A stretch of 64,000 nucleotides of DNA from Candidatus Latescibacterota bacterium (GCA_965217585.1 OZ244561.1:3360001-3424000), one strand, 5' to 3'. Positions 1 through 64,000 are shown, numbered from the stretch's first letter. Notes: a model not told the origin generated them from the letters alone. Made by a program: numbers and translations.

Positions 1-1
1 C

Positions 2-226
2 GGGGCGCGGCTAGCCATCAAAACGTCCGCCAAGCAGGCCGGTGTCGAGGGCGTAAGCGGCCACAGCCTCCGCATTGGCACCGCCCAAGAGCTAGCCCAA
101 CGCGGTGCTACCTTGGTCGAGTTGCAGAACGCCGGCCGCTGGACCGACAGCCAGATGCCCGCCCACTACACCCGCCAGCAGGCCGCCGGCAAGGGAGCCG
201 TAGCCCGTTTGCTAGGAGCGGACTAA
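2..226 (+). CDS. Tyrosine recombinase/integrase (Cre-like), C-terminal part; 5' end outside window
   Basis: Manual translation of frame 2: GARLAIKTSAKQAGVEGVSGHSLRIGTAQELAQRGATLVELQNAGRWTDSQMPAHYTRQ...LLGAD*. Contains HSLR, GRW and the catalytic Tyr spacing of Cre-like recombinases. Not in the ORF track. Confidence 0.88.
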   Translation, partial: GARLAIKTSAKQAGVEGVSGHSLRIGTAQELAQRGATLVELQNAGRWTDSQMPAHYTRQQAAGKGAVARLLGAD

Positions 227-261
227 GAGAGTCCGTTGATGGACACTGGTTCCAGAGACGC

Positions 262-301
262 AAAGACGCCCCAACCGTACAGCGGCGGTTGGGGCGTCTT
301 T
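262..301. terminator. Hairpin, probable bidirectional terminator
   Basis: Perfect 16-bp inverted repeat AAAGACGCCCCAACCG / CGGTTGGGGCGTCTTT with an 8-nt loop, between convergent genes. Confidence 0.75.
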
Positions 302-323
302 ATGCGGGCTAGTGATCCTCTAT

Positions 324-377
324 TCACTGATCGGACTGTCCCGTTTGGTCGTCGAATCCGCATTTAACCGTCGGCAT
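324..377 (-). pseudogene. Truncated N-terminus of a probable retropepsin-like aspartic protease partner gene
   Basis: ATG overlaps the end of 364-615 and reads MPTVKCGFDDQTGQSDQ*. Assignment rests on recalled gene pairing, not on catalytic motifs. Confidence 0.3.
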
Positions 378-615
378 AGACGGGCCTATACAGCACGGAA
401 GCAGGCAGTGTCATCGGTGGCTCTCCGATTCGTTTGATCAGATATGGACCGCGCCCGAAACGCTCTACGGCGTCTTGAGCGGCCTCTTCAAAAGACGAGT
501 ATATCTCGACTAGCTTCTCGTCATGAACCAAAACCCACTTACCGAAGTGGTCGGTTTCAAGCGCATCGCGGATGCGCTCATAGGCGGCAATTTCTTTGCT
601 TAAAGTGGTGGTCAT
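364..615 (-). CDS. Small hypothetical protein (DUF5678-like)
   Basis: 83 aa with upstream AGGAG; GKWVLVHDEKLVEIYSSFEEA...G...GPYLIKRIG pattern. Confidence 0.65.
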   Translation of the reverse strand: MTTTLSKEIAAYERIRDALETDHFGKWVLVHDEKLVEIYSSFEEAAQDAVERFGRGPYLIKRIGEPPMTLPASVLYRPVYADG

Positions 616-776
616 GGCGGGGTCTCCTACTCTCCTTGGGTGTACCGTGAAGGTACTGGACGAGATAGAGGGGTGTTAATAAAAAGCAAGAACAAGAGAA
701 AAGGGCTTCGGAATATTTAAAAAGCAATATCCGTGCCTGTTTTGCGCCGCTAGCGGCCAGATTTCAAAGTGACGCA

Positions 777-909
777 TCACCCCACACCCGCCAAAGCCTC
801 GCCCAATACCCTCCCTGTCCCTCGCCCTCGGCATTGACCGTAAACAAACACCCGTCGCATTCGTGCCCGGCCATCGCCACACCAGAGCCAATACCTCGCT
901 TTCGTCCAG
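777..909 (-). repeat. Degenerate, internally deleted copy of the 3' end of the 13880-15238 gene
   Basis: 777-878 matches 13880-13982 (shared ACCGTAAACAAACACCCGTCGCA). It then joins via CGCC to a match with ~14169-14203 (LDESEVLALVWR). Confidence 0.9.
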
Positions 910-926
910 TTGTCCGGTCAGCCTCG

Positions 927-2276
927 TCAGGGCGCGACGACCCGCTTGAGTCGATCTTCGAAGTTGTCGCTCATCCTGTATATCCATTTACGCCCACCCG
1001 TGTACTTGACGATTAATCCCAGCCTGTCGAGAGCAAGGAGGTCGGTGCGTGCCGTCTCGTATGTGACGTTGTGGGATCGCCGGTGCCCATCTATGGTGTA
1101 CGAGGTGGCCGGGTGCTTCAGCATGTGCCCCAACAGGGCCACTTGGCGATGGTTTAGCACCAATGCCGCATCAGAACCGCGGAGCATGGCTTCCAGTCTG
1201 CTCGTCTCGCTGGTCTTGCGCGCCAAGTACGTATGCAAGAGGCGGATTGAGTCTAAGATCACCCGCAGGTTGTAGTCGAGAAAATACGTGACGTCGTTGT
1301 CGTCGATCTCGGAGAAGACGTATGCGCGAACGTACTGAGCGGGTGCCTTCTGAATAACCGACGAAATGGAGAGGAACTCGGTCAGCCAATACCCCGATCT
1401 CGCCATAGACCAGTAGAACAGTGCTCTTGCAGTCCGTCCATTTCCGTCTACAAACGGGTGGTCGTAGCCGACCATGAAGTGGAGGAGGATGGCTTTGACG
1501 ACCGGATGCAGGAATTGATCATCCTCGGTGCGTCCATTGGCGAAATCCAAGAGCAGTTCGATGCGGTCGCTGAGCTGACTGGCGTCCGGGGGCGTGTGAA
1601 CGACCTCGCCGTCGCGCTGGTCCACCACAGCGACCACGTCGGTCGGCCGCCGGAGCCGCCCGACTGCATCTGGATCGAGCGTCCCTTCCGTCAGTGTCCT
1701 TTGCAGGTCTATGAGCATGGGGACTGTCAGTTCTTCGTCGATGTTCTCGCGTAGAAACCCCATGCCTAGGTAGTTGTTGACGATCATCCGTTCGCTGTTG
1801 TCGCGTGGCGGGCGGCCTGATCTCAGCAGCTCCTTGGCAACCCGGCGGGTCGTGACGGCACCCTCTAGCTGGCTTGAGGTGATCGCCTCTTCGATCAGAG
1901 AGCTCATCAGATACCGTTCGCGGGAGCCGCTGTTGACCACGTCGCCGTGGGGAACCTCGATTCTCCCGCTCGCGTCCCGGTCCACCTGATGGAGCTGACG
2001 GTACAGGTTCCCCGTGTCGCTGAATGAGAACGGCCTGCCGCGAGTGTCCTTGAATGGCAACTCGTGCCGCGAAACCATGCGCTTGAACTTGACGGCAGTC
2101 CACCAGTCAAGGCTCGCAAACCCTTCCGGCGGGGGCAGGTGACGAAGCTGGTCCCAATGCAGGTACCTGTCCTTGGGCAGGCTGCCAATGTCCGACCTTA
2201 GCAACCTGACCAAGTCATTTGGTTCGTACGACGAGACCAACTCGTCGAAAGGCTTAGGGTTTTTGGGCATTCTCAT
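927..2276 (-). CDS. Fic family protein with C-terminal winged HTH
   Basis: Intact Fic motif HPFVDGNGRTAR; SSQLEG helix; C-terminal LNHRQ...TYETARTDLLAL HTH. Confidence 0.93.
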   Translation of the reverse strand: MRMPKNPKPFDELVSSYEPNDLVRLLRSDIGSLPKDRYLHWDQLRHLPPPEGFASLDWWTAVKFKRMVSRHELPFKDTRGRPFSFSDTGNLYRQLHQVDRDASGRIEVPHGDVVNSGSRERYLMSSLIEEAITSSQLEGAVTTRRVAKELLRSGRPPRDNSERMIVNNYLGMGFLRENIDEELTVPMLIDLQRTLTEGTLDPDAVGRLRRPTDVVAVVDQRDGEVVHTPPDASQLSDRIELLLDFANGRTEDDQFLHPVVKAILLHFMVGYDHPFVDGNGRTARALFYWSMARSGYWLTEFLSISSVIQKAPAQYVRAYVFSEIDDNDVTYFLDYNLRVILDSIRLLHTYLARKTSETSRLEAMLRGSDAALVLNHRQVALLGHMLKHPATSYTIDGHRRSHNVTYETARTDLLALDRLGLIVKYTGGRKWIYRMSDNFEDRLKRVVAP

Positions 2277-2355
2277 GGTTGAAGTCCGCTTCTATCTGAT
2301 GGGGATCGGCGGCGAAATGGCGTGAGTTGCTACTTCAGGATGACGAAATACTAAT

Positions 2356-2386
2356 TAATTACTAATTTATCCAAAATTAGTAATTA
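2356..2386. promoter_or_regulatory. AT-rich inverted repeat, putative operator upstream of fic
   Basis: TAATTACTAATTT-ATCCA-AAATTAGTAATTA, perfect 13-5-13, in the divergent intergenic region. Confidence 0.6.
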
Positions 2387-2422
2387 GCACAAGCGACGGT
2401 GCTGTGTGAGCGCATCGTGTCG

Positions 2423-2518
2423 GGTGAGGAGTTGGAGTTGCCTAGGTTACTCGAAGAGCTTAACGTGGAATTGATGGCGCAGCGTCACAAGACGCCTTTG
2501 TCCATAGAAAAGGAACAT
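2423..2518 (+). repeat. ~90-bp degenerate direct repeat, copy 1
   Basis: Shares GGTTACTC.AAGAGCTTAACGTGGA.TTG.TG.CGCAGCGTCACAAGACGCC with 5564-5653. Confidence 0.88.
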
Positions 2519-2641
2519 GACTGATGTCGATCATAGCGGAAGAGCTGTATTCGCTGAATATGCTCTACTGTCTGTGGGGCGGGATCACGCTCGACTTGGA
2601 GCGGGAACGAATCATTTCGCTCTGAAGCTCGCGCAACTGGG

Positions 2642-5212
2642 ATGGAAAGCATGGTGATGCAAAGGAAGGCAAACGTGGAAAACACGGAGCTTTGGAAACA
2701 AGGTTTCGGGGATGAGGGAAATAGCGAGAACGTAGCGCGGCTAGCGACCTCGCTCCGAAGCATCCGGAGGAACGCAGAGGCGCTAACGTCGAGAATAGCA
2801 GGCAGCTTGCCCGGACTGACGATTCACGACATATCCCACTTGGACGCGCTGTGGGAGGTTGCAAGTACTGTGGCGGGGTGTGACTTTCCGCTTAACCCCT
2901 TGGAGGCGTATGTCTTCGGCGCTTCCGTGCTGCTTCATGATGCTGGCCTCTGCTTCGAAGCGTACTCGGGAGGCCGAGCCGCTCTGCGCGACACGCTGGA
3001 GTGGCGTGACGCACACGGACGACTATCAAGGGGCGACGTACAAAACCTGGCGCAGGAGGCAGACTTCGAGGCCCTCAGGGCATTGCATGCATCGCAGGCG
3101 GCCCGGCTTGCGATCGTACCTTGGGTCGGGGAAGATGGAGAACTTTACCTCATCGACGACCGGGAGTTGCGTGAGAACTATGGCCAACTGATCGGCGATC
3201 TCGCGTCATCGCATCACTGGAATCTGGAACTGGTTGTGCAACGATTTTCAACACGGCGCCCGCCGGCCGCGTTCCTGGACGCTGACTGGGAGGTGGATTC
3301 CCTCAAAGTCGCGTGCATGCTTCGGGTTGCGGACGCGGGCCACATGGACGGCACTCGCGCGCCGTCCTTTCTCCTTAGAATCCTCCAGATGAACTCGCTC
3401 TCAAGAGCGCATTGGATGGCCCAAAACCGTCTCGGGAGACTAACAGTCAGACCCGATGATCCTGTGCAGTTAACGATCGCATCGACGAGCCCTTTCCCTC
3501 GGCACGAGGCGGCGGCTTGGTGGGTTGCCTTTGATCTGGTTGAGACCTTCGACAAGGAACTCCGTCAGTGCAACGACGTGCTTGATACTTCGCCGGGCGG
3601 GCCACGACCTACCTTCGCGGGAAAAAGGGTAGCCGGGGCAGGGCAAGTCAGAGAGCAGGTCAAGTACGTCGAAACGACAGGTTGGGAGCCTACGGATTCA
3701 ACCGTGCATGTGTCGGATGTTTCAGCGTTGGTGACCAAGCTGGGTGGGGAGCAGCTTTACGGGAAAGATGCTGATCGTCTCAATATTGCGTTGCGCGAAC
3801 TGATACAGAACGCCGCAGATGCGATCTGCGTGCGGCGGTCATTGGATAGCGGCGAGTTCGTAGGCCGCATCTTGGTCCGACTTAGAAGAGGGATGGACGG
3901 AGGATGGACTTTACAGGTGGACGACGACGGAGTGGGCATGTCGCAGGCGACGCTCACCACTGATTTGCTGGACTTCGGTCGGAGCTTTTGGGCAAGCGAA
4001 CGGGCAGCCCGGGAGTTTCCTGGAATCCATGCTTCGGGATACACGCCGATCGGCCGTTTCGGGATCGGATTCTTCTCGATCTTCATGGCTGCCAAAAAAG
4101 TCAATGTGTTCTCAAGACGGTTTGACAAGGGACTGGAGGACGCTAGGTGTCTGTCGTTCGACAACGGCATATCTCTTCGGCCCACTCTTAGCTACGACCG
4201 CCCGGATGATTTCGGAATGGATCTGTGCACAAGGGTAGAGTTGGAGCTGAAGCCGGATGTTGTGGAAAACCCTGATCAGATCAGGATACGGTGCAACGTC
4301 CAAGGACACGAGGAGTTCTCAGTGACGTTCGGGGACTACGTAGCCGCTATGGTTGCAGGTATCAACGTTCCGGTGGTGGTGGAGACCGCGAGTGGACGAC
4401 GGAGGGTGCACGAGGGATACCCTCCCGAACCTGAAAAACGGGAGGAATGGCTTGAGGCACTATCGTACGTCAACTCCGGAGTGAACGAAAGGGCGAAGGC
4501 AGGTCTGGCTCGGGCGATTCCCAGACTCAGAGAAATCCGGGATGGAGAGAAATGCTACGGTTTGGCAGCCATCGACGTATTGGGGCAGACAGGGGGCGCT
4601 TTTCTGTCCGGTAAAGCGGTCGGCGGTCTCGTAAATCCACATGGCCGCTATGACGATTCGTTCGTGGGCTTGATCGATCACGTTCCGACGACAGCGCGAC
4701 GGGATGCCGGTGAGATGGCAGCACCTCAGCACAGCATCGACACGTGGATGTCGGGGCAGATGGCTCTACTAAAAAAAGCGAATCTTTCGCAGATCGAGTC
4801 GATATTGGCTAGCTACTCGGTCTGTAGTTTAGGGTATGACCCGAAGGACGTTCTTCAAGGGCTCTTAGTAAATTCCCAAAGTCGAACAGCCTTCATGTCT
4901 ATACACGAGATTACGGACCATCTAAAGAGTGGCCTGCGGCTTGGATTTCTTCTGTCGCCTGCTATCGGCCATCACTTGGACCAGTTTTCGAATAGAGTAA
5001 GGATCTCTGGCATCTTGACCTGCGTTGTGATCACGAACGGGAAACTCAACGACGCGGCCATATCGGCTGGCGTTCCCGAAAACATGAACTCGCTCATCGG
5101 TGTTGTGCATCGAGTGCTGGTTGAGGCAGGTGAAAGTCCAAGATGGTCGATACAGGAAAAAGTCTATAGTAGTACGTTCGGTCAGGGGGACTTACTGGAG
5201 GTTTCAGTGTAG
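2642..5212 (+). CDS. HD-domain (HD-CE-like) fused to an Hsp90-like GHKL ATPase
   Basis: TIHDISH, LLHDAG and RVADAGHMD HD motifs; LYG...LRELIQNAADA, DDGVGM and GRFGIGFFSIFM GHKL motifs. Confidence 0.88.
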   Translation: MESMVMQRKANVENTELWKQGFGDEGNSENVARLATSLRSIRRNAEALTSRIAGSLPGLTIHDISHLDALWEVASTVAGCDFPLNPLEAYVFGASVLLHDAGLCFEAYSGGRAALRDTLEWRDAHGRLSRGDVQNLAQEADFEALRALHASQAARLAIVPWVGEDGELYLIDDRELRENYGQLIGDLASSHHWNLELVVQRFSTRRPPAAFLDADWEVDSLKVACMLRVADAGHMDGTRAPSFLLRILQMNSLSRAHWMAQNRLGRLTVRPDDPVQLTIASTSPFPRHEAAAWWVAFDLVETFDKELRQCNDVLDTSPGGPRPTFAGKRVAGAGQVREQVKYVETTGWEPTDSTVHVSDVSALVTKLGGEQLYGKDADRLNIALRELIQNAADAICVRRSLDSGEFVGRILVRLRRGMDGGWTLQVDDDGVGMSQATLTTDLLDFGRSFWASERAAREFPGIHASGYTPIGRFGIGFFSIFMAAKKVNVFSRRFDKGLEDARCLSFDNGISLRPTLSYDRPDDFGMDLCTRVELELKPDVVENPDQIRIRCNVQGHEEFSVTFGDYVAAMVAGINVPVVVETASGRRRVHEGYPPEPEKREEWLEALSYVNSGVNERAKAGLARAIPRLREIRDGEKCYGLAAIDVLGQTGGAFLSGKAVGGLVNPHGRYDDSFVGLIDHVPTTARRDAGEMAAPQHSIDTWMSGQMALLKKANLSQIESILASYSVCSLGYDPKDVLQGLLVNSQSRTAFMSIHEITDHLKSGLRLGFLLSPAIGHHLDQFSNRVRISGILTCVVITNGKLNDAAISAGVPENMNSLIGVVHRVLVEAGESPRWSIQEKVYSSTFGQGDLLEVSV

Positions 5213-5298
5213 AAGTACCTCGAACGCGGTGTGCTGTCGGCAATGCGGCCCTACTCGCTTGGGTATTTGCCGCCGAGGTCAGCTCATGTGCGGTCTGG

Positions 5299-5503
5299 GC
5301 CGTCGCCATCCGCACCGGGTATCCCAGCGACGGCGTGACGGTGCGGCAAAACAACAAACTGGCCGGCGGCTAGGACGTCTGGCATCTGCACACGCACGTG
5401 ATCCCGCTATAGACCCGCGATCAGAAAATCAGGGGCTGTATGTGCGGGCCGACGATCGCGACCGCGCGCTTACGCGGCTCGCCTGCGCGAGCTTCTAAGG
5501 TAG
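5299..5503 (+). pseudogene. HIT family hydrolase remnant
   Basis: Reads DGVTVRQNNKLAGG*DVWHLHTHVIP, with the HxHxH triad, an in-frame TAG at 5371 and later frameshifts; 5' part missing. Confidence 0.8.
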
Positions 5504-5563
5504 AACGCTGGCTGAAGCGCTCCTAGGCGAGCATCATCGATTCGGAGCGGCTTTCCTTCCTTC

Positions 5564-5653
5564 GGTGAGGAGTTTCCTGGGTTACTCAAAGAGCTTAACG
5601 TGGAGTTGGTGTCGCAGCGTCACAAGACGCCGTTACCCCTAGAAGAGAAGCAT
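5564..5653 (+). repeat. ~90-bp degenerate direct repeat, copy 2
   Basis: Matches 2423-2518; translates as (F)GEEFPGLLKELNVELVSQ. Confidence 0.88.
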
Positions 5654-5658
5654 AACCG

Positions 5659-5859
5659 ATGTCAACCATAACGGAGATTCAGCAGGCGATCATAAGCCTT
5701 TCTAAATCTGACTACGCTCAACTGATGCGCTGGCTCAATGAATACGACTGGGAAGGGTGGGATCAGCAGATCGAAGCGGATTCGGACGACGGGAAGCTGG
5801 ACTTCCTAGTGGATCAGGCCACGGAAGCCAAACGACATGGCACGCTGGAAGGCCTGTAG
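5659..5859 (+). CDS. Small acidic antitoxin-like protein
   Basis: 66 aa, MSTITEIQQAI...WDQQIEAD...GKLDFL; stop overlaps the GTG of the following toxin-like remnant. Confidence 0.72.
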   Translation: MSTITEIQQAIISLSKSDYAQLMRWLNEYDWEGWDQQIEADSDDGKLDFLVDQATEAKRHGTLEGL

Positions 5860-5966
5860 TGCATAGGACGACGCCCGCTTTCCGGTCGCATTTTGAACGG
5901 CTGCCCGAAGTAGCCCAGAGAGTCGCAAGACGCAATTCTGAGCGCCTCAAGGAGAATCCAAGACAT
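5859..5966 (+). pseudogene. Truncated RelE/ParE-like toxin
   Basis: VHRTTPAFRSHFERLPEVAQRVARRNSERLKENPRH; similarity to the family ends at ENPRH, where HPSL-type sequence is expected. Confidence 0.68.
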
Positions 5967-6051
5967 GTTGTCGGAGAACGACTTCGCAGCCCCAGAGGCT
6001 TGATAATCCATTGTGAAACGTTGGGAACTAACGCCGTAGGACTGTGGCTAG

Positions 6052-6837
6052 ATGAAGGTACAGATGGACAAGGAATCCCAAGAACGAATGCGGCTGTTGG
6101 CCAAGATGGTAAGGCACGGTGCTACCCAAGTTGAGATAGACGACCTCTTTAAGCAATCGCAGATAATCTGGAGGATCGGAGCGGATCAAGAAATATCTCA
6201 TACTTGCGTTCACTTAGAGGAGTTCATGTCAAGCGCAGCGCGAAACTGCAAGAAGGCTCTCCGAGTGATAGCTCGCATGCACAATTCAGGCAAACGCAAA
6301 GACCCTGACCTTCTAACTGCGTTAAAGAAGTACGTTGAAGATACATGCGAAGCTATTAAGAAGGTCGATAGTACACTCGGTCGTAATAGGTCAAGCCTCA
6401 CATCCCTGATTTACGAAATTCCCAACAAGACGTCAGGGGATGACGTATCGTGGCGCAACCTGATAGCCCGACGTGACGTGATAGCACATAGGCTCCTGAC
6501 TGTTGACGACGAGAGGGTCTATCATGAGGCCGAGCGTGACTTCGGATCCTTGGACGAGTTATTGTCAAAGGCCTACTTTGTCCCCGTCAAGACCGACCTC
6601 GGCAAGGGTGAGGGCTTTTCTCCTTTGCTTAGAGCGGACGCCTTGAGAAACCTCGCCCCCTCCTTGCATGGTAGGACTCCTAACTTAGGCGAATCTCTCA
6701 TATTTGTCTGTGAGGACAAAGTAGATGGATTCTTGTCGTTCAGATTAGGACGCACAGACAGCAACAAGGTCCTGCTTTCTGCATCTGCACCACGCCGCAT
6801 AGATTTCTCTTTACACGGATTGCAAATCGAGAGTTAG
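6052..6837 (+). CDS. HEPN (DUF86/HepT-like) domain protein with N- and C-terminal extensions
   Basis: EDTCEAIKKV...WRNLIARRDVIAHRLLTVD, containing the RX4H motif RDVIAH. Confidence 0.72.
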   Translation: MKVQMDKESQERMRLLAKMVRHGATQVEIDDLFKQSQIIWRIGADQEISHTCVHLEEFMSSAARNCKKALRVIARMHNSGKRKDPDLLTALKKYVEDTCEAIKKVDSTLGRNRSSLTSLIYEIPNKTSGDDVSWRNLIARRDVIAHRLLTVDDERVYHEAERDFGSLDELLSKAYFVPVKTDLGKGEGFSPLLRADALRNLAPSLHGRTPNLGESLIFVCEDKVDGFLSFRLGRTDSNKVLLSASAPRRIDFSLHGLQIES

Positions 6838-7088
6838 TTCCAAGGATGGGAAACGGTCCTTAGTGGCCACGGCCGTGGGCGCTGGCGGGATGCCGCTGAA
6901 AGCGTTGCCCCGACGTACTACGTTGATGGACACTCATTCATTAGTTGGTGTGCTTAACCATTCAAGGTGCCGAGCCAGGGCAATCGCATTATAAGTTGAT
7001 TTTTACCATGCGGTTATGTTCCTTTTTCCCTTTCTATGGAACTTAGGTTCCAGTCCTCCCTTTTCCCTATTGCTTGGAGTGTGTCTGC

Positions 7089-8233
7089 ATGTCCTCATCA
7101 TCCTTGGGGTTGCTGGATTATTTGGCCGATGTTCCCGACCCGCGTATTGAGCGTTGTCGGGCGCATCGCTTGATTGATATCCTTATGATTGCGGTGTGCG
7201 GCTCCATTTGTGGGGCCGACAACTGGGTGGCGATCGCCGAATTTGGCCGGGCTAAAGCCGACTGGCTTAAGACCTTTCTAGCCTTGCCTAACGGCATCCC
7301 CTCGCATGATACCTTCGGTCGCGTGTTTGCCCGTCTTTCGCCTTGGCATTTCCAAGACTGTTTTACCGCTTGGGTGCAATCGCTGACACTCCCGTTGGCC
7401 GACGAGGGCGAGATCGTGCCGCTGGATGGCAAGACGCTGCGCCGCTCCTACGATACGGGTTCGGGCCAAGCCGCCATCCACATGGTGCATGCTTGGGCGG
7501 TAAAAAATCGGCTGGTCTTGGGGCAATTCCATGGTGAAGAAGCCTTGGAAGAAATTGCGATCATTCCCGAGTTATTGCGCGTGTTAGATCTCAAAGGCTG
7601 CCTGGTCACCACCGATGCGTTGGGGTGTCATAAGAGCACGGCCGAGCAGGTCGTCGAACAAGAGGCTGACTATGTGCTGGCCGTCAAGGCCAATCAACCC
7701 AAACTCCACGCCCATCTCCAACAGCTCTTTGACCGCTCCGACTCGAAACACCACGCCGATCCTACCGTAGATTATTGGTTTACTCAAGACCAAAACCACG
7801 GACGTTGCGAAACGCGGCACTACTGGACTACGAACCAGATTGAGACCTTTGCCGGACATGCCCACTGGCCGGGTTTACGCCTGTTCGGTATGGTCGAGGC
7901 GATCCGGCAAAGCGGCGATACGGTCTCGGTCGAACGACGCTACTATATCTCCACGCTGGACAACAACGCCCAACGATTGGGACAGGCCGTGCGCGGTCAT
8001 TGGGCCATTGAAAATTCATTACACTGGATCCTCGATGTCGTCCCCGCGTACGCGGGGATCAGTCCCGCATACGCCGGGGGCATGGCCCCGAAAATATGGC
8101 CGTTATACGCCACATCGCGCTCAATCTACTCCAGCAAGACAAAACGACCAAAGCCGGCATGCAAACCAAGCGGCTCAAGGCCGGGTGGGACCACAAATAT
8201 CTGGCTAACCTGTTGGCACATGGACAGTTATAA
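7089..8233 (+). pseudogene. ISAs1 transposase, frameshifted near the 3' end
   Basis: DPR, IPSHDTFGRVF, LDGKTLR, DALGC and RGHWAIENSLHWILDV motifs. The true C-terminus DQSRIRRGHGPENMAVIRHIALNLL...KAGWD is in another frame after 8057. Confidence 0.9.
8041..8058. repeat. 18-bp perfect palindrome TCCCCGCGTACGCGGGGA
   Basis: Lies exactly at the transposase frameshift; same 16-bp core as 53294-53311. Confidence 0.85.
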
Positions 8234-8262
8234 TGCGATTGCCCTGGGTGCCGAGCTAGGTA

Positions 8263-8751
8263 ATGAACACAATCAATAAATGGGCTGAGCGGGTATACGG
8301 AGAGACCGACTTCGGGCGGAGTGTGGCGACGTCGGTCTCTGGTGTCGCCGGACTGCTAGTTTACCTAGTGTTCTCCGACTGGGTGATCGCGGCATTTTCG
8401 TCAATCATTACGTTCCCGATAGTACGCCTTACCTCGATGGGGCTGCACGAGCGTGCGACTCGCCGAGCGAAGGGACGCTTGGCGCGTGAAGACGCCAAGC
8501 GGGAATACGACCAACTAAGCGACGATGAGAAGCAAGTGGTGTTGGCCTTCGTCGAGGCGGGTGGTTGCGTTCTCACATGGGGGCAGGTGAATGCGCTATC
8601 TCTTTCCACATCGAGTGTAGAGTCGCTGCTCCAGAGAAAACTCCTTTGGCCTTCAGTGACAGTCGACGGCCGTGAGACATTTGTCCTCGACCCGGCAATC
8701 TTTGACGTGGGCCAAGATCGCAAACGTGCGATTTCACCTCGTGCCGTCTAG
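8263..8751 (+). CDS. Two-TM membrane protein with C-terminal wHTH-like region (SieB-like architecture)
   Basis: Hydrophobic segments at about residues 20-55, then LSDDEKQVVLAFV...VESLLQRKLL. Confidence 0.55.
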   Translation: MNTINKWAERVYGETDFGRSVATSVSGVAGLLVYLVFSDWVIAAFSSIITFPIVRLTSMGLHERATRRAKGRLAREDAKREYDQLSDDEKQVVLAFVEAGGCVLTWGQVNALSLSTSSVESLLQRKLLWPSVTVDGRETFVLDPAIFDVGQDRKRAISPRAV

Positions 8752-8770
8752 GCCAACCGAGGAATATCCG

Positions 8771-9649
8771 TTGAGTTCGAATATTGTTATGACTTTTCTT
8801 GAGCTAGGCGACGCGACGTCGCACAATCTCGAGTTCTCCCATCGCGAAAACGTTTTTGTCAGCTATGGAGAAGAGACGATCACCGAAAACAATCTGCTCG
8901 AGATCAGGCGGCGGCATCCATGCCGCGTTCACGTCGAGACGTTTTCCAACGCGAAAGAGGCTAAGAACGGCGCGGATTGGGAGTGGCACATTGTCGGTCA
9001 GAAGTTGACCTTGAAAATGCGAGTACAGGCCAAGCGGGTGCAGAGCGACGACAAGCTGAAGATCAAGCACGAGGTCAAGTCTTCCGGTGAGCAGCAGCAC
9101 GACCTGCTTTTGGACGGGGCAACGACAGACAAAGTGAAACCGCTCTACTGCATCTATTGCACCGAACCCCAGCGCTCGTTATGGACGCAATCGCATCCAA
9201 AGAGTTACCAAACCGGCTGTCTGTTGGCGGATGCCAACGACGTGTCTGTGACGACCAAGAAACTAGGTGAAATCGAATGCAAATGCATTCCATGGCATTA
9301 CCTGTTTGAACAAGCAAGATTCATGCGCTGGGAGCACGAACTCATTGATGTTGTGCCTGGTCGTGCAGTGTCTTTCTTCAGGGATATAGTGTCTCTGAGC
9401 GTGGACGATTCAGGCGGTGCCGATAGAGGACGGAGGCGAGAGGAGGGATGGAATGCTCCCACAATCGCCGATCTTAACAGAGGATGGGATGATAATTTCG
9501 ACTCCATCGGCGTCGCCGAAACCAGTGAAGAAGACCTCAAAAGGTTTCGTTCGGCAATGGGGGGGAGAACATACCTTGCAGATCAAGGGGAGATTCGGGA
9601 CCGCGGGATACATCGAATGCTGGTGATCGACGTTCGGCCGGAGCGCTAA
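8771..9649 (+). CDS. DUF6615-like PD-(D/E)XK nuclease-fold protein
   Basis: GEETITENNLLEI, EAKNGADWEW and RVQAKR motifs; TTG start after GAGGAA. Confidence 0.72.
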   Translation: MSSNIVMTFLELGDATSHNLEFSHRENVFVSYGEETITENNLLEIRRRHPCRVHVETFSNAKEAKNGADWEWHIVGQKLTLKMRVQAKRVQSDDKLKIKHEVKSSGEQQHDLLLDGATTDKVKPLYCIYCTEPQRSLWTQSHPKSYQTGCLLADANDVSVTTKKLGEIECKCIPWHYLFEQARFMRWEHELIDVVPGRAVSFFRDIVSLSVDDSGGADRGRRREEGWNAPTIADLNRGWDDNFDSIGVAETSEEDLKRFRSAMGGRTYLADQGEIRDRGIHRMLVIDVRPER

Positions 9650-9715
9650 CATGTGCATGAGACGCGAGGCCATGCGAACGGCGGCGATCACTCAGGGCTG
9701 GCGCAAGCCGGTCCG

Positions 9716-9900
9716 AACAGCGAAGGCCTCCAACTCACCCCACCCCCGCTAAAGCCTCGCCCAATACCCGCACCTGCTCCGCGTCCTCGGCATTGACCGT
9801 AAACAAACACCCGTCGCACCCGTGCCCAGCCACTGCCGCATCCAAAGCCCGCACCAGTTCGGGGGACGCTCCCGCTGAAAGGCTAACCGTACGGGGCACC
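9716..9900 (-). repeat. Degenerate copy of the 3' end and downstream flank of the 13880-15238 gene
   Basis: Colinear with ~13861-14046 (AACAGC.AAG.C.TCCAACTCACCCCAC...ACCGTAAACAAACACCCGTCGCACCC...CGCTCCCGCTGA). Confidence 0.92.
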
Positions 9901-10205
9901 CTGCCGAAGGACCCGCAAACTACCTTTAGGGAGCTTGCCTTACCCCTTGCGCGTGTTCAGCGCATTGACGATAACCTCAATAAGGAGCCTAATTGTAGAT
10001 GGGGCGCGCTTGGGAAATGGGGCTCGGATCGGTCTGCGGTATTTTTTATCGGCATTTTGATGGAAGGCGTATTGCGACGCTAAGACCCTAGAGATGTCGT
10101 CACAATATAAATCTGAGATCAACCTCAGCGTCGAACGGGAGAGGTCGAAATGATTGCGACGGGCGGATATCGTGTAGCATGGCAGTGTATACGCCTTAGA
10201 CAACT

Positions 10206-10838
10206 ATGACCGTCACAGTGATGAGGGCGGCGACGCGCGATCATAGAAAAGCAACCCTGGACGAGAGCGCCATCCGCCGAGCGCTCCACGGCAAATGCCT
10301 CCGGCATCACCGTAGGCATCCGGACACCATCGTGGTCGACGAGCTAGGACTCGCTCATGCCCGGTGCCGTATTGATATCGCTGTGATCAATTGCAGCATT
10401 CATGGCTACGAGATAAAGAGCGATCTCGACACACTCATGCGGCTACCGCAGCAACTCGAATTCTATGCAATGACATTGCAGAAGCTGACTTTGGTTGTTG
10501 GCACGCGGCACCTTGAGGCGGTCGCAACAATGCTGCCAAGCTGGGCCGGTCTTGTGGAGGTCAAAACCGGCCCTCGCGGCGGGATCTCATTCGATCACAT
10601 TCGCCCGGCACGGGCGAACCCGGACATCGATCCATTTATGTTCGTTCATCTGCTCTGGCGTGGTGAAGCCGAAGAGGCACTGCAGGCCTTGGGTGCGCCG
10701 CGCGGCTCGCGTCGTGCCACGCGCAAGGAACTCTATGCCGGTCTGGTTGAAGCCTTGAGCACGGCCGAGTTGACGGCACTGATCAAACGCGCTATGCGGC
10801 AGCGGCAAGGTTGGCGAGCTCTTCCGCCACCAGCGTAA
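10206..10838 (+). CDS. sce7726-family protein (PD-(D/E)XK-like)
   Basis: VVDELGL...RIDIAVIN...HGYEIKSDLDTLMRLPQQ...LLWRGEA pattern. Confidence 0.82.
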   Translation: MTVTVMRAATRDHRKATLDESAIRRALHGKCLRHHRRHPDTIVVDELGLAHARCRIDIAVINCSIHGYEIKSDLDTLMRLPQQLEFYAMTLQKLTLVVGTRHLEAVATMLPSWAGLVEVKTGPRGGISFDHIRPARANPDIDPFMFVHLLWRGEAEEALQALGAPRGSRRATRKELYAGLVEALSTAELTALIKRAMRQRQGWRALPPPA

Positions 10839-11883
10839 TGTGGTGGTTGATGGCAACTTCTTTCCAACGTCCGAGAGTGCTAGGACCCTTCTTCTTAGCG
10901 GCGCAATCGCTGATATAGGCATCGCCCCCCGAGAACTCTTGGCCGCGAAAGTTGAATTTTGAATCGCACACGATCGCTTGACAATGGATATACATCTGGT
11001 CCCGATCATCGCGAAACGAACCGCCTTTGCGCGTCGCCCATGTCGTTTCGGTCGTGTAGATTATCTTCCCTGCCGGTTTGAGCTTACGCATGTCTTTGGC
11101 CTCGAAATTTGGGTGGACGATCGTGTAGTCGCCATAGACCGGACGCCGTATGCTGCCGGATAAATTCATGAGCAGTGTTTGGTAGAAGAGCCAATCATGC
11201 CGCGGAATCTCATCCGTGCCCCTAGATATATCGGAAAAAGCTTCAGGGATCGCGGTGCTGACAAGGACGAAGTTGCGAAAGACCATGAGGTCGCCTAGCC
11301 GTGGCATGGCAGCGATCAGTGCCGTGGCGAATACGTCGTAGGGCTCGAAATTTGGGGATCCTAGATCGATGATTAGATCGATTTCGTTGAGTTCGACTTG
11401 CAAGTCCTTTGCCAGCGCAACTAACTTGGCTTGCGGGCTGATGGCCATCAGATCTTCGAGGCGGACGAGGATCGCGGCCCCCTGTCCATCTCGCGCGACC
11501 GCCCGCGCAGCCGCGGCGATCGTCTCGGGATCGGTGGCCAAAGGCAGGGCGGGAATGGCCTTCGCATTGTTCGGCCTGAGGCCGTTGAAGACATAGTCGA
11601 AGACGTGGCTGCCGTCATCCATGCGCCCGTTGGCAATCGCCTCATTGAGCGCGATCCAAGCGGGACGCTGTCCCCACTTCTTGTGATAGCGCATGATGAA
11701 GGGATACACATGCTCATCGACTGTCTTTTTCGGCTGCCGCTGTTCGAAGTCGTACTCTACATCGGGGATCGTGATTAATGGCACAATCTGGTCTTTGACT
11801 GTTTGCTCGAGTCTCTCTAAGGCTTGGTACTCGGCCTGCCGCCAGCGTAGTGCCGGCACATAAGTGTCTTCACTCAACTGCAT
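10792..11883 (-). CDS. Beta-family protein (T4 beta-like)
   Basis: YVPALRWRQAEYQAL N-terminus; YGDYTIVHP, IIYTT, FSGGDAYI and WKEVAINHHIT motifs. ATG 11883 overlaps the upstream gene. Confidence 0.82.
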   Translation of the reverse strand: MQLSEDTYVPALRWRQAEYQALERLEQTVKDQIVPLITIPDVEYDFEQRQPKKTVDEHVYPFIMRYHKKWGQRPAWIALNEAIANGRMDDGSHVFDYVFNGLRPNNAKAIPALPLATDPETIAAAARAVARDGQGAAILVRLEDLMAISPQAKLVALAKDLQVELNEIDLIIDLGSPNFEPYDVFATALIAAMPRLGDLMVFRNFVLVSTAIPEAFSDISRGTDEIPRHDWLFYQTLLMNLSGSIRRPVYGDYTIVHPNFEAKDMRKLKPAGKIIYTTETTWATRKGGSFRDDRDQMYIHCQAIVCDSKFNFRGQEFSGGDAYISDCAAKKKGPSTLGRWKEVAINHHITLVAEELANLAAAA

Positions 11884-13147
11884 CGTCGGGCTCTTCAAAT
11901 TGGGGACCCACAGTGCCTTGACCGACCAGATCATTGAGGATGGTGTAGTCGGCTTGCTCTTTCCTGATCCGACCGGCTATGATGCTCGGATCGATCCCTA
12001 GCGTCCCGGCGTCGATTTGCACCGCTTCTTCCGAGAGCGCAAAACGCGATAAGCACTTACCCCAGGCATCGAGGGGTATCAGCGAGTCGAGGGCGAATCG
12101 GTCGGCGTCGGTCTCGACCTTGTCGCTTTCCCGAGTGCCCTCTTCGTCGAAGAAATCGTAGTGCAGGCCGTCCATAAGATGCAGGAACACATGGCCGAGT
12201 TCGTGGAACAGCACAAACCAGAAATTATCCAGCCGATCATAGCGAAGAGTGAGCCCAATAACGGGCCGTCCAGTATCGCCCATCATAGCGGCCCCATCGA
12301 GATAGGTGCCTGGCAGATGCTTCTCCGTGATTAGTACAATGCCCTTTTCCGCGAGGAGATAACGAGCGCGACGAGGCCCGTCCTTACGACGAGTCAGGGC
12401 TACCAACTTCCCGATCCAGCGATCGTCGAGTTCGAATGCGGGGATCCCGTGCCGGCTGATGGCCCCGCGCGCCCGATCCAGTACTCGTGCTTGCCAGGCG
12501 AGGAGGGCGTATTCGTTGGGGACGGTGCCGCTATGCATCTTTTTCCGGTGGAATGCTGTCGCAAACTGCGGTCCAGCTGCGGTGAGGAAATATTCGCGCA
12601 CTTTCTCGATCGGATCGCCGCCACGCGGCACCGAAAACCATTTCCGTTTGATCATGGCTTTGAAGGGAAATTGCCGCCAGACAACGTCTTCGACAGTTTT
12701 CCAAGAGAACACAGAACCGCGCGTTTCTTGATCTGCTTCGAACAGTTCTTCGATGTGAACGCCGAGTAGGCGCGAGATTTCGATCAACTTCGCGAGGCTG
12801 GCACCCATATAGTCGGAGGCCTCGTAGCGTTGAATCTGTTGTGGCTTGAGACTGAGCGCTTTCGCAAGATCGGTCTGGCTCATGCCAGAGGCGATGCGCG
12901 CCTGAATCAGGATCGAGGGCAAGCTCTCCAGCGCGAATGATTTAGCGAAGGTAATTTGCCCCGCCTTAAGCAAGTCATAATGGGCAAGCTCGGCTTCGAT
13001 CTCTTCGATTTGGCTCTTGAGCGCATCGATCTCCGCGGTCTTCAGCCATTCCTGATCGGATTCTCGCATTTGAGTGACACTGAGGGCATCCTTCAGTTTG
13101 GTGAGCTCGCCGTTTGAGATGCGATATTGCTTGTCGCTATAGATCAT
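11870..13147 (-). CDS. XRE HTH plus ImmA/IrrE metallopeptidase
   Basis: LIQARIASGMSQTDLAKAL...QQIQRYE HTH; TYLDGAA and LRYDRLDNFWFVLFHELGH (HEXXH); ETDADRFA. Confidence 0.92.
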   Translation of the reverse strand: MIYSDKQYRISNGELTKLKDALSVTQMRESDQEWLKTAEIDALKSQIEEIEAELAHYDLLKAGQITFAKSFALESLPSILIQARIASGMSQTDLAKALSLKPQQIQRYEASDYMGASLAKLIEISRLLGVHIEELFEADQETRGSVFSWKTVEDVVWRQFPFKAMIKRKWFSVPRGGDPIEKVREYFLTAAGPQFATAFHRKKMHSGTVPNEYALLAWQARVLDRARGAISRHGIPAFELDDRWIGKLVALTRRKDGPRRARYLLAEKGIVLITEKHLPGTYLDGAAMMGDTGRPVIGLTLRYDRLDNFWFVLFHELGHVFLHLMDGLHYDFFDEEGTRESDKVETDADRFALDSLIPLDAWGKCLSRFALSEEAVQIDAGTLGIDPSIIAGRIRKEQADYTILNDLVGQGTVGPQFEEPDDAVE

Positions 13148-13623
13148 GGCATCACCTGTGGTTGCAGCATCGGATCGGTAGGCAGTTCGACGACCACAAT
13201 CCCTTTCCTGTGGCCGCTGTATCGATCCACTTGGAAGAAATCGACAAAACTCTGTCCGACATCGCTACAGATCATCGATGACGGGAAGAATTCACCCTTG
13301 AACCGCGCTTTCTGAGCGGCCCGCTGATTACTAAAGTCGCGAAAAACCGGATCGAGCTTTCTGGAATCGACACCCGTGGGGTCCCAACAGGCATCAAAGT
13401 CTTGGGGCTTTGGTTTGCCCGTCACATAACTGCCATCAAGAAAAATCCGCGCGCAGCCGGCTGTGAGCAGACTACGGACGCCACCTATGAGACCATTGAA
13501 CAGCGAGCGTCGCCATGGATTGGTCGCAAATCTGTTTGCGACCGCGCCAAGGTCAGCGGGGTGCAAGCCTTGAGGCAAGACGGGCCAGGGCGACCCAGGA
13601 ATCGTGACTAGTGTAGGAATCAT
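13144..13623 (-). CDS. DUF6932-like pol-beta-type nucleotidyltransferase
   Basis: LPQGLH, FLDGSYVTGKPKPQDFD (GS...DxD) and KGIVVV; ATGA overlap with the next gene. Start uncertain. Confidence 0.78.
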   Translation of the reverse strand: MIPTLVTIPGSPWPVLPQGLHPADLGAVANRFATNPWRRSLFNGLIGGVRSLLTAGCARIFLDGSYVTGKPKPQDFDACWDPTGVDSRKLDPVFRDFSNQRAAQKARFKGEFFPSSMICSDVGQSFVDFFQVDRYSGHRKGIVVVELPTDPMLQPQVMP

Positions 13624-13879
13624 ATCTACAACAATAATGTTGTAATCGTGGTTTGTCAATAGCGGGTGCGGGGTGATCTAGGCGCTAACGTAGGTTTTGA
13701 TTTATTCTGACTGAAAATGACGGAGCGAACGCATCGTTGAACATGTTGGGAATGAGAGATTCCGTCGTACGGAGGCGCTCCTAGGCGAAGTACGGATTCG
13801 GGGAGGGGCCATCCCTTGCTGGCTGCGGCCCACTCGGACGTTCGGGGGCTACTGTATCATAACAGCTAAGACTTCCAAC

Positions 13880-15238
13880 TCACCCCACGCCCGCCAAAGC
13901 CTCCCCCAACATCCTCACCTGCTCTTCGTCCTCGGCATTAACCGTAAACAAACACCCGTCGCACCCATGCCCGGCCACCGCCTCGCCCAATATCCGAACC
14001 AACTCGGGGGCCGCTCCCGCTGAGAGGGGCGGATACAGCGGCACCGTCCCACTGGTCTGCGCTTTTAAGCGAGCCACTTCCCGCTCGTACAGGGCGGCGA
14101 TCGGCAAAGGACCTTCCGCTACCCCCGCCGCAGTCTCCGGCAAATCCAGATCCTCCACCCCGAACATACGCCACACCAGAGCTAATACCTCGCTCTCGTC
14201 CAGCCCTTGAGCGTGCCGACACAAAGCCGCAGTCCACTCCCGCGCCAAGTTGGGCACCCCGGTCGCCCAACCCACCACGCTTCCGTGCGAACTCCCCCCC
14301 GTGAGAAAATCCGTCGCCTCTTCCCACTTGCCGTACCAATGCCCGCCCAACAGCCCTGTGGAGGCGGGAAACACATCGCTGCCAAAGACTTTATCGCGGC
14401 CTCCGGCCTCCTGCACGGCGGCGCGAAATTCCCCCATGCGCTCGGCCAGTATATGGGCGCGGAACTGCACCCAATCGAGCACGGCCCCATCCTGAGCCAA
14501 CAAGCCCAAAAAGTCCATCAAGCTCGGACGCCCCGCGGCCAAGGCCCGCACCTCGGCCAAAGTCAATTGCTCTAGGCGATGGCGCAGGGCCAGTACCCCG
14601 CGCCGCATAGCCGCAAAATCGTAGCCCAAGCGGGCGGCTTCGTCCTGGCAGCTAGCACAGCCGCAGGCCATTAGGCTGTGCACATTGGCTGGGGCCGGAT
14701 AGCGAGCGTGGTCCACGTCAAAGCCGTCGATAGCGTAGCGCTGCACCGCTTCGACCAAGCAGTCGCGCGTCCACTCGTTGACCGCCTTGCGGCTCGGACA
14801 TAGGCCAATGCCCCACTCCTGATAGCGCCGATCCAGTAGTCGTCCCTCCAGATCGCGCAGGGCAAATTCGGGATAAACCTCGCCGCCGTAGCTCCACAGG
14901 CCGATGTGCCCCCACACTTCGATCCCCGTGCTTTTACACGCCTCGATGACGCGCTGCAAGGGCGCATCGTCAAAACCGCTGATAATCCCCGCCACCGGTG
15001 GGTACACCCCCTCCGCACCGCTCGGCCAAGCCTCGATGCGCTGACGCCAGTCCTCAAAAGGCCCCCGCTGGGCCAACTCCGCCGAGGCGCTAAAACCCGA
15101 GGTATGGCACACCGGACTTTCGGGCATAATCGTCGTCAGGCCGACGGCGTCCTTGAGCTTTTGCAGGGACTCGGGATGCTGGGCCACGTATTCTGTTTGG
15201 CAGAACCAGATGCGGCGGGATGTATGAGCGGACGTCAT
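13880..15238 (-). CDS. Hypothetical TIM-barrel/glycoside hydrolase-like protein
   Basis: GIEVWGH, GLCPSRKAV and YAIDGFDVDHARYP; start overlaps the Nudix stop codon. Confidence 0.65.
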   Translation of the reverse strand: MTSAHTSRRIWFCQTEYVAQHPESLQKLKDAVGLTTIMPESPVCHTSGFSASAELAQRGPFEDWRQRIEAWPSGAEGVYPPVAGIISGFDDAPLQRVIEACKSTGIEVWGHIGLWSYGGEVYPEFALRDLEGRLLDRRYQEWGIGLCPSRKAVNEWTRDCLVEAVQRYAIDGFDVDHARYPAPANVHSLMACGCASCQDEAARLGYDFAAMRRGVLALRHRLEQLTLAEVRALAAGRPSLMDFLGLLAQDGAVLDWVQFRAHILAERMGEFRAAVQEAGGRDKVFGSDVFPASTGLLGGHWYGKWEEATDFLTGGSSHGSVVGWATGVPNLAREWTAALCRHAQGLDESEVLALVWRMFGVEDLDLPETAAGVAEGPLPIAALYEREVARLKAQTSGTVPLYPPLSAGAAPELVRILGEAVAGHGCDGCLFTVNAEDEEQVRMLGEALAGVG

Positions 15239-15834
15239 ATTTTGTCTGGCTCCATCCAAGCGACCAATTGGCGCACGATGCGAAAGGTTAGTCCCCACAA
15301 CAGCGGCCGACCCGGTCCCAATAGGTCGAGCGCTGGAAATGCCTGTTCTTCGTCTCGGTGCCGCAGTTGGTACTGGGTCCGCTTATCGGGATCGCGCAAT
15401 TGGTCGGCTCCCGCCCAAAAAGCCGAATCGACCTCTTCGCTGAGGACCAAGGCCGCTGGCTTCTCCAAGCGATAGACAAAACCAGATACCACCACCGGCA
15501 GCATATGCCCAGTCAAATCATCGACCCGGCCCCAATACTCAGCGTCGGACAGATCGAGCCCGACTTCCTCCAAGGTCTCGCGCTCGGCCGCAGCTCGCGG
15601 CGACGGGTCGTCTGCCTCAATGCGCCCGCCGGGAAAGGCAATGTGCCCCGACCAAGGATCGTCCGGGTGCTGGGCTCGTTCGATGAAAAGCAACTGCAAG
15701 CCCCTCGGCGTTGGCCCCAAGACCACGGCCACCGCGGCCCGCGTCTTGTCCGTAGAGCCTACCAAGCAGGGCCGGTGCTGGGCGAGACCCGTCTGCACCG
15801 CATCCCAAGCGCCTATATCCACGGTCGCTTCCAA
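15235..15834 (-). CDS. Nudix hydrolase (CoA pyrophosphatase type)
   Basis: AAVAVV, DPWSGHIAFPGG, AAERETLEEVG (Nudix box) and LWGLT. Confidence 0.92.
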   Translation of the reverse strand: MEATVDIGAWDAVQTGLAQHRPCLVGSTDKTRAAVAVVLGPTPRGLQLLFIERAQHPDDPWSGHIAFPGGRIEADDPSPRAAAERETLEEVGLDLSDAEYWGRVDDLTGHMLPVVVSGFVYRLEKPAALVLSEEVDSAFWAGADQLRDPDKRTQYQLRHRDEEQAFPALDLLGPGRPLLWGLTFRIVRQLVAWMEPDKI

Positions 15835-15837
15835 TCG

Positions 15838-17301
15838 CTAAATATCGTCAAAAGGATACAGTTTGCGGCCCAACCGCTTAAAGGCCAGCTTGGCATCGGC
15901 CGGGTCGTGTACCGACGGTTCGGAAATCACTTGGATCTGGCCGGCCCACGACTCAAAACCAGCGCGGAAATGGGCCGCGGACTTGACGCCGACATAGCGC
16001 ATCTGCTTCGGGTCCAAATCCAAGGTGCGGGAAAATGCCGTGCAAAAAGGTTGCTCGCGCTTGTTCACTAACAGCACGTGTACCCCGCCTTGGCGGATGT
16101 GAGCCGAGGGGCCCATGGTGCCATCTAGGCCGGCGTACATAGGCCCGTCGTAGCGAAAGCGGCCGTCGGTCAAGGCCACTACCTCGGCCCGCATGGAGCA
16201 AGGCTCGCCTTGTAACGGGGACGCCTTGCCGCCCACCTCTAAATCGATCACCGCACCGACGCCCGCTTGGTGGCAAGCGGCCACGGCTTCGGGATCAACT
16301 ATGTACAGCACGCAGGCATCTCGCAGGTCAGCCGCCAAAAAAGTTCGCAACAGCCCGGTGCTGTCGCCGGGTGAACCGCCGCCGGTATTGTCGTTGCGAT
16401 CGGCGAAGATCACGGGGAAACGCCCTGTCCCTTCGGCCGCTTGCAGTGCTTCTGCGGTAGAGGGCATGGCCAACTGCCAATCGGCCCGACGCTCCCAGAG
16501 CCAGGCGGCCAACTCGTCGGCGCAGGATTGGGCCAAGGAGAGGTCGTTGTCGGTCGCTATGTACACCGAGGCCCCCATATCGGGAATGTCGGCCAGGGGG
16601 AAGCAGGTGGCTATGGAGCCGCAGATTACGCCGGGCCGCGCTTCAATTTGGTGCAGGTATTCGATGGCCTGGCGCATGGGCGGGTGGGCCGTCACTTGGT
16701 TCATGCCCCAGACTAGCGGCAGTTGGTGCAAGGCCATGGTCGGCCGCACGCCTTCCCGCACTATGCGCACCAGCACATCGGTGCACTCGCGGCCCCTCGG
16801 TGCCATATCGACCTCTGGATAGGTCTCCCGCCCAATTAGGACATCGGCGGCTTCGATCATGCCTTGGGAGACATTGGAGTGGATGTCCAGTTGCCCGACG
16901 ATGGGCATATCCGGGCCGACCAAGCGGCGCACTGCGGCTAGGATATGCCCGTCGGCGTCGTCAATGCCCTCGGCCACCATGGCCCCGTGCAATTCCAATA
17001 AGACCCCGTCGATAGCACCCGCCGCCTCGATGCCATCGACCAGTTCACCCACTAGCCGATCGAAAATGGGGCGGGGCGTTGGGGCGCTGGGAAAAGCCTC
17101 GGCTAACATCGTCGGCACTGCTTCAAAGCTGTGCGCCTCGGCCCCTTCGATGAAGCCGCCGATGGGCGTATTGACCCCGGCAAAGCGCTCGATAATTTCC
17201 GCTCCGTGGAGATAGCTGCGCTCCCGGAAACTGTCCAACGTGGTGGCTACGTTCGTGAAGGTACTGCTCTCGTGGGAAATGCCTCCGATTGCTACGCGCA
17301 T
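15838..17301 (-). CDS. M81 family metallopeptidase (MlrC-like)
   Basis: HESSTF, LHGAMV, LDIHSN, TYPEVD, DNTGGGSPGD and VKSAAHFRA motifs; AAGGAG RBS. Confidence 0.92.
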   Translation of the reverse strand: MRVAIGGISHESSTFTNVATTLDSFRERSYLHGAEIIERFAGVNTPIGGFIEGAEAHSFEAVPTMLAEAFPSAPTPRPIFDRLVGELVDGIEAAGAIDGVLLELHGAMVAEGIDDADGHILAAVRRLVGPDMPIVGQLDIHSNVSQGMIEAADVLIGRETYPEVDMAPRGRECTDVLVRIVREGVRPTMALHQLPLVWGMNQVTAHPPMRQAIEYLHQIEARPGVICGSIATCFPLADIPDMGASVYIATDNDLSLAQSCADELAAWLWERRADWQLAMPSTAEALQAAEGTGRFPVIFADRNDNTGGGSPGDSTGLLRTFLAADLRDACVLYIVDPEAVAACHQAGVGAVIDLEVGGKASPLQGEPCSMRAEVVALTDGRFRYDGPMYAGLDGTMGPSAHIRQGGVHVLLVNKREQPFCTAFSRTLDLDPKQMRYVGVKSAAHFRAGFESWAGQIQVISEPSVHDPADAKLAFKRLGRKLYPFDDI

Positions 17302-17331
17302 TTGCTGCTCCTTTCGGTTTTTTTGCATCTG

Positions 17332-17592
17332 TCACTTCGACTCCGATAGGCGGGCGAAGACTTCGCCTGCCGTCATGTCCTCAATGCACAGCCGCTTGTC
17401 CCGCGCCTTGTGTCCCCGCACAATGTGCACCCTGCCCTTGGCGACCTTGAGCCGCTTCGCCAGCAGGGCCACTACTGCGTCGTTGGCCTTGCCGCCCTCC
17501 GGGGCTGCTGTTACCCGCGCTGTTATCTTGTCGCCGTCAATCTCGACGCTGTTGCGCCCGGCCTTTGGCTGCACCCTGATGTTGAATTCCAT
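17332..17592 (-). CDS. yggU: DUF167/YggU family protein
   Basis: RVQPKA...VTAAPEGGKANDAVVALLA...GHKARDK. Confidence 0.88.
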   Translation of the reverse strand: MEFNIRVQPKAGRNSVEIDGDKITARVTAAPEGGKANDAVVALLAKRLKVAKGRVHIVRGHKARDKRLCIEDMTAGEVFARLSESK

Positions 17593-17603
17593 GCGCTGCG
17601 CTT

Positions 17604-17640
17604 GCTAAATCGACGCGAACCAGTCCTTGTCCACTTCCAC
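17604..17640 (-). repeat. 37-bp perfect direct repeat of the mrr 3' end, left copy
   Basis: GCTAAATCGACGCGAACCAGTCCTTGTCCACTTCCAC, identical to 20116-20152. Confidence 0.95.
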
Positions 17641-17673
17641 TAAGGACGACGGAACCAAGTATTCACCGTATCC

Positions 17674-18814
17674 TATAGCCGTCCTAAATCATTTAAGTGC
17701 CAAATTATATTGGCTTAACTTAGGGAATTGGAAGTATTTTTTCTGTCGAATGCCCTTGACAAATAGGTCTTTAATCTGTTCAAAACAGGTGGTCCATACC
17801 GCATGGGTACGGACAAAAGTCTTGCCTTTTAACCAGATGTCTTCGACCGGGTTTTCTTGCGGTGTATAGGGCGCTAATCGCGTACAGCATATCTTCCATT
17901 CATCAGGCGGTAGATCGGCCTGCATCGTTTGTAGAAAATCGCGCATGGCCTGTTGGTGATGATAGGACACCCCATCCCAAAAGATCAATAACTTTTGTCC
18001 GGGACGCTGTTGTTGTAGGTAGCGTATAAAATCGACCGTATAGTGTGCATTGGCCTTGGGATATGGTTGCATGAGAAAGGTGCCCTTGACTATATCCAAC
18101 GCCCCATAATAGGTTTGTCGTTGCCGTCCATTTTCAATGGCCACCTCCAGCCGTTGGTCTCGACGCCCCCAGCCATAGCCGCAGGCATCGCCCCAGTGTA
18201 GATGCGATTCATCGATGAAAAAGGCACTGACTTGACCCGCTTGGAGTTCGGCCTTATGCTCGGTTAGTTTTTTTTAATCGCTTCGCGTTTAGAAAGCCCC
18301 TGTTGGGGATCGGTCTTGGGGTGCCGAGCTTGGGCCTTTTTCCAGCTATAGCCCGCCTGAGCAAGCAGATCGTAATAGCTTTGCGATGAGCGAAACACGA
18401 CCCCAAACTGCGTTTGGATATAGGAGGCTAATGAGGCGACCGAAGGGTGCGACTGGGTCGCTAACCAAGCGTTGATTTGGGCGCGCTGATCCGCCGACAA
18501 ATACGGCTGTGAGCCTTTATAGCCTAAGCGAAAACAAGCGACCCCTTCGGCCAGATAGCGCTGCTTCCACGTACTGATGAAGCTCGACTGCACACCGAGA
18601 ATCGCTTGAATCGCACCTTGTTTAAGCCCCAAAAGCGTCATCTGAACCGCTAACGCCCGTTTCAGTTCGCGGGCGTCGGGATTGCTCGCGATAAACGCCG
18701 ATAAAGACGAATCCGAAACCATAGAAAACACTCCTAAAAAAGAACAAGCATGAGAAAACATAGAAGCAAGATAAGAAAAAACCAAAACCTCTCAAGTCAT
18801 TTAGGACTGCTATA
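17674..18814 (-). mobile_element. IS630-family insertion sequence
   Basis: Imperfect TIRs TATAGCCGTCCTAAATCATTT / TATAGCAGTCCTAAATGACTT (18/21 match) with flanking TA duplication. Confidence 0.9.
17689..18722 (-). CDS. IS630 transposase in two frames (probable programmed frameshift)
   Basis: HTH orfA 18722-18264; DDE orfB with FIDESHL, WDGVSYH and ENPVEDIW. An A8 run (18268-18275) lies at the junction, as is common in IS630. Confidence 0.85.
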
Positions 18815-20090
18815 TAACTCACTTGGACTATTATTCGATGCGAATAGCGAGAAATCACGTATAGCTTTGTGTTTGGATTTTGGATTACTATGTGCGTGAG
18901 GAGTATCTTCGCTAAGTGAATCGAATAGCGTCTGTTGGCTATGATTATCTTGGCGATGTGCATCTTTGTTTACGAAATCGCCCATAGCCTGAAGTCCGCT
19001 ATCAAAGCGCTTTAGTATCGTCTTTATCGCTTCAATGCTATTATCTGCACCTATCCAATTGCGTTGCATTTCGTCCGCAACAGCAAGGGTTGTCCCAGAA
19101 CCGGCAAAACAATCAAGCACCATATCACCGGGATTAGAAGAAGCAGCAATAATTCTTCTAATTAACCCTGGATTCTTTTCAGTTGGGTAGCCAGTAATTT
19201 TTATATTCTGGTTATGTGCATCACGGAACTCCAACCATATGTCCTGAACACTAACTCCAGGATGTTCATCAAGATAAACCTTTCTTCTTGGATTTCCGTT
19301 CTTTGACCAGAATATTTCTCCCCTCGCGTCCATTTCATCTAGCCTCTTAGGCGTGTACTGCCAGTGTTTGCCCGGGGGAGGCATTTCCCCCCTCCATGGT
19401 TTACCAGTTTCCCCCTTGCGTGTTCCCGGGGCATGGACAGGGACTTTCATATACTTCCGTCCAGTACCCTCTTCGACGTACTGATATTTTTTTTCTTTCT
19501 TCAGATAAAGGGACAGTTTGTTTATTCCATATATACTTATCTGTTTTGGTATAAAAAAGTACGAAATCTGCAATATTGCCGTATGTTTTTCGCGTATAGT
19601 TTTTAGGATTACATTTCTTCCGAACAATCATATTTCTGTAGTTTTCTGGTCCAAATACTTCATCCATGATAATTTTTATTTCGAAAATCATTTTTTCATC
19701 TAAGTGTAGGTAAATCGATCCTTTATTCGACAACAATTTATGAAGCAAAACAATTCTTTTACGTAAAAATTCAACGAATGGAGCACCACTCAAGGTGTCT
19801 TCATATGCTCGTGATTGCTTTCGGGAAACAAATTGACTTTGAGTGGCAAATGGAGGGTCTATGTATATGAGATGTACCTTTCCGCATACATTAGGATCTG
19901 TCACAAGGACGCGAAGGACATCGAAATTATCGCCGAAATACAATCGCTTATGAGATGGATTGGAATGGAGCTTATCAAAAGGGACTATGGAACCATTGAA
20001 TATTTCTTCCTCAGTCGCTTTACCTCTATAATCGAGATGCACTCCACTATCTAAGAGAGTATTATTTTTTTTGGGAATACCGATTGCCAT
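18797..20090 (-). pseudogene. Beta-class amino-DNA methyltransferase split by a frameshift
   Basis: IYIDPPF in the first frame; YPTEKN and VLDCFAGSGTT in the second. Frames switch at an A8 tract (19487-19494). Visibly AT-rich. Confidence 0.88.
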
Positions 20091-20115
20091 ATCTAATATC
20101 CTTTCCTTCAAACTC

Positions 20116-20152
20116 GCTAAATCGACGCGAACCAGTCCTTGTCCACTTCCAC
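20116..20152 (-). repeat. 37-bp direct repeat, right copy (functional mrr 3' end)
   Basis: Identical to 17604-17640; encodes VEVDKDWFASI*. Confidence 0.95.
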
Positions 20153-21031
20153 GACCTCGACCATCTTTGCGGACACGCCGAGTTTGAGTTCCTTCATTTT
20201 ATCCATTAGCAATTCGCCGTCAATCAAGTCTATCGGCGTCGCGCCATCCCGGGTGGCTTCTCGTTGCGCCTCTATTGTGAAGCGACCCGTTGTCAAGATA
20301 AGGCCCTTTTCCGCCCGTCCTACCATCGCGCCGCGAAAGTCCCTGACCACGCTTGCGCCAACGCTGCCGCTGTAGCGCTTGCACTGGAACAGTACGGGAA
20401 AGCTAATCAGCCCCGCGAGACGGATTATGCCATGCCCGTCGATTCCGCCGTCGCTCGATTTTCCCGTGACCTCAACCTCGATAAAGCCCGATTCCCGCAA
20501 GAGCCTTTGGCACAAGCGTTCGAATGCGTCGGGAGGGATGTTGCGGAGGGTGTCGAGCAAATCCTCACGCCAAGAAGCGGTTTCATCTGCGGGGTCTTCG
20601 GCTGAGTTTTCGATTTCTTCGGCTAGGGTGCCTTCCTCAGTTTTCGTTTTTTTGCGAGATCGCTTCTGTTTCAGGTATCGCTGATAAGAATCAACAACTT
20701 CTTTGGAATCAACACGTTGTGTCTCCTGCCCTTTAGCAGTAAGAGACCATACGCCTCTCTCCGAATTATCAATTAAGCCGTAGTTTTTAAGGAAGGTTCT
20801 CGCAAAGCTCAATCGGTACTCTAGCTCTGTCATACGTTCTGCTTGCCCGCTTTTTTTTCCTCGCGCGCAAGGTATTTGAGTAATAGCAGCAGACAGGCCC
20901 ATATCTTCAATTACTTGATTGGCGATTTCGCGCTTGGAAGCACTGCCTCCAAGCGCGTGGAGCGCGGTAAGTGTAGGATTTAGTAGATCAGACTCCCTCG
21001 GGACGTTATCTACATTGACGTTGTCAGTCAT
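20117..21031 (-). CDS. mrr: Mrr type IV restriction endonuclease
   Basis: Mrr N-terminal wHTH (ALHALGGSA...GVWSLT) and catalytic FERLC, DGGIDG, QCKRY, VRDFRGA, IDLIDG. Confidence 0.93.
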   Translation of the reverse strand: MTDNVNVDNVPRESDLLNPTLTALHALGGSASKREIANQVIEDMGLSAAITQIPCARGKKSGQAERMTELEYRLSFARTFLKNYGLIDNSERGVWSLTAKGQETQRVDSKEVVDSYQRYLKQKRSRKKTKTEEGTLAEEIENSAEDPADETASWREDLLDTLRNIPPDAFERLCQRLLRESGFIEVEVTGKSSDGGIDGHGIIRLAGLISFPVLFQCKRYSGSVGASVVRDFRGAMVGRAEKGLILTTGRFTIEAQREATRDGATPIDLIDGELLMDKMKELKLGVSAKMVEVVEVDKDWFASI

Positions 21032-21066
21032 CGCAAAAACTCCTTTGCAGAATTACCCGCGTCGCT

Positions 21067-21855
21067 TTACCGACGGATATGCGGCGCTTCCATCACGGCC
21101 CGCTCCTCCTCGGTCATGTCCTCGATGTACTCGGAATACGTCGTCTCGTGCGGTCCCGAGCCATAGGACAGGGTGCCTGGGCTGAACTTGTACAGCAGCG
21201 CCCGCCGCTCGTGCGCGGCCGTCCACGGCAGCGTCCCGTGCGTCAAGGTCTCGGTGAAGATCACTGCGTCGCCGGCCTTGCCATTTACTTCGATCACGTG
21301 CTCTTGGTGCTTTTCCCACTTAATCATGCTCCGCGGACAGGCTAGGTTGGCCTTGTGGCTACCCGGTATCACCGCTACGCCCCCGTCGCCCGGCCCCTCG
21401 TCGGCTAGCAGATACTCGACCACGGTCAGCCCGGTGAAGATGCGACCGTTCTTAAAGAAGTACACCTCCGATATATCCCCGCGCTCCACCCCGCCGCCGT
21501 GCAAAAGCCCGCCCTCGCAGCCTGTGTCCATGGCGATCAGCCCCGGCCCGTGGTCGAGACGATACCCCCGGCCCAAGATTTCTTCGAGATAGGGTTTGAC
21601 TTTGGTATGCGCCAGCAACTTGCGGAACGGCTCGCAATAGGGCCGATCCCAAGCCAACATGCCGCCTAAATCCTTGCGCCGCGAGGTGCCTTGCATCGTC
21701 TGCGAGTCGCCGGACATCGGGCGATCTATCTCGCTCATAAGGTCGTGGTGGCGGTCGATGCCAGCGTTGAGCTGGGACACCTCCTCGGCGGTCAGCACGT
21801 CTCTGAGGACCAAATAGCCCGTCAGGTCAAAGAGATATTTGTCGTCTGCGTTCAT
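21067..21855 (-). CDS. Phytanoyl-CoA dioxygenase (PhyH) family protein
   Basis: YLFDLTGYLVL, VIPGSHKAN, KAGDAVIFTETLTHGTLPW and RRALLYK. Confidence 0.9.
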   Translation of the reverse strand: MNADDKYLFDLTGYLVLRDVLTAEEVSQLNAGIDRHHDLMSEIDRPMSGDSQTMQGTSRRKDLGGMLAWDRPYCEPFRKLLAHTKVKPYLEEILGRGYRLDHGPGLIAMDTGCEGGLLHGGGVERGDISEVYFFKNGRIFTGLTVVEYLLADEGPGDGGVAVIPGSHKANLACPRSMIKWEKHQEHVIEVNGKAGDAVIFTETLTHGTLPWTAAHERRALLYKFSPGTLSYGSGPHETTYSEYIEDMTEEERAVMEAPHIRR

Positions 21856-21952
21856 GGGGGACTCCTTTGGAGAAAGGTAGGCTGAGAAGATGGTAAATTA
21901 GCGAGCGGCAGAGTAGCCCATTACCGCTGATTTGCCGTAATTATTGCAAGTG

Positions 21953-23883
<1,931 letters not shown>

Positions 23884-23887
<4 letters not shown>

Positions 23888-24270
23888 AACGCAAAAACAT
23901 ACCGACTAGCAGCCCGTTTGGCGCGGAGTTCGGTTATTCGCGCGCCGTGCGCGTGGACCGGCACGTCCACGTCGCTGGCACCTGCGCCCAGCCGCCGCAG
24001 GACCAGGGCGATGCCTACGAACAGGCCAAGGGCGCGTTGCAGATCATCGCCACGGCTCTCACCGAAACCGGAGCTAGCCTCGAAGACGTGGTGCGAACGG
24101 TCGTGTACATCACCGATGTGACCCATGCCGCTGGAGTCACCCGCGCTCACCGCGAGGTATTTGGCGAGATTTTGCCGGCTTCGACCTTGGTCGTGATAGC
24201 CGCGCTGCTAAAGCCGCACTTGGTCGTCGAGATCGAAGCCTATGCCGTTTTGCCCACAGAAAGCGCGTGA
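23884..24270 (+). CDS. RidA/YjgF family protein
   Basis: GYSRAVRV, SLEDVVRT, PASTLV and VEIEA. Confidence 0.92.
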
Positions 24271-25340
24271 ACAAAGACCGCCAAGTCCTGTCCATTGGCG
24301 TGTTGGGCTGCGGCCCCATCGCCCAATTCGCCCACTTTGAGTCGTGTATCAAGGCCCGCAATACGCGGCTGTACGCGCTGTGCGACCAAGCGTCGGACTT
24401 AGTCGAGCGCATGGCGGCCATTCACCAGCCGGAGAAAACCTACGCCGACTTTGCCGACATGCTCGCGGATCCGCAGGTGGAAGCGGTCATCATCGCCACG
24501 GCTGATGCGTTCCACGTCCCGCTCAGCTTGCAGGCGTTGGCGGCTGGCAAACACGTCTTCGTGGAAAAGCCGCTGGGAACAAGCGTGGAAGAGTGCGAAG
24601 CTCTGCGTCAGGCCGTTGCCGACTCGGGCTGCAAGCTCCAGGTCGGCCACATGAAGCGCTTCGATCCCGGCATTGCTTTTGCCCGGCAGTTTATCCGCGA
24701 GGAGATGGGGTCGCTTTTGGCCCTGAAGGCTTGGTATTGCGATTCGACCTATCGCTACACCATGACTGACAACCTCCAGCCGCTGCCGCTGAGCAGTGAT
24801 CAGGCGCGCAAGCCAGCGGACGATCCCAAGGGCGACAAGCGGCGCTACTTCATGCTGACCCACGGTTCGCATCTCATCGACCTAGCCCGCTTTTTGGGCG
24901 GTCCGCTCGCGGCCGTGCGCGGACGGTGCAAGGAAATGTTCGGGGCGTATTCTTGGTTTGTCGAAGTGGAGTTCGCCAACGGCGGTCAGGGGCATCTCGA
25001 CCTGACGGTGGCCGTGCGCATGGACTACCACGAGGGCTTTCACATCTACGGAGAGCACGGCAGCGTCGTCGGCAAAACCTACCTGCCGTGGTTTTTGAAA
25101 TCCAGCGATGTCGAATGCTTCTCCACGCGAGACGGTCAGTACCACCGGCCTTTAGGGGCCGACGCGCACTTCTACCGACTCCAACTCGAAGGTTTTGCCG
25201 ATACCGTCCTGTACGACGCGCCCCAAATGGGGGCCGATGTGGAGGATGGAACCGAAGCGATGCGGGCGATGGCCGCCATTGTCCGCTCGGTCACCAGCGG
25301 CGATTGGGTCCGCTTGGAGACCGTCACCGGCGGCGTCTAA
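24267..25340 (+). CDS. Gfo/Idh/MocA oxidoreductase
   Basis: GVLGCGPIA, HVFVEKP and GHMKRFDP. Confidence 0.92.
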   Translation: MNKDRQVLSIGVLGCGPIAQFAHFESCIKARNTRLYALCDQASDLVERMAAIHQPEKTYADFADMLADPQVEAVIIATADAFHVPLSLQALAAGKHVFVEKPLGTSVEECEALRQAVADSGCKLQVGHMKRFDPGIAFARQFIREEMGSLLALKAWYCDSTYRYTMTDNLQPLPLSSDQARKPADDPKGDKRRYFMLTHGSHLIDLARFLGGPLAAVRGRCKEMFGAYSWFVEVEFANGGQGHLDLTVAVRMDYHEGFHIYGEHGSVVGKTYLPWFLKSSDVECFSTRDGQYHRPLGADAHFYRLQLEGFADTVLYDAPQMGADVEDGTEAMRAMAAIVRSVTSGDWVRLETVTGGV

Positions 25341-25352
25341 CACAGCGGATCA

Positions 25353-26897
25353 ATGCCCATGTCCTCGTCCGGCCCTCGCTTATGGCCTCTCTATTTGCTC
25401 GGAGGAGGCGTCGTCTTAGCGCTCCTGCTGATCTGGTTGCCCGAATCCCCCCATCGCCAGCAACAGGTCATGCGCACTATGGCCACCTTCATGCTCGCGA
25501 TTTTCTTTTCTTTGCTCTGGTTGCTCTTCGCGTCGCGGCTGGCCTGGGGACGGCGCCTGCGCTATTTCGGCGGTATCGTCCTCGCCATTGGGCTTGGGAT
25601 CGGGCTTTTTCGCATTAAGGGTATGAGCGGCGACTTCGCACCGATCCTCGAATGGCGTTGGAGTACTGAGGGCGAAGCCACCGCGGTCGAAGGAGGGGAT
25701 GCAACCGCGCTCGACGCCCGCGATTGGCCGCAATTTCTCGGCCCCGAGCGCAACAACCGCCTCCGCGGCGTCCACCTCGAGCGCGACTGGGCCAAGCACC
25801 CGCCGCGCGAAATCTGGCGTCGCCCCGTCGGCGCAGCGTGGTCCTCGTTTGCCATTGTCGGTGGCCGAGCCGTAACCCAGGAGCAACACGGCCCCGAGGA
25901 GCAGGTCGTCTGCTACGACTTGGCAACGGGCCGCAAGCTCTGGCAACACGCCGACTCGACTCGCTACGAGACCGCCATAGCCGGCATCGGCCCGCGCGCT
26001 ACGCCCACCATCGCTGGAGACCGGGTTTTCACGCTGGGCGCTACTGGCATCCTCAACTGCCTAGATCTGGCCAGCGGGGCGCTGATTTGGTCGCGGGACA
26101 TCCTCGCCGACAATCAGGCTAAGGCCCATATATGGGGCATTAGCTGTTCGCCGTTGGTCCTCGACACCTTGGTCGTGGTCAGTGCCGGAGGCCCGGATGA
26201 GCGCTCGCTAGTGGCCTATCACCGCCAAAACGGCGCGTTTGTGTGGGGCGGGGGCGCAGACAAGGCCGGCTTCAGCTCGCCGCGTTTGGTCACTTTAGCT
26301 GGACGCAAGCAGATCCTGATTTTCAACAACCACAGCGTCGTCGCACACGATCCGCAGAGCGGAGTGCCCCTCTGGCGCCAGCCTTGGGATCGGGCTGAAT
26401 GCATTGCCAATCCCCTGCCCTTGCCCGGGGACCGGGTTCTGGTCTCCACCGGCTACGGCATTGGAGCCAAGCTGTATCAAGTGAATGCCGCGCCCAACGG
26501 CGGCTTGACGACCGATATCGTCTGGAAGAGTCCCCGGATCAAGGCCAAATTTGCCAACATGGTCTACCGCGATGGTTTTGTTTATGGCCTCGACGATGGG
26601 GTGCTGGTCTGCCTCGACCCGCAAGACGGCAAGCGTCGCTGGAAGCGCGGGCGCTACGGCCACGGCCAGCTCATCCTGATAGACGATATCCTGCTGATAA
26701 TGAGCGAATCGGGCGACGTGTTACTGGTCGAGGCTCGCCCCGACCGCCACGTAGAACTAGCGCGAATGACGGCCTTCGACGGCAAAACTTGGAATCCCCC
26801 GGCCTTTGCCACACCCTATCTGTTAGTGCGCACGGACAGCGAGGCCGCCTGCTACGAGCTGGCGCTTGCAGACGGTGTCCAGGCGCAGCGCTTCTAA
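25353..26897 (+). CDS. Membrane-anchored PQQ-like beta-propeller protein
   Basis: Three N-terminal TM segments; WPQFLGPERN, GPRATP, SCSPLV and KTWNPP. Confidence 0.88.
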   Translation: MPMSSSGPRLWPLYLLGGGVVLALLLIWLPESPHRQQQVMRTMATFMLAIFFSLLWLLFASRLAWGRRLRYFGGIVLAIGLGIGLFRIKGMSGDFAPILEWRWSTEGEATAVEGGDATALDARDWPQFLGPERNNRLRGVHLERDWAKHPPREIWRRPVGAAWSSFAIVGGRAVTQEQHGPEEQVVCYDLATGRKLWQHADSTRYETAIAGIGPRATPTIAGDRVFTLGATGILNCLDLASGALIWSRDILADNQAKAHIWGISCSPLVLDTLVVVSAGGPDERSLVAYHRQNGAFVWGGGADKAGFSSPRLVTLAGRKQILIFNNHSVVAHDPQSGVPLWRQPWDRAECIANPLPLPGDRVLVSTGYGIGAKLYQVNAAPNGGLTTDIVWKSPRIKAKFANMVYRDGFVYGLDDGVLVCLDPQDGKRRWKRGRYGHGQLILIDDILLIMSESGDVLLVEARPDRHVELARMTAFDGKTWNPPAFATPYLLVRTDSEAACYELALADGVQAQRF

Positions 26898-26981
26898 TAG
26901 GGTCATGGATTTACCCGTTGCCCTGCCAATTGTGACTCTATGTCTGAATTGGTAGTGCCTCTTAAATAAAGGAGGAAAGTC

Positions 26982-27851
26982 ATGAAAGACTATTCGCACA
27001 TTCAGAAGCCGGACTTGGGCTATCGCTATGAGTTTGCCACCGATGAACTCGACGCGATGGACGAGTGCTTGGAGGCGCACGGCTTCGCGGTGATCAAAGA
27101 CGTGCTGCCGCCGGAGATCGTCGCCAAGCTCAAGCAGGCGGTGTGGGACGGCACGGACCCGGAGCACACGTTGCAACCGGGCGAGAGCCGCACGCGGCAC
27201 GCTTGGATCGAGTCCGGCCCGGGCGCTTGGGAAGTGCTCGACTACGAGCCTTTCATGGACATTCACCGGCACCTGATCGGCACCGACGAACTGACGCTCC
27301 ACCGCTCGGCCGCCATCATCCGCCGGACTGGCTCGGCTCCCGTGGGGTGGCATACCGATTGGTGCGGCTACTCGACCGAGATCAAGCATTCGGGCGACGT
27401 CCTCAACCGCGGACTGTGGCCGTCGGGCAAGTGGTTCTACCTGACCGGCTCGCGGCCCGAGCACGGCGGCCTGTGCGTCATTGAGGATTCCCACGTCGAA
27501 GATTGGGAGGGGCCGGAGGGATTCAGCATGACGGCCGACCGGCGCTCCTTCTACCCGGAGGGCACGGAGGAACGCGGCTACAACGGCTTCGACATCCCCG
27601 GCCTCGTCCCCCTCTTCACCAACGGCGGCGACATGATCGTCTTCGCCCATCGCACGTATCACGGCGCGTTCCCCAACCGAATTGAAGAAACGCGCCTCTC
27701 TTGCGGCATCGGCTTCCGTCCCCGCAACCACCGCATCGACATTCCCTGGGAAATCCCCGAGGGAGGCCAGTGGTTTTTGGCCAACCTACCCGAGCATTTG
27801 CGCCGCTATACGGACGGGTACACGAGCATCAATTTGGAGTGGCAGGGCTGA
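26982..27851 (+). CDS. PhyH-family dioxygenase
   Basis: HGFAVIKDVL, GWHTD, IEDSH and GDMIVFAHRTYHGA; AAGGAGG RBS. Confidence 0.85.
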   Translation: MKDYSHIQKPDLGYRYEFATDELDAMDECLEAHGFAVIKDVLPPEIVAKLKQAVWDGTDPEHTLQPGESRTRHAWIESGPGAWEVLDYEPFMDIHRHLIGTDELTLHRSAAIIRRTGSAPVGWHTDWCGYSTEIKHSGDVLNRGLWPSGKWFYLTGSRPEHGGLCVIEDSHVEDWEGPEGFSMTADRRSFYPEGTEERGYNGFDIPGLVPLFTNGGDMIVFAHRTYHGAFPNRIEETRLSCGIGFRPRNHRIDIPWEIPEGGQWFLANLPEHLRRYTDGYTSINLEWQG

Positions 27852-27861
27852 CTGACCAGGA

Positions 27862-27906
27862 CTAATCCTCGCGGCGCGGGCGGACCACAGTTTCGCCGAC
27901 CGGTTC
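27862..27906 (-). repeat. 45-bp direct copy of the 3' end of the 29109-29945 gene
   Basis: 43/45 identical to 29109-29153, including the stop codon. Confidence 0.93.
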
Positions 27907-27926
27907 CTGAAAGAAGAGAGATCGCC

Positions 27927-29069
27927 ATGAAGGATACTCGTCCCCGACTGCTCTTCAATTCCCGTGGGCGCTTGGGCGTATTTGACCTGAATGATTCGCG
28001 GATATGGTATCCTCGCCCGGACGTTCCGGGCATGGTCAGTTGGAGCTGGGGGCCGGTCTTCGAAGATCGTCGCCGGGTGATCGTGTCCGGTTGCGAACCC
28101 GGCAAGGCCTGGGAAGGCAACGTAAGGGTCCATCTGTGGATATATGACCTAGATGAAAACCGGCTGCTGGGGGAGATCGCCCGCAAAAACAGGCCCGCCC
28201 CCTTCATGGTGTGCAGTCATATCCTGCCGGGGGAAGATCGCCTCGTGATGAACCCGATCATCGACGGGAAACAGCGCGTCTGGACCATGGATCTGGATGG
28301 TTCCGAGCCACGGGAAATCACGCGCGTCGAAGACGGGTTTGTTTATTGCGTCCAGATCAGCCCGGACGGCCAGAAGATCGCGTACCACGCGACCATGCTG
28401 TCCGGCCGGGACAGTTACTGCGTTTTCGTCTCGGACCTGGACGGAGGCAACCGGGTGGAAGTCGCCTCGGCCCTGGGTCACTTGTACTTCGGACCCATGT
28501 GGTCGCCGGACGGAAAATGGCTGATCTACCAAGACTGCCACTATCCCGACGATCCGGGCCACGACTGGGCGGACCTTTGCCTGGGCAGCAGAGATGGGTC
28601 GATAAACCGGAAGGTCACGGAGGGCCAGCGCCAGTGGTTCGCCACGTCCTACGGCGACCCGGAAACCCGGGGTGGCGGTTCCAACATGGCCCAGTGGACG
28701 CCGGACGGAAAAAGGGTAACCTACACCCGGGCAGAGCCCGGTTCTCAAACGGCTTGGCCGTACCAGGCGGAACGGCCGGATACCGATCATTTCAACCGGG
28801 ACTACTACCCGGAGGACGCCCGCGGCGGCACCGCCATATGTCTGCTCGATCCCTTTACGGGCGAGGAGACGGAGTTTATACCCTGCGAATCTCGCGTCTG
28901 GAATTTCCGTGCGGTCTGGTCGCCGGACGGCTCTATGTTTGCCTTCTGCCGCGCCGAGGTTGGTTCACCGAGCAGCCTGTGGCTGGTCAATGCCGACGGC
29001 AGTGCCCCGCGCATGTTGACCGACGGATACGAACACCAGGGTGCGGATCACCCGCTATGGGTGGTGTGA
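27927..29069 (+). CDS. TolB-like (PD40) beta-propeller protein
   Basis: Repeats ISPDGQKIAY, WSPDGKWLIY, WTPDGKRVTY and WSPDGSMFAF; no obvious signal peptide. Confidence 0.85.
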   Translation: MKDTRPRLLFNSRGRLGVFDLNDSRIWYPRPDVPGMVSWSWGPVFEDRRRVIVSGCEPGKAWEGNVRVHLWIYDLDENRLLGEIARKNRPAPFMVCSHILPGEDRLVMNPIIDGKQRVWTMDLDGSEPREITRVEDGFVYCVQISPDGQKIAYHATMLSGRDSYCVFVSDLDGGNRVEVASALGHLYFGPMWSPDGKWLIYQDCHYPDDPGHDWADLCLGSRDGSINRKVTEGQRQWFATSYGDPETRGGGSNMAQWTPDGKRVTYTRAEPGSQTAWPYQAERPDTDHFNRDYYPEDARGGTAICLLDPFTGEETEFIPCESRVWNFRAVWSPDGSMFAFCRAEVGSPSSLWLVNADGSAPRMLTDGYEHQGADHPLWVV

Positions 29070-29108
29070 CGGGAGCTAGTCCCTCCCTCTGTAGTGAACT
29101 GGCTAGGG

Positions 29109-29945
29109 CTAATCCTCGCGGCGCGGGCGGACCACGGTTTCGCCGTCCGGTTCGATGAGGGGGTGATGGTAGATGTAGGGCGGTTCGAGCACTGCCTGCT
29201 GCGCTGCGGTCAATTCCGACACCCATTCTGGTTGGCTGACCTCGTATGTGCCGCCGTCGTAGTGCAGGTACTTCGGCGTGTACCGGTAGAGCAGGGCGCG
29301 GCGGTCGTGGTCCGCCTGCCACGGCAGGGTGCCGTGCAAGGTGTTTTCGCTAAAGATGACCATGTCGCCGGCCTTCAGGGGCACTTGGTAAACAACCTCT
29401 TGGTGCTCCTCCCAAGTAGTGATCTTCGCAGGGCAAGAAAAGTTTGCCTTGTGGCTGCCCGGGATGACGCAGAGGCCGCCGTCGCCGGGATTCTGATCGT
29501 GTAAAGTGTACTGGACGACCAGAAGGCCACAGCGCATTTGGCCGTTGGAGTACGCGTAGAAGCGGGAGCCATTGAAGAGGACGTTGGTGGTGCCGTGGAT
29601 GCGCAGGCCTTCGATTCCTTTAGGACCGGTAATCATTAACGGCTCGTGGTCGAGCTTCCAGCCGCGTCCGTGCAGGGTGTCGAGGTAGGGCAGGAGCTTG
29701 CGGTGGGCGAGCAGGTCGCGGAATGGCTGGCAATGGGGCTGCTCCCAGGTGAGCATGTCGGTGAAAAGGCCGCGCTTGTTCGTTCCAGCCATGTTGCCGC
29801 TGGGGTCGCCGATTGGGTCTTCGCGGCGCTGGTCCCAGTTGGCGTCGAAAGCGTCGTTGAGCGCTTTGACTTCGCCTTGCGAGAGGAACTCGCGGACGAC
29901 GGTGAAGCCCTGCAGGTCGAAGAGGAATTTTTCGGTGTCGTTCAT
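29109..29945 (-). CDS. PhyH-family dioxygenase
   Basis: FLFDLQGF, VIPGSHKAN and KAGDMVIFSENTLHGTLPW; paralog of 21067-21855. Confidence 0.9.
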   Translation of the reverse strand: MNDTEKFLFDLQGFTVVREFLSQGEVKALNDAFDANWDQRREDPIGDPSGNMAGTNKRGLFTDMLTWEQPHCQPFRDLLAHRKLLPYLDTLHGRGWKLDHEPLMITGPKGIEGLRIHGTTNVLFNGSRFYAYSNGQMRCGLLVVQYTLHDQNPGDGGLCVIPGSHKANFSCPAKITTWEEHQEVVYQVPLKAGDMVIFSENTLHGTLPWQADHDRRALLYRYTPKYLHYDGGTYEVSQPEWVSELTAAQQAVLEPPYIYHHPLIEPDGETVVRPRRED

Positions 29946-29975
29946 GTCGATTCTGACCTCCCGTCAGTTGTTGAA

Positions 29976-31148
29976 TCACCCATTCCGCCCCAAGCGCACG
30001 TCCTCTGCCGCCAGCCACTCGGCGTATGGGCGCGGCATGGGATCGGGTGGGGGCAGGCCGTTTTCGCGCCGCCAGCGCAGGAGGGGATGGGCGCGGTCTT
30101 GCTGGGGTAAGTCCACCCGTTTGCCGTACGCGGCGGACTCGAAGATGCCCATCATGATTTCCACGATGTGATGGCCGACTGGGCCGCTGCATTCGTGCTC
30201 GCGGCCCGCGTCGAGTGCTGCGACGTACTCCTCTACATAGGCGTAGTCGTCTGGGTGGGCGGAACTCTGTGGATCGTAGCCTGTGCAGTAGATGGGTGGG
30301 AGCACTTCATAGGGTTCTTTTTGGTCGTTGAGGGCATAGTGGGGCTGCGACAGTAGGAACGCGCCGAGGTCCCTTTTCCAGACGAGCTGCGAGAGTACTA
30401 AGCGACCTTCGCTGCCGCAGAATTCTATCACCGGATTGACCGGGGTGGGGAAGCGGTGTTGCAGGAGGGTTGCGGTGACGCCGTCGGCAAAACTGAGCGT
30501 CGCGGTGATGTGTTCGCCAGCGATGGTGCCCATGCCTTGCGGAGAGGGCACCACATCCGTCAGGCTGATGGGGCGGCCATCGGTGGTGGCGGTGGCCACA
30601 ACGCTGTGGCACGGGCCGGCGACCTTGAGCACGTTGTTGATTATGTGCGTGCCGATATTCATTAGGTTGTAGCCGCCGTAGTAGTTCTTGCCGTGGGCGT
30701 GGATGTGGCGCAACTGGCCGATGCGCCCCTCGGCGAGGGCTTTGGCCACGGCTTTCATATAGACGCCGACGCGCCCTTGATGATGCACTGCGATGCGCGC
30801 GTTTTTTTCACGGGCCTTGGCTAGCACCTCGTCGGCCTGCTGGCAATCGACGCACAGCGGTTTTTCAATGTCGATGTGGACGCCGTATTCGAGTGTGCGC
30901 AGCGCTAGCGCGTGGTGGAATTCCGTGCCGGTGGGAATGGCGACGATATCGGGTTGGTGCTGTCCGATCATCGCGTCTAGATCCGTGTAGCGGGCCGCGA
31001 CCCCGAGTTCTTCGCCTAGGGTGTCGAGCCGATCTTGCACGAGGTCGCAGAGGGCGACGATTTCCGTGCGGGGGTGGGCGTGGTACGCGCGTGCTGCGGC
31101 CGTGCCGCGGCCCCGGCAACCTAATATGGCCACGCGATAGCTTTTCAT
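29976..31148 (-). CDS. Gfo/Idh/MocA oxidoreductase
   Basis: VAILGCRGRG, HIDIEKP and LMNIGTH. Confidence 0.9.
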   Translation of the reverse strand: MKSYRVAILGCRGRGTAAARAYHAHPRTEIVALCDLVQDRLDTLGEELGVAARYTDLDAMIGQHQPDIVAIPTGTEFHHALALRTLEYGVHIDIEKPLCVDCQQADEVLAKAREKNARIAVHHQGRVGVYMKAVAKALAEGRIGQLRHIHAHGKNYYGGYNLMNIGTHIINNVLKVAGPCHSVVATATTDGRPISLTDVVPSPQGMGTIAGEHITATLSFADGVTATLLQHRFPTPVNPVIEFCGSEGRLVLSQLVWKRDLGAFLLSQPHYALNDQKEPYEVLPPIYCTGYDPQSSAHPDDYAYVEEYVAALDAGREHECSGPVGHHIVEIMMGIFESAAYGKRVDLPQQDRAHPLLRWRRENGLPPPDPMPRPYAEWLAAEDVRLGRNG

Positions 31149-31258
31149 ATCATCCTCCTAGTGGGCTGAGTATTGGAAGCCGAGAAAGCGACGCCTATAT
31201 TGAGCGTGGTCCGCCTCGGCGCGAAACGGTGCTGAGGTATTATACTAAGGAGGAAAAC

Positions 31259-32140
31259 ATGGGACAATTCCACGGGGTAGTGCCGGCGATTATCAGTCCG
31301 AAAAACGAGGATGGCACTCTAAACGAAGAGGCCTTCCGCGCCACAATGGAGTTCAATATACAAGCTGGCGTACACGGCTTTTGGGTCGCCGGCGGCACCG
31401 GCGAGAGCGTCCTGCTCGACGACGAGGAGAACCAGCGCATCGCCGAAATCGCCGCCGATCAGAACGCGGGACGCACCCAAGTCATCATGCACGTGGGGGC
31501 CAATACTACGGCGCGGGCCGAAAAATTGGCGGCGCATGCAGCTCAAGCTGGAGTGGAAGCCGTCTGTGCGGTACCTCCCTTTTTCTACCAAGGCGACGAC
31601 GACGGTGTGGTAGAATACTATCGGGCCGTGGGGGCCGCGGCCGATCGGCCGCTGTTCATCTACAACTTGCCCGGTTGCACCGGCCTCGATGTCAGTCCGG
31701 CCCTGATGCAGCGCCTAGTCGAGGAAGTGCCCCAGACTGTCGGTTTGAAACACTCGTCGCCGGTATTCGCCAACCTGCTCGAATTCGTCGGCATGGGGCT
31801 AGACGCCTTTATCGGCAGCGGCAAGCTGATGTTGCCGGCCATGACTGTCGGGGCCGTTGGGTCGGTCGATGGTCCTTTGTGCGCGGCCCCGGAACTGTGG
31901 ATGGCCATTTGGAATGCCTATCAGGCAGGCGATCTGGCCGCTGCAAAACAGGCCCAGGAACGGGCCACTGCCTTTCACCGCACGGTGGCGCAATTCGGCT
32001 ATTTCGGCAGTGTCTTGGCCGTGGTCAGTCAGCGCATAGGGATGGAGTGCGGCGATCCCCGGCGGCCGTTGCGACCCGTGCAACCCGACGAGCGCGAGAC
32101 GCTGTTGGCGCAGGTGGAGGCTCTTGGGATTACGACCTGA
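31259..32140 (+). CDS. Dihydrodipicolinate synthase/N-acetylneuraminate lyase family aldolase
   Basis: GGTGE, VPPFFY, IYNLP and VGLKHS (Schiff-base Lys); AAGGAGG RBS before ATG 31259. Confidence 0.92.
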   Translation: MGQFHGVVPAIISPKNEDGTLNEEAFRATMEFNIQAGVHGFWVAGGTGESVLLDDEENQRIAEIAADQNAGRTQVIMHVGANTTARAEKLAAHAAQAGVEAVCAVPPFFYQGDDDGVVEYYRAVGAAADRPLFIYNLPGCTGLDVSPALMQRLVEEVPQTVGLKHSSPVFANLLEFVGMGLDAFIGSGKLMLPAMTVGAVGSVDGPLCAAPELWMAIWNAYQAGDLAAAKQAQERATAFHRTVAQFGYFGSVLAVVSQRIGMECGDPRRPLRPVQPDERETLLAQVEALGITT

Positions 32141-32255
32141 GCTAGCGGCTAAGGCGCTCTGGACGAAAAGGTGTAATTCCCCTGAATTTCGGGCTGGTTG
32201 GGGTTCGGAAACAGGATTAGTGGGGTTGGGGGATGGACAGGATTGAACGATATGG

Positions 32256-32293
32256 AAAGGGGACGAGGTGTGTTGAACCTCGTCCCCTTTTTT
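32256..32293. terminator. Intrinsic terminator between convergent genes
   Basis: 14-bp stem AAAGGGGACGAGGT / ACCTCGTCCCCTTT followed by a T tract. Confidence 0.82.
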
Positions 32294-32319
32294 AAGCTGC
32301 CTTGCAGATGTGCAGAGCG

Positions 32320-33240
32320 CTAGCGGCTGATGTGGTTTTTGATGCGGCCCCAGGTGGTGTGCTCGACGGCCGTGGATACGGTCGGGTAGTTGGCCAAATC
32401 GACGGTTTCGATGATCACGTAGTCGCACAGATGGTCGCCGTTTGCAGCGGTGTTGAAGCCGCTGCCCGTGCGCCCGAAGATGCTCTGCTGACCATTGACT
32501 TCCTTGTCGCGATCCATCCACAGGGTGTGCAGACCTATCACCTGATCGGGTGCGAACACATGCGGGATGCTGGCGTCTGGGCCGAGGATGTCGTAGCGCA
32601 CGAACGGGGACGAGATCTTCATCTCGTACGTGTATTCGACGTTGGATGATAGGTGACCGGCGTCCGCCGGCAGGAGGGTGGCCGCGGTGGTGCAATACGG
32701 CGGCAGTGCCCCCCAGTCCTCTAGGCCAGGCTCCTGCAAGTCGATGGAAATGGTGCCGCCGAGCTGGGAGTCGAACAGCGGGTGGATGTTGATGCGATAC
32801 CCGTTGTACACCTCCTCGGTGCTCGTCCAGGACATCGGCCCGCCCGAGTGGTCCATGTCCATGTTGAACTCAATGGAGTCGTCGTTCCACCAATTGCGCT
32901 TTACCTCGGACTCGGCTGCGCCGAGGGTGTCGTCGGTGACGCGGGCGAATAAATAGAGGGAATTGTCCGGCGGTGGACTCCAACCCATGCGATAGCTGGC
33001 CGACCAGTCTTCCGGGATGCCGTTGCCGCCGAGGCCAGTGCCGTCGCCGCTTTGGGCCTCGATATCCTCGGGAGCGATGATAAAGTCTGGATCGATCCAG
33101 GCCCAGTCATCCTCAGAGCCGTCGATGACCATAGAGTTGGGGTCTGGAATCGTAGGGATAAAACCAGTTACGCCGTTGTGGGCCGAGGCCACACCAGAGA
33201 CGGCGAGCACTAGGATCAGGGCGAGATGAGAGCGTTTCAT
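32320..33240 (-). CDS. Secreted CBM9/DOMON-like protein with C-terminal AVEHTTWGRIK motif (paralog 1)
   Basis: Signal peptide (VASA-H); IDGSEDDW, LYLFARVTDD and WWNDDSIEF..D.DHSGG. Confidence 0.72.
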   Translation of the reverse strand: MKRSHLALILVLAVSGVASAHNGVTGFIPTIPDPNSMVIDGSEDDWAWIDPDFIIAPEDIEAQSGDGTGLGGNGIPEDWSASYRMGWSPPPDNSLYLFARVTDDTLGAAESEVKRNWWNDDSIEFNMDMDHSGGPMSWTSTEEVYNGYRINIHPLFDSQLGGTISIDLQEPGLEDWGALPPYCTTAATLLPADAGHLSSNVEYTYEMKISSPFVRYDILGPDASIPHVFAPDQVIGLHTLWMDRDKEVNGQQSIFGRTGSGFNTAANGDHLCDYVIIETVDLANYPTVSTAVEHTTWGRIKNHISR

Positions 33241-33291
33241 CTTGAAGCCCCTTTCTTTAAATGGGATGAGGTGGGAGGGCTGAATTTTGTT

Positions 33292-33320
33292 GATATACAA
33301 GCCTATATTGTACTTGTCAA
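33292..33320 (-). promoter_or_regulatory. Putative sigma70 promoter
   Basis: TTGACA-17 nt-TATATC upstream of paralog 1. Confidence 0.55.
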
Positions 33321-33340
33321 CAAGAAAATAGGCATTCGTC

Positions 33341-34672
33341 TCATGGTTGCGCCTGCAAATGCCGGTAGGCCGCCATGGCCGCTTCGCCTCGGGCCGTTTG
33401 CCCCTGTTTGAGGTAAATCAGCCCCAAGTTGTAGTGGGCATCCGCGAAATTGGGGTCTATTTTGAGGGCCTTTTGCAAGGCTTGGGTCGCGGCGTCCATC
33501 TGGCTTCTCCGCATGTACGTGATGCCTAAGTTGTTGTAAGCGCGGACGTAGCGCGGGTGGTAGCGGAGGATGGTCTCGTACTCTTGGGTGGCCTCGGCCA
33601 GCCGCCCTTGCTTTAGGAGGATGTTGGCCAAGTTGTTGTGCGCACTGAGGTCGGCCGGGTTGATGGATAGTGCTTTGTGATATTCAGCGATCGCGGCTTG
33701 GGGGTGCCCTTGATCGGCGTAGAGTACGCCGAGATTGTAGTGGGCGTGCGCGTCCTCTGGGTAGAGCTGCAGTAGATAGCGGTAGTGCCCGATTTCCTCG
33801 CTCGCGGTTTGGAGCCGCGCGAAAGCCGCGAGCAGTTTTTCTCCTTTGGTCTTCTTCCCTTGCCTGAGATAGAGCGAGCCGAGCCGGTGAAAGGCCTCGG
33901 GTTCAAAGGGGTCGGACGCAATGGCTTGCTGCCAAGCAGCCTCGGCGGCGGCGTGCCGTTCCTGTTGCAGCAACACCTGCCCCAGCGCAATGCGCGCCTT
34001 GGCGTGGTCTGGCTGCTGGCGCAGGGCCGCGCGCAAGCTGGCCTCTGCTTCTTGGCCGCGTCCGATTTTGGCGAAGATCTGCCCTAGCTGGTAGTGAGCT
34101 TGGGCATAGCTGGAATCGAGCTGCGCGGCCTGCTGCCAGTGGACAATGGCCGCTTCGTACTGACCCTGACGCTCGTAGATCATGCCCAAGCTGTACTGCA
34201 TGACCGCACTCTCTGGCTGAAGCGCTAGGGCTTTTTTGAGTGCGTCGCCCGCAGCCGCATAGCGATCGTCGTCGATGAGGACGACCGCGAGTTGGTGGTA
34301 GGTTGCGGCGCGATTGGGGTCTAGCTGGATGGCCTGCCGATACGCGGCTTCGGCCTCGTCGTTGCGGCGCTGGCGCGCAAACGCCCTGCCGAGCGCGAAA
34401 TAGCCCTCGGCCCGCTGCGGCTCGAGTTCGATCACCTGCTGGCAGTGTTGTGTCGCCAATGCGGGCTGGCCGTACTTGAGCAGCAGGCGCGCGAGGAGCA
34501 GGTGAGCCTCCGCGTAAGAGGAATCGGCTGCCAAAGCGCGGCGACACTCCGCAATGGCCTCTACATAGCGCCCTGCTTCGGCGTGGAGATTGCAGTCGTC
34601 GTAATGGACTTCTGCCGCGTTCCCACACGCCCACACCAGCGCCCCCCAAATGAAGAATGGGATCCTTTGCAC
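33341..34672 (-). CDS. TPR repeat lipoprotein (paralog A)
   Basis: GTG start after GAGGT; LVWAC lipobox-like motif; multiple TPR repeats (AHYNLG, AYNNLG). Confidence 0.88.
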   Translation of the reverse strand: MQRIPFFIWGALVWACGNAAEVHYDDCNLHAEAGRYVEAIAECRRALAADSSYAEAHLLLARLLLKYGQPALATQHCQQVIELEPQRAEGYFALGRAFARQRRNDEAEAAYRQAIQLDPNRAATYHQLAVVLIDDDRYAAAGDALKKALALQPESAVMQYSLGMIYERQGQYEAAIVHWQQAAQLDSSYAQAHYQLGQIFAKIGRGQEAEASLRAALRQQPDHAKARIALGQVLLQQERHAAAEAAWQQAIASDPFEPEAFHRLGSLYLRQGKKTKGEKLLAAFARLQTASEEIGHYRYLLQLYPEDAHAHYNLGVLYADQGHPQAAIAEYHKALSINPADLSAHNNLANILLKQGRLAEATQEYETILRYHPRYVRAYNNLGITYMRRSQMDAATQALQKALKIDPNFADAHYNLGLIYLKQGQTARGEAAMAAYRHLQAQP

Positions 34673-34779
34673 TTGCGTACCTCGACTAGGCGACCTTATC
34701 TCACGTAACAACGACCGGAACGTATAAGCTATCTTATAAACGGACGTTCCGTAGGGACCATATAGTGTGGTTGCTTTTT

Positions 34780-36381
34780 ATGAAAAAACCAATGCAAATC
34801 CTCCTAGCCGGCCTAGCCCTAGTCGCGCTCGCTTTTGCGGTAATGAAAGCCGGTCTCTGGGATGCTCTGCACGCGCCCGCGATCTATCCGCCCATGCCGG
34901 CGCACCCGCCCCTAGTCGCAGCCCCCGACTCTCTCCCACCCCCTGTTTTGACCTATTGCGGCATGTGCCATGCCGTGCCCCACCCACAAGTCCTGACGCG
35001 GGAACTGTGGCCACAAAAAATGCAGTTGATGTTTGATTTGATGGAGCAACAAGAGATTGCCATATCCGAGGAACACAAAAGGGAATGCTTGGATTTCTAC
35101 GTCGCAAATAGCCCCGAGGCCTTTGCGGTCTTGCCATCGGACCCTGAAGAACCCGCGCCGCCCTTTCGGAAGTACGTCCTCGGCCAGCCCGTGCGGAATT
35201 TCGACCCCGAGGAATGGACCTCGTGGCCCAAGATCGCCAATGTCAACGTCGTGGATCTAAACCGCGATAGCAAACCAGATGTCTTGGTCTGCGACGCCCA
35301 ATATCACTTGCTGTCTTGGATCCACCAGCAAGAGGGCCGCTGGGTAGAAACCGTCCTCGCGGGAATGCGCACTCCCCTGCCGGGCTTTAAGGCACCGGCT
35401 CGCTCTGCCGTGTTTGACTTTGAAGGCGATGGCGACTTGGACATCGTCGTCGCGCTGCTGGGCCAATTGATGCCCACGGACGAGCTACTCGGACAAGTGG
35501 TCCTGCTGGTCAACGATGGCCGCCAGTCCTTCAGGCCCATCACTGTATTAAAGGACATGCCCCGCATCGCGGACGTGCGGCCCGCCGACTTGGACGGCGA
35601 CGGCGACTGGGACTTTGCGCTCGCCATGTTTGGCTGGTATCGCACGGGCGAAGTCGCTTGGCTGGAGCAAGTGACGGGCAGTCCGCACAACAAGGTCCAC
35701 ACCTTGTCGAGCAAAAGCGGCTGTACGCACGTGCCCATCGGCGACCTCAATGGCGACGGCAAGCCCGACATCGTCGCCCTGATCACCCAGGAATTTGAGC
35801 AGATCGTCGCGTTTATCAACCAGGGCGGTGGCGCGTTTGCCGAGCATGTCTTGTTCGAAGCGCGCAACCCGGCGTTTGGTTCGTCGGGCATTGAGTTGGT
35901 CGATCTGGATCAGGACGCCGACCTCGACATTTTATTCACCAACGGCGATGGCTTCGACGGCACGGATGCCAAGCCGTATCACGGGGTGCAGTGGCTGGAG
36001 AATGTGGGCGAGTTGCACTTTGTGTACCACGACCTCACCCGGTTCTACGGAGCGTACTCGGCCAACGCCGCCGACGTGGACCTGGACGGCGACTTGGACA
36101 TTGTGGCGGCCAATTGTTTTATGAGCAGCACGGCCAACTACTGGGAGCACTTGCCCCGCCAGGGTTTGATCTGGCTGGAAAACGATGGCCAGCAGCGCTT
36201 CACGCGCCACGCCATTACCCGCGACCCCTCCCACTTCATCACCACGGATTTGGGCGATCTAGACGGCGATGGCCGGCCCGACATCGTCGCCGGCGGCATG
36301 CACGTCTTTCCGCCCTTTCCCCCGCCCGCCCGCCTCGGCCGCGTGAGCCTGTGGGTGAACCGCATCCCCGCCGCTCCATAG
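34780..36381 (+). CDS. Cytochrome c-motif FG-GAP/VCBS beta-propeller protein (paralog 1)
   Basis: N-terminal hydrophobic anchor, YCGMCH (CxxCH) and seven DxDxDG-type FG-GAP repeats. Confidence 0.88.
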   Translation: MKKPMQILLAGLALVALAFAVMKAGLWDALHAPAIYPPMPAHPPLVAAPDSLPPPVLTYCGMCHAVPHPQVLTRELWPQKMQLMFDLMEQQEIAISEEHKRECLDFYVANSPEAFAVLPSDPEEPAPPFRKYVLGQPVRNFDPEEWTSWPKIANVNVVDLNRDSKPDVLVCDAQYHLLSWIHQQEGRWVETVLAGMRTPLPGFKAPARSAVFDFEGDGDLDIVVALLGQLMPTDELLGQVVLLVNDGRQSFRPITVLKDMPRIADVRPADLDGDGDWDFALAMFGWYRTGEVAWLEQVTGSPHNKVHTLSSKSGCTHVPIGDLNGDGKPDIVALITQEFEQIVAFINQGGGAFAEHVLFEARNPAFGSSGIELVDLDQDADLDILFTNGDGFDGTDAKPYHGVQWLENVGELHFVYHDLTRFYGAYSANAADVDLDGDLDIVAANCFMSSTANYWEHLPRQGLIWLENDGQQRFTRHAITRDPSHFITTDLGDLDGDGRPDIVAGGMHVFPPFPPPARLGRVSLWVNRIPAAP

Positions 36382-36383
36382 CA

Positions 36384-38330
36384 CTAGAGGAACAGGCCGT
36401 TGCCGATCATGCCGGTCAGGCCGTCTATCACCCAGAACACGCCGTAGATGGTGAATTGCCCGAGCACTAGCCCGAGGAAGAACGGCCGCACCGTCCGGTA
36501 TGTGCTCACTCCGCCGTAGCGCAGGATGGGCGTTTTGAACAGCCAAGCCAAAAAGGCGTTGAAAGCCATCCAGCGGAAGGTGGAGCTGATGGGAAAGCCG
36601 ATGGGATGCAGGGGCCACCAGCCCCAGTAGCGCCGCGCCATCATCAAGAGCACCATGACCGTGCTGCCGATCCCGGCGTGGAACCAGCCCAGCCAGTGCG
36701 GCCCCGAGGGGTTGGCGATGCGCGCGGCTGTATAATCCCCTAGATAGGTCGGCAGCCATATAAAATGCACCGGCCGCAGGTTGATTGCCCCGTGGGTGTA
36801 AGCCAAGTGCAGCAGCATCCACAGCGCCCCGGCCATGCCCAGCAGGATGGCCGCCAACATGCCCCAGAACAGCCGTCGTCGCCGCCCCTCGATCTGCTCG
36901 CTCAGCTTCAGTCCGTTGGCCACGTGCGGCATGGCGAAATTGAGCAGGTCGTTGCCCAAGATGCGAGTGAACGCGAGGCCGACCAGCCCCGCTGGCCCAA
37001 AAAAAGCCGACGTGCCAACGGCCGACACGGCCGCGTCGGCCACGACCATGGGGGTGTAAATCACGGCGACCCCCCCTTCGGCGATCACCCGGGTCAGCGC
37101 GACGAAGATCACCAGCGCGAAAAACAAGAAGACCGCGACGCCCCACAGCGGTATGCCCAAATTCCACAACCACAGCACCATGACCCCGGTGCTGCCCAGC
37201 AGTCCCAAGACCGCGGCTCGATAGGACAGCACCTCGTCGCTGTCATCGACATCCGGCGCGCGGCCCAAGGCCTTGCGGCAGACGTTCCACAGGTGCTCGC
37301 GGCCCACCCAGAAGCCGCCGATTACCAGCGCGATCATCGCCCCCATGCCCTGATGCACGAGGCTGGGCAGGCCGTAGCTCCACACACTCACGGCGGGCGC
37401 GGCACTCACCCCCCAGCCGATTTCTCGATAGATGAACTCCTGCAAGTTGTTGAGCAGGGTGAATACCCACAGCCCGAGGGCCACCTCGCGCTGGATCAAA
37501 AAGAAAAAGCCCAGCGTGGCAAAGCTCAGCCGGACGCCGCCGAAAATCGGGAGGTTCGCGTGCAACTGCACCGTTGGGATAAAGGAAAAGTACGCGTGCA
37601 GGCCGGCCACGGCTCCGGTAATTGCAGACACGGCAAAGCCGACCCACATCACTGGGTTGCGGAAAAACGGCTTGATGAGCGACCCTCGCTCGTCGTCCTG
37701 CACCATGGCGAGGGGCACCTGCATCACCGGATAGATCAGTCGCTCGTGCTCTACCCAGCGCCGTCGCAGGATCACCATCAAGCACAGGGTGGCCACGTGC
37801 ATGGCCACCAGCATGGGCAGCCAGCCTGCTATCGGCTCGAACCAGACCTGCCAAGGAATGCCCGCGGCTTCCCCTTCGCTGCCCTCAAAAAAGGCGCGGA
37901 TGGCCTCGGGATCGCGCGGCGCGAGCCAGGGGGGAATGTGGGGGTTAATCAGTTCCAGCCAGTTGTTTTCGGAACGGGCATAGTAAAATGGACTGGCCAC
38001 CACGGGCACCCACTGGTGCACCAAGACGTGGGTCGAATTGGCCAAGCTGGTCAGGATGAAGACGACGAGTAACTCGCCCTTTTGCAAGACCCAAGCGCGC
38101 CGCACGGCCCCCAGCACCCCGTTGCAGCAGACGATGAGGACGAACAAGAGGCAAAGGGCTATCTGGCTGGTGAAATAGCTGCTGGCGTTGGCACCCTGTA
38201 TGTACAGCGAAAGATAGGGCCCGACCGCGCCGACCAGTAACGCTAGGACCAAGCCGATGCCCAAGGCCCGCAAGGTCAGCCCGGAGGATAGGTATGAGCG
38301 CGTGTTAATTTCTTGCTGATCGGCGGTCAC
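36384..38330 (-). CDS. Polytopic membrane protein, DUF6785/DUF6784-like putative transporter
   Basis: Many TM segments; LRRRWVEHERLIYP, RVIAEGG, WWPLHPIG, ILRYGG and PFFLGLVLG. Confidence 0.8.
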   Translation of the reverse strand: MTADQQEINTRSYLSSGLTLRALGIGLVLALLVGAVGPYLSLYIQGANASSYFTSQIALCLLFVLIVCCNGVLGAVRRAWVLQKGELLVVFILTSLANSTHVLVHQWVPVVASPFYYARSENNWLELINPHIPPWLAPRDPEAIRAFFEGSEGEAAGIPWQVWFEPIAGWLPMLVAMHVATLCLMVILRRRWVEHERLIYPVMQVPLAMVQDDERGSLIKPFFRNPVMWVGFAVSAITGAVAGLHAYFSFIPTVQLHANLPIFGGVRLSFATLGFFFLIQREVALGLWVFTLLNNLQEFIYREIGWGVSAAPAVSVWSYGLPSLVHQGMGAMIALVIGGFWVGREHLWNVCRKALGRAPDVDDSDEVLSYRAAVLGLLGSTGVMVLWLWNLGIPLWGVAVFLFFALVIFVALTRVIAEGGVAVIYTPMVVADAAVSAVGTSAFFGPAGLVGLAFTRILGNDLLNFAMPHVANGLKLSEQIEGRRRRLFWGMLAAILLGMAGALWMLLHLAYTHGAINLRPVHFIWLPTYLGDYTAARIANPSGPHWLGWFHAGIGSTVMVLLMMARRYWGWWPLHPIGFPISSTFRWMAFNAFLAWLFKTPILRYGGVSTYRTVRPFFLGLVLGQFTIYGVFWVIDGLTGMIGNGLFL

Positions 38331-38356
38331 TCGGCGGTTCCTCGCGTTAATTTTTC

Positions 38357-38385
38357 TTGACAAGTCCTTGCACCACACTTAGATA
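38357..38385 (+). promoter_or_regulatory. Putative sigma70 promoter
   Basis: TTGACA-17 nt-TAGATA; shares TTGACAAGT with the promoter of paralog 1. Confidence 0.5.
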
Positions 38386-38440
38386 TTTACGCGGTATCTC
38401 GTGCAAGCAGCAAGCCGTTGTTTGCAGAAAGGAGCGCAGG

Positions 38441-39367
38441 ATGAAAACATCCGCCTTTGCAGTGCTTTTAGCGCTGGCCCTCGCTGGCGCAGCCGCGGCT
38501 CACACCGGGGCAATTTTTTTCCTCCCCTCGGTCCCCGATCCTTCGGCCATGAACATAGATGGTTCGGAAGACGACTGGGGTTGGTTCGACCGAGACTTTG
38601 CCGTAAGGCCCGACGGTATTGAGGCTTGGGCTGGGCAATTCGTTGGTCAGGGGCCGGGAGCCCAGGGCGACGACTACCAAGCGAGCTATTTCATGGCTTG
38701 GAGCTTGCCCCCAGACAATGCCCTCTACTTCTTCGCTCGGGTGGCCGACGATACTCTCAAGAGTAGCTGGGGAGACAACCTGCGGAACTGGTGGGACGAC
38801 GACACCATGATGATCGGAGTCGATGCCGACCACTCTGGAGGGTCGATCTTGGTGAACGAAAATATCGACGAGGCGCAGAACGGCTATCGCATTGTAGCCA
38901 ACTCGTTGGCCACCAATGAATTCGGCATCGACTACGGCGGCATCCTAGGCGGGGGCGACTTCCCCGAGGGCGACTGGGGAGGGCAGCCGCCTTGGGGCTT
39001 GGGTGCCACGCAAGTCACCCCGCCAGACGCCACTCACGGGTCGACGAATGTCGAGTACACCTATGAGCTGAAGCTGGCTTTGTGGGCCTCGTACGATCCG
39101 GCCGGTCCGGACGGTGATTTGAACCAGCGCTACATGTTCGCGCCCGACCAGGTCACCCACACGACGCCGCGCCTCAACGACGTCGATAACCCGGAAGGCG
39201 GCGGTGGTGCCGGCATGTACGGGTACGTAGGCGGCGCGTTCGACGGACAGGCCGATGGCGACTTGGCCGCCGACTTCCAGACCCTTCTGACGCACGAGCC
39301 TGCTACGGCAGTGGAAAACGTCACTTGGGGGCGGATCAAGAGCCACACGCATAGCCTGCTCGATTGA
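38441..39367 (+). CDS. Secreted CBM9/DOMON-like protein with C-terminal AVENVTWGRIK motif (paralog 2)
   Basis: AAGGAG RBS, signal peptide (AAAA-H), IDGSEDDW, YFFARVADD and WWDDD. Confidence 0.72.
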   Translation: MKTSAFAVLLALALAGAAAAHTGAIFFLPSVPDPSAMNIDGSEDDWGWFDRDFAVRPDGIEAWAGQFVGQGPGAQGDDYQASYFMAWSLPPDNALYFFARVADDTLKSSWGDNLRNWWDDDTMMIGVDADHSGGSILVNENIDEAQNGYRIVANSLATNEFGIDYGGILGGGDFPEGDWGGQPPWGLGATQVTPPDATHGSTNVEYTYELKLALWASYDPAGPDGDLNQRYMFAPDQVTHTTPRLNDVDNPEGGGGAGMYGYVGGAFDGQADGDLAADFQTLLTHEPATAVENVTWGRIKSHTHSLLD

Positions 39368-39389
39368 GCGTTACTGGCAGGTTGCTTGC

Positions 39390-39422
39390 AGGGGACGGGG
39401 CGCACGCCTCGTCCCCTTTTTT
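39390..39422 (+). terminator. Intrinsic terminator
   Basis: AGGGGACGGGGCG / CGCCTCGTCCCCT stem followed by a T tract. Confidence 0.8.
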
Positions 39423-39423
39423 G

Positions 39424-40905
39424 TCAGGGACGGTGGACGGTCACAGCTCTTTTGAAGCAGTCGTGACGCCACAAAAGCACCTCGACAGTCCGCTCGGCCG
39501 CCGGGTACAGCAGGGTCTTTTCTTCGGCGAAGTAGATGCTAAAGTTCTTCAGCCGCTCGTCGCCGTGGCGGCCGGCATTCCACTGCTGGCACAGGTAGCG
39601 GCCGTAGTAAAATCGGTAGCTCTCGTGCTGCTTGTGCGCCAGCGTCAGCAGAAACTTTCTCCACCGATAATTGACAAAATAAGCCGAGCCGTCTCGGGGC
39701 TTCTTCCTCTCAGGCGGTGTTATGGTCCGGCGGTACACATCCACGGCCGTCCCGTCCGCCAAGAGGCCGGGCATGATGAACCAGCCATTGGATTGCGAGG
39801 GCCTTGGCGCGAACATGTCCCAAGTCTGCTCTAGCTGAACTAGCTCGCCGATCCACTTGAGCGAGGCGGGCATGGAAAAGGGCGTTTGCGGCAGGGACGT
39901 TGCGTTCCAAGCTGCGGTGTAGAGCAGAAAGAATGCGCATGCCACCGAGCCAATGCGGCCGGCCCGCTGGGACGGGGGTCGCAAGGGCAGAAACGCGCGG
40001 ACAAACTCGCTGAGCTTTGCACCCTTGGCGGCGATGCGCCGGCCCAGCCAGTCCCACGCCAGGGCCGGAATAAAGGGAATCAAGGCCACCGCGCCGATCC
40101 AAGGGAAGAGGCCGATTTTTAGGCACAGGCCAAAAGCCAAGTGCATGAGGGCGAAAGCCGGCAGGAGCAACCCGCGCAGCGCGGTGGAAAATACGGGGCA
40201 GAAGAGGAAGAAAGGGGCCACGAGTTCAAAGTGATAGACGAGGCGAGTCAGCACCGGCAGTAGATCGCTCCACTGCCGCAGCCACGCGCCGACGGGAGTC
40301 ACCATATAGTCGAGTTGGAGCGCGTAGTGAATGGCCGTGCCATCGACTCGCCACTCGTCGCCGGTTTTGAACAGGGCACTGCACACGTACACCATGGCCA
40401 CTTGGATGAGCAGCGCGGCACTGCCCACGGAAAGGTGCCGGTTTGGGGGGCTAGGACGCGGGTTGAGCACGGCGTCTAGCGAGCAGCGAGCGCCCAGCGG
40501 CAGAAAGAGGGACCAAAAAAACAGCACCCGCAATAAGGTGTCCCCGGCTTGCAGCAGAGGCGGGGTGCGCACGTGGATGGACGCCAACAAGACAAACGCC
40601 CAAAACGCGGCCAACCGAGTGCGATAACCCAACAGCAAGGCTACTAGTGATGCACCTGCGACGAGGAAGAGTGCGGCCTGAATGGCACTGTCGCCGCTCA
40701 GCATATGCAGCGAGACGACCGTCTTGGTGCGGTAGTACTCGAGGGCCGCTTGGCGCGGAAAGGTCCCTTGGTCCGTGTAGAACGCTACCAAGTCGCCTGC
40801 TCTGATGACGAGGTCAGCGAGGCCCAAGGTGGCCAAGGCCACGCGCCAGAGCGCGAGGGAGCGCAGATCGACGGCGAAGACGTTGTGGATGCTATCCCGT
40901 GTCAT
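39424..40905 (-). CDS. HTTM domain membrane protein (vitamin K-dependent carboxylase-like)
   Basis: DLRSLALWRV, LLLGYRTR, GDTLLR...LFLPLG, QTWDMFAP and NYRWRK. Confidence 0.85.
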   Translation of the reverse strand: MTRDSIHNVFAVDLRSLALWRVALATLGLADLVIRAGDLVAFYTDQGTFPRQAALEYYRTKTVVSLHMLSGDSAIQAALFLVAGASLVALLLGYRTRLAAFWAFVLLASIHVRTPPLLQAGDTLLRVLFFWSLFLPLGARCSLDAVLNPRPSPPNRHLSVGSAALLIQVAMVYVCSALFKTGDEWRVDGTAIHYALQLDYMVTPVGAWLRQWSDLLPVLTRLVYHFELVAPFFLFCPVFSTALRGLLLPAFALMHLAFGLCLKIGLFPWIGAVALIPFIPALAWDWLGRRIAAKGAKLSEFVRAFLPLRPPSQRAGRIGSVACAFFLLYTAAWNATSLPQTPFSMPASLKWIGELVQLEQTWDMFAPRPSQSNGWFIMPGLLADGTAVDVYRRTITPPERKKPRDGSAYFVNYRWRKFLLTLAHKQHESYRFYYGRYLCQQWNAGRHGDERLKNFSIYFAEEKTLLYPAAERTVEVLLWRHDCFKRAVTVHRP

Positions 40906-40947
40906 TCTAATTTGTTACCTAGCAAAAGTTGAATTAAATTCCGTCAA

Positions 40948-42948
40948 TTGAGGAAGCAATACAATCCCAGAGGAGCACACGCCTTGCGAGCACCCAGATG
41001 GCGACCCCTAGCCAGCGCCGCGCTGCTGGCCGTGATCTTTTGGAGCAACGCCGATGCCGAGTTGCGGACATGGGGGATCAACGAGGGCGATCGGAGTTGG
41101 CAATCGGCGTCGCGGGCCACTACGGCCATTGATTTCAGCGTACCTGGCGCGATCCAGATAGCCGGATTCGAGCCGACGGACAACATCATCCAAGCCCTCA
41201 CGTGGGTTTCGGCCTTCCCCATAGAAGGGTACATCCCCGAGCGCCCTCAAGCCCATATCTGGAATAACTACCCGCTCAAGGAATCGGATATTCCCCTCGT
41301 GGATGGCGACCCTAACACCTCCACCGGGGACCGCTTCAAACGCTTTGGCTCCAATCAAGCGGGTCGACGTTTTTCCCTCGATTTAGGGAGCCGCTTCCCA
41401 GTCAACCGCATCATTTTTTTTCCGCGTCTCACCGGCGTTGACGACGAGGGCATTCCCTATTGGGAGGATTACGTCCGGGGCTACGAGCTATACGTCAACA
41501 ACGGCCTCGAATTCGGCGAAGACAACCAGCCCATCTACCAGCTTATGAAGCGGGTGGAATTCTCCCGCGACAGCATCGCCGTAGTCGAATTCCCCAACCA
41601 ATTCATCCGCTATGTCGGGCTGCGGGTGCTGTCGAAAAACCCCTTTGAGATCGCCGAGATCGAAATCTACGGCTCGGGTTTCGTGCCCAAGGGGGAGTAC
41701 CTGTCCAAGGTCATCGACCTCGGCGAACCCACCAACTTCGGCATCCTGAACTGGAGCGCGGTCTCGCTGCGGGTTGATGCAGCCACTGGTGACTTAGTTG
41801 AGACGCCCCAAGCAGATGTTTCCCTCAGTTTTCAGATGCGCTCGGGACTGGACGATTCGCCAGAGGTCTATTACGAGATTACCAACAAGTTCCTCAACGA
41901 GCTAACCGTAGTTACCGAGGACGCCTATAAGTCCCTGACCGCTGATGTCAAAGGCGGCATTGAGGCCGATCAAGTAAACTGGAGCACTTGGTCGGAGCCG
42001 TTCACCGTTTCGGGTCAGGCAGTCATGCTGCCTAGTCCGCGACGATTCGTCCAGTTCCGCGTCATCATGGAAAGCGGCCGGATCTCAGATGGCCTGCGCG
42101 TTGGCGACCTGACCTTGGAAATTGCCTCCCCCCCCTTGGCGCGGAGGTTGTTCGGCGAAATTTCCCTGCTGGCCGACCCCGCGCCCCAAGACGGTTTTGC
42201 CATGGTGCCCGTGGGTGTGCCCTCCCGATTTGCGTACGACCTGTTGGCCGATGTCCGCGACGCGGATGTGGGGATTGACGCGCTGCGGATTACCACGCCA
42301 ACGCGCCCGACCTTTGTCGAGCTTTTGATGGGTGCCGACGAGAGCAACCTGACTCCGGTCGTCCCCAGTGCCGTCGAAGAGGGGTCTGACGGCCTGACCT
42401 TGTATTTCCCGGAAAATCGGATCGCCGCCCCGACCTCGCTGCGGGTGATTTTCGACGCCGAGTTGCTCGTACAGTCCACGTTTTTCAATGCCCAAGCCCT
42501 AGACACCGAGAGCGAGGAATTGCCCCAGCCGGTCTTGCCTCCGCCCCGTCCTTTACGCCCCATTGACGATCCCAACTCGCAGGTTACGACCAATAAGCTG
42601 CAAGTCCTCACGTCGCCCGATTCGCGGAACGATGTGCTGCGCATCGCGGCATTTGGCACCCGGGTGATAACCCCCAACGGCGATGGAGTAAACGATCAAA
42701 TCGCCATTCAATACAGCCTGCTACAGCTCCTCGAAGACGCCCCCAACACGCTGGAGATTTTCGACTTAGCGGGCCGACGCGTGTACGCCTTCCGCGAGGA
42801 TCGGGGCCGAGGCCCACATACCGCCACTTGGGATGGCCGCGACGCGGATGGCCGCTTGGTTCCCGTGGGGCTGTATCTGCTCAGGGTCGCAGTCGAAGGA
42901 GCCGTGGAATCCTTCGCCGAGACCCGCACCATAGGGGTTGTGTACTAA
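40948..42948 (+). CDS. Secreted protein with discoidin-like domain and C-terminal FlgD-Ig/TPNGDG domain (1)
   Basis: Signal peptide (ADA); LVDGDPNT and SLDLG; TPNGDGVND...IFDLAGRRV...WDGRD...GLYL...GVVY*. Start uncertain. Confidence 0.78.
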   Translation: MRKQYNPRGAHALRAPRWRPLASAALLAVIFWSNADAELRTWGINEGDRSWQSASRATTAIDFSVPGAIQIAGFEPTDNIIQALTWVSAFPIEGYIPERPQAHIWNNYPLKESDIPLVDGDPNTSTGDRFKRFGSNQAGRRFSLDLGSRFPVNRIIFFPRLTGVDDEGIPYWEDYVRGYELYVNNGLEFGEDNQPIYQLMKRVEFSRDSIAVVEFPNQFIRYVGLRVLSKNPFEIAEIEIYGSGFVPKGEYLSKVIDLGEPTNFGILNWSAVSLRVDAATGDLVETPQADVSLSFQMRSGLDDSPEVYYEITNKFLNELTVVTEDAYKSLTADVKGGIEADQVNWSTWSEPFTVSGQAVMLPSPRRFVQFRVIMESGRISDGLRVGDLTLEIASPPLARRLFGEISLLADPAPQDGFAMVPVGVPSRFAYDLLADVRDADVGIDALRITTPTRPTFVELLMGADESNLTPVVPSAVEEGSDGLTLYFPENRIAAPTSLRVIFDAELLVQSTFFNAQALDTESEELPQPVLPPPRPLRPIDDPNSQVTTNKLQVLTSPDSRNDVLRIAAFGTRVITPNGDGVNDQIAIQYSLLQLLEDAPNTLEIFDLAGRRVYAFREDRGRGPHTATWDGRDADGRLVPVGLYLLRVAVEGAVESFAETRTIGVVY

Positions 42949-45050
42949 TGTTGCGGCGAATCGCACTGTTGGCCGCCCTCTGGGCTTGGCAGACGCAGCC
43001 AGCGTGGGCGCAGGAGCTGTGGAAGCTAGGGGGGCAAGGCGGCCGTTCCTGGGCCGAGACCGCCGACCTCAACGTGATGGGCGACGCAACTAGCGTGCCC
43101 GGCGCGCTGCAGCCGTGGGAGCTGCGGCCCGACGTCAGCTTCCTCCCGCTAGTGTCTCAGCGCTTTACTTGGGATCGCTGGCAGTTTCCGCTCAATCCGT
43201 TCTGGACGGAGGGTATTCCTCGGCTCTGGCGGGGGCCTGGCAACCAGCAGTTCGCCCAGCAGTTCCAGCCCATCGCCGCGTACGTTGACGGCAATTATCA
43301 GACCTTCAATTGGAACACCAACTTCGGCCCCGGCGGCAACAAGACCAATAGCGAATTTTACACGATTGACCCAGGTGCTCCCGTGCCGCTAGAGCGCTTT
43401 GAGATCCACCTGCCGCCCGAATTCGAGCCCGCAACCGGCGTGGCCAACCCAGACTGCTGCGATCAGTTTGGCAAGCCCTGGACCCACTACATCCCCCATC
43501 AAGGCGAGTTGACGGGCAGCCTCATTGAGACCACGGATATGCTGCTCGAAGGCCGCGGCGAAAACCGCTACGGCGAGTCCTATAAGCCCCTGCCGATCCC
43601 TTTAGGCAGCGTGGAGCAGCACTTAGTCGCCCCCATCATCATCGACTTTCCGCTGCAATACCTGCGCTTCGTGCGTTGGCGCACCTTCCCGGACAACCCG
43701 GATGCTCCCGGGGTGAAGATCAACTTTGCCCTCGCGTATGGCGAGTTCGAGCTGTACGGCCGCGGCTTCGCTGGCCAGACTCGCTACGTAAGCCACATCC
43801 AAGACTTGGGGCAGCCGGCGACGCTAGGGAGGGTGTTCATGGCGGTCAGCAAGTGGCGGCGACAAGGCGCTGGGTGGAGCGAAACCGCAGACGGCGAGCG
43901 CCGCTGGCAAGTAGGCGAATTGGTCGAAGCACCGGACGCCGAGGTGGACGTCGTCTTCCGCCTCAAGAACGGCACGGACGCCGATCCCCTGATGTATTTC
44001 ACTTGGAATGACCAAGGCGAATTTCACGAGGTCGAGCGGACTGCGTGGGACGGACTCAAGTCGCGGGCCAACGACAGCGACCCGAACTTCGTCGGCTGGC
44101 GGGGGCCTGTCACCGAGGATCGAGAAGAGTGGGCACCTTGGTCTGGCCCGGTGAATCAATCCGGCACGCGCCTCGACCTGCCCAGCCGTCGGTTCTTCCG
44201 GCTAGAGCTGCAAATGACGACTGCCAGCCCGGTAGAAATGGCGCGGGTGGATTCGCTGTCCATTGAATTATTTCCCTTGCTAGTTCCCACCTTGGTGGGC
44301 GAGGTCGGCCTGCCCGGCGACTCCCTCGCAATACTGGCCCAAGTGCCCATAGGCGAGCCGACCGAGTTCGCATACGCCATCCGCGCCGGCTTTGGCGGCG
44401 AGACAGTAGCTGGCTTCGACGCCTTGCACATCGCCACGCCGGCCGAGCCAGAGTTCCTATATCTAAGGGATGCTGCCGACGAGGCCGTCCAGCCCGATTC
44501 CTCGTGGAGCGATGCCGAGGGCTTGACCTTGTATCTGCCAGAGCCGATCCGCGCCGACGAGACCCTGCGAATCGGCTTCAAGACCGCGGTCTATACGGTC
44601 TCGGCCCAGTTGCGCGGCGAGGTCTTCAACCGCGCCAATAGCGTCTTGCGCCAGCAGGTTGAAGAAGGCGATGCAGTCGCCGCGATCGGCACCCAACAGC
44701 TACAAGTGGTTGCAGCGGGGGGCGCCGTCGAGCAGGTCGTCGGCGGGCTGGAAATAGTGCCCCGCACGTTCACGCCCAACGGAGACGGCCACAACGACCT
44801 GCTGGAAATTAAGTACACCTTGTTCGGGGTTTTGGACGCGGCCGTGGAGATCACGTTTTTCACGCTCGCGGGCGAACCCGTAGATCGCATTATCGCCGAG
44901 CACCAAGGCGGTGGTGTCCACACCGCATTGTGGGCTGGTCGCAACGCGGCCGGCCGCCCATTTAGACCAGGGTTGTACTTGTGCCAAGTGCAGGCCCAGA
45001 CCGGCCGGGGGCGCTTTGAACGCACCCAGTCGGTGGCTTTGGTCTATTAA
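42948..45050 (+). CDS. Secreted protein with C-terminal FlgD-Ig/TPNGDG domain (2)
   Basis: ATG overlaps the upstream TAA; signal peptide (AWA-Q); FTPNGDGHND...WAGRN...GLYL...ALVY*. Confidence 0.8.
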   Translation: MLRRIALLAALWAWQTQPAWAQELWKLGGQGGRSWAETADLNVMGDATSVPGALQPWELRPDVSFLPLVSQRFTWDRWQFPLNPFWTEGIPRLWRGPGNQQFAQQFQPIAAYVDGNYQTFNWNTNFGPGGNKTNSEFYTIDPGAPVPLERFEIHLPPEFEPATGVANPDCCDQFGKPWTHYIPHQGELTGSLIETTDMLLEGRGENRYGESYKPLPIPLGSVEQHLVAPIIIDFPLQYLRFVRWRTFPDNPDAPGVKINFALAYGEFELYGRGFAGQTRYVSHIQDLGQPATLGRVFMAVSKWRRQGAGWSETADGERRWQVGELVEAPDAEVDVVFRLKNGTDADPLMYFTWNDQGEFHEVERTAWDGLKSRANDSDPNFVGWRGPVTEDREEWAPWSGPVNQSGTRLDLPSRRFFRLELQMTTASPVEMARVDSLSIELFPLLVPTLVGEVGLPGDSLAILAQVPIGEPTEFAYAIRAGFGGETVAGFDALHIATPAEPEFLYLRDAADEAVQPDSSWSDAEGLTLYLPEPIRADETLRIGFKTAVYTVSAQLRGEVFNRANSVLRQQVEEGDAVAAIGTQQLQVVAAGGAVEQVVGGLEIVPRTFTPNGDGHNDLLEIKYTLFGVLDAAVEITFFTLAGEPVDRIIAEHQGGGVHTALWAGRNAAGRPFRPGLYLCQVQAQTGRGRFERTQSVALVY

Positions 45051-45153
45051 ATTCACCGCACCGCTTCACCCTGCCTGTCCTGCCGACGTCACCGCGCCTT
45101 TAGGCGTGACAAGGCAGGGTAAGCAGGCAGGACAAGCGAGACAACGAGCAAGC

Positions 45154-47478
45154 ATGAACCGGATCGCCGTGTTTCCTCTGCTGATGGCTCTGCTGGCGGG
45201 TAGTGCCGCTTGGGGCCAGCACCAAGCCTATCGCCTAGATCGTCAGGCTCAATGGGAGGAATGGACCTTCCCCCCAGGTCTCCTCCAATTCGACCCGGAC
45301 GGTGCCTTCACGCTTGTCGCGTTCCCAGATACGGTCAATGCCGCACTGGATTCTCCCGAGTACACGCATTCAGGAGCGGGCAACAAAGAAATCCAAGGCG
45401 GCGTGTGGCGGGCAGGCTCTACGGCCCGCGCGGCCGGGATCGCCGCTGGCAACATCATTGACGGCGACTACCAAACCCTGTGGAAACCCGACCCGGACGC
45501 CCCGCTTGAGGACTGGTGGATTGAGGTCGATCTAGGGCGCGTGGTGCCGCTAACTAAGATCCGGCTCGTTTTCCCCGACGAGGAGGGCGCGCGGCCCCTG
45601 CGCGACTTCCGGGTCTTTGGGACGCGGGGCTACCGCGAAGCCATTAGCCAGGATCTGTTTGCGTACAGCGTGTTGGGCGGGACCACCCGCTACAACGACC
45701 AGACGGTCGTGGAATACGAACTCAGCCCTTGGCGGGAATTGACCACGCGCATCTTGTACACGGGCTTGGAAAGCGCCACGGATGTAGCGCCCTCGCCTTT
45801 CCAGCCCGTGCAGTACATCCGCATCCGGGCCGATTCCAAGAGCGAGGACGCCGCCCTCGCCGAGGTAGAAGCCCACACCTTCGGCGAGAACGTGGCCTTA
45901 CAGGCCATCCGGCGGGGTGGCCAAGTGGAGGAACAGTCCGGCCGCGGTGTGGTGTTGATAGACGGCGATCAAAACACGAGTTGGGCACAATCCGTCACTG
46001 GGGGCCGCGATGTAATCTGGATGCTGGACCTCGGCGCGCGCTATTGGGTCAAGAACATCCTCATGCTGGGGGCGGAAAAGCGCGGCTATGCGGTCGGCGA
46101 CATGGTTGAGGATCACCTGCTGCTAGGCTCGGCCGAAGAGAGCAAGCTGGAGGTCGGCGACATAGATTTTGCCGTGATCCACGAGTTTCTCACGCCCCTC
46201 GGCGGGGGCCGCTACGATCTCCAGTACTTCCTGCCCACGCCGCGCGCCTTCCGCTATTTGGCCGGGGTTTACAAAAACCGCAACGGGGATATGTCTGAGA
46301 TCATGGTCGTTCCCACCGGACACGTGGCTGGGGTGGCCTTAGAATCCGGCTTCATTGACCTCGGGGAATTCACTGGAGACAGGCGCTCCAAGCAGATCTT
46401 GGGGATCCACTGGGATGCCGATCAACCCGAAGGCACTCGCGTATTGGTGCGGAGCCGCACCGGCCACCGGCTAACCGATAAAATTGCTTACTACAAAAAG
46501 GACGGGACCCTGCTGCCCGACAAAGCAGCCTACGAGAGCACGAACAAATTCCTGCGCGGCGAGACCGACACCAGCATTGTCGCCGGCCCCGACTGGAGTG
46601 CTTGGAGCACGGAGTACCTCGAACCGGGCATTTTCCTCTCGTCGAGTCCGCGGCGACTGTTGCAACTCCAACTCCTGCTCACTTCGGATCGCCCCGAAGC
46701 GGCCCCGACCGTGAGGCACCTCGAAGTGCGATTCACCGACGCCTTAATAAGGGGCATTGAAGGCCGCATCGCGCCCCAATCAGCTACCCCGGGTGTGCCC
46801 ACAACCTTTACCTACGAGCTGTGGGGCGACTTCACAGAGGGCGGCGGCTTTGACCAGCTCCTCTTTGCAACCCCGTCCCGAATCGATCCCGACAGCCTCC
46901 AAGTGTGGGTGGGTGGCGTCGCACTGCCCGCAGTGGAGTGGGAGCAGGCCGCGGCCGACTCCCTGTTGATTCAGCTACCGCAGGTCGTGGAGCAAGCCGC
47001 GGATACCGTGCGGGTGCAGTTGCGCGTGCAGATAGAGCAAAACCCCACGCTGTTCCGAACCTTTGTGGCCCGCACCGAGGTGCCCGATCTGTGGCAGGAG
47101 GTGCTGCCCACTAACAGCGTGCCACGCGCGACCCAAGTTTTCTTCCCAGACGTCCCCCAGCCCGACCGCTTGCTTGCCAATCTCTCGGTTGCGCCTCGCA
47201 TTGCCACTCCCAACGGAGACGGGATTGGCGACCAAGTCCAGATACGCTTTTTGGTCCTGAATGTGGAGGTCGAGCCAGAGGTGTGGATCTATTCGTTGGA
47301 TGGACGGCGCGTCCGCCGCCTCGACGGGGGCCGCGCAGCCGCGGGCTACTCGTACACTTGGTCGGGCCGCGACGAGGCGAACCGCCTGAGTCCACCCGGC
47401 CTCTACGTGTGCCACATTCGCCTTAAAACTCAACTCGGGGAACAACAAATCAGCCGGACTATTGGCCTCGCGTACTAA
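45154..47478 (+). CDS. Secreted protein with F5/8-like domains and C-terminal FlgD-Ig/TPNGDG domain (3)
   Basis: Signal peptide; IIDGDYQTLW..IEVDLG and IDGDQNTSW..LDLG; TPNGDG...YSLDGRRV...WSGRD...GLY...GLAY*. Confidence 0.8.
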   Translation: MNRIAVFPLLMALLAGSAAWGQHQAYRLDRQAQWEEWTFPPGLLQFDPDGAFTLVAFPDTVNAALDSPEYTHSGAGNKEIQGGVWRAGSTARAAGIAAGNIIDGDYQTLWKPDPDAPLEDWWIEVDLGRVVPLTKIRLVFPDEEGARPLRDFRVFGTRGYREAISQDLFAYSVLGGTTRYNDQTVVEYELSPWRELTTRILYTGLESATDVAPSPFQPVQYIRIRADSKSEDAALAEVEAHTFGENVALQAIRRGGQVEEQSGRGVVLIDGDQNTSWAQSVTGGRDVIWMLDLGARYWVKNILMLGAEKRGYAVGDMVEDHLLLGSAEESKLEVGDIDFAVIHEFLTPLGGGRYDLQYFLPTPRAFRYLAGVYKNRNGDMSEIMVVPTGHVAGVALESGFIDLGEFTGDRRSKQILGIHWDADQPEGTRVLVRSRTGHRLTDKIAYYKKDGTLLPDKAAYESTNKFLRGETDTSIVAGPDWSAWSTEYLEPGIFLSSSPRRLLQLQLLLTSDRPEAAPTVRHLEVRFTDALIRGIEGRIAPQSATPGVPTTFTYELWGDFTEGGGFDQLLFATPSRIDPDSLQVWVGGVALPAVEWEQAAADSLLIQLPQVVEQAADTVRVQLRVQIEQNPTLFRTFVARTEVPDLWQEVLPTNSVPRATQVFFPDVPQPDRLLANLSVAPRIATPNGDGIGDQVQIRFLVLNVEVEPEVWIYSLDGRRVRRLDGGRAAAGYSYTWSGRDEANRLSPPGLYVCHIRLKTQLGEQQISRTIGLAY

Positions 47479-47500
47479 GTTCCAGACCTCAGGAGGCACT

Positions 47501-50173
47501 ATGTACAACAAGAGATGGGATGCACTCATCTTGTTGAGCGCGATTTTAGGCGTTTCCTCTGTGGTAGCCCAGCCGCCCAAAGCCTTCAGGGAAATATCCG
47601 AACCCGGGGTGTATGGCACTCGCATCCAACCGGGCGCGCTGGCCCCCACGCTGAGGAAGTGGTACCTACCTCAGCAGCTTTACTACGAGTACCGCTGGCG
47701 CGGCTGGGAGTACAGCAACTACGCCCGCGAACACTACCAGCGCTACGTGAGCATTCTGCTCGAAGGCACGCGCCAATACGATCCCTTGGGCAACTACATC
47801 GCCCGCGGGTGGCGGATATACGATTGGACCGAGAATAACCCCCAGTCCTTTGGTAGCGAGATATTCAAAAGCCCGCGCTTTGGCCGCTTTTTCAGCAGCT
47901 TGGTCATCTCCTCGGCCAGCAAGGGCCAGTTTCACTCGACGCTCACGGTGGGCGACGCCATCCGCACCACCCTGACGCCCCTGACGTTTTCCAAGCCCTC
48001 TTTTAACGGTTTGCAATGGGACTTCCTGTCCGACAAGTACGCGGCGACCTTGATCGCGTCGCGGGTTAGCTCGCCTGGCTTTGGCGCGATAACCCAGAGT
48101 TCCACCGGCAATACAGCCGTGAGTTCCACGCGGCTGTTGGGGGGGAGAGGACTGGCGCAGGTGGGGGACTTCGGCGAGATCGGCTTTACTTGGGTGAATG
48201 CCCATAACGCGGACAGCGAGTTCAACCTGGGCCAGAATTCGCTCAAAGGCGTGCTGACGCGGCCGCAGAACTTGGGCAACGTGGAAGAGGTCATCATCCG
48301 CATCTCCGACGATTCGCCCGAGTCTCCGGCCGAAGGGGCGGTTATCTTCTTGGAGCGAATCCTGATTGACGGCCAAGTGCAAGAGGGCATCGTGCCGCTG
48401 GTGGAAGGAGGCATACGGGAAGACGGGGTGCTCAAGGCCAAGGGCACAGACGCCATCCTGCTGACCTACGACATCCGCAATGACTTTCAGCCCACCGAAG
48501 CGACCCCCAGCTTCAAGGACGTCGAGAAGATGGAATTTGAGCTGATCATGGCCAACGACTACCGGGTGGAAATCAGCTCCAACAAACAGCTCGACCGGCT
48601 CGGCAACGAGGTCTTTCTACCGGTCTTTCAGGCTGAGCACAACATCACGGACGGGTCGAATCAGCGCTTTCTCCGCTTCGAGTACGGCCTACCCACAGCT
48701 ACGGAACTGATCGGCCTCGACTTCAATATCAAAAACTTCAAGGGCTTTGACCTGAGAACCGAGTACGTGGTCAATCGGCGCTTTCAGCGATTCCCCAACC
48801 AGAACTTCCAGCGCATAATAGATGGCAGATTCCGCAAGCTACCTCCCACGCGGGAAACTGCCCAAGCCTTTTACCTGACTTCGTCCTATTCGCGGTATCC
48901 GTTCTTTGCCTACGGCGAGTCGTTCTATTTGGATCCCGACTACAGCACTACGGCCTTTATGTCCGACGCCGGCGGCAACATCGACTACGGCAATGCCACC
49001 CGGCATTTGTTTGAGTTCGTCGATGACAACGACGACCAAGACATAAACCCGGATTGGATGCGCCAATCTCAAGGCGTCACCGTAACGCTGACCGAGGAAC
49101 TGGGCACTGGCTCTGGAGGGGATCGCCAGGTCTTTCCCGGTCTCGACGAAAACAACGATTTCATTTCGGACTTCAACCAGAACCAAAACAACAAACCCGA
49201 CTACGCCGAACCCTTCCTGCGCTACGCGGTTGATACGCCCGAGTTTCTCTTCGGCATGGACATGAACAACAACACCATCATCGACCGCTACGAAGACGAC
49301 TTGGTGGCCGACTTGCCGTATGAGCGCGACCGCACTGGGTACAACGCATACGCCGGCTTGGCCCTCAGCGAGGACATCAACTTGGTCTTGGGCCAACTGC
49401 GCCAGCGCCAGATCAGCAGCGGCAACCGCAACCACACCAGCTACGGGCTGTTGACCGCTGAGTGGGATTTCCCCGGCCTGCAAATCGCCGTTTTTGAACA
49501 GGCCCGCCGCACCCAAGACACCATCCGCGAAGATCGGCTTATATGGAAGGACCCCGAGGGCCAGCTACCTTTCAACGACCCGCTCGATGCCCAAGACACG
49601 TTCATCAACAGCTTCTACACACACGCCAAGTACACGCCGCTGCCCAACCTCCACGTGACGTCCAAGCTGAAGTTTGAAAAGTTTTTCCAGCAAGGCAAAG
49701 AGGCCGAGCGCAAGCGCGACCGCTCCTTTTTCGGCTTGATCAACAAGGCCGATTACGAACTCAAGCCCTTTGCCACCCTGACCCTGTGGCCCAAGTTCAA
49801 GAGCATCTACCGGCGTCAGCTTCCCTCCATCCGAGCCGTGCCCAAGGAACTGAGCATTTCCCGCGACCGCGAGGAGATCCTCTTTTTGGTCACCCGCTAC
49901 AACTTTCTACCGCAGACTTGGGTCGATATTGGGCTGGAGTTCAGCAATTTCGACAACCTGAAGGAGCAGCAGAACTTGCGCTCGGGCGAGGAGGACGACT
50001 TCAACAGCTTCGTCTTTGCCTTTGTATTTTCCAATACCTCGGCGTACATAGGCTACAAACTCACCCTGAACGCCGGGTTTCAACGCGAACAAAAAAACTT
50101 CGACAAAGGCGACCTCAACATAACGGAGACCGTGGCCTTTGTCCGCCTATTTGCCGCTACCGGAGACCTCTAA
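47501..50173 (+). CDS. Large exported hypothetical protein, probable outer-membrane beta-barrel
   Basis: AGGAGG RBS and signal peptide; aromatic-rich alternating strands; acidic DxNxN loops (DENNDFISD, DMNNNTIID). Confidence 0.6.
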   Translation: MYNKRWDALILLSAILGVSSVVAQPPKAFREISEPGVYGTRIQPGALAPTLRKWYLPQQLYYEYRWRGWEYSNYAREHYQRYVSILLEGTRQYDPLGNYIARGWRIYDWTENNPQSFGSEIFKSPRFGRFFSSLVISSASKGQFHSTLTVGDAIRTTLTPLTFSKPSFNGLQWDFLSDKYAATLIASRVSSPGFGAITQSSTGNTAVSSTRLLGGRGLAQVGDFGEIGFTWVNAHNADSEFNLGQNSLKGVLTRPQNLGNVEEVIIRISDDSPESPAEGAVIFLERILIDGQVQEGIVPLVEGGIREDGVLKAKGTDAILLTYDIRNDFQPTEATPSFKDVEKMEFELIMANDYRVEISSNKQLDRLGNEVFLPVFQAEHNITDGSNQRFLRFEYGLPTATELIGLDFNIKNFKGFDLRTEYVVNRRFQRFPNQNFQRIIDGRFRKLPPTRETAQAFYLTSSYSRYPFFAYGESFYLDPDYSTTAFMSDAGGNIDYGNATRHLFEFVDDNDDQDINPDWMRQSQGVTVTLTEELGTGSGGDRQVFPGLDENNDFISDFNQNQNNKPDYAEPFLRYAVDTPEFLFGMDMNNNTIIDRYEDDLVADLPYERDRTGYNAYAGLALSEDINLVLGQLRQRQISSGNRNHTSYGLLTAEWDFPGLQIAVFEQARRTQDTIREDRLIWKDPEGQLPFNDPLDAQDTFINSFYTHAKYTPLPNLHVTSKLKFEKFFQQGKEAERKRDRSFFGLINKADYELKPFATLTLWPKFKSIYRRQLPSIRAVPKELSISRDREEILFLVTRYNFLPQTWVDIGLEFSNFDNLKEQQNLRSGEEDDFNSFVFAFVFSNTSAYIGYKLTLNAGFQREQKNFDKGDLNITETVAFVRLFAATGDL

Positions 50174-51840
50174 TGCGCAGAAAGATCTCGACCCTCGCTG
50201 CGCTCGCCTTGATTCAGTGCGGCGGTCCTAGCGATGTTGCCGACAATGTGGCCGCCCGAATCGGCGACAAAGAAATTACCCGCGAGGACCTAACCCTTTT
50301 CGCTGCGGAGACCCCGGCCCTGCTGAGATCGGAAGCTACCGGCATGGACGCGGCCAAAGATTATCTCCAGACCCTGATCGACATGGAATTGATGCTCGTG
50401 GCCGCCCGCGCCAAAGGCTTGGATAAGGAGGCGCAATTCACCGCGCAATGGGAGCAGGAGCAGCAAAACAGGATCGTCAAGGATTATATAGAGCGACACG
50501 TACTGCCCGAGAGCCAGCCCTCAGAGCAAGAAGTCCGGGAGCAATTCGCCAAGAGCAAGTGGAGCCGCCTGCTCAAGCTAGCGCACATTCGGGTAGAGAC
50601 TCAACAACAAGCTCAACAAGTCGTCCAAGAACTGGAGCAGGGACGCCCCTTCGCAGCAGTGGCTGCGGAACGCTCGGCGAATCGAACCACGGCGGCCAAC
50701 GGCGGCCTTCTGAGCGAGAACTTTATAGGTCGAGAAAACTTGCGGGACGTGCAGCTCCCGTTGTCCATCGCCCACGTCCTGTACGAGGTGCCGGAGGGCG
50801 AGGTCAGCCAGCCCTTTAAGGTGCGAGGCGCGTACGAGATTTTCAAGGTGCTGGACGAAGCCCCCGCGCCCGACTACTACCTCCAAGTATTCGCCCAGTG
50901 GCTCTTCCGGCAGAATTACGAGCGCACCCAGCAGGAGCGGGTGGCCGAACTCAAGCCCAAGTACAAGGTTGAGGTGGATACGGCCGCCGTCGCGTTTCTC
51001 ATCGCCGAGGGCTCCAAGGGCAGTACCGCCTTGTGGGACATTGCACCTGCAGACCGAGAGCGGATTCTGGGGCGCTATGACCGCGGGCACTTCACCATCG
51101 AGGATTTGATGAATGCGTACTGGAAGGCCCGCTTCCAGTCCCGGCTCGAATTCAGCCGCGAGGGCATCGCCGATTTCATCGATACGCACATCCTGTCGGT
51201 CCAACTGTTTTACCTCGAAGCCCTTGAGGAGGGCTTGGACGAGGACCCGGCGGTCGTGGCTTGGCTGCACAACAAGAGAGAGGCCCTGCTACTCGAAGCG
51301 CTCAAAGAGCGCGAAGTTCAAGCCCTCATCGATACGACCGACGCTTCGGCGCGCCGCTATTACGAGAACAACCTGCACAAGTTCATGGAGCCACGCGCGA
51401 CCGTGATTTTGGAGATTTTGGTGCCCACCCGGGCCGTGGCCGATTCGCTGCTGAAGGAAATCGAGGGCGGAGCGGATATGGAGACGCTCGCCGTGCGCCA
51501 CACCACGCGGCAGTTTGCCAAACAGCAACAAGGGCGGCTCCACCTGCATGCGTACGAACGGACCCTATTCGGCCCACTCCACGACGAGGCCATGGAAAAG
51601 GCCCCCATTGGCGAGTTGCAAGGACCCTTAGCGCTAGAGGAAGGCTTTTCCATCTTCAAGGTCGAGGAGCGCATCCCCGACCGGCCCGAGCCTTTTCCGC
51701 AGACGGTGCGGCGGGCCAAGTACTGGCTGAGAAAGTCCGAGGAGAACAAGTACTTCGAGGAATTGATCGTCAGGCTACGGGAGCAATACGCGGCACAAGT
51801 GGAGGTGTTTGAGGAGCATATCGCGGATCTGGAATTGTGA
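50173..51840 (+). CDS. SurA/PrsA/PpiD-like parvulin peptidyl-prolyl isomerase lipoprotein
   Basis: LIQC lipobox-like motif and VAARIGDKEIT; two rotamase-like regions (AHIRVE...FAAVAAERS...GG and EILVPT...LAVRHT...GFSIFKV). Confidence 0.82.
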   Translation: MRRKISTLAALALIQCGGPSDVADNVAARIGDKEITREDLTLFAAETPALLRSEATGMDAAKDYLQTLIDMELMLVAARAKGLDKEAQFTAQWEQEQQNRIVKDYIERHVLPESQPSEQEVREQFAKSKWSRLLKLAHIRVETQQQAQQVVQELEQGRPFAAVAAERSANRTTAANGGLLSENFIGRENLRDVQLPLSIAHVLYEVPEGEVSQPFKVRGAYEIFKVLDEAPAPDYYLQVFAQWLFRQNYERTQQERVAELKPKYKVEVDTAAVAFLIAEGSKGSTALWDIAPADRERILGRYDRGHFTIEDLMNAYWKARFQSRLEFSREGIADFIDTHILSVQLFYLEALEEGLDEDPAVVAWLHNKREALLLEALKEREVQALIDTTDASARRYYENNLHKFMEPRATVILEILVPTRAVADSLLKEIEGGADMETLAVRHTTRQFAKQQQGRLHLHAYERTLFGPLHDEAMEKAPIGELQGPLALEEGFSIFKVEERIPDRPEPFPQTVRRAKYWLRKSEENKYFEELIVRLREQYAAQVEVFEEHIADLEL

Positions 51841-51853
51841 TAGGAGCAGCGTT

Positions 51854-52621
51854 ATGAAAAGAACGGGCTATATCCTCGTCTTAGCAGCCATCGCGCTACC
51901 CCTCCTTAGCTGCGGCCACCGGCTCGGCATGCGGCATTTTGCCGGTCCCATCCAACCGGCCGCCGAGCAGCAGGGCGCCGAGTTGTCAATTGGCGACGAC
52001 CGCAGCATTACCTATACGCAGGGCCGGCTGGAGGTCAATCTGCGCCCCCTGACCGACGAAATCCTCAACCGGCAGTTCGCCGCCCACAGTCCGGATAAGT
52101 CGAGTTTTTATCTCAATCCATACGAAATGGAGCTCAACCCCTATACGTATTCGGACTGGAATCCACCGGAGCATTCGTGGGTTCCCGCCCGCTTTACGGT
52201 CTTCAGCTTAAAGGTGAAAAACTACGAATTTCCCAAGGTGTGGTTGGACCCAGAGAAAATCTCGCTGACGGCCGCCAACGGTCGCCAATATCAGGCGCTG
52301 AGTTTGGCCGCCATGGTCGAGTACTATTGGCCTTATGCCGTCGGCTATGGCGGCAACGTCTATTTGAATACCGAAGAGCGGAAGGACATCCTCCAGGAGA
52401 CCATGTACAAGACCGACGAGTTCGTCTTCAGCGGCCAGGAATCCACCGGCTTCATCGTGTTTCCGCCCTTGCACAGAGATGTGTCCTCGTTTGTGGTGGA
52501 GATCGAAGATCTGGCCCTGCGCTTCGACTTCCGGGACGAACCCATAGAAACCGTGAACATCGCCTATTTGTTTGACCGAGACGTCTATAAGGCCCGCAAG
52601 CCGCGTCCAGCCGAGCAGTAA
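51854..52621 (+). CDS. Hypothetical lipoprotein
   Basis: AGGAG RBS, LLSC lipobox and Ig-like pattern (FSLKVKN...GFIVFP). Confidence 0.72.
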   Translation: MKRTGYILVLAAIALPLLSCGHRLGMRHFAGPIQPAAEQQGAELSIGDDRSITYTQGRLEVNLRPLTDEILNRQFAAHSPDKSSFYLNPYEMELNPYTYSDWNPPEHSWVPARFTVFSLKVKNYEFPKVWLDPEKISLTAANGRQYQALSLAAMVEYYWPYAVGYGGNVYLNTEERKDILQETMYKTDEFVFSGQESTGFIVFPPLHRDVSSFVVEIEDLALRFDFRDEPIETVNIAYLFDRDVYKARKPRPAEQ

Positions 52622-52622
52622 G

Positions 52623-53972
52623 TCATTTTTCTTTCGTTAAAGAGTGATACTTGTCGAGGGCGGCTTGGCCCTCGACCTGTCGCCCCTGCCTGAAGTACAG
52701 CATACTCAAGTTGTAGTGGGCATCCGCGTACTCTGGATCGGCCGACAGGGCCTTTTGGAACATGCGGGTTGCCGCTTCCTCGTTGCCTAGCCGCAGATAG
52801 GCCACCCCCAAGTTGTTGTAGCCTTGGGCATAGCGCGGGTACAGGGCCAAGAGCTGTTCGTATTGCTGGATGGCCGCGCCGATCTGCTCGGTGTTCAGCA
52901 GGATGTTGGCGAGGTTGTTGCGCGCCCCGAGGTCGGCTGGATTGATGGCCAAGGCGCGGCGATACTCGCTGGCCGCGGCGTCGCGGTGCCCCAACCCCCC
53001 GTAGAGTACCCCCAAGTTGTAGTAAGCGTCCGCGTCCTCTGGGTAGAGCGTCAGCAGGTAGCGGTAGTGCTCGATTTGTTCGCGCACCGGCTGCAAACGC
53101 GCAAAAGCCGCCAGCAGCTTGCGCCCTTCTTCGGTCCGCCCCTCCCGCAAATAGAGCGTTCCCAGCCGGTGCAGGGCTTCGGGTTCAAACGGATCGGTCG
53201 CTACGGCTTGTACCAGCGCGGTTTCGGCTGCGCGCGGCCGCCCTTGTTGCAGCAGGACATGCCCGAGCGCAGCGAGGGCCAAGGCGTGATTGGCCCCCGC
53301 GTACGCGGGGGTCAACGCCGCTCGCAGGCTGGCCTCGGCTGCCGAGTACTGACCCAACTGGGCCTCGATCTGCCCTAGCCGGTAGTGAGCCTCCGCGCTC
53401 GTGGAATCTAGCCGGACGGCCTGCTGTAGTTGCGCCCGCGCCTCTGCGTAGCGGGCTTGCCGCTGATAGACTAGCCCCAAGTTGTAGTGGGTGGCCACGT
53501 GCTGTGGCTCCAACTCTAAGGCTTTATGCAGCACTTCAACGGCATCGGCGTAGCGGTTTTGATCGCCGTAAACGAGGGCCAGCTTGCGGTAAAAAGCGGG
53601 CTGGGCTGGCGCGTGCTGAAGGGCCGTTTGGTACGCGGCGATGGCTTGGTCGTTGCGCCGCTGCCGCACGTACAAGTCGCCGAGGGCCTCGTAGGCTGCT
53701 AGGTGCTGTGGGTCGCGTTGGATGATGTACTCGAAGTGCTGGATGGCCACGTCGAGCTGGCCGTGCTTGAGCAGCAGCCTCCCCAACAGCAGCCGCGCCT
53801 GCACGTGCTCTGGCTCGCTGTCGAGGGCCTGCTGACAGGACTGGATGGCCGGCAGGTAATTTTTGGCGTCGGCTTGGCGTTGGCACTCGTCGTAGTGGAG
53901 TTGGCCAGGGCCGTCGGCACAGGCGGCCACAAGCCATAGAGCGAGCGCTAGCGCCAATTTTTTATCTTCCAT
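52623..53972 (-). CDS. TPR repeat lipoprotein (paralog B)
   Basis: LVAAC lipobox; colinear with paralog A (LHYDEC...LLLKHGQ...DPFEPEA..RLG...LLAAFARLQ). Confidence 0.88.
   Translation of the reverse strand: MEDKKLALALALWLVAACADGPGQLHYDECQRQADAKNYLPAIQSCQQALDSEPEHVQARLLLGRLLLKHGQLDVAIQHFEYIIQRDPQHLAAYEALGDLYVRQRRNDQAIAAYQTALQHAPAQPAFYRKLALVYGDQNRYADAVEVLHKALELEPQHVATHYNLGLVYQRQARYAEARAQLQQAVRLDSTSAEAHYRLGQIEAQLGQYSAAEASLRAALTPAYAGANHALALAALGHVLLQQGRPRAAETALVQAVATDPFEPEALHRLGTLYLREGRTEEGRKLLAAFARLQPVREQIEHYRYLLTLYPEDADAYYNLGVLYGGLGHRDAAASEYRRALAINPADLGARNNLANILLNTEQIGAAIQQYEQLLALYPRYAQGYNNLGVAYLRLGNEEAATRMFQKALSADPEYADAHYNLSMLYFRQGRQVEGQAALDKYHSLTKEK
53294..53311. repeat. 18-bp perfect palindrome CCCCCGCGTACGCGGGGG inside the TPR gene
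   Basis: Encodes PAYAG, which is absent from paralog A; same 16-bp core as 8041-8058. Confidence 0.85.
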
Positions 53973-55282
53973 TTGACAAACATGGCCCAGTAGGCGGGAC
54001 GGCAATAGTAGCGGATATAGGCTTTTTCGAGCAGGCGTCTGACTTGGGGGGCCGACAAGTTTTCGTGCTCAAACACGAGGTGAAATTGCGTGTATTTTTC
54101 GTAGTCGTAGGTCGATATTCTGCCCGCGCGGTCGAGCCGGTCGTAAAAGGCCGTCCCGGGGTACGGAGTGGCAACGGAAAAGCGGGCCAGATAGGTGTTG
54201 AGCTTGATGGCGTATTGTACGACTTCCCTGATGGTTTCTTCGCTGTCGCCCTCTAGGGCCAAAATGTAGAAAGCGGCGACCTTGATGCCGCGCTTTTTAC
54301 AGAACGCGATGATGCGCTCTTGGTGCTGCTCCTCGACCAGCGGCCTTTTGTTGATTTTTGCGATGGCCGCGTTGGGGGTCTCTATGCCGACGTTGATGTT
54401 GCGCAACCCTACGGCGAACATCTGTTGCAAGTTTTCTTCGTCGAGCAAGTCGAGGCGGGTTTCCATACCCCATTCAATCTGGACGTTTCTCCGGTCTAGT
54501 TCTTCGCATAATTCGCGGACGAACGGCTTGTGGAGGCCGAAGAGGGGGTCCCTGAACTGAATGGCTTTTATGTGGTGTTGCTCCTTTAGCCGGACGATGT
54601 CATCGACGACTTTGTGCGCGGGCCGCAATCTGATTTTTGCTCCTTGGTACTCGCCATACGCGCAATAGGCGCGGCAGCTAAAGGGACATCCGCGGCTTGC
54701 TTGCAATGCGACAAATGGCCGCTTGGCAATGGCGGGGAGATAGCGGTATTGCTCTATGGGGAAGTTGTCAAATGAAGGTGCGGGCAGCGCCGCCATGTCG
54801 GTAGACGAGGCGATGGCCACGTGCCCCTTGAGCTGGTCGAGGTGCGCGAATTGGTGCGCGAAGAAGGCTTCTGGCTCGCCTTGAAGGACGAAGTCACCGC
54901 TGTCAAATAGCTGGGGAAATCGCGAGGGGAAAGGCCCCCAAAAACCTACTTTGGCTTGCGGCAGCTTCTCTTTGAGCGATTGACACACTTGGTTTTCGCG
55001 CCGGTAATCGACGAGCGAGCCGTATAGCAACACCAAGTCCACATCGCCTTGCGGCAGGGAACCTTCAAAATAGGATACCGCGTGGCCCTGTTCCTTGAGG
55101 ACACTTTGCAAGAACGCGAATTCGACGATGGGGATGCGGACCCACTTGCGCCGGAGTCGCTTTAGTATGCCAAACGCAAAGGAGTCGCCAAAGTCGTCGG
55201 CCGTGCCGAGGCCGCCGTTTAGGTCCTTATTGAGGCCGTACTTTTTGCTTTTGTTCAGGATGTGGACGAGTGCTATGTTCAT
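53948..55282 (-). CDS. B12-binding-type radical SAM protein
   Basis: VLQGEPE, ASRGCPFSCRAYC, FRDPLF, ETRLD, INVGIET and TPYPGT. Confidence 0.88.
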   Translation of the reverse strand: MNIALVHILNKSKKYGLNKDLNGGLGTADDFGDSFAFGILKRLRRKWVRIPIVEFAFLQSVLKEQGHAVSYFEGSLPQGDVDLVLLYGSLVDYRRENQVCQSLKEKLPQAKVGFWGPFPSRFPQLFDSGDFVLQGEPEAFFAHQFAHLDQLKGHVAIASSTDMAALPAPSFDNFPIEQYRYLPAIAKRPFVALQASRGCPFSCRAYCAYGEYQGAKIRLRPAHKVVDDIVRLKEQHHIKAIQFRDPLFGLHKPFVRELCEELDRRNVQIEWGMETRLDLLDEENLQQMFAVGLRNINVGIETPNAAIAKINKRPLVEEQHQERIIAFCKKRGIKVAAFYILALEGDSEETIREVVQYAIKLNTYLARFSVATPYPGTAFYDRLDRAGRISTYDYEKYTQFHLVFEHENLSAPQVRRLLEKAYIRYYCRPAYWAMFVKWKIKNWR

Positions 55283-55306
55283 CGGCGCAATCAGGACTGA
55301 GACGAG

Positions 55307-56194
55307 ATGGCGGATTCTCCGCGTTTATTGATTACGGGCGCAAGCGGTTACGTGGGTCACCAACTAATGGCGGCAGCGGCTTGGGAGCAAGCCGTGTGGT
55401 TGGGGCGCAAAGATGTTTCGACTGCTAACTACACCCGCATCCGCTGCTACGACGAAGAGCACTTGGCGGAATACGTGCGGTCGGCCGATGTGGTCATCCA
55501 TTTGGCCGCGGTTGTGCGCGGGCGCGACCAAGACGCCATGACCGCTGCCAACGTCGAGCTGACGAGCCGTCTGCTTGGCGTGATGGAAAAGTACAGCCCC
55601 GATGCGCGGCTGATTTTCTTTAGTACGGACTTGGCCACCTCTGAGTATTCGCTCTATGGCCGTTCGAAGAACCGCGCTGAACAACTCATTGGCGCAAGTG
55701 CCTTAGACGCGGTTTGCCTGCGGGCGAGCATGATCGTCGGCGAGGAGGAGGGGGCACTGGTGGCGACCTTTGACGCGCTGACCAAACTGTCGCGGCTGAA
55801 GGTACTGCCCGTTCCCAATGGGGGCCGGTTCTTGGTGCGACCGCTGTGGATAGGCGACATCATTCAAGTTTTGCACGCTTTAATCCGCCGTCGGGGACAG
55901 GATGCGGATCGAGGCGTTTGGTCCATGTATGGAGCGTCTATCCGCTTTGTGGACTTGATGCGCCAATTGGCCCGCGCACAAGGCAACAAGCCCCTGTTGG
56001 TGCCGTTCCCCGTTCAGTGCATTACGTGGCCGGGTAGGGTCTTGTTGCGGCTCAGACCCCGAACCCAAGTGCCGATTGATTTCCTCGTCGCTCTGACGGA
56101 AGCAGCAAAAAAAGAAGCGCCGGATGTATTTCAACACTTGGGGATTGAACGCACGCCGATTGATCGCATCGTGCAGCGGCGGTCTTGCGTTTAG
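55307..56194 (+). CDS. NAD-dependent epimerase/dehydratase (extended SDR)
   Basis: ITGASGYVG, VIHLAA and YGRSK (YxxxK). Confidence 0.88.
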   Translation: MADSPRLLITGASGYVGHQLMAAAAWEQAVWLGRKDVSTANYTRIRCYDEEHLAEYVRSADVVIHLAAVVRGRDQDAMTAANVELTSRLLGVMEKYSPDARLIFFSTDLATSEYSLYGRSKNRAEQLIGASALDAVCLRASMIVGEEEGALVATFDALTKLSRLKVLPVPNGGRFLVRPLWIGDIIQVLHALIRRRGQDADRGVWSMYGASIRFVDLMRQLARAQGNKPLLVPFPVQCITWPGRVLLRLRPRTQVPIDFLVALTEAAKKEAPDVFQHLGIERTPIDRIVQRRSCV

Positions 56195-56320
56195 CAGGGC
56201 GAGCTAGCCGTCCTATAGATGCTTCGACTGCTCAACATGACGCCGACAAGCAGCGTACCAGCACCTGTCATGCTGAGCGGAGCGCAGCATCTCACACCGC
56301 CTGCGTATGGTTGAAGTAAT

Positions 56321-57952
56321 ATGCGCCGCTTGACCATCCCGGCCCTATTTGTCGCCGTTGCTCTCGTCCAGACTGCGCCGCTAGTACTGCATCTGACCAC
56401 GCACGTTCCCTTTGGGAATTACCCGGCCGCGACCACGGTGCGCTGGGAGATATGGACGCTGTGGTGGAACAGCGACCGGCTAACGCACGGATACCTCGAC
56501 TACTGGCACGCGCCAATTTTCCACCCCAATCCCGCAGCGTTTGCCTATTCGGAACCCCAATGGCTGACCGGCTTGGCCTTTGGCACCGCGTTGCTGCTTG
56601 CCGACTCCCCGCCCCTAGCTTACAACGCAATTTTGCTGGCGATTCTGGCGTTGAATGGCTGGAGCGGCTTTTTCTTGTTGCGTCAATTGGGTCTTTCACT
56701 GGGGACGGCCTTGGCCGGGGGCGTCCTCGTGGAGATGCTGCCCTTGGCCGCCGATCAACTCGGCGTCGTCCAGACAGTCGTGCTATTCCCTTGCATCATG
56801 GTACTGGCCTGCTTGGTCCAGTTCCGGCGCGACGGGGGAGCCGGCCCGCTGCTAAGGTGTGGCGTTTGGATGGCCGTGTGCTTTCACACGGCGTCGCACA
56901 CGGCCCTGTTGTTCGGGCCGGTGGCGGTGGCGGGTTATTTCGTCCTGTGTTGGCCGCCTCGGCGGCTCCTCGTACCTATTGCGGCGCTCGGCTTGTGCGG
57001 CGCATTGGTCGCGCCCATAGCCGTTGGGCAACTGCGCGTGCTGAGCGAATTGGATATGGAGCGGTATCGCTCGGCAGAGACGATTCGCCGCACCAGTGCT
57101 CGCGTTGACGACTACTTGCAGATGCCGGCCACCAACTGGCTGCGGCAACGCCCGCCCGATTGGCGGGGCCATGCGCTGGGGTTTGGGGTGGCTGTGTGGC
57201 CTTTGGCTTTGGTCGGGATTTGGTTTGGCCTAGCAGGCCGCTGCTATCGCCGCTGGACGTTATGCTGCCTCGGCGCGGCGCTGAGTTGCGTATTGCTGTC
57301 TTTCGGGCCTAGCCTCGACGCGCCGTGGCGCGCTCCTTACGAGTTGCTCCGGACGTGTTATCCGGGGTTTGAGTCCGCGCGCAATTTGTGGCGTTTTGCC
57401 GGGCTGGCGCAGCTTTTTGTCGCGTTGCTCGCGGCTTTGGGACTGGCTTGGTTGGGCCGCCGACGGTGGGCGCAGTGCTTGGTCGTTTTGGTTGTGGCCG
57501 TCGATTGGCTGTCTGCACCGGTGCCGCTGCTCAAGTGGGAAGTGCCGGCGCAGGAATGGGTCCAGTGGTTGCGAGAGTCGCCGCTGGATACGCGCATCAT
57601 CCACGTGCCCATGGTCGCCAGTGGCCGCGCCGACCGCTTTGATCGGACGACGTATTGGATGAACTGCCAGATGTATCACGAGCGGCCTATGGCCAATGGG
57701 TTTGCCAGCTTTGTGCCGCAGCATGTTCACGCCCTGTCACACATCATGGCGGGGTTTCCGAGCGCGAACAGCATTTCGGCGCTGCGCCGCCTCCAGATCA
57801 GTCACGTGCTAGTGGAAAGCGATTGGTTTGCGGAGCGCACCGAGCAGTTTGAGGTGTGGGACGAGCATCTCGCGCTGGAAAAGGTGACGGCGGATGTGAG
57901 GATTTACCGCGTGGTGTCTTCTGGGGACGCTAAAGAAGCGGTCGCAAATTAG
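56321..57952 (+). CDS. Polytopic membrane protein, probable GT-C-fold glycosyltransferase
   Basis: WTLWWN...WHAPIFHP...AYSE, multiple TM segments, YPGFESARNLWRF and HERPMANGFASF. Confidence 0.65.
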   Translation: MRRLTIPALFVAVALVQTAPLVLHLTTHVPFGNYPAATTVRWEIWTLWWNSDRLTHGYLDYWHAPIFHPNPAAFAYSEPQWLTGLAFGTALLLADSPPLAYNAILLAILALNGWSGFFLLRQLGLSLGTALAGGVLVEMLPLAADQLGVVQTVVLFPCIMVLACLVQFRRDGGAGPLLRCGVWMAVCFHTASHTALLFGPVAVAGYFVLCWPPRRLLVPIAALGLCGALVAPIAVGQLRVLSELDMERYRSAETIRRTSARVDDYLQMPATNWLRQRPPDWRGHALGFGVAVWPLALVGIWFGLAGRCYRRWTLCCLGAALSCVLLSFGPSLDAPWRAPYELLRTCYPGFESARNLWRFAGLAQLFVALLAALGLAWLGRRRWAQCLVVLVVAVDWLSAPVPLLKWEVPAQEWVQWLRESPLDTRIIHVPMVASGRADRFDRTTYWMNCQMYHERPMANGFASFVPQHVHALSHIMAGFPSANSISALRRLQISHVLVESDWFAERTEQFEVWDEHLALEKVTADVRIYRVVSSGDAKEAVAN

Positions 57953-58734
57953 TTTGCTCCCCGAGGCAGACTGCGCCAGCGGTCGTAGTAAAGTTGCGCT
58001 TTCTCCGGCAGCGCTGCTCGCACTCGGTCGGACAGGCGCCATTCCCAGTCGCTACCTACATAGTCCATTGGCTCTTGGGGATCGTAGCGCCGCAGGCCGC
58101 CGGTGACGCTCAGCCGCCGTTCCAAGTCGTCGGGTTTGTGGCCGCGGTGGATGATTTTGCCGTTCCAAAACACGGTTTGTCCCCGCCGCAAGTCCACCTG
58201 CACCCCGCCGGGAATTGGCTGACGCGTATTGCTGAATAGCACCTCGGCTTCCGGCTCGGTGCGATAGCGCCGCTGACTGCCCGTAACCACCCATAGGCAC
58301 GGGTCGTCGAGCAGGGCCGTCTGCCATTTGAGGCTGACGAAAGGCTGGTTGAGAATGGCCATTTCCTCAGCTTCGCTGTAATTGACCGGCGGCTGGCCAA
58401 TGTCGCGATGCCATCCGGTGTCGTAGGAACGTTCTGTACACCACAGATGCACGTGTCCGAGCCGCAGCTCCGACCCTAAGAAGGCTTCGGCGTAGCGGGT
58501 GATTGGAGCGGAGATCAGGTATTCGGCGAATGCGGGCTCGGCGAATTCCGGGGCGATCACGCCCAAGACGCCTGTAGAATCGGGACCTTGACCAGAGACA
58601 TCGACTTGTCCCGAGCGCACCTTATCGACCACCCGCCGGCCCGCTGCCTCCAAGCGATCGAGCAGGTCCGGTGCTACGGCGTCATCGACGACGACGAAGC
58701 CGTCGTTGAAATAGGTCGTTTTGAAGTCGGTCAT
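57949..58734 (-). CDS. PhyH-family dioxygenase
   Basis: DGFVVVDD, GWHRD, VVTGSQ and GQTVFWNGKIIHRG. Confidence 0.82.
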   Translation of the reverse strand: MTDFKTTYFNDGFVVVDDAVAPDLLDRLEAAGRRVVDKVRSGQVDVSGQGPDSTGVLGVIAPEFAEPAFAEYLISAPITRYAEAFLGSELRLGHVHLWCTERSYDTGWHRDIGQPPVNYSEAEEMAILNQPFVSLKWQTALLDDPCLWVVTGSQRRYRTEPEAEVLFSNTRQPIPGGVQVDLRRGQTVFWNGKIIHRGHKPDDLERRLSVTGGLRRYDPQEPMDYVGSDWEWRLSDRVRAALPEKAQLYYDRWRSLPRGAN

Positions 58735-58773
58735 TGCGGGTTCCTTTTGTCGGGAATGTGATGGGTGTTCGCG

Positions 58774-61461
58774 CTATCTCTTTTGGCTTTGGGCGCGAGC
58801 TTGGCGAATCCAGCGGTGGGCATTGGGATGGTCGGGGACTTGCAGCAGCAGTTGTTCCCATGTCGCAATGGCCTCGCGCAAGCGCCCTCGCGCCGCATAG
58901 GCATATCCCAAGTCTTGGTAGGCTTCCACCAAATCTGGCTGCACCCGGCACGCTTGTTCATACGACAATATAGCTCGATCCGGCTGCCCCATGCGAAAGA
59001 GCACCGTGCCCATGCCCAAATGCGCTAGGCCGTGCTGCGGGTTCAATTCGACGGCCCGCTGAAAAGACGCCAGTGCCTCTGCGAGACGCCCCTGCCGGCC
59101 GTACGCAGTGCCCAACTCGCCGTGTGTCGAGGCGTCTTGCGGCATTACTGCGAGCCGCTGTTGAAGATTTTTGACCTTCTTGTGCAGGGGAAAGAACCGC
59201 TCGAAAAGCCGCTGCTCTTTTTGCGCGTCTGCCGCACGCCCCAGCTTGTTGTACACACGGACCAGTTGCAGGTGAGGGTTGGGTTCCCAAGGAGCTTGCT
59301 CTGCGGCCTGCGCAAAGGCGGCGGCCGCGGCTCGCAAGCTATCGGCCCGCATGTTCGCCAGCCCCAACCAAGTGTGGTACTCCCAAGACGAGGGCACCAA
59401 GGCAACCGCCTGTTCAAACGACTGAATGGCTTCGGCGAGGCGGTTCAGGCCGAGATACGCCCGACCTAGGTAGAAGTGAGAATCGACGGAGGTGGGATAG
59501 TCACGCACGGCGTCTTTTAGCACCTGAGCACCCTCTTCGTAATGCCCTAGGCCGGTGACGAGCAACAGCCCCAAATGGAATCGCAGGGGTAGCGAATCCG
59601 GCGTCTGCCGCAGCCCCTGTTCGAGCACGGCTCGCACCTCGCCGTAGCGCGCCGCAGCGAACAGGGCCTTACTGGTCTTGAGGTAATCGTCGGCCTCCCA
59701 GTGCGGCTCGCCGACCGCAGGTAAGGGCTCGGTGGTTGGCTGTCCTTGGACCGCGGCTGGCGGTTCTGTTAAAACCTCCTCTTCGCGCTCCTGCGCATCG
59801 CTTGGTGAATCAACTACGACTTCGCCGCGTCCCTCGTGAATTTCTAGGTAGCGACGCAAGGGTGGCGACTTCAACACCTGCCGTCGGCCGGCCGGCCAGC
59901 GAATCTCCACCTCGTCGATCTGCTCGTGCGCTCCCAAGCCGATCAGCAGCCGTCGGTCGTGCCCGGCTTGAAAGCCATAACCGCGATGCACCTCGCGCAC
60001 GAGGTCTAAGCCAGCGGCCCGCACGCGCACTTGGGCACCAATCGCATCCCGATTGCTCTCGGAGCCGATTAGCTTTAGGCCCAGCCAATTGTTGCGGTTG
60101 CCCCCGTCGTTGCGCAGCAGGGTTGGGGTGTCGTTGAGATTGACGATTAACAGATCGACATCCCCATCGTTGTCCATATCCCCGAGGGAGGCGGCCCGGC
60201 TGACCTTTGCAACGGCCCACCCCGCCCCCATTTGGTCCCCGACTTCGACAAAGCGCCCTCCGCGATTTTGGTACAGCAAGTTGCGCTGGGCGTAGCGCAG
60301 GCCGGAAGCATAGCTGTTTAACTGGGGATAGAGGTGCCCATTGGCCACGAACAGATCCAGCCAGCCGTCGTTGTCAAAGTCGAAAAACCCCGTGCCCCAT
60401 CCCAAGTAGGGCAGCGCGATTCCTCCGAGGCCGGCTTCGTACGTGGCGTCGATAAAGCGCAAGTCGCCCTCGTTGCGGTAGAGCGTGTTGACATCGTTGG
60501 AAAAGTTGGTCACGAACAGGTCGAGCCGCCCGTCGCGGTCATAGTCGCCGCTGTGTACCCCCATGCCAGCTTGGTCTTTGCCATAGCCGCTAAAGGCCAC
60601 GCCCGCTTCGATGCCAACTTCGGTTAGCTGCCAAGGGCCGTCGTTGCGCAGCAGCAGGTTGGGCGCGGTGTCATTGGCCACGTAGATATCGAGATCGCCG
60701 TCCGCATCGAGATCGCCGAAAACCACGCCGAGGCCCGGATAGGCGTATTGGTCCAGCCCGGTGGTCGCGCTTTTGTCGATAAAGCGGCCCGCGCCGGCAT
60801 TGGCGTACACTCGGTCGGGCTGACGGGTGAAGCCGCCGGGGCCGCAAAATACGTCCAGCCCTTTATAGGGACATTTGGCGTCTATACTTGGGGGATTTTC
60901 CACGTCGAAGGCCACGTAGTTGGCAACGTATAGGTCCAAGAGGCCATCGCCGTCCAGATCGCCAAAGGCCGCGCTGGTGCCCCAACTTTCGTCCGCCACG
61001 CCAGCCGCTTGTGCCCCTGCGGGGAAAGCCTGCCCATCGTTGCGGTAGAGCCGGTTGGGGCCTAAATAGGTCGCGTACACATCGGGATCGCCGTCGTTGT
61101 CAAAATCGCCCACGGCACAGCCCATGCCCCAACCGCTCGGCCCCAAATCCACCTGTACCTCGCGAAAGCTCCCGCCTTCGTTGCGGAAAAGTCGGTTCCG
61201 CGCTGCAGCCGATGGCTGCTCCAGCCGGGTTCCATTGACGAAGAAGAGGTCCAGATACCCGTCGCCATCGTAATCGAGAAATGCGCTGCCAGCCGACGCG
61301 GACTCGGCGATATAGTGTTGATCGGTGCTGCCGGAGACGTTGGTGAACTGTAAGCCGGTTTGTGCGCCGACCTCGACGAATTGTGGGAGCGGACTTTGAG
61401 GGGGGGAGTTGCATCCCAAAAGCGAGATCAATGCGGCGCTGGCTACGTTTAGGTGGTACAT
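58774..61461 (-). CDS. CRTAC1-like FG-GAP/ASPIC-UnbV lipoprotein with C-terminal TPR repeats
   Basis: LLGC lipobox; FG-GAP repeats; NRDAIGAQV...GFQAG..LLIGLG...IRWP (ASPIC); TPR tail. Confidence 0.9.
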   Translation of the reverse strand: MYHLNVASAALISLLGCNSPPQSPLPQFVEVGAQTGLQFTNVSGSTDQHYIAESASAGSAFLDYDGDGYLDLFFVNGTRLEQPSAAARNRLFRNEGGSFREVQVDLGPSGWGMGCAVGDFDNDGDPDVYATYLGPNRLYRNDGQAFPAGAQAAGVADESWGTSAAFGDLDGDGLLDLYVANYVAFDVENPPSIDAKCPYKGLDVFCGPGGFTRQPDRVYANAGAGRFIDKSATTGLDQYAYPGLGVVFGDLDADGDLDIYVANDTAPNLLLRNDGPWQLTEVGIEAGVAFSGYGKDQAGMGVHSGDYDRDGRLDLFVTNFSNDVNTLYRNEGDLRFIDATYEAGLGGIALPYLGWGTGFFDFDNDGWLDLFVANGHLYPQLNSYASGLRYAQRNLLYQNRGGRFVEVGDQMGAGWAVAKVSRAASLGDMDNDGDVDLLIVNLNDTPTLLRNDGGNRNNWLGLKLIGSESNRDAIGAQVRVRAAGLDLVREVHRGYGFQAGHDRRLLIGLGAHEQIDEVEIRWPAGRRQVLKSPPLRRYLEIHEGRGEVVVDSPSDAQEREEEVLTEPPAAVQGQPTTEPLPAVGEPHWEADDYLKTSKALFAAARYGEVRAVLEQGLRQTPDSLPLRFHLGLLLVTGLGHYEEGAQVLKDAVRDYPTSVDSHFYLGRAYLGLNRLAEAIQSFEQAVALVPSSWEYHTWLGLANMRADSLRAAAAAFAQAAEQAPWEPNPHLQLVRVYNKLGRAADAQKEQRLFERFFPLHKKVKNLQQRLAVMPQDASTHGELGTAYGRQGRLAEALASFQRAVELNPQHGLAHLGMGTVLFRMGQPDRAILSYEQACRVQPDLVEAYQDLGYAYAARGRLREAIATWEQLLLQVPDHPNAHRWIRQARAQSQKR

Positions 61462-61516
61462 TGTCTAGACTGTGATTATGGGATTTTTGGATTGCCTTGA
61501 TTAAGGGCGGCCGCTC

Positions 61517-63025
61517 GTGAAAAACTTTGTTCGATTGCTGCTTGTATTCGTCGTTGCTTGCGCTGGCGAGCAGGCGACCGAAACCCGCACCGAGCCTGTG
61601 TATCCCCCTGTGGTGCAGGCCTATTGCGGCATGTGCCACGCCACGCCTGCGCCGAGCGTGTTGACGCGCCGGGTGTGGCCCGAGAAGATGTCGCTGATGT
61701 TCGACTTGCTGTGGCAGCAGAGGAATATACGGCTATCCGCAGAGGAACGCCGGATATGCTTGGAGTTTTACGAGGAGAACGCGCCCGAAGCGTTTGCTGC
61801 CCTGCCCCCGGATACGAGCGATGTGGCGAAATTTTTCAGGAAAATTCCCCTGGGGCAGCCGGTGCAGGATTCCGCGTCGCGTCCCATGATTTGCAACGTC
61901 GCCGTCGGCGATTTAGACCAGGATCGCCAGCCCGACATTCTGGTCTGCGACGCCCAGTACGATGTCCTGTCGTGGATTCACCAGGAGGGCAATCGGGGCG
62001 TGGAAACGCCGCTCGCGGAATTGAAGGCACCGGCGCGGTCGGAAGTTTTCGACCTGGAGGGCGACGGCGACTTGGACATCGTCGTCGCGCTGTTGGGCCA
62101 ATTGATGCCCACGGACGAGCTACTCGGACAAGTGGTCCTGCTGGTCAACGACGGCCGCCAGTCCTTTACGCCTTTCGTGCTGGCAACGGGCGTTCCTCGG
62201 GTAGCGGACGTGCGACCCGCAGACTTGGACGGCGACGGCGACTGGGACTTTGCGCTCGCCATGTTCGGCTGGCGTCGCACGGGCGAAGTCGCGTGGCTAG
62301 AATACAAATCCGGCGATCAATACAACGAGCTTCACACCTTGTCGAGCAAAAGCGGCTGTACGCACGTGCCCATCGGCGATCTCAATGGCGACGACCAGCC
62401 CGACATCATCGCCCTGATCACCCAGGAATTTGAACAGATCGTCGCGTTTATCAACCAGGGCGGTGGCGCGTTTGCCGAGCACGTCTTGTTCGAAGCGCGC
62501 AACCCGGCGTTTGGTTCGTCGGGCATTGAGTTGGTCGATCTGGATCAGGACGCCGACCTCGACATTTTGTTTACCAACGGCGATGGTTTCGACGGCACGG
62601 ATGCCAAGCCGTATCACGGGGTGCAGTGGCTGGAGAACATGGGCGAGTTGCGCTTTGAGTACCGGGATCTCACCCGGTTCTACGGAGCGTACGCAGCCAA
62701 TGCCGGCGACCTCGACTTAGACGGCGACTTGGATATTGTCGTGGCCAGTTGCATCGCCGACCAATCGGCCCGTTGGGAAGACTTGCCCCGCCAGGGTTTG
62801 ATCTGGTTGGAAAACGACGGCCAGCAGCGCTTCACGCGCCATTCAATTACCAGCGATCCCGCTAATTTCGTGACCGCTGATCTTGGTGATTTAGATGGCG
62901 ATGGGCGGCTAGATATTATCACCGGGGGGATGCACATTTTTCCGCCGGTGCCGCCGCTGGACCACTTGGGACGGGTGAGTTTGTGGTTGAATCGCCTAGA
63001 CGTGGATGGGCAGGATGGGGGATAG
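61517..63025 (+). CDS. Cytochrome c-motif FG-GAP/VCBS lipoprotein (paralog 2)
   Basis: VVAC lipobox, YCGMCH and FG-GAP repeats; colinear with 34780-36381. Confidence 0.88.
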   Translation: MKNFVRLLLVFVVACAGEQATETRTEPVYPPVVQAYCGMCHATPAPSVLTRRVWPEKMSLMFDLLWQQRNIRLSAEERRICLEFYEENAPEAFAALPPDTSDVAKFFRKIPLGQPVQDSASRPMICNVAVGDLDQDRQPDILVCDAQYDVLSWIHQEGNRGVETPLAELKAPARSEVFDLEGDGDLDIVVALLGQLMPTDELLGQVVLLVNDGRQSFTPFVLATGVPRVADVRPADLDGDGDWDFALAMFGWRRTGEVAWLEYKSGDQYNELHTLSSKSGCTHVPIGDLNGDDQPDIIALITQEFEQIVAFINQGGGAFAEHVLFEARNPAFGSSGIELVDLDQDADLDILFTNGDGFDGTDAKPYHGVQWLENMGELRFEYRDLTRFYGAYAANAGDLDLDGDLDIVVASCIADQSARWEDLPRQGLIWLENDGQQRFTRHSITSDPANFVTADLGDLDGDGRLDIITGGMHIFPPVPPLDHLGRVSLWLNRLDVDGQDGG

Positions 63026-63041
63026 GGGAAACGGGATTAGG

Positions 63042-63085
63042 ACGCAAAAGGGACGGGCCAATCGACCCGTCCCCTTTTTTTGCGT
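63042..63085. terminator. Bidirectional intrinsic terminator
   Basis: ACGCAAAAGGGACGGG...CCCGTCCCCTTTTTTTGCGT between convergent genes. Confidence 0.8.
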
Positions 63086-63098
63086 ATTGCTGCGGAGC

Positions 63099-64000
63099 TT
63101 ATTCGCTGAAGTGGTTTTTGATGCGCGCCCAGGTGACGTGCTCGACAGCGGTCCCTACGTCGGTAAAGGAGTCTGGGTAGTTCTCTATGTCTGCGGTCAG
63201 CAGGCATAGGGCGTCGGCGGCTTGGTCCGCATCGACCATGCCGTTGACTTCGGGAACACCAGCTTGTCCCCAGAAATCCGACTCGCCGTGCGGGCCTTCG
63301 TCGCCTTCCTCAAACTGGACGACAATATGCAATACTTGGTCGGGGGCAAAGACGTGTTGGATGCTCGCTGCTTCCCCGGAGACATCGTATATGTCCCACA
63401 GTTTTGCCTTCAGCTCAAAGGTGTACTCCACATTGGGCGTGAGGTGCCCGGCATCCGCCGGCGCAACCGTGGTGCGATAGCGCATGTTGTGGGGCTGGAT
63501 GCTAAAGGGCTGGAAGTCGTCGTTCTCGCCCGGGCCAGCTAGACCACCGGCGTGGGGGCCGACTTCGTTGGTATGGAGCGGACTGAGATGATAGCGATAT
63601 CCGTTGGAGATTTCGTTGATGTCCTCATTGCCCGTAACAGGCCCGCCGCCGTGATCGGCGTCGAACAGGAGGTTGAGGTTGTCGTCGTCCCACCAGTTGG
63701 CCTTTTCGTTCCCCCACCCGGCGCGGAGGGTATCGTCCTTTACGCGGGCGAAGAAATAGAAGGCGTTGTCCGGGGGCGGACTCCAAGCCATAAACCACGC
63801 CATACTGAAATCGTCTGGTGCCGGATTGACCCCTTGGCCTTTCTTCTGGCCCAGAATGGAGATGATGTCGGTATTGGCGAAATCGCGGTCATACCAATCC
63901 CAATCGTCTTCCATGCCGTCTATGTTGATGGCGAGCGGGTCGGGAACGGTGGGCAAGAAGTTGGTCAGGCCGTTGTGGCCAAAGGCAGTGCCGGTAAAGG
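63099..64000 (-). CDS. Secreted CBM9/DOMON-like protein with C-terminal AVEHVTWARIK motif (paralog 3); 5' end outside window
   Basis: Frame is open to the window edge (..TAFGHNGLTNFLPTVPDP); IDGMEDDW, YFFARVKDD and WWDDD. Confidence 0.72.
   Translation of the reverse strand, partial: FTGTAFGHNGLTNFLPTVPDPLAINIDGMEDDWDWYDRDFANTDIISILGQKKGQGVNPAPDDFSMAWFMAWSPPPDNAFYFFARVKDDTLRAGWGNEKANWWDDDNLNLLFDADHGGGPVTGNEDINEISNGYRYHLSPLHTNEVGPHAGGLAGPGENDDFQPFSIQPHNMRYRTTVAPADAGHLTPNVEYTFELKAKLWDIYDVSGEAASIQHVFAPDQVLHIVVQFEEGDEGPHGESDFWGQAGVPEVNGMVDADQAADALCLLTADIENYPDSFTDVGTAVEHVTWARIKNHFSE

Follow-up and report, generated by a model that had tools for sequence, protein, structure and literature searches.

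Gene 3' ends duplicated around integrase-free cargo: probable insertions with long target duplication in a sponge-associated Candidatus Latescibacterota bacterium

Three unrelated genes in a 64,000-nt stretch of the genome of a sponge-associated Candidatus Latescibacterota bacterium (GCA_965217585.1 OZ244561.1:3360001-3424000; the window, in the genome G000) have a direct copy of their own last codons and stop further downstream, with cargo unrelated to the host gene in between. We consider it probable that these three loci and at least three more events in the window are separate insertions with long target duplication. Such insertions are frequent genome-wide and biased to gene 3' ends, and they are established by single-copy empty sites in sister species of this genus. 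The events stack at favoured gene ends; deletions later trimmed them and IS elements inserted into them. The three host genes are each a whole ORF, as an earlier note on this DNA had stated, and the single-copy empty alleles that it predicted for gene-preserving insertions were found in relatives for the PhyH pair and for mrr-yggU.

Empty sites at the PhyH and mrr loci

PhyH-A (26982..27851, plus strand) and PhyH-B (29109..29945, minus strand), both assigned by Pfam PhyH, are convergent, and PhyH-B is the intact target. The distal repeat (27851..27906, minus strand) consists of the last 45 nt of PhyH-B and a 10-nt spacer and runs up to the PhyH-A stop codon. It matches the live repeat at 29098-29153 in 51/56 positions (E 5e-15; mismatches A/T, C/T, C/T, A/G, C/T), an extension of the 43/45 match from 27862 that had been noted before and that holds. 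The insert (27907-29097) carries a single gene, a PD40 beta-propeller gene (27927..29069, plus strand; Pfam PD40), and is covered by none among the matches listed for 40 other genomes. Nine of these 40 genomes join both PhyH genes over one 56-bp copy, as called by coordinates in all nine and confirmed by sequence in three.

At the second locus the intact target is mrr, encoding a type IV restriction enzyme (20117..21031, minus strand; Pfam Mrr_N and Mrr_cat, PADLOC mREase_IV). Its live repeat at 20113-20152 recurs as a distal repeat at 17601..17640 (minus strand), which holds the last 36 nt of mrr and 4 nt more; the 37/37 match described earlier from 17604 was reproduced and extends to 39/40 (BLAST E 8e-12, 50-kb chunk; the single mismatch is T/C). 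The repeats enclose a Type II DNA methyltransferase gene (18797..20111, minus strand; PADLOC MTase_II 2.9e-136), which is frameshifted in G000 into two ORFs, both halves with Pfam N6_N4_Mtase, and an IS630-like element (17671..18817, minus strand; Pfam DDE_3 and HTH_33). In G001, G003 and G041 the site is empty, with a single 40-bp copy and mrr adjacent to yggU (DUF167 by Pfam; 17332..17592, minus strand).

Six relatives have at this site a 291-315-aa gene and an intact 437-444-aa methyltransferase flanked by 126-137-bp duplications. Modelling of the 291-315-aa gene product points to homology with BstEII (Foldseek E 9e-25, 49% identity; pLDDT 79.8), so that, judged by the predicted structure, the cassette of the six relatives is an intact, BstEII-like restriction-modification system. 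In G000 a decayed remnant of this cassette is left, without the R gene, and the 40-bp repeat there is a trimmed derivative of the 126-137-bp duplication. Repeat divergence, which had been read as an age series, is therefore only partly a measure of age.

Two explanations that do away with insertion altogether were weighed at these loci. G000 is a metagenome-assembled genome and repeats of 40-56 bp are the size of a k-mer, a combination that might produce false joins. However, the sequence is one 7.32-Mb contig without N, contigs from other runs span 20111|20112, and independently assembled genomes share the repeat-cargo junctions (G001 at the DAO and GmrSD loci; six genomes at mrr), and we regard an assembly artefact as practically excluded. 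The downstream copies might instead be leftovers of mostly deleted tandem or paralogous genes. Several paralogue arrays (0.81, 3.65 and 6.82-6.85 Mb) do give the same signal, and at locus 2921931, where G013 has two copies of a gene and its small partner, the repeat resembles a small two-gene module that was duplicated in tandem and then decayed, not an insertion. This view is at odds with the three loci because empty sites exist there, with the flanks joined exactly over one repeat in relatives; the cargo is also unrelated to the host gene, and the mrr cargo, at 44% GC (40% if the IS is left out), is below the 59% of the window. As a general account, gene leftovers are thus very improbable.

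Stacked insertions at the 472-aa gene end

The third target, called a TIM-barrel gene in the earlier note, is an ORF of 472 aa (13880..15298, minus strand) with no Pfam, NCBIfam or PADLOC family; its full-length relatives are 85-94% identical. The two copies reported before are real, but both are remnants, and the intact end is a third copy, the live repeat 13861-14027, comprising the last 148 nt of the gene and 19 nt downstream. The second remnant, R2 (9716..9882, minus strand), is 84% identical to it over 167 nt (E 4e-47). The oldest remnant in the window, R3 (777..909, minus strand), has an internal deletion: 777-878 matches 13880-13982 (86% over 103 nt) and 866-909 matches 14159-14203 (89%). 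Beyond the window there is a fourth copy, at genome positions 3343753-3343840 (82% over 89 nt). The 472-aa gene end is thus present four times, nested around defence cargo.

The youngest cargo (9883..13860), annotated with Pfam, PADLOC and NCBIfam, contains an sce7726-family gene (10206-10838), PD-Lambda-2-like defence genes (10792-11934, 11870-13147) and a DUF6932 gene (13144-13659); G020 has it, whereas G011 and other genomes lack it. The ORF beside R3 is unrelated to the 472-aa gene. It is a SoFic-like Fic-domain gene (927..2276, minus strand; Pfam Fic 1.2e-15, PADLOC SoFic 1.3e-34), part of the cargo, and adjoins the 472-aa gene in 8 relatives.

One possible interpretation, mainly of this locus, is that a tyrosine recombinase carried the gene end in its attP and that islands without an integrase accreted in tandem at the same att, in the manner of ICE/CIME accretion. 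The four nested copies would fit, as would the different cargo held by different species at this gene end, and the 3' part of a tyrosine recombinase gene (1..226, plus strand; whole gene at genome 3359222-3360226; Pfam Phage_integrase 3.4e-15) ends 550 nt left of R3. This recombinase, however, belongs to a separate left-hand element of about 14 kb and not to the repeat-bounded cargos: G012 and G044 carry window positions 200-746 without it (747-880 are missing in both), and in G022 its homologue (85%) sits elsewhere, 2.8 Mb from the copy of the 472-aa gene there. Nor is there a fixed core, since successive copies of the gene end reach 60, 148 and 324 nt into the coding sequence and finish 0, 19 or 28 nt beyond the stop; an attL/attR element with a constant core was rejected for this reason.

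The earlier statement that the cargos lack an integrase stood up to Pfam searches, which found integrase or resolvase families neither in the 34 window ORFs nor in 96 G000 cargo ORFs from 28 loci; among 120 ORFs in islands of 12 relatives there were likewise none, Phage_integrase included. It needs the addition of two nested transposase genes. The unrelated targets number at least 34, whereas the whole genome contains 5 genes for tyrosine recombinases, and repeat boundaries vary. These counts also speak against the trans-acting recombinase of relaxed specificity that had been suggested, and we judge the recombinase explanation improbable.

A single-gene cargo with an HD-CE + HATPase gene (2642..5212, plus strand; Pfam HD-CE 1.3e-48, HATPase_c_3) sits within older cargo between copies of a 107-bp duplication (2434..2540 and 5569..5675; 83% identical), and G011 has one 107-bp copy and lacks the HD-CE gene there. 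The right copy is inside 5298-5965, a duplicate of a HIT gene 3' end and downstream DNA (87% to genome 3345741-3346420). An IS element (6976..8247, plus strand) whose DDE_Tnp_1 transposase gene lies at 7074-8279 (Pfam) is a secondary insertion with at least 8 other copies in G000 at 90-100%. The IS630-like element, with its transposase gene placed within 17671-18817, has 3 other 100% copies in G000, and its IS-free joint 17672|18812 was found in contigs of 3 runs. These elements are later arrivals, and they are not the cause of the insertions, because the IS630-like element is absent from the cassette of the six relatives and the DDE_Tnp_1 element is absent at this place in G011.

A genome-wide excess of duplicated gene 3' ends

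A scan of the whole genome, with genes called by our own simple caller and paralogue arrays filtered out, found 34 genes whose 3' end recurs downstream, in line with the enrichment that had been predicted. Of the controls, the 3' end upstream gave 16 genes (binomial p = 0.012), the 5' end upstream 17 (p = 0.008) and the 5' end downstream 11 (p = 0.0003); both 5' controls are weakened, since the caller places stops more exactly than 5' ends. The 34 genes are not a pure set either, because at least one locus (2921931) resembles a tandem duplication. The repeat edge lies within 7 nt of the stop codon in 21/34 genes, with 6.2 expected. Repeats vary in length between events from 29 to 333 bp. In the window the inserts measure 1191, 2472, 3028 and 3978 nt and about 8.8 kb; across the genome they range from 382 to 16540 nt. 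A search for a motif common to the targets found none, in agreement with the earlier observation that they lack an obvious consensus: among 35 targets an 8-mer is shared by 14 pairs, where shuffles give 10.0 +/- 3.4.

At the G000 loci the cargo is mostly defence, toxin-antitoxin or restriction-modification, and some is metabolic. Outside restriction-modification it includes toxin-antitoxin pairs, GmrSD, PD-Lambda-2-like genes, dynamins, DAO, GFO, PD40, SusCD and ankyrin genes. All-against-all BLAST found no common cargo ends apart from nested IS copies and paralogue arrays. Two more loci have empty sites: one 49-bp copy in G012 at the DAO locus, and one 38-bp copy in G001 at locus 363851. Four relatives carry the DAO gene at a second locus, which in G000 is empty, so from sequence comparison the DAO cargo resembles a gene of this genome that was relocated from elsewhere in it. 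At both the DAO and the PhyH locus the two repeat copies have substitutions in common that are missing from empty-site relatives, which is the expectation if the resident target was duplicated.

Known systems and a proposed route

The earlier note had taken these loci for a new acquisition route. The pattern instead matches insertion with long target duplication, which Furuta, Abe & Kobayashi (2010, NAR 38:2428; PMC2853133) describe for restriction-modification genes, with no mobility gene and a mechanism not known. As set out there, the insert is <20 kb, the direct repeats are >30 bp and both align to one sequence in a genome with an empty site; the search also required that the insert hold both R and M genes. 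The repeats reported there measure 46-423 bp and some overlap a gene 3' end, two in H. influenzae by only 15 and 2 bp of 46. In our material, repeats of >30 bp together with a single-copy empty site were found at PhyH (56 bp), mrr (40 bp; 126-137 bp in relatives), HD-CE (107 bp), DAO (49 bp) and 363851 (38 bp); inserts are all <20 kb, and no integrase, transposase or phage accounts for them.

The mrr locus of the relatives, with Type II R and M genes between 126-137-bp repeats, is a textbook case of the class, which Nobusato and colleagues reportedly described for restriction-modification systems in 2000. The PhyH, HD-CE and DAO cargo is not R + M, so the class extends beyond restriction-modification cargo. 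Compared with the cases in Furuta et al., most cargo here is not restriction-modification, a single genome has about 34 affected genes, stacks of up to four events occur at the same gene end, and the repeat edge coincides with the stop codon far above chance.

Integrative elements such as ICESt1/CIME at fda and e14 at icd target gene or tRNA 3' ends, restore them from attP and accrete in tandem. Our loci are similar in their direct repeats of gene 3' ends, the intact gene and the islands in a row at one gene end, and unlike them in having no integrase in any repeat-bounded cargo and many unrelated targets. The target is duplicated on both sides of the insert as in transposition, but the lengths vary over 29-333 bp, the cargos share no ends and no transposase is responsible. 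The repeats, by eye, are copies of neighbouring genes and not the attC-like palindromes of integron cassettes. A diversity-generating retroelement was rejected: reverse transcriptase families were found neither in the window's cargos nor in those of other G000 loci, and mismatches at mrr and PhyH are not confined to adenines.

In an insertion with long target duplication, one gene or a block of several would enter the junction of two neighbouring genes, and 30-330 bp spanning the junction would then be present on both sides of it. Because the duplicated stretch would carry the final codons and the stop of a flanking gene, both neighbours would stay whole. The cargo would arrive without a recombinase. 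The repeat-cargo-repeat module may later have moved from strain to strain and between species by homologous recombination via its duplicated target: it could leave as a circle excised between the repeats and re-enter by Campbell-type integration, or crossovers within the repeats could transfer it. The same recombination would allow its loss.

Much of the mrr data suits such movement, and one may ask whether every event, the first included, was a Campbell-type, RecA-dependent single crossover by a circle already carrying the gene end. The BstEII-like cassette occupies one same site in at least 7 species, and among 7 genomes mean methyltransferase identity is 95.5% against 91.5% and 87.3% in the flanks, higher than both flanks in 21/21 pairs, with all sites pooled, so that stronger constraint could account for part of the excess. 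A cassette that spread by recombining through its duplicated target would fit this comparison. Spacer haplotypes of the two repeat copies are mixed between genomes; the two 128-bp copies in one genome have 9-28 differences, the closest match being usually another genome's copy, which fits old duplication or shuffling alike. The RecA recombination minimum lies near 29 bp, the length of the shortest repeat. Furuta et al. propose such a life cycle (PMC2853133).

Campbell-type or homologous integration, one of the routes named in the earlier note, thus fits the spread of the cassette between species but leaves the first duplication unaccounted for. It presupposes cargo already joined to a gene end and cannot explain how at least 30 different targets arose; at DAO and PhyH both copies carry the lineage's own substitutions, and the DAO cargo looks relocated within G000. 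Precise cargo-loss or circle joints at mrr and PhyH were none among the 15 joints listed in contigs of 4 public runs, which weighs little, as contigs drop rare forms. That every event arose in this way strikes us as possible but rather unlikely.

The first duplication seems most likely to come from DNA, incoming or relocated, being joined illegitimately at the level of microhomology, although no junction microhomology could be established. Candidates for this step would be staggered-break joining, or one homologous anchor in the gene with one illegitimate joint. No Ku was found in G000, a result that tells against staggered-break joining of the Ku/LigD end-joining kind. Homology-facilitated illegitimate recombination during natural transformation, also among the routes named in the earlier note, was reportedly described by de Vries and Wackernagel in 2002; an anchor and an illegitimate joint would put the donor gene end by the cargo and the recipient end beyond it, homology would stop at the end of a conserved ORF, and ComEC is present in G000. 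This process would need a donor with the cargo already behind the same gene, whereas at two loci both copies look resident, and to our knowledge it has not been shown to leave duplications.

Insertion with long target duplication is a known route for gaining genes without an integrase, and as the gene ends are duplicated, the target genes survive.

Gene-end repeats in the window and across the genome

The source genome (G000) is a single contig of 7.32 Mb without N and with 59.5% GC, on which the window spans bases 3360001-3424000, and the genus comprises at least 30 other species genomes (G001 and so on), about a dozen of them single contigs, with 85-96% DNA identity to G000. The close relatives are Candidatus Latescibacterota MAGs with several sponge bins among their sources. 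The earlier note described three genes whose last codons recur downstream of foreign cargo, and all three repeats were found where it placed them, far above chance: the mrr repeat at 17601-17640 and 20113-20152 (39/40 identical), the PhyH repeat at 27851-27906 and 29098-29153 (51/56), and the third gene's stretches at 9716-9882 and 777-909. Both of these last stretches are indeed copies, but in a remnant state. The intact one, at 13861-14027, forms the end of a 472-aa ORF (13880-15298, minus strand) that has full-length relatives and to which Pfam, NCBIfam and PADLOC give no family. The ORF adjoining 777-909 turned out to be a Fic gene unrelated to the 472-aa gene. A direct repeat in an ABC-F gene (22458-22513 and 23310-23368) corresponds to its two ABC domains, and many unrelated contigs from public runs pile up on it.

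For a genome-wide scan, 5134 genes were called by a simple codon-usage caller and overlapping 50-kb chunks were BLASTed against themselves, which yielded 2860 repeat pairs; the 1349 direct repeats of 25-400 bp with a spacing of 150 bp to 20 kb were kept. Without filtering, the 3' end recurred downstream in uncalled sequence for 46 genes, versus 20, 24 and 13 in the mirror classes. Genes whose inner part matched any sequence beyond the gene (paralogue arrays), and repeats that include fewer than 20 coding nt, were then removed, a filter that took out the PhyH locus itself. The excess of 3' ends expected from the note persisted, with 34 genes versus 16, 17 and 11 in the three mirror classes used as controls (p 0.008-0.012 pairwise and 0.0003 versus all three). 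The repeats are 29-333 bp long with 78-100% identity, and the median GC of the cargo is 0.557 compared with 0.595 for the genome.

Pfam was run on 96 G000 cargo ORFs from 28 loci. Defence and addiction genes included GmrSD, Type I and Type III-like R-M, TIR, PIN/HicB, DUF5615/DUF433, MNT, Uma2, HNH, three dynamins and AAA+PDDEXK; ordinary genes included DAO, polysaccharide deacetylase, GFO, SusCD, ankyrin and MR_MLE. No recombinase was found among these ORFs and a shared-motif search of the targets found none, in line with the note's statements that the cargo carries no integrase and the targets no obvious consensus. A common cargo element was also sought by all-against-all cargo BLAST, which gave only nested IS copies and paralogue arrays. 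A DGR reading was rejected: a reverse transcriptase is lacking, and the mismatches show no restriction to adenines.

Empty, occupied and decayed sites in related genomes

The empty alleles that had been predicted for two of the loci both exist. At the first, mrr adjoins yggU over a single 40-bp copy in three relatives (G001, G003 and G041). Six others (G002, G012, G013, G014, G021 and G022) have a larger yggU-mrr structure, which is partial in G024 and G042. Here the two genes are separated by a cassette consisting of a 291-315-aa gene and an intact 437-444-aa Type II methyltransferase, the stop of the first overlapping the start of the second. The cassette is flanked by two copies of a 126-137-bp sequence (~98 bp in G012) that takes in ~80 nt from the start of yggU, the intergenic spacer and the terminal 36 nt of mrr. 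This is exactly the type of event described by Furuta, Abe and Kobayashi (PMC2853133). The first gene of the cassette (e.g., L058:1832-2779 in G012) had no Pfam, NCBIfam or PADLOC model. Its structural model (pLDDT 79.8) matches the restriction enzyme BstEII (E 9e-25, 49% identity). Homologues of this BstEII-like gene number over 3000 at E <= 1e-5; the top 120 are 70-91% identical, and the few names given point to several phyla.

The mrr locus of G000 is a derivative of this cassette. The restriction gene is gone together with the yggU part of the mrr-side copy, so that the methyltransferase starts 5 nt past the mrr stop. The methyltransferase is broken into two ORFs, and an IS630-like element is inserted in it (17671-18817), one of four identical copies in G000 (the others at genome 784998, 1245657 and 5587498). 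The element is polymorphic in public runs, three of which have contigs with the IS-free joint 17672|18812. A contig of one public run, X23, has two extra letters at 19487, within the overlap of the two methyltransferase ORFs, and this strain may have an unbroken frame. Contigs of X23 and of another run, X20, also join 17594 to 21066, that is, yggU to the PhyH gene at 21067, leaving out both mrr and the cargo, which is also the state of G011; the mrr gene is dispensable in the genus.

The R-M cassette was shown to have a history different from that of its flanks. Among the seven occupied genomes the methyltransferase identity is 93.7-97.5% (mean 95.5%), compared with means of 91.5% for the left flank and 87.3% for mrr, and in each of the 21 genome pairs the cargo exceeds the other segments in similarity. 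The phylogeny of the mrr repeat copies is mixed, compatible both with an old duplication and with shuffling.

At the second locus, 9 of 40 searched genomes other than G000 have the PhyH genes converging over one 56-bp copy, and the sequence of the empty site was read in G001, G002 and G006. The duplication starts precisely at the PhyH-A stop codon and reaches 45 nt into PhyH-B. The G000 insert is 1191 bp and contains one PD40 gene with only 20 and 28 nt besides; none of the matches listed from other genomes covers it, and 82 further matches exist. Both G000 copies have common states that the relatives lack, and the distal, non-coding copy has the derived state at 3 of 5 differences. A hairpin-bearing stub of 40-90 nt occupies the site in G011, G013, G019 and G005 by sequence and in G022 by coordinates. 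The first 13 letters of the stub equal the start of the G000 insert and its end is a decayed piece of the repeat; in G013, G011 and G005 (L004, L006 and L008) it is 80-90 nt long, has a hairpin with an 8-bp stem and stands where G000 has the PD40 gene. The stubs indicate that the insertion predates G000 and that the gene was deleted later in those lines. They also illustrate inserts shrinking to small hairpin-bearing scars.

Stacked and relocated cargo

In relatives, the 472-aa gene is convergent with a HIT-ADH block, the stops being ~50 nt apart in G021. In G000, ~30 kb separate the gene from a fourth copy of its end, which lies 16 kb left of the window directly behind an MR_MLE gene and occupies the same place in G044 and G019. 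Outward from the 472-aa gene, the order is a PD-Lambda-2-like defence set (PADLOC), copy 2, a block with DUF6615, IS, HepT-like, HD-CE/HATPase and Fic genes, copy 3, a 14-kb element with a tyrosine recombinase, the real HIT-ADH genes and copy 4. The defence set (10792-13659) comprises a Beta protein, an HTH + M78 peptidase and DUF6932, with an sce7726-family gene adjoining. Intermediate states are visible in relatives. Fic lies 16 nt from the 472-aa gene in G041 and G014; in G011 neither the youngest cargo nor the IS nor the HD-CE gene is present, and the 107-bp repeat, which lies on both sides of HD-CE in G000, is single-copy; in G020 the youngest cargo is present. The IS (6976-8247) is of the IS4/IS5 type (DDE_Tnp_1 with DDE_Tnp_1_assoc) and has at least eight other G000 copies at 90-100%, one of which sits inside another repeat-bounded cargo (gene 3194334).

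The ~14-kb element lies between the HIT gene and window position ~200 (window 1-226 plus genome 3346400-3360226, L103). It contains an IS, a split GmrSD, a 1001-aa DEAD helicase and two FlgD-Ig/T9SS-tailed proteins, and the tyrosine recombinase gene forms its right end; an att site was not found for this element. The 3' end of HIT and the DNA downstream of it have a 680-bp duplicate at 5298-5965. The recombinase is not linked to the gene-end repeats: G012 and G044 keep the DNA between the recombinase and copy 3 without the recombinase itself, and its closest homologue in G022 sits elsewhere.

Further loci were compared in five relatives. The site behind gene 159723 is occupied in G000 and G001 and empty, with one 49-bp copy, in G012. 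Both 49-bp copies of G000 and of G001 have two common states that are missing in empty-site genomes, which indicates that the resident target was duplicated. The cargo gene in G000 is a DAO (FAD oxidoreductase) gene (genome 161069-162259, L076), and in G002, G011, G012 and G013 it is found at another locus that is empty in G000 (2340171-2340179). There, too, the insert begins directly past a stop codon, within a 9-12-nt duplication. The alignable part of the two places is only the ORF and ~13 nt, and the resident DAO gene seems to have moved between the loci. Locus 363851 is empty in G001, with one 38-bp copy, and the repeat-cargo junction of G000 also occurs in G011, so an empty state can be a secondary loss. 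At locus 4992228, four relatives have 2-2.9 kb extra between the gene and the cargo gene without a distal copy; at 6618467, a cargo of 5.6 kb in G011 corresponds to 507 nt left in G000; and at 285820, G012 has 4 kb of different DNA at the same site. Locus 2921931 resembles a two-gene module repeated in tandem and since decayed.

Stop-codon pinning, mechanism and meaning

These comparisons showed that the events are insertions, neither leftovers of paralogues nor assembly errors, that they occur without a travelling recombinase and recur at favoured gene ends, and that the insertions decay by deletion and IS invasion. Spread and loss would rely on the duplicated target as the substrate of homologous recombination, with the module either moving as a circle or exchanged by crossovers between repeats, a life cycle already proposed in PMC2853133. 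Excised or circular forms were not seen among the 15 joints listed from contigs of four public runs; the joint 9832->14169 is most simply explained as a contig of the 777-909 copy placed on the related copies. ComEC is present in G000 and Ku was not found in this 94.6% complete genome, so, for the making of the first duplication, uptake-linked recombination fits better than Ku-dependent end joining, although this proves neither.

The gene-attached copy ends 0-7 nt past the stop codon in 21 of the 34 genes, whereas random placement of an equal-length repeat over the gene end expects 6.2 +/- 2.1; the controls did not show this pinning. It was found in 10/12 pairs with a repeat identity of at least 93% (2.9 expected), in 9/14 at 89-93% and in 5/14 below 89%. 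The far junction falls within 8 nt of a cargo ORF stop in 7/41 pairs versus 1.4 expected, a count based on 60-aa ORFs in any frame, some of which are hence spurious. The stop codon of the methyltransferase is created by the junction itself.

Several causes of pinning were considered. A hairpin or terminator directly past the stop is not supported, as the 50 nt past the distal copy gave -11.8 kcal/mol compared with -10.7 at 1500 random gene ends (p 0.43). With origin and terminus taken from GC skew, a hand count of 15 co-directional and 19 head-on targets revealed no bias in replication polarity; no target motif was found, and read-through expression showed no clear bias either, the first cargo ORF being co-oriented in 13 of 21 pinned loci. 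Trimming does occur at mrr, and secondary trimming can yield pinning as it does there, but slow pruning as the sole cause has lost weight, given that pinning is commonest among the pairs of highest similarity. One-anchor illegitimate recombination would also yield pinning if the likeness between donor and recipient were limited to the ORF. We consider it rather improbable that one breakpoint is set by the end of translation, as a general stop-codon-pinned capture route without a recombinase. By such a route, the bases just past the stop would be a preferred place of breakage or joining, for which an R-loop starting after ribosomes leave the transcript can be an example of a cause, and the second breakpoint would lie 30-330 bp back inside the gene. 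If true, it would serve foreign defence genes and also relocate resident genes such as DAO. Pinning is a possible mechanistic clue if it is kept in young events.

The acquisition route inferred in the earlier note corresponds to the known event of insertion with long target duplication (PMC2853133), which has so far been documented for a handful of R-M systems. Our analysis contributes a count over the whole genome set against controls, a series of alleles of one R-M cassette in several species, a gene end with a stack four deep, stop-codon pinning and, likely, the relocation of a resident gene. With a dozen or so complete genomes that are 85-96% identical, the same sites empty, occupied, re-occupied or decayed, and ~34 scarred genes in one genome, the allele series of this genus makes the frequency of the events, their cargo and their spread by homologous recombination questions open to comparison alone. 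Most of the cargo consists of defence and addiction modules, with ordinary metabolic genes as well, and this type of event explains how a defence island can build up at a gene end without an integrase.
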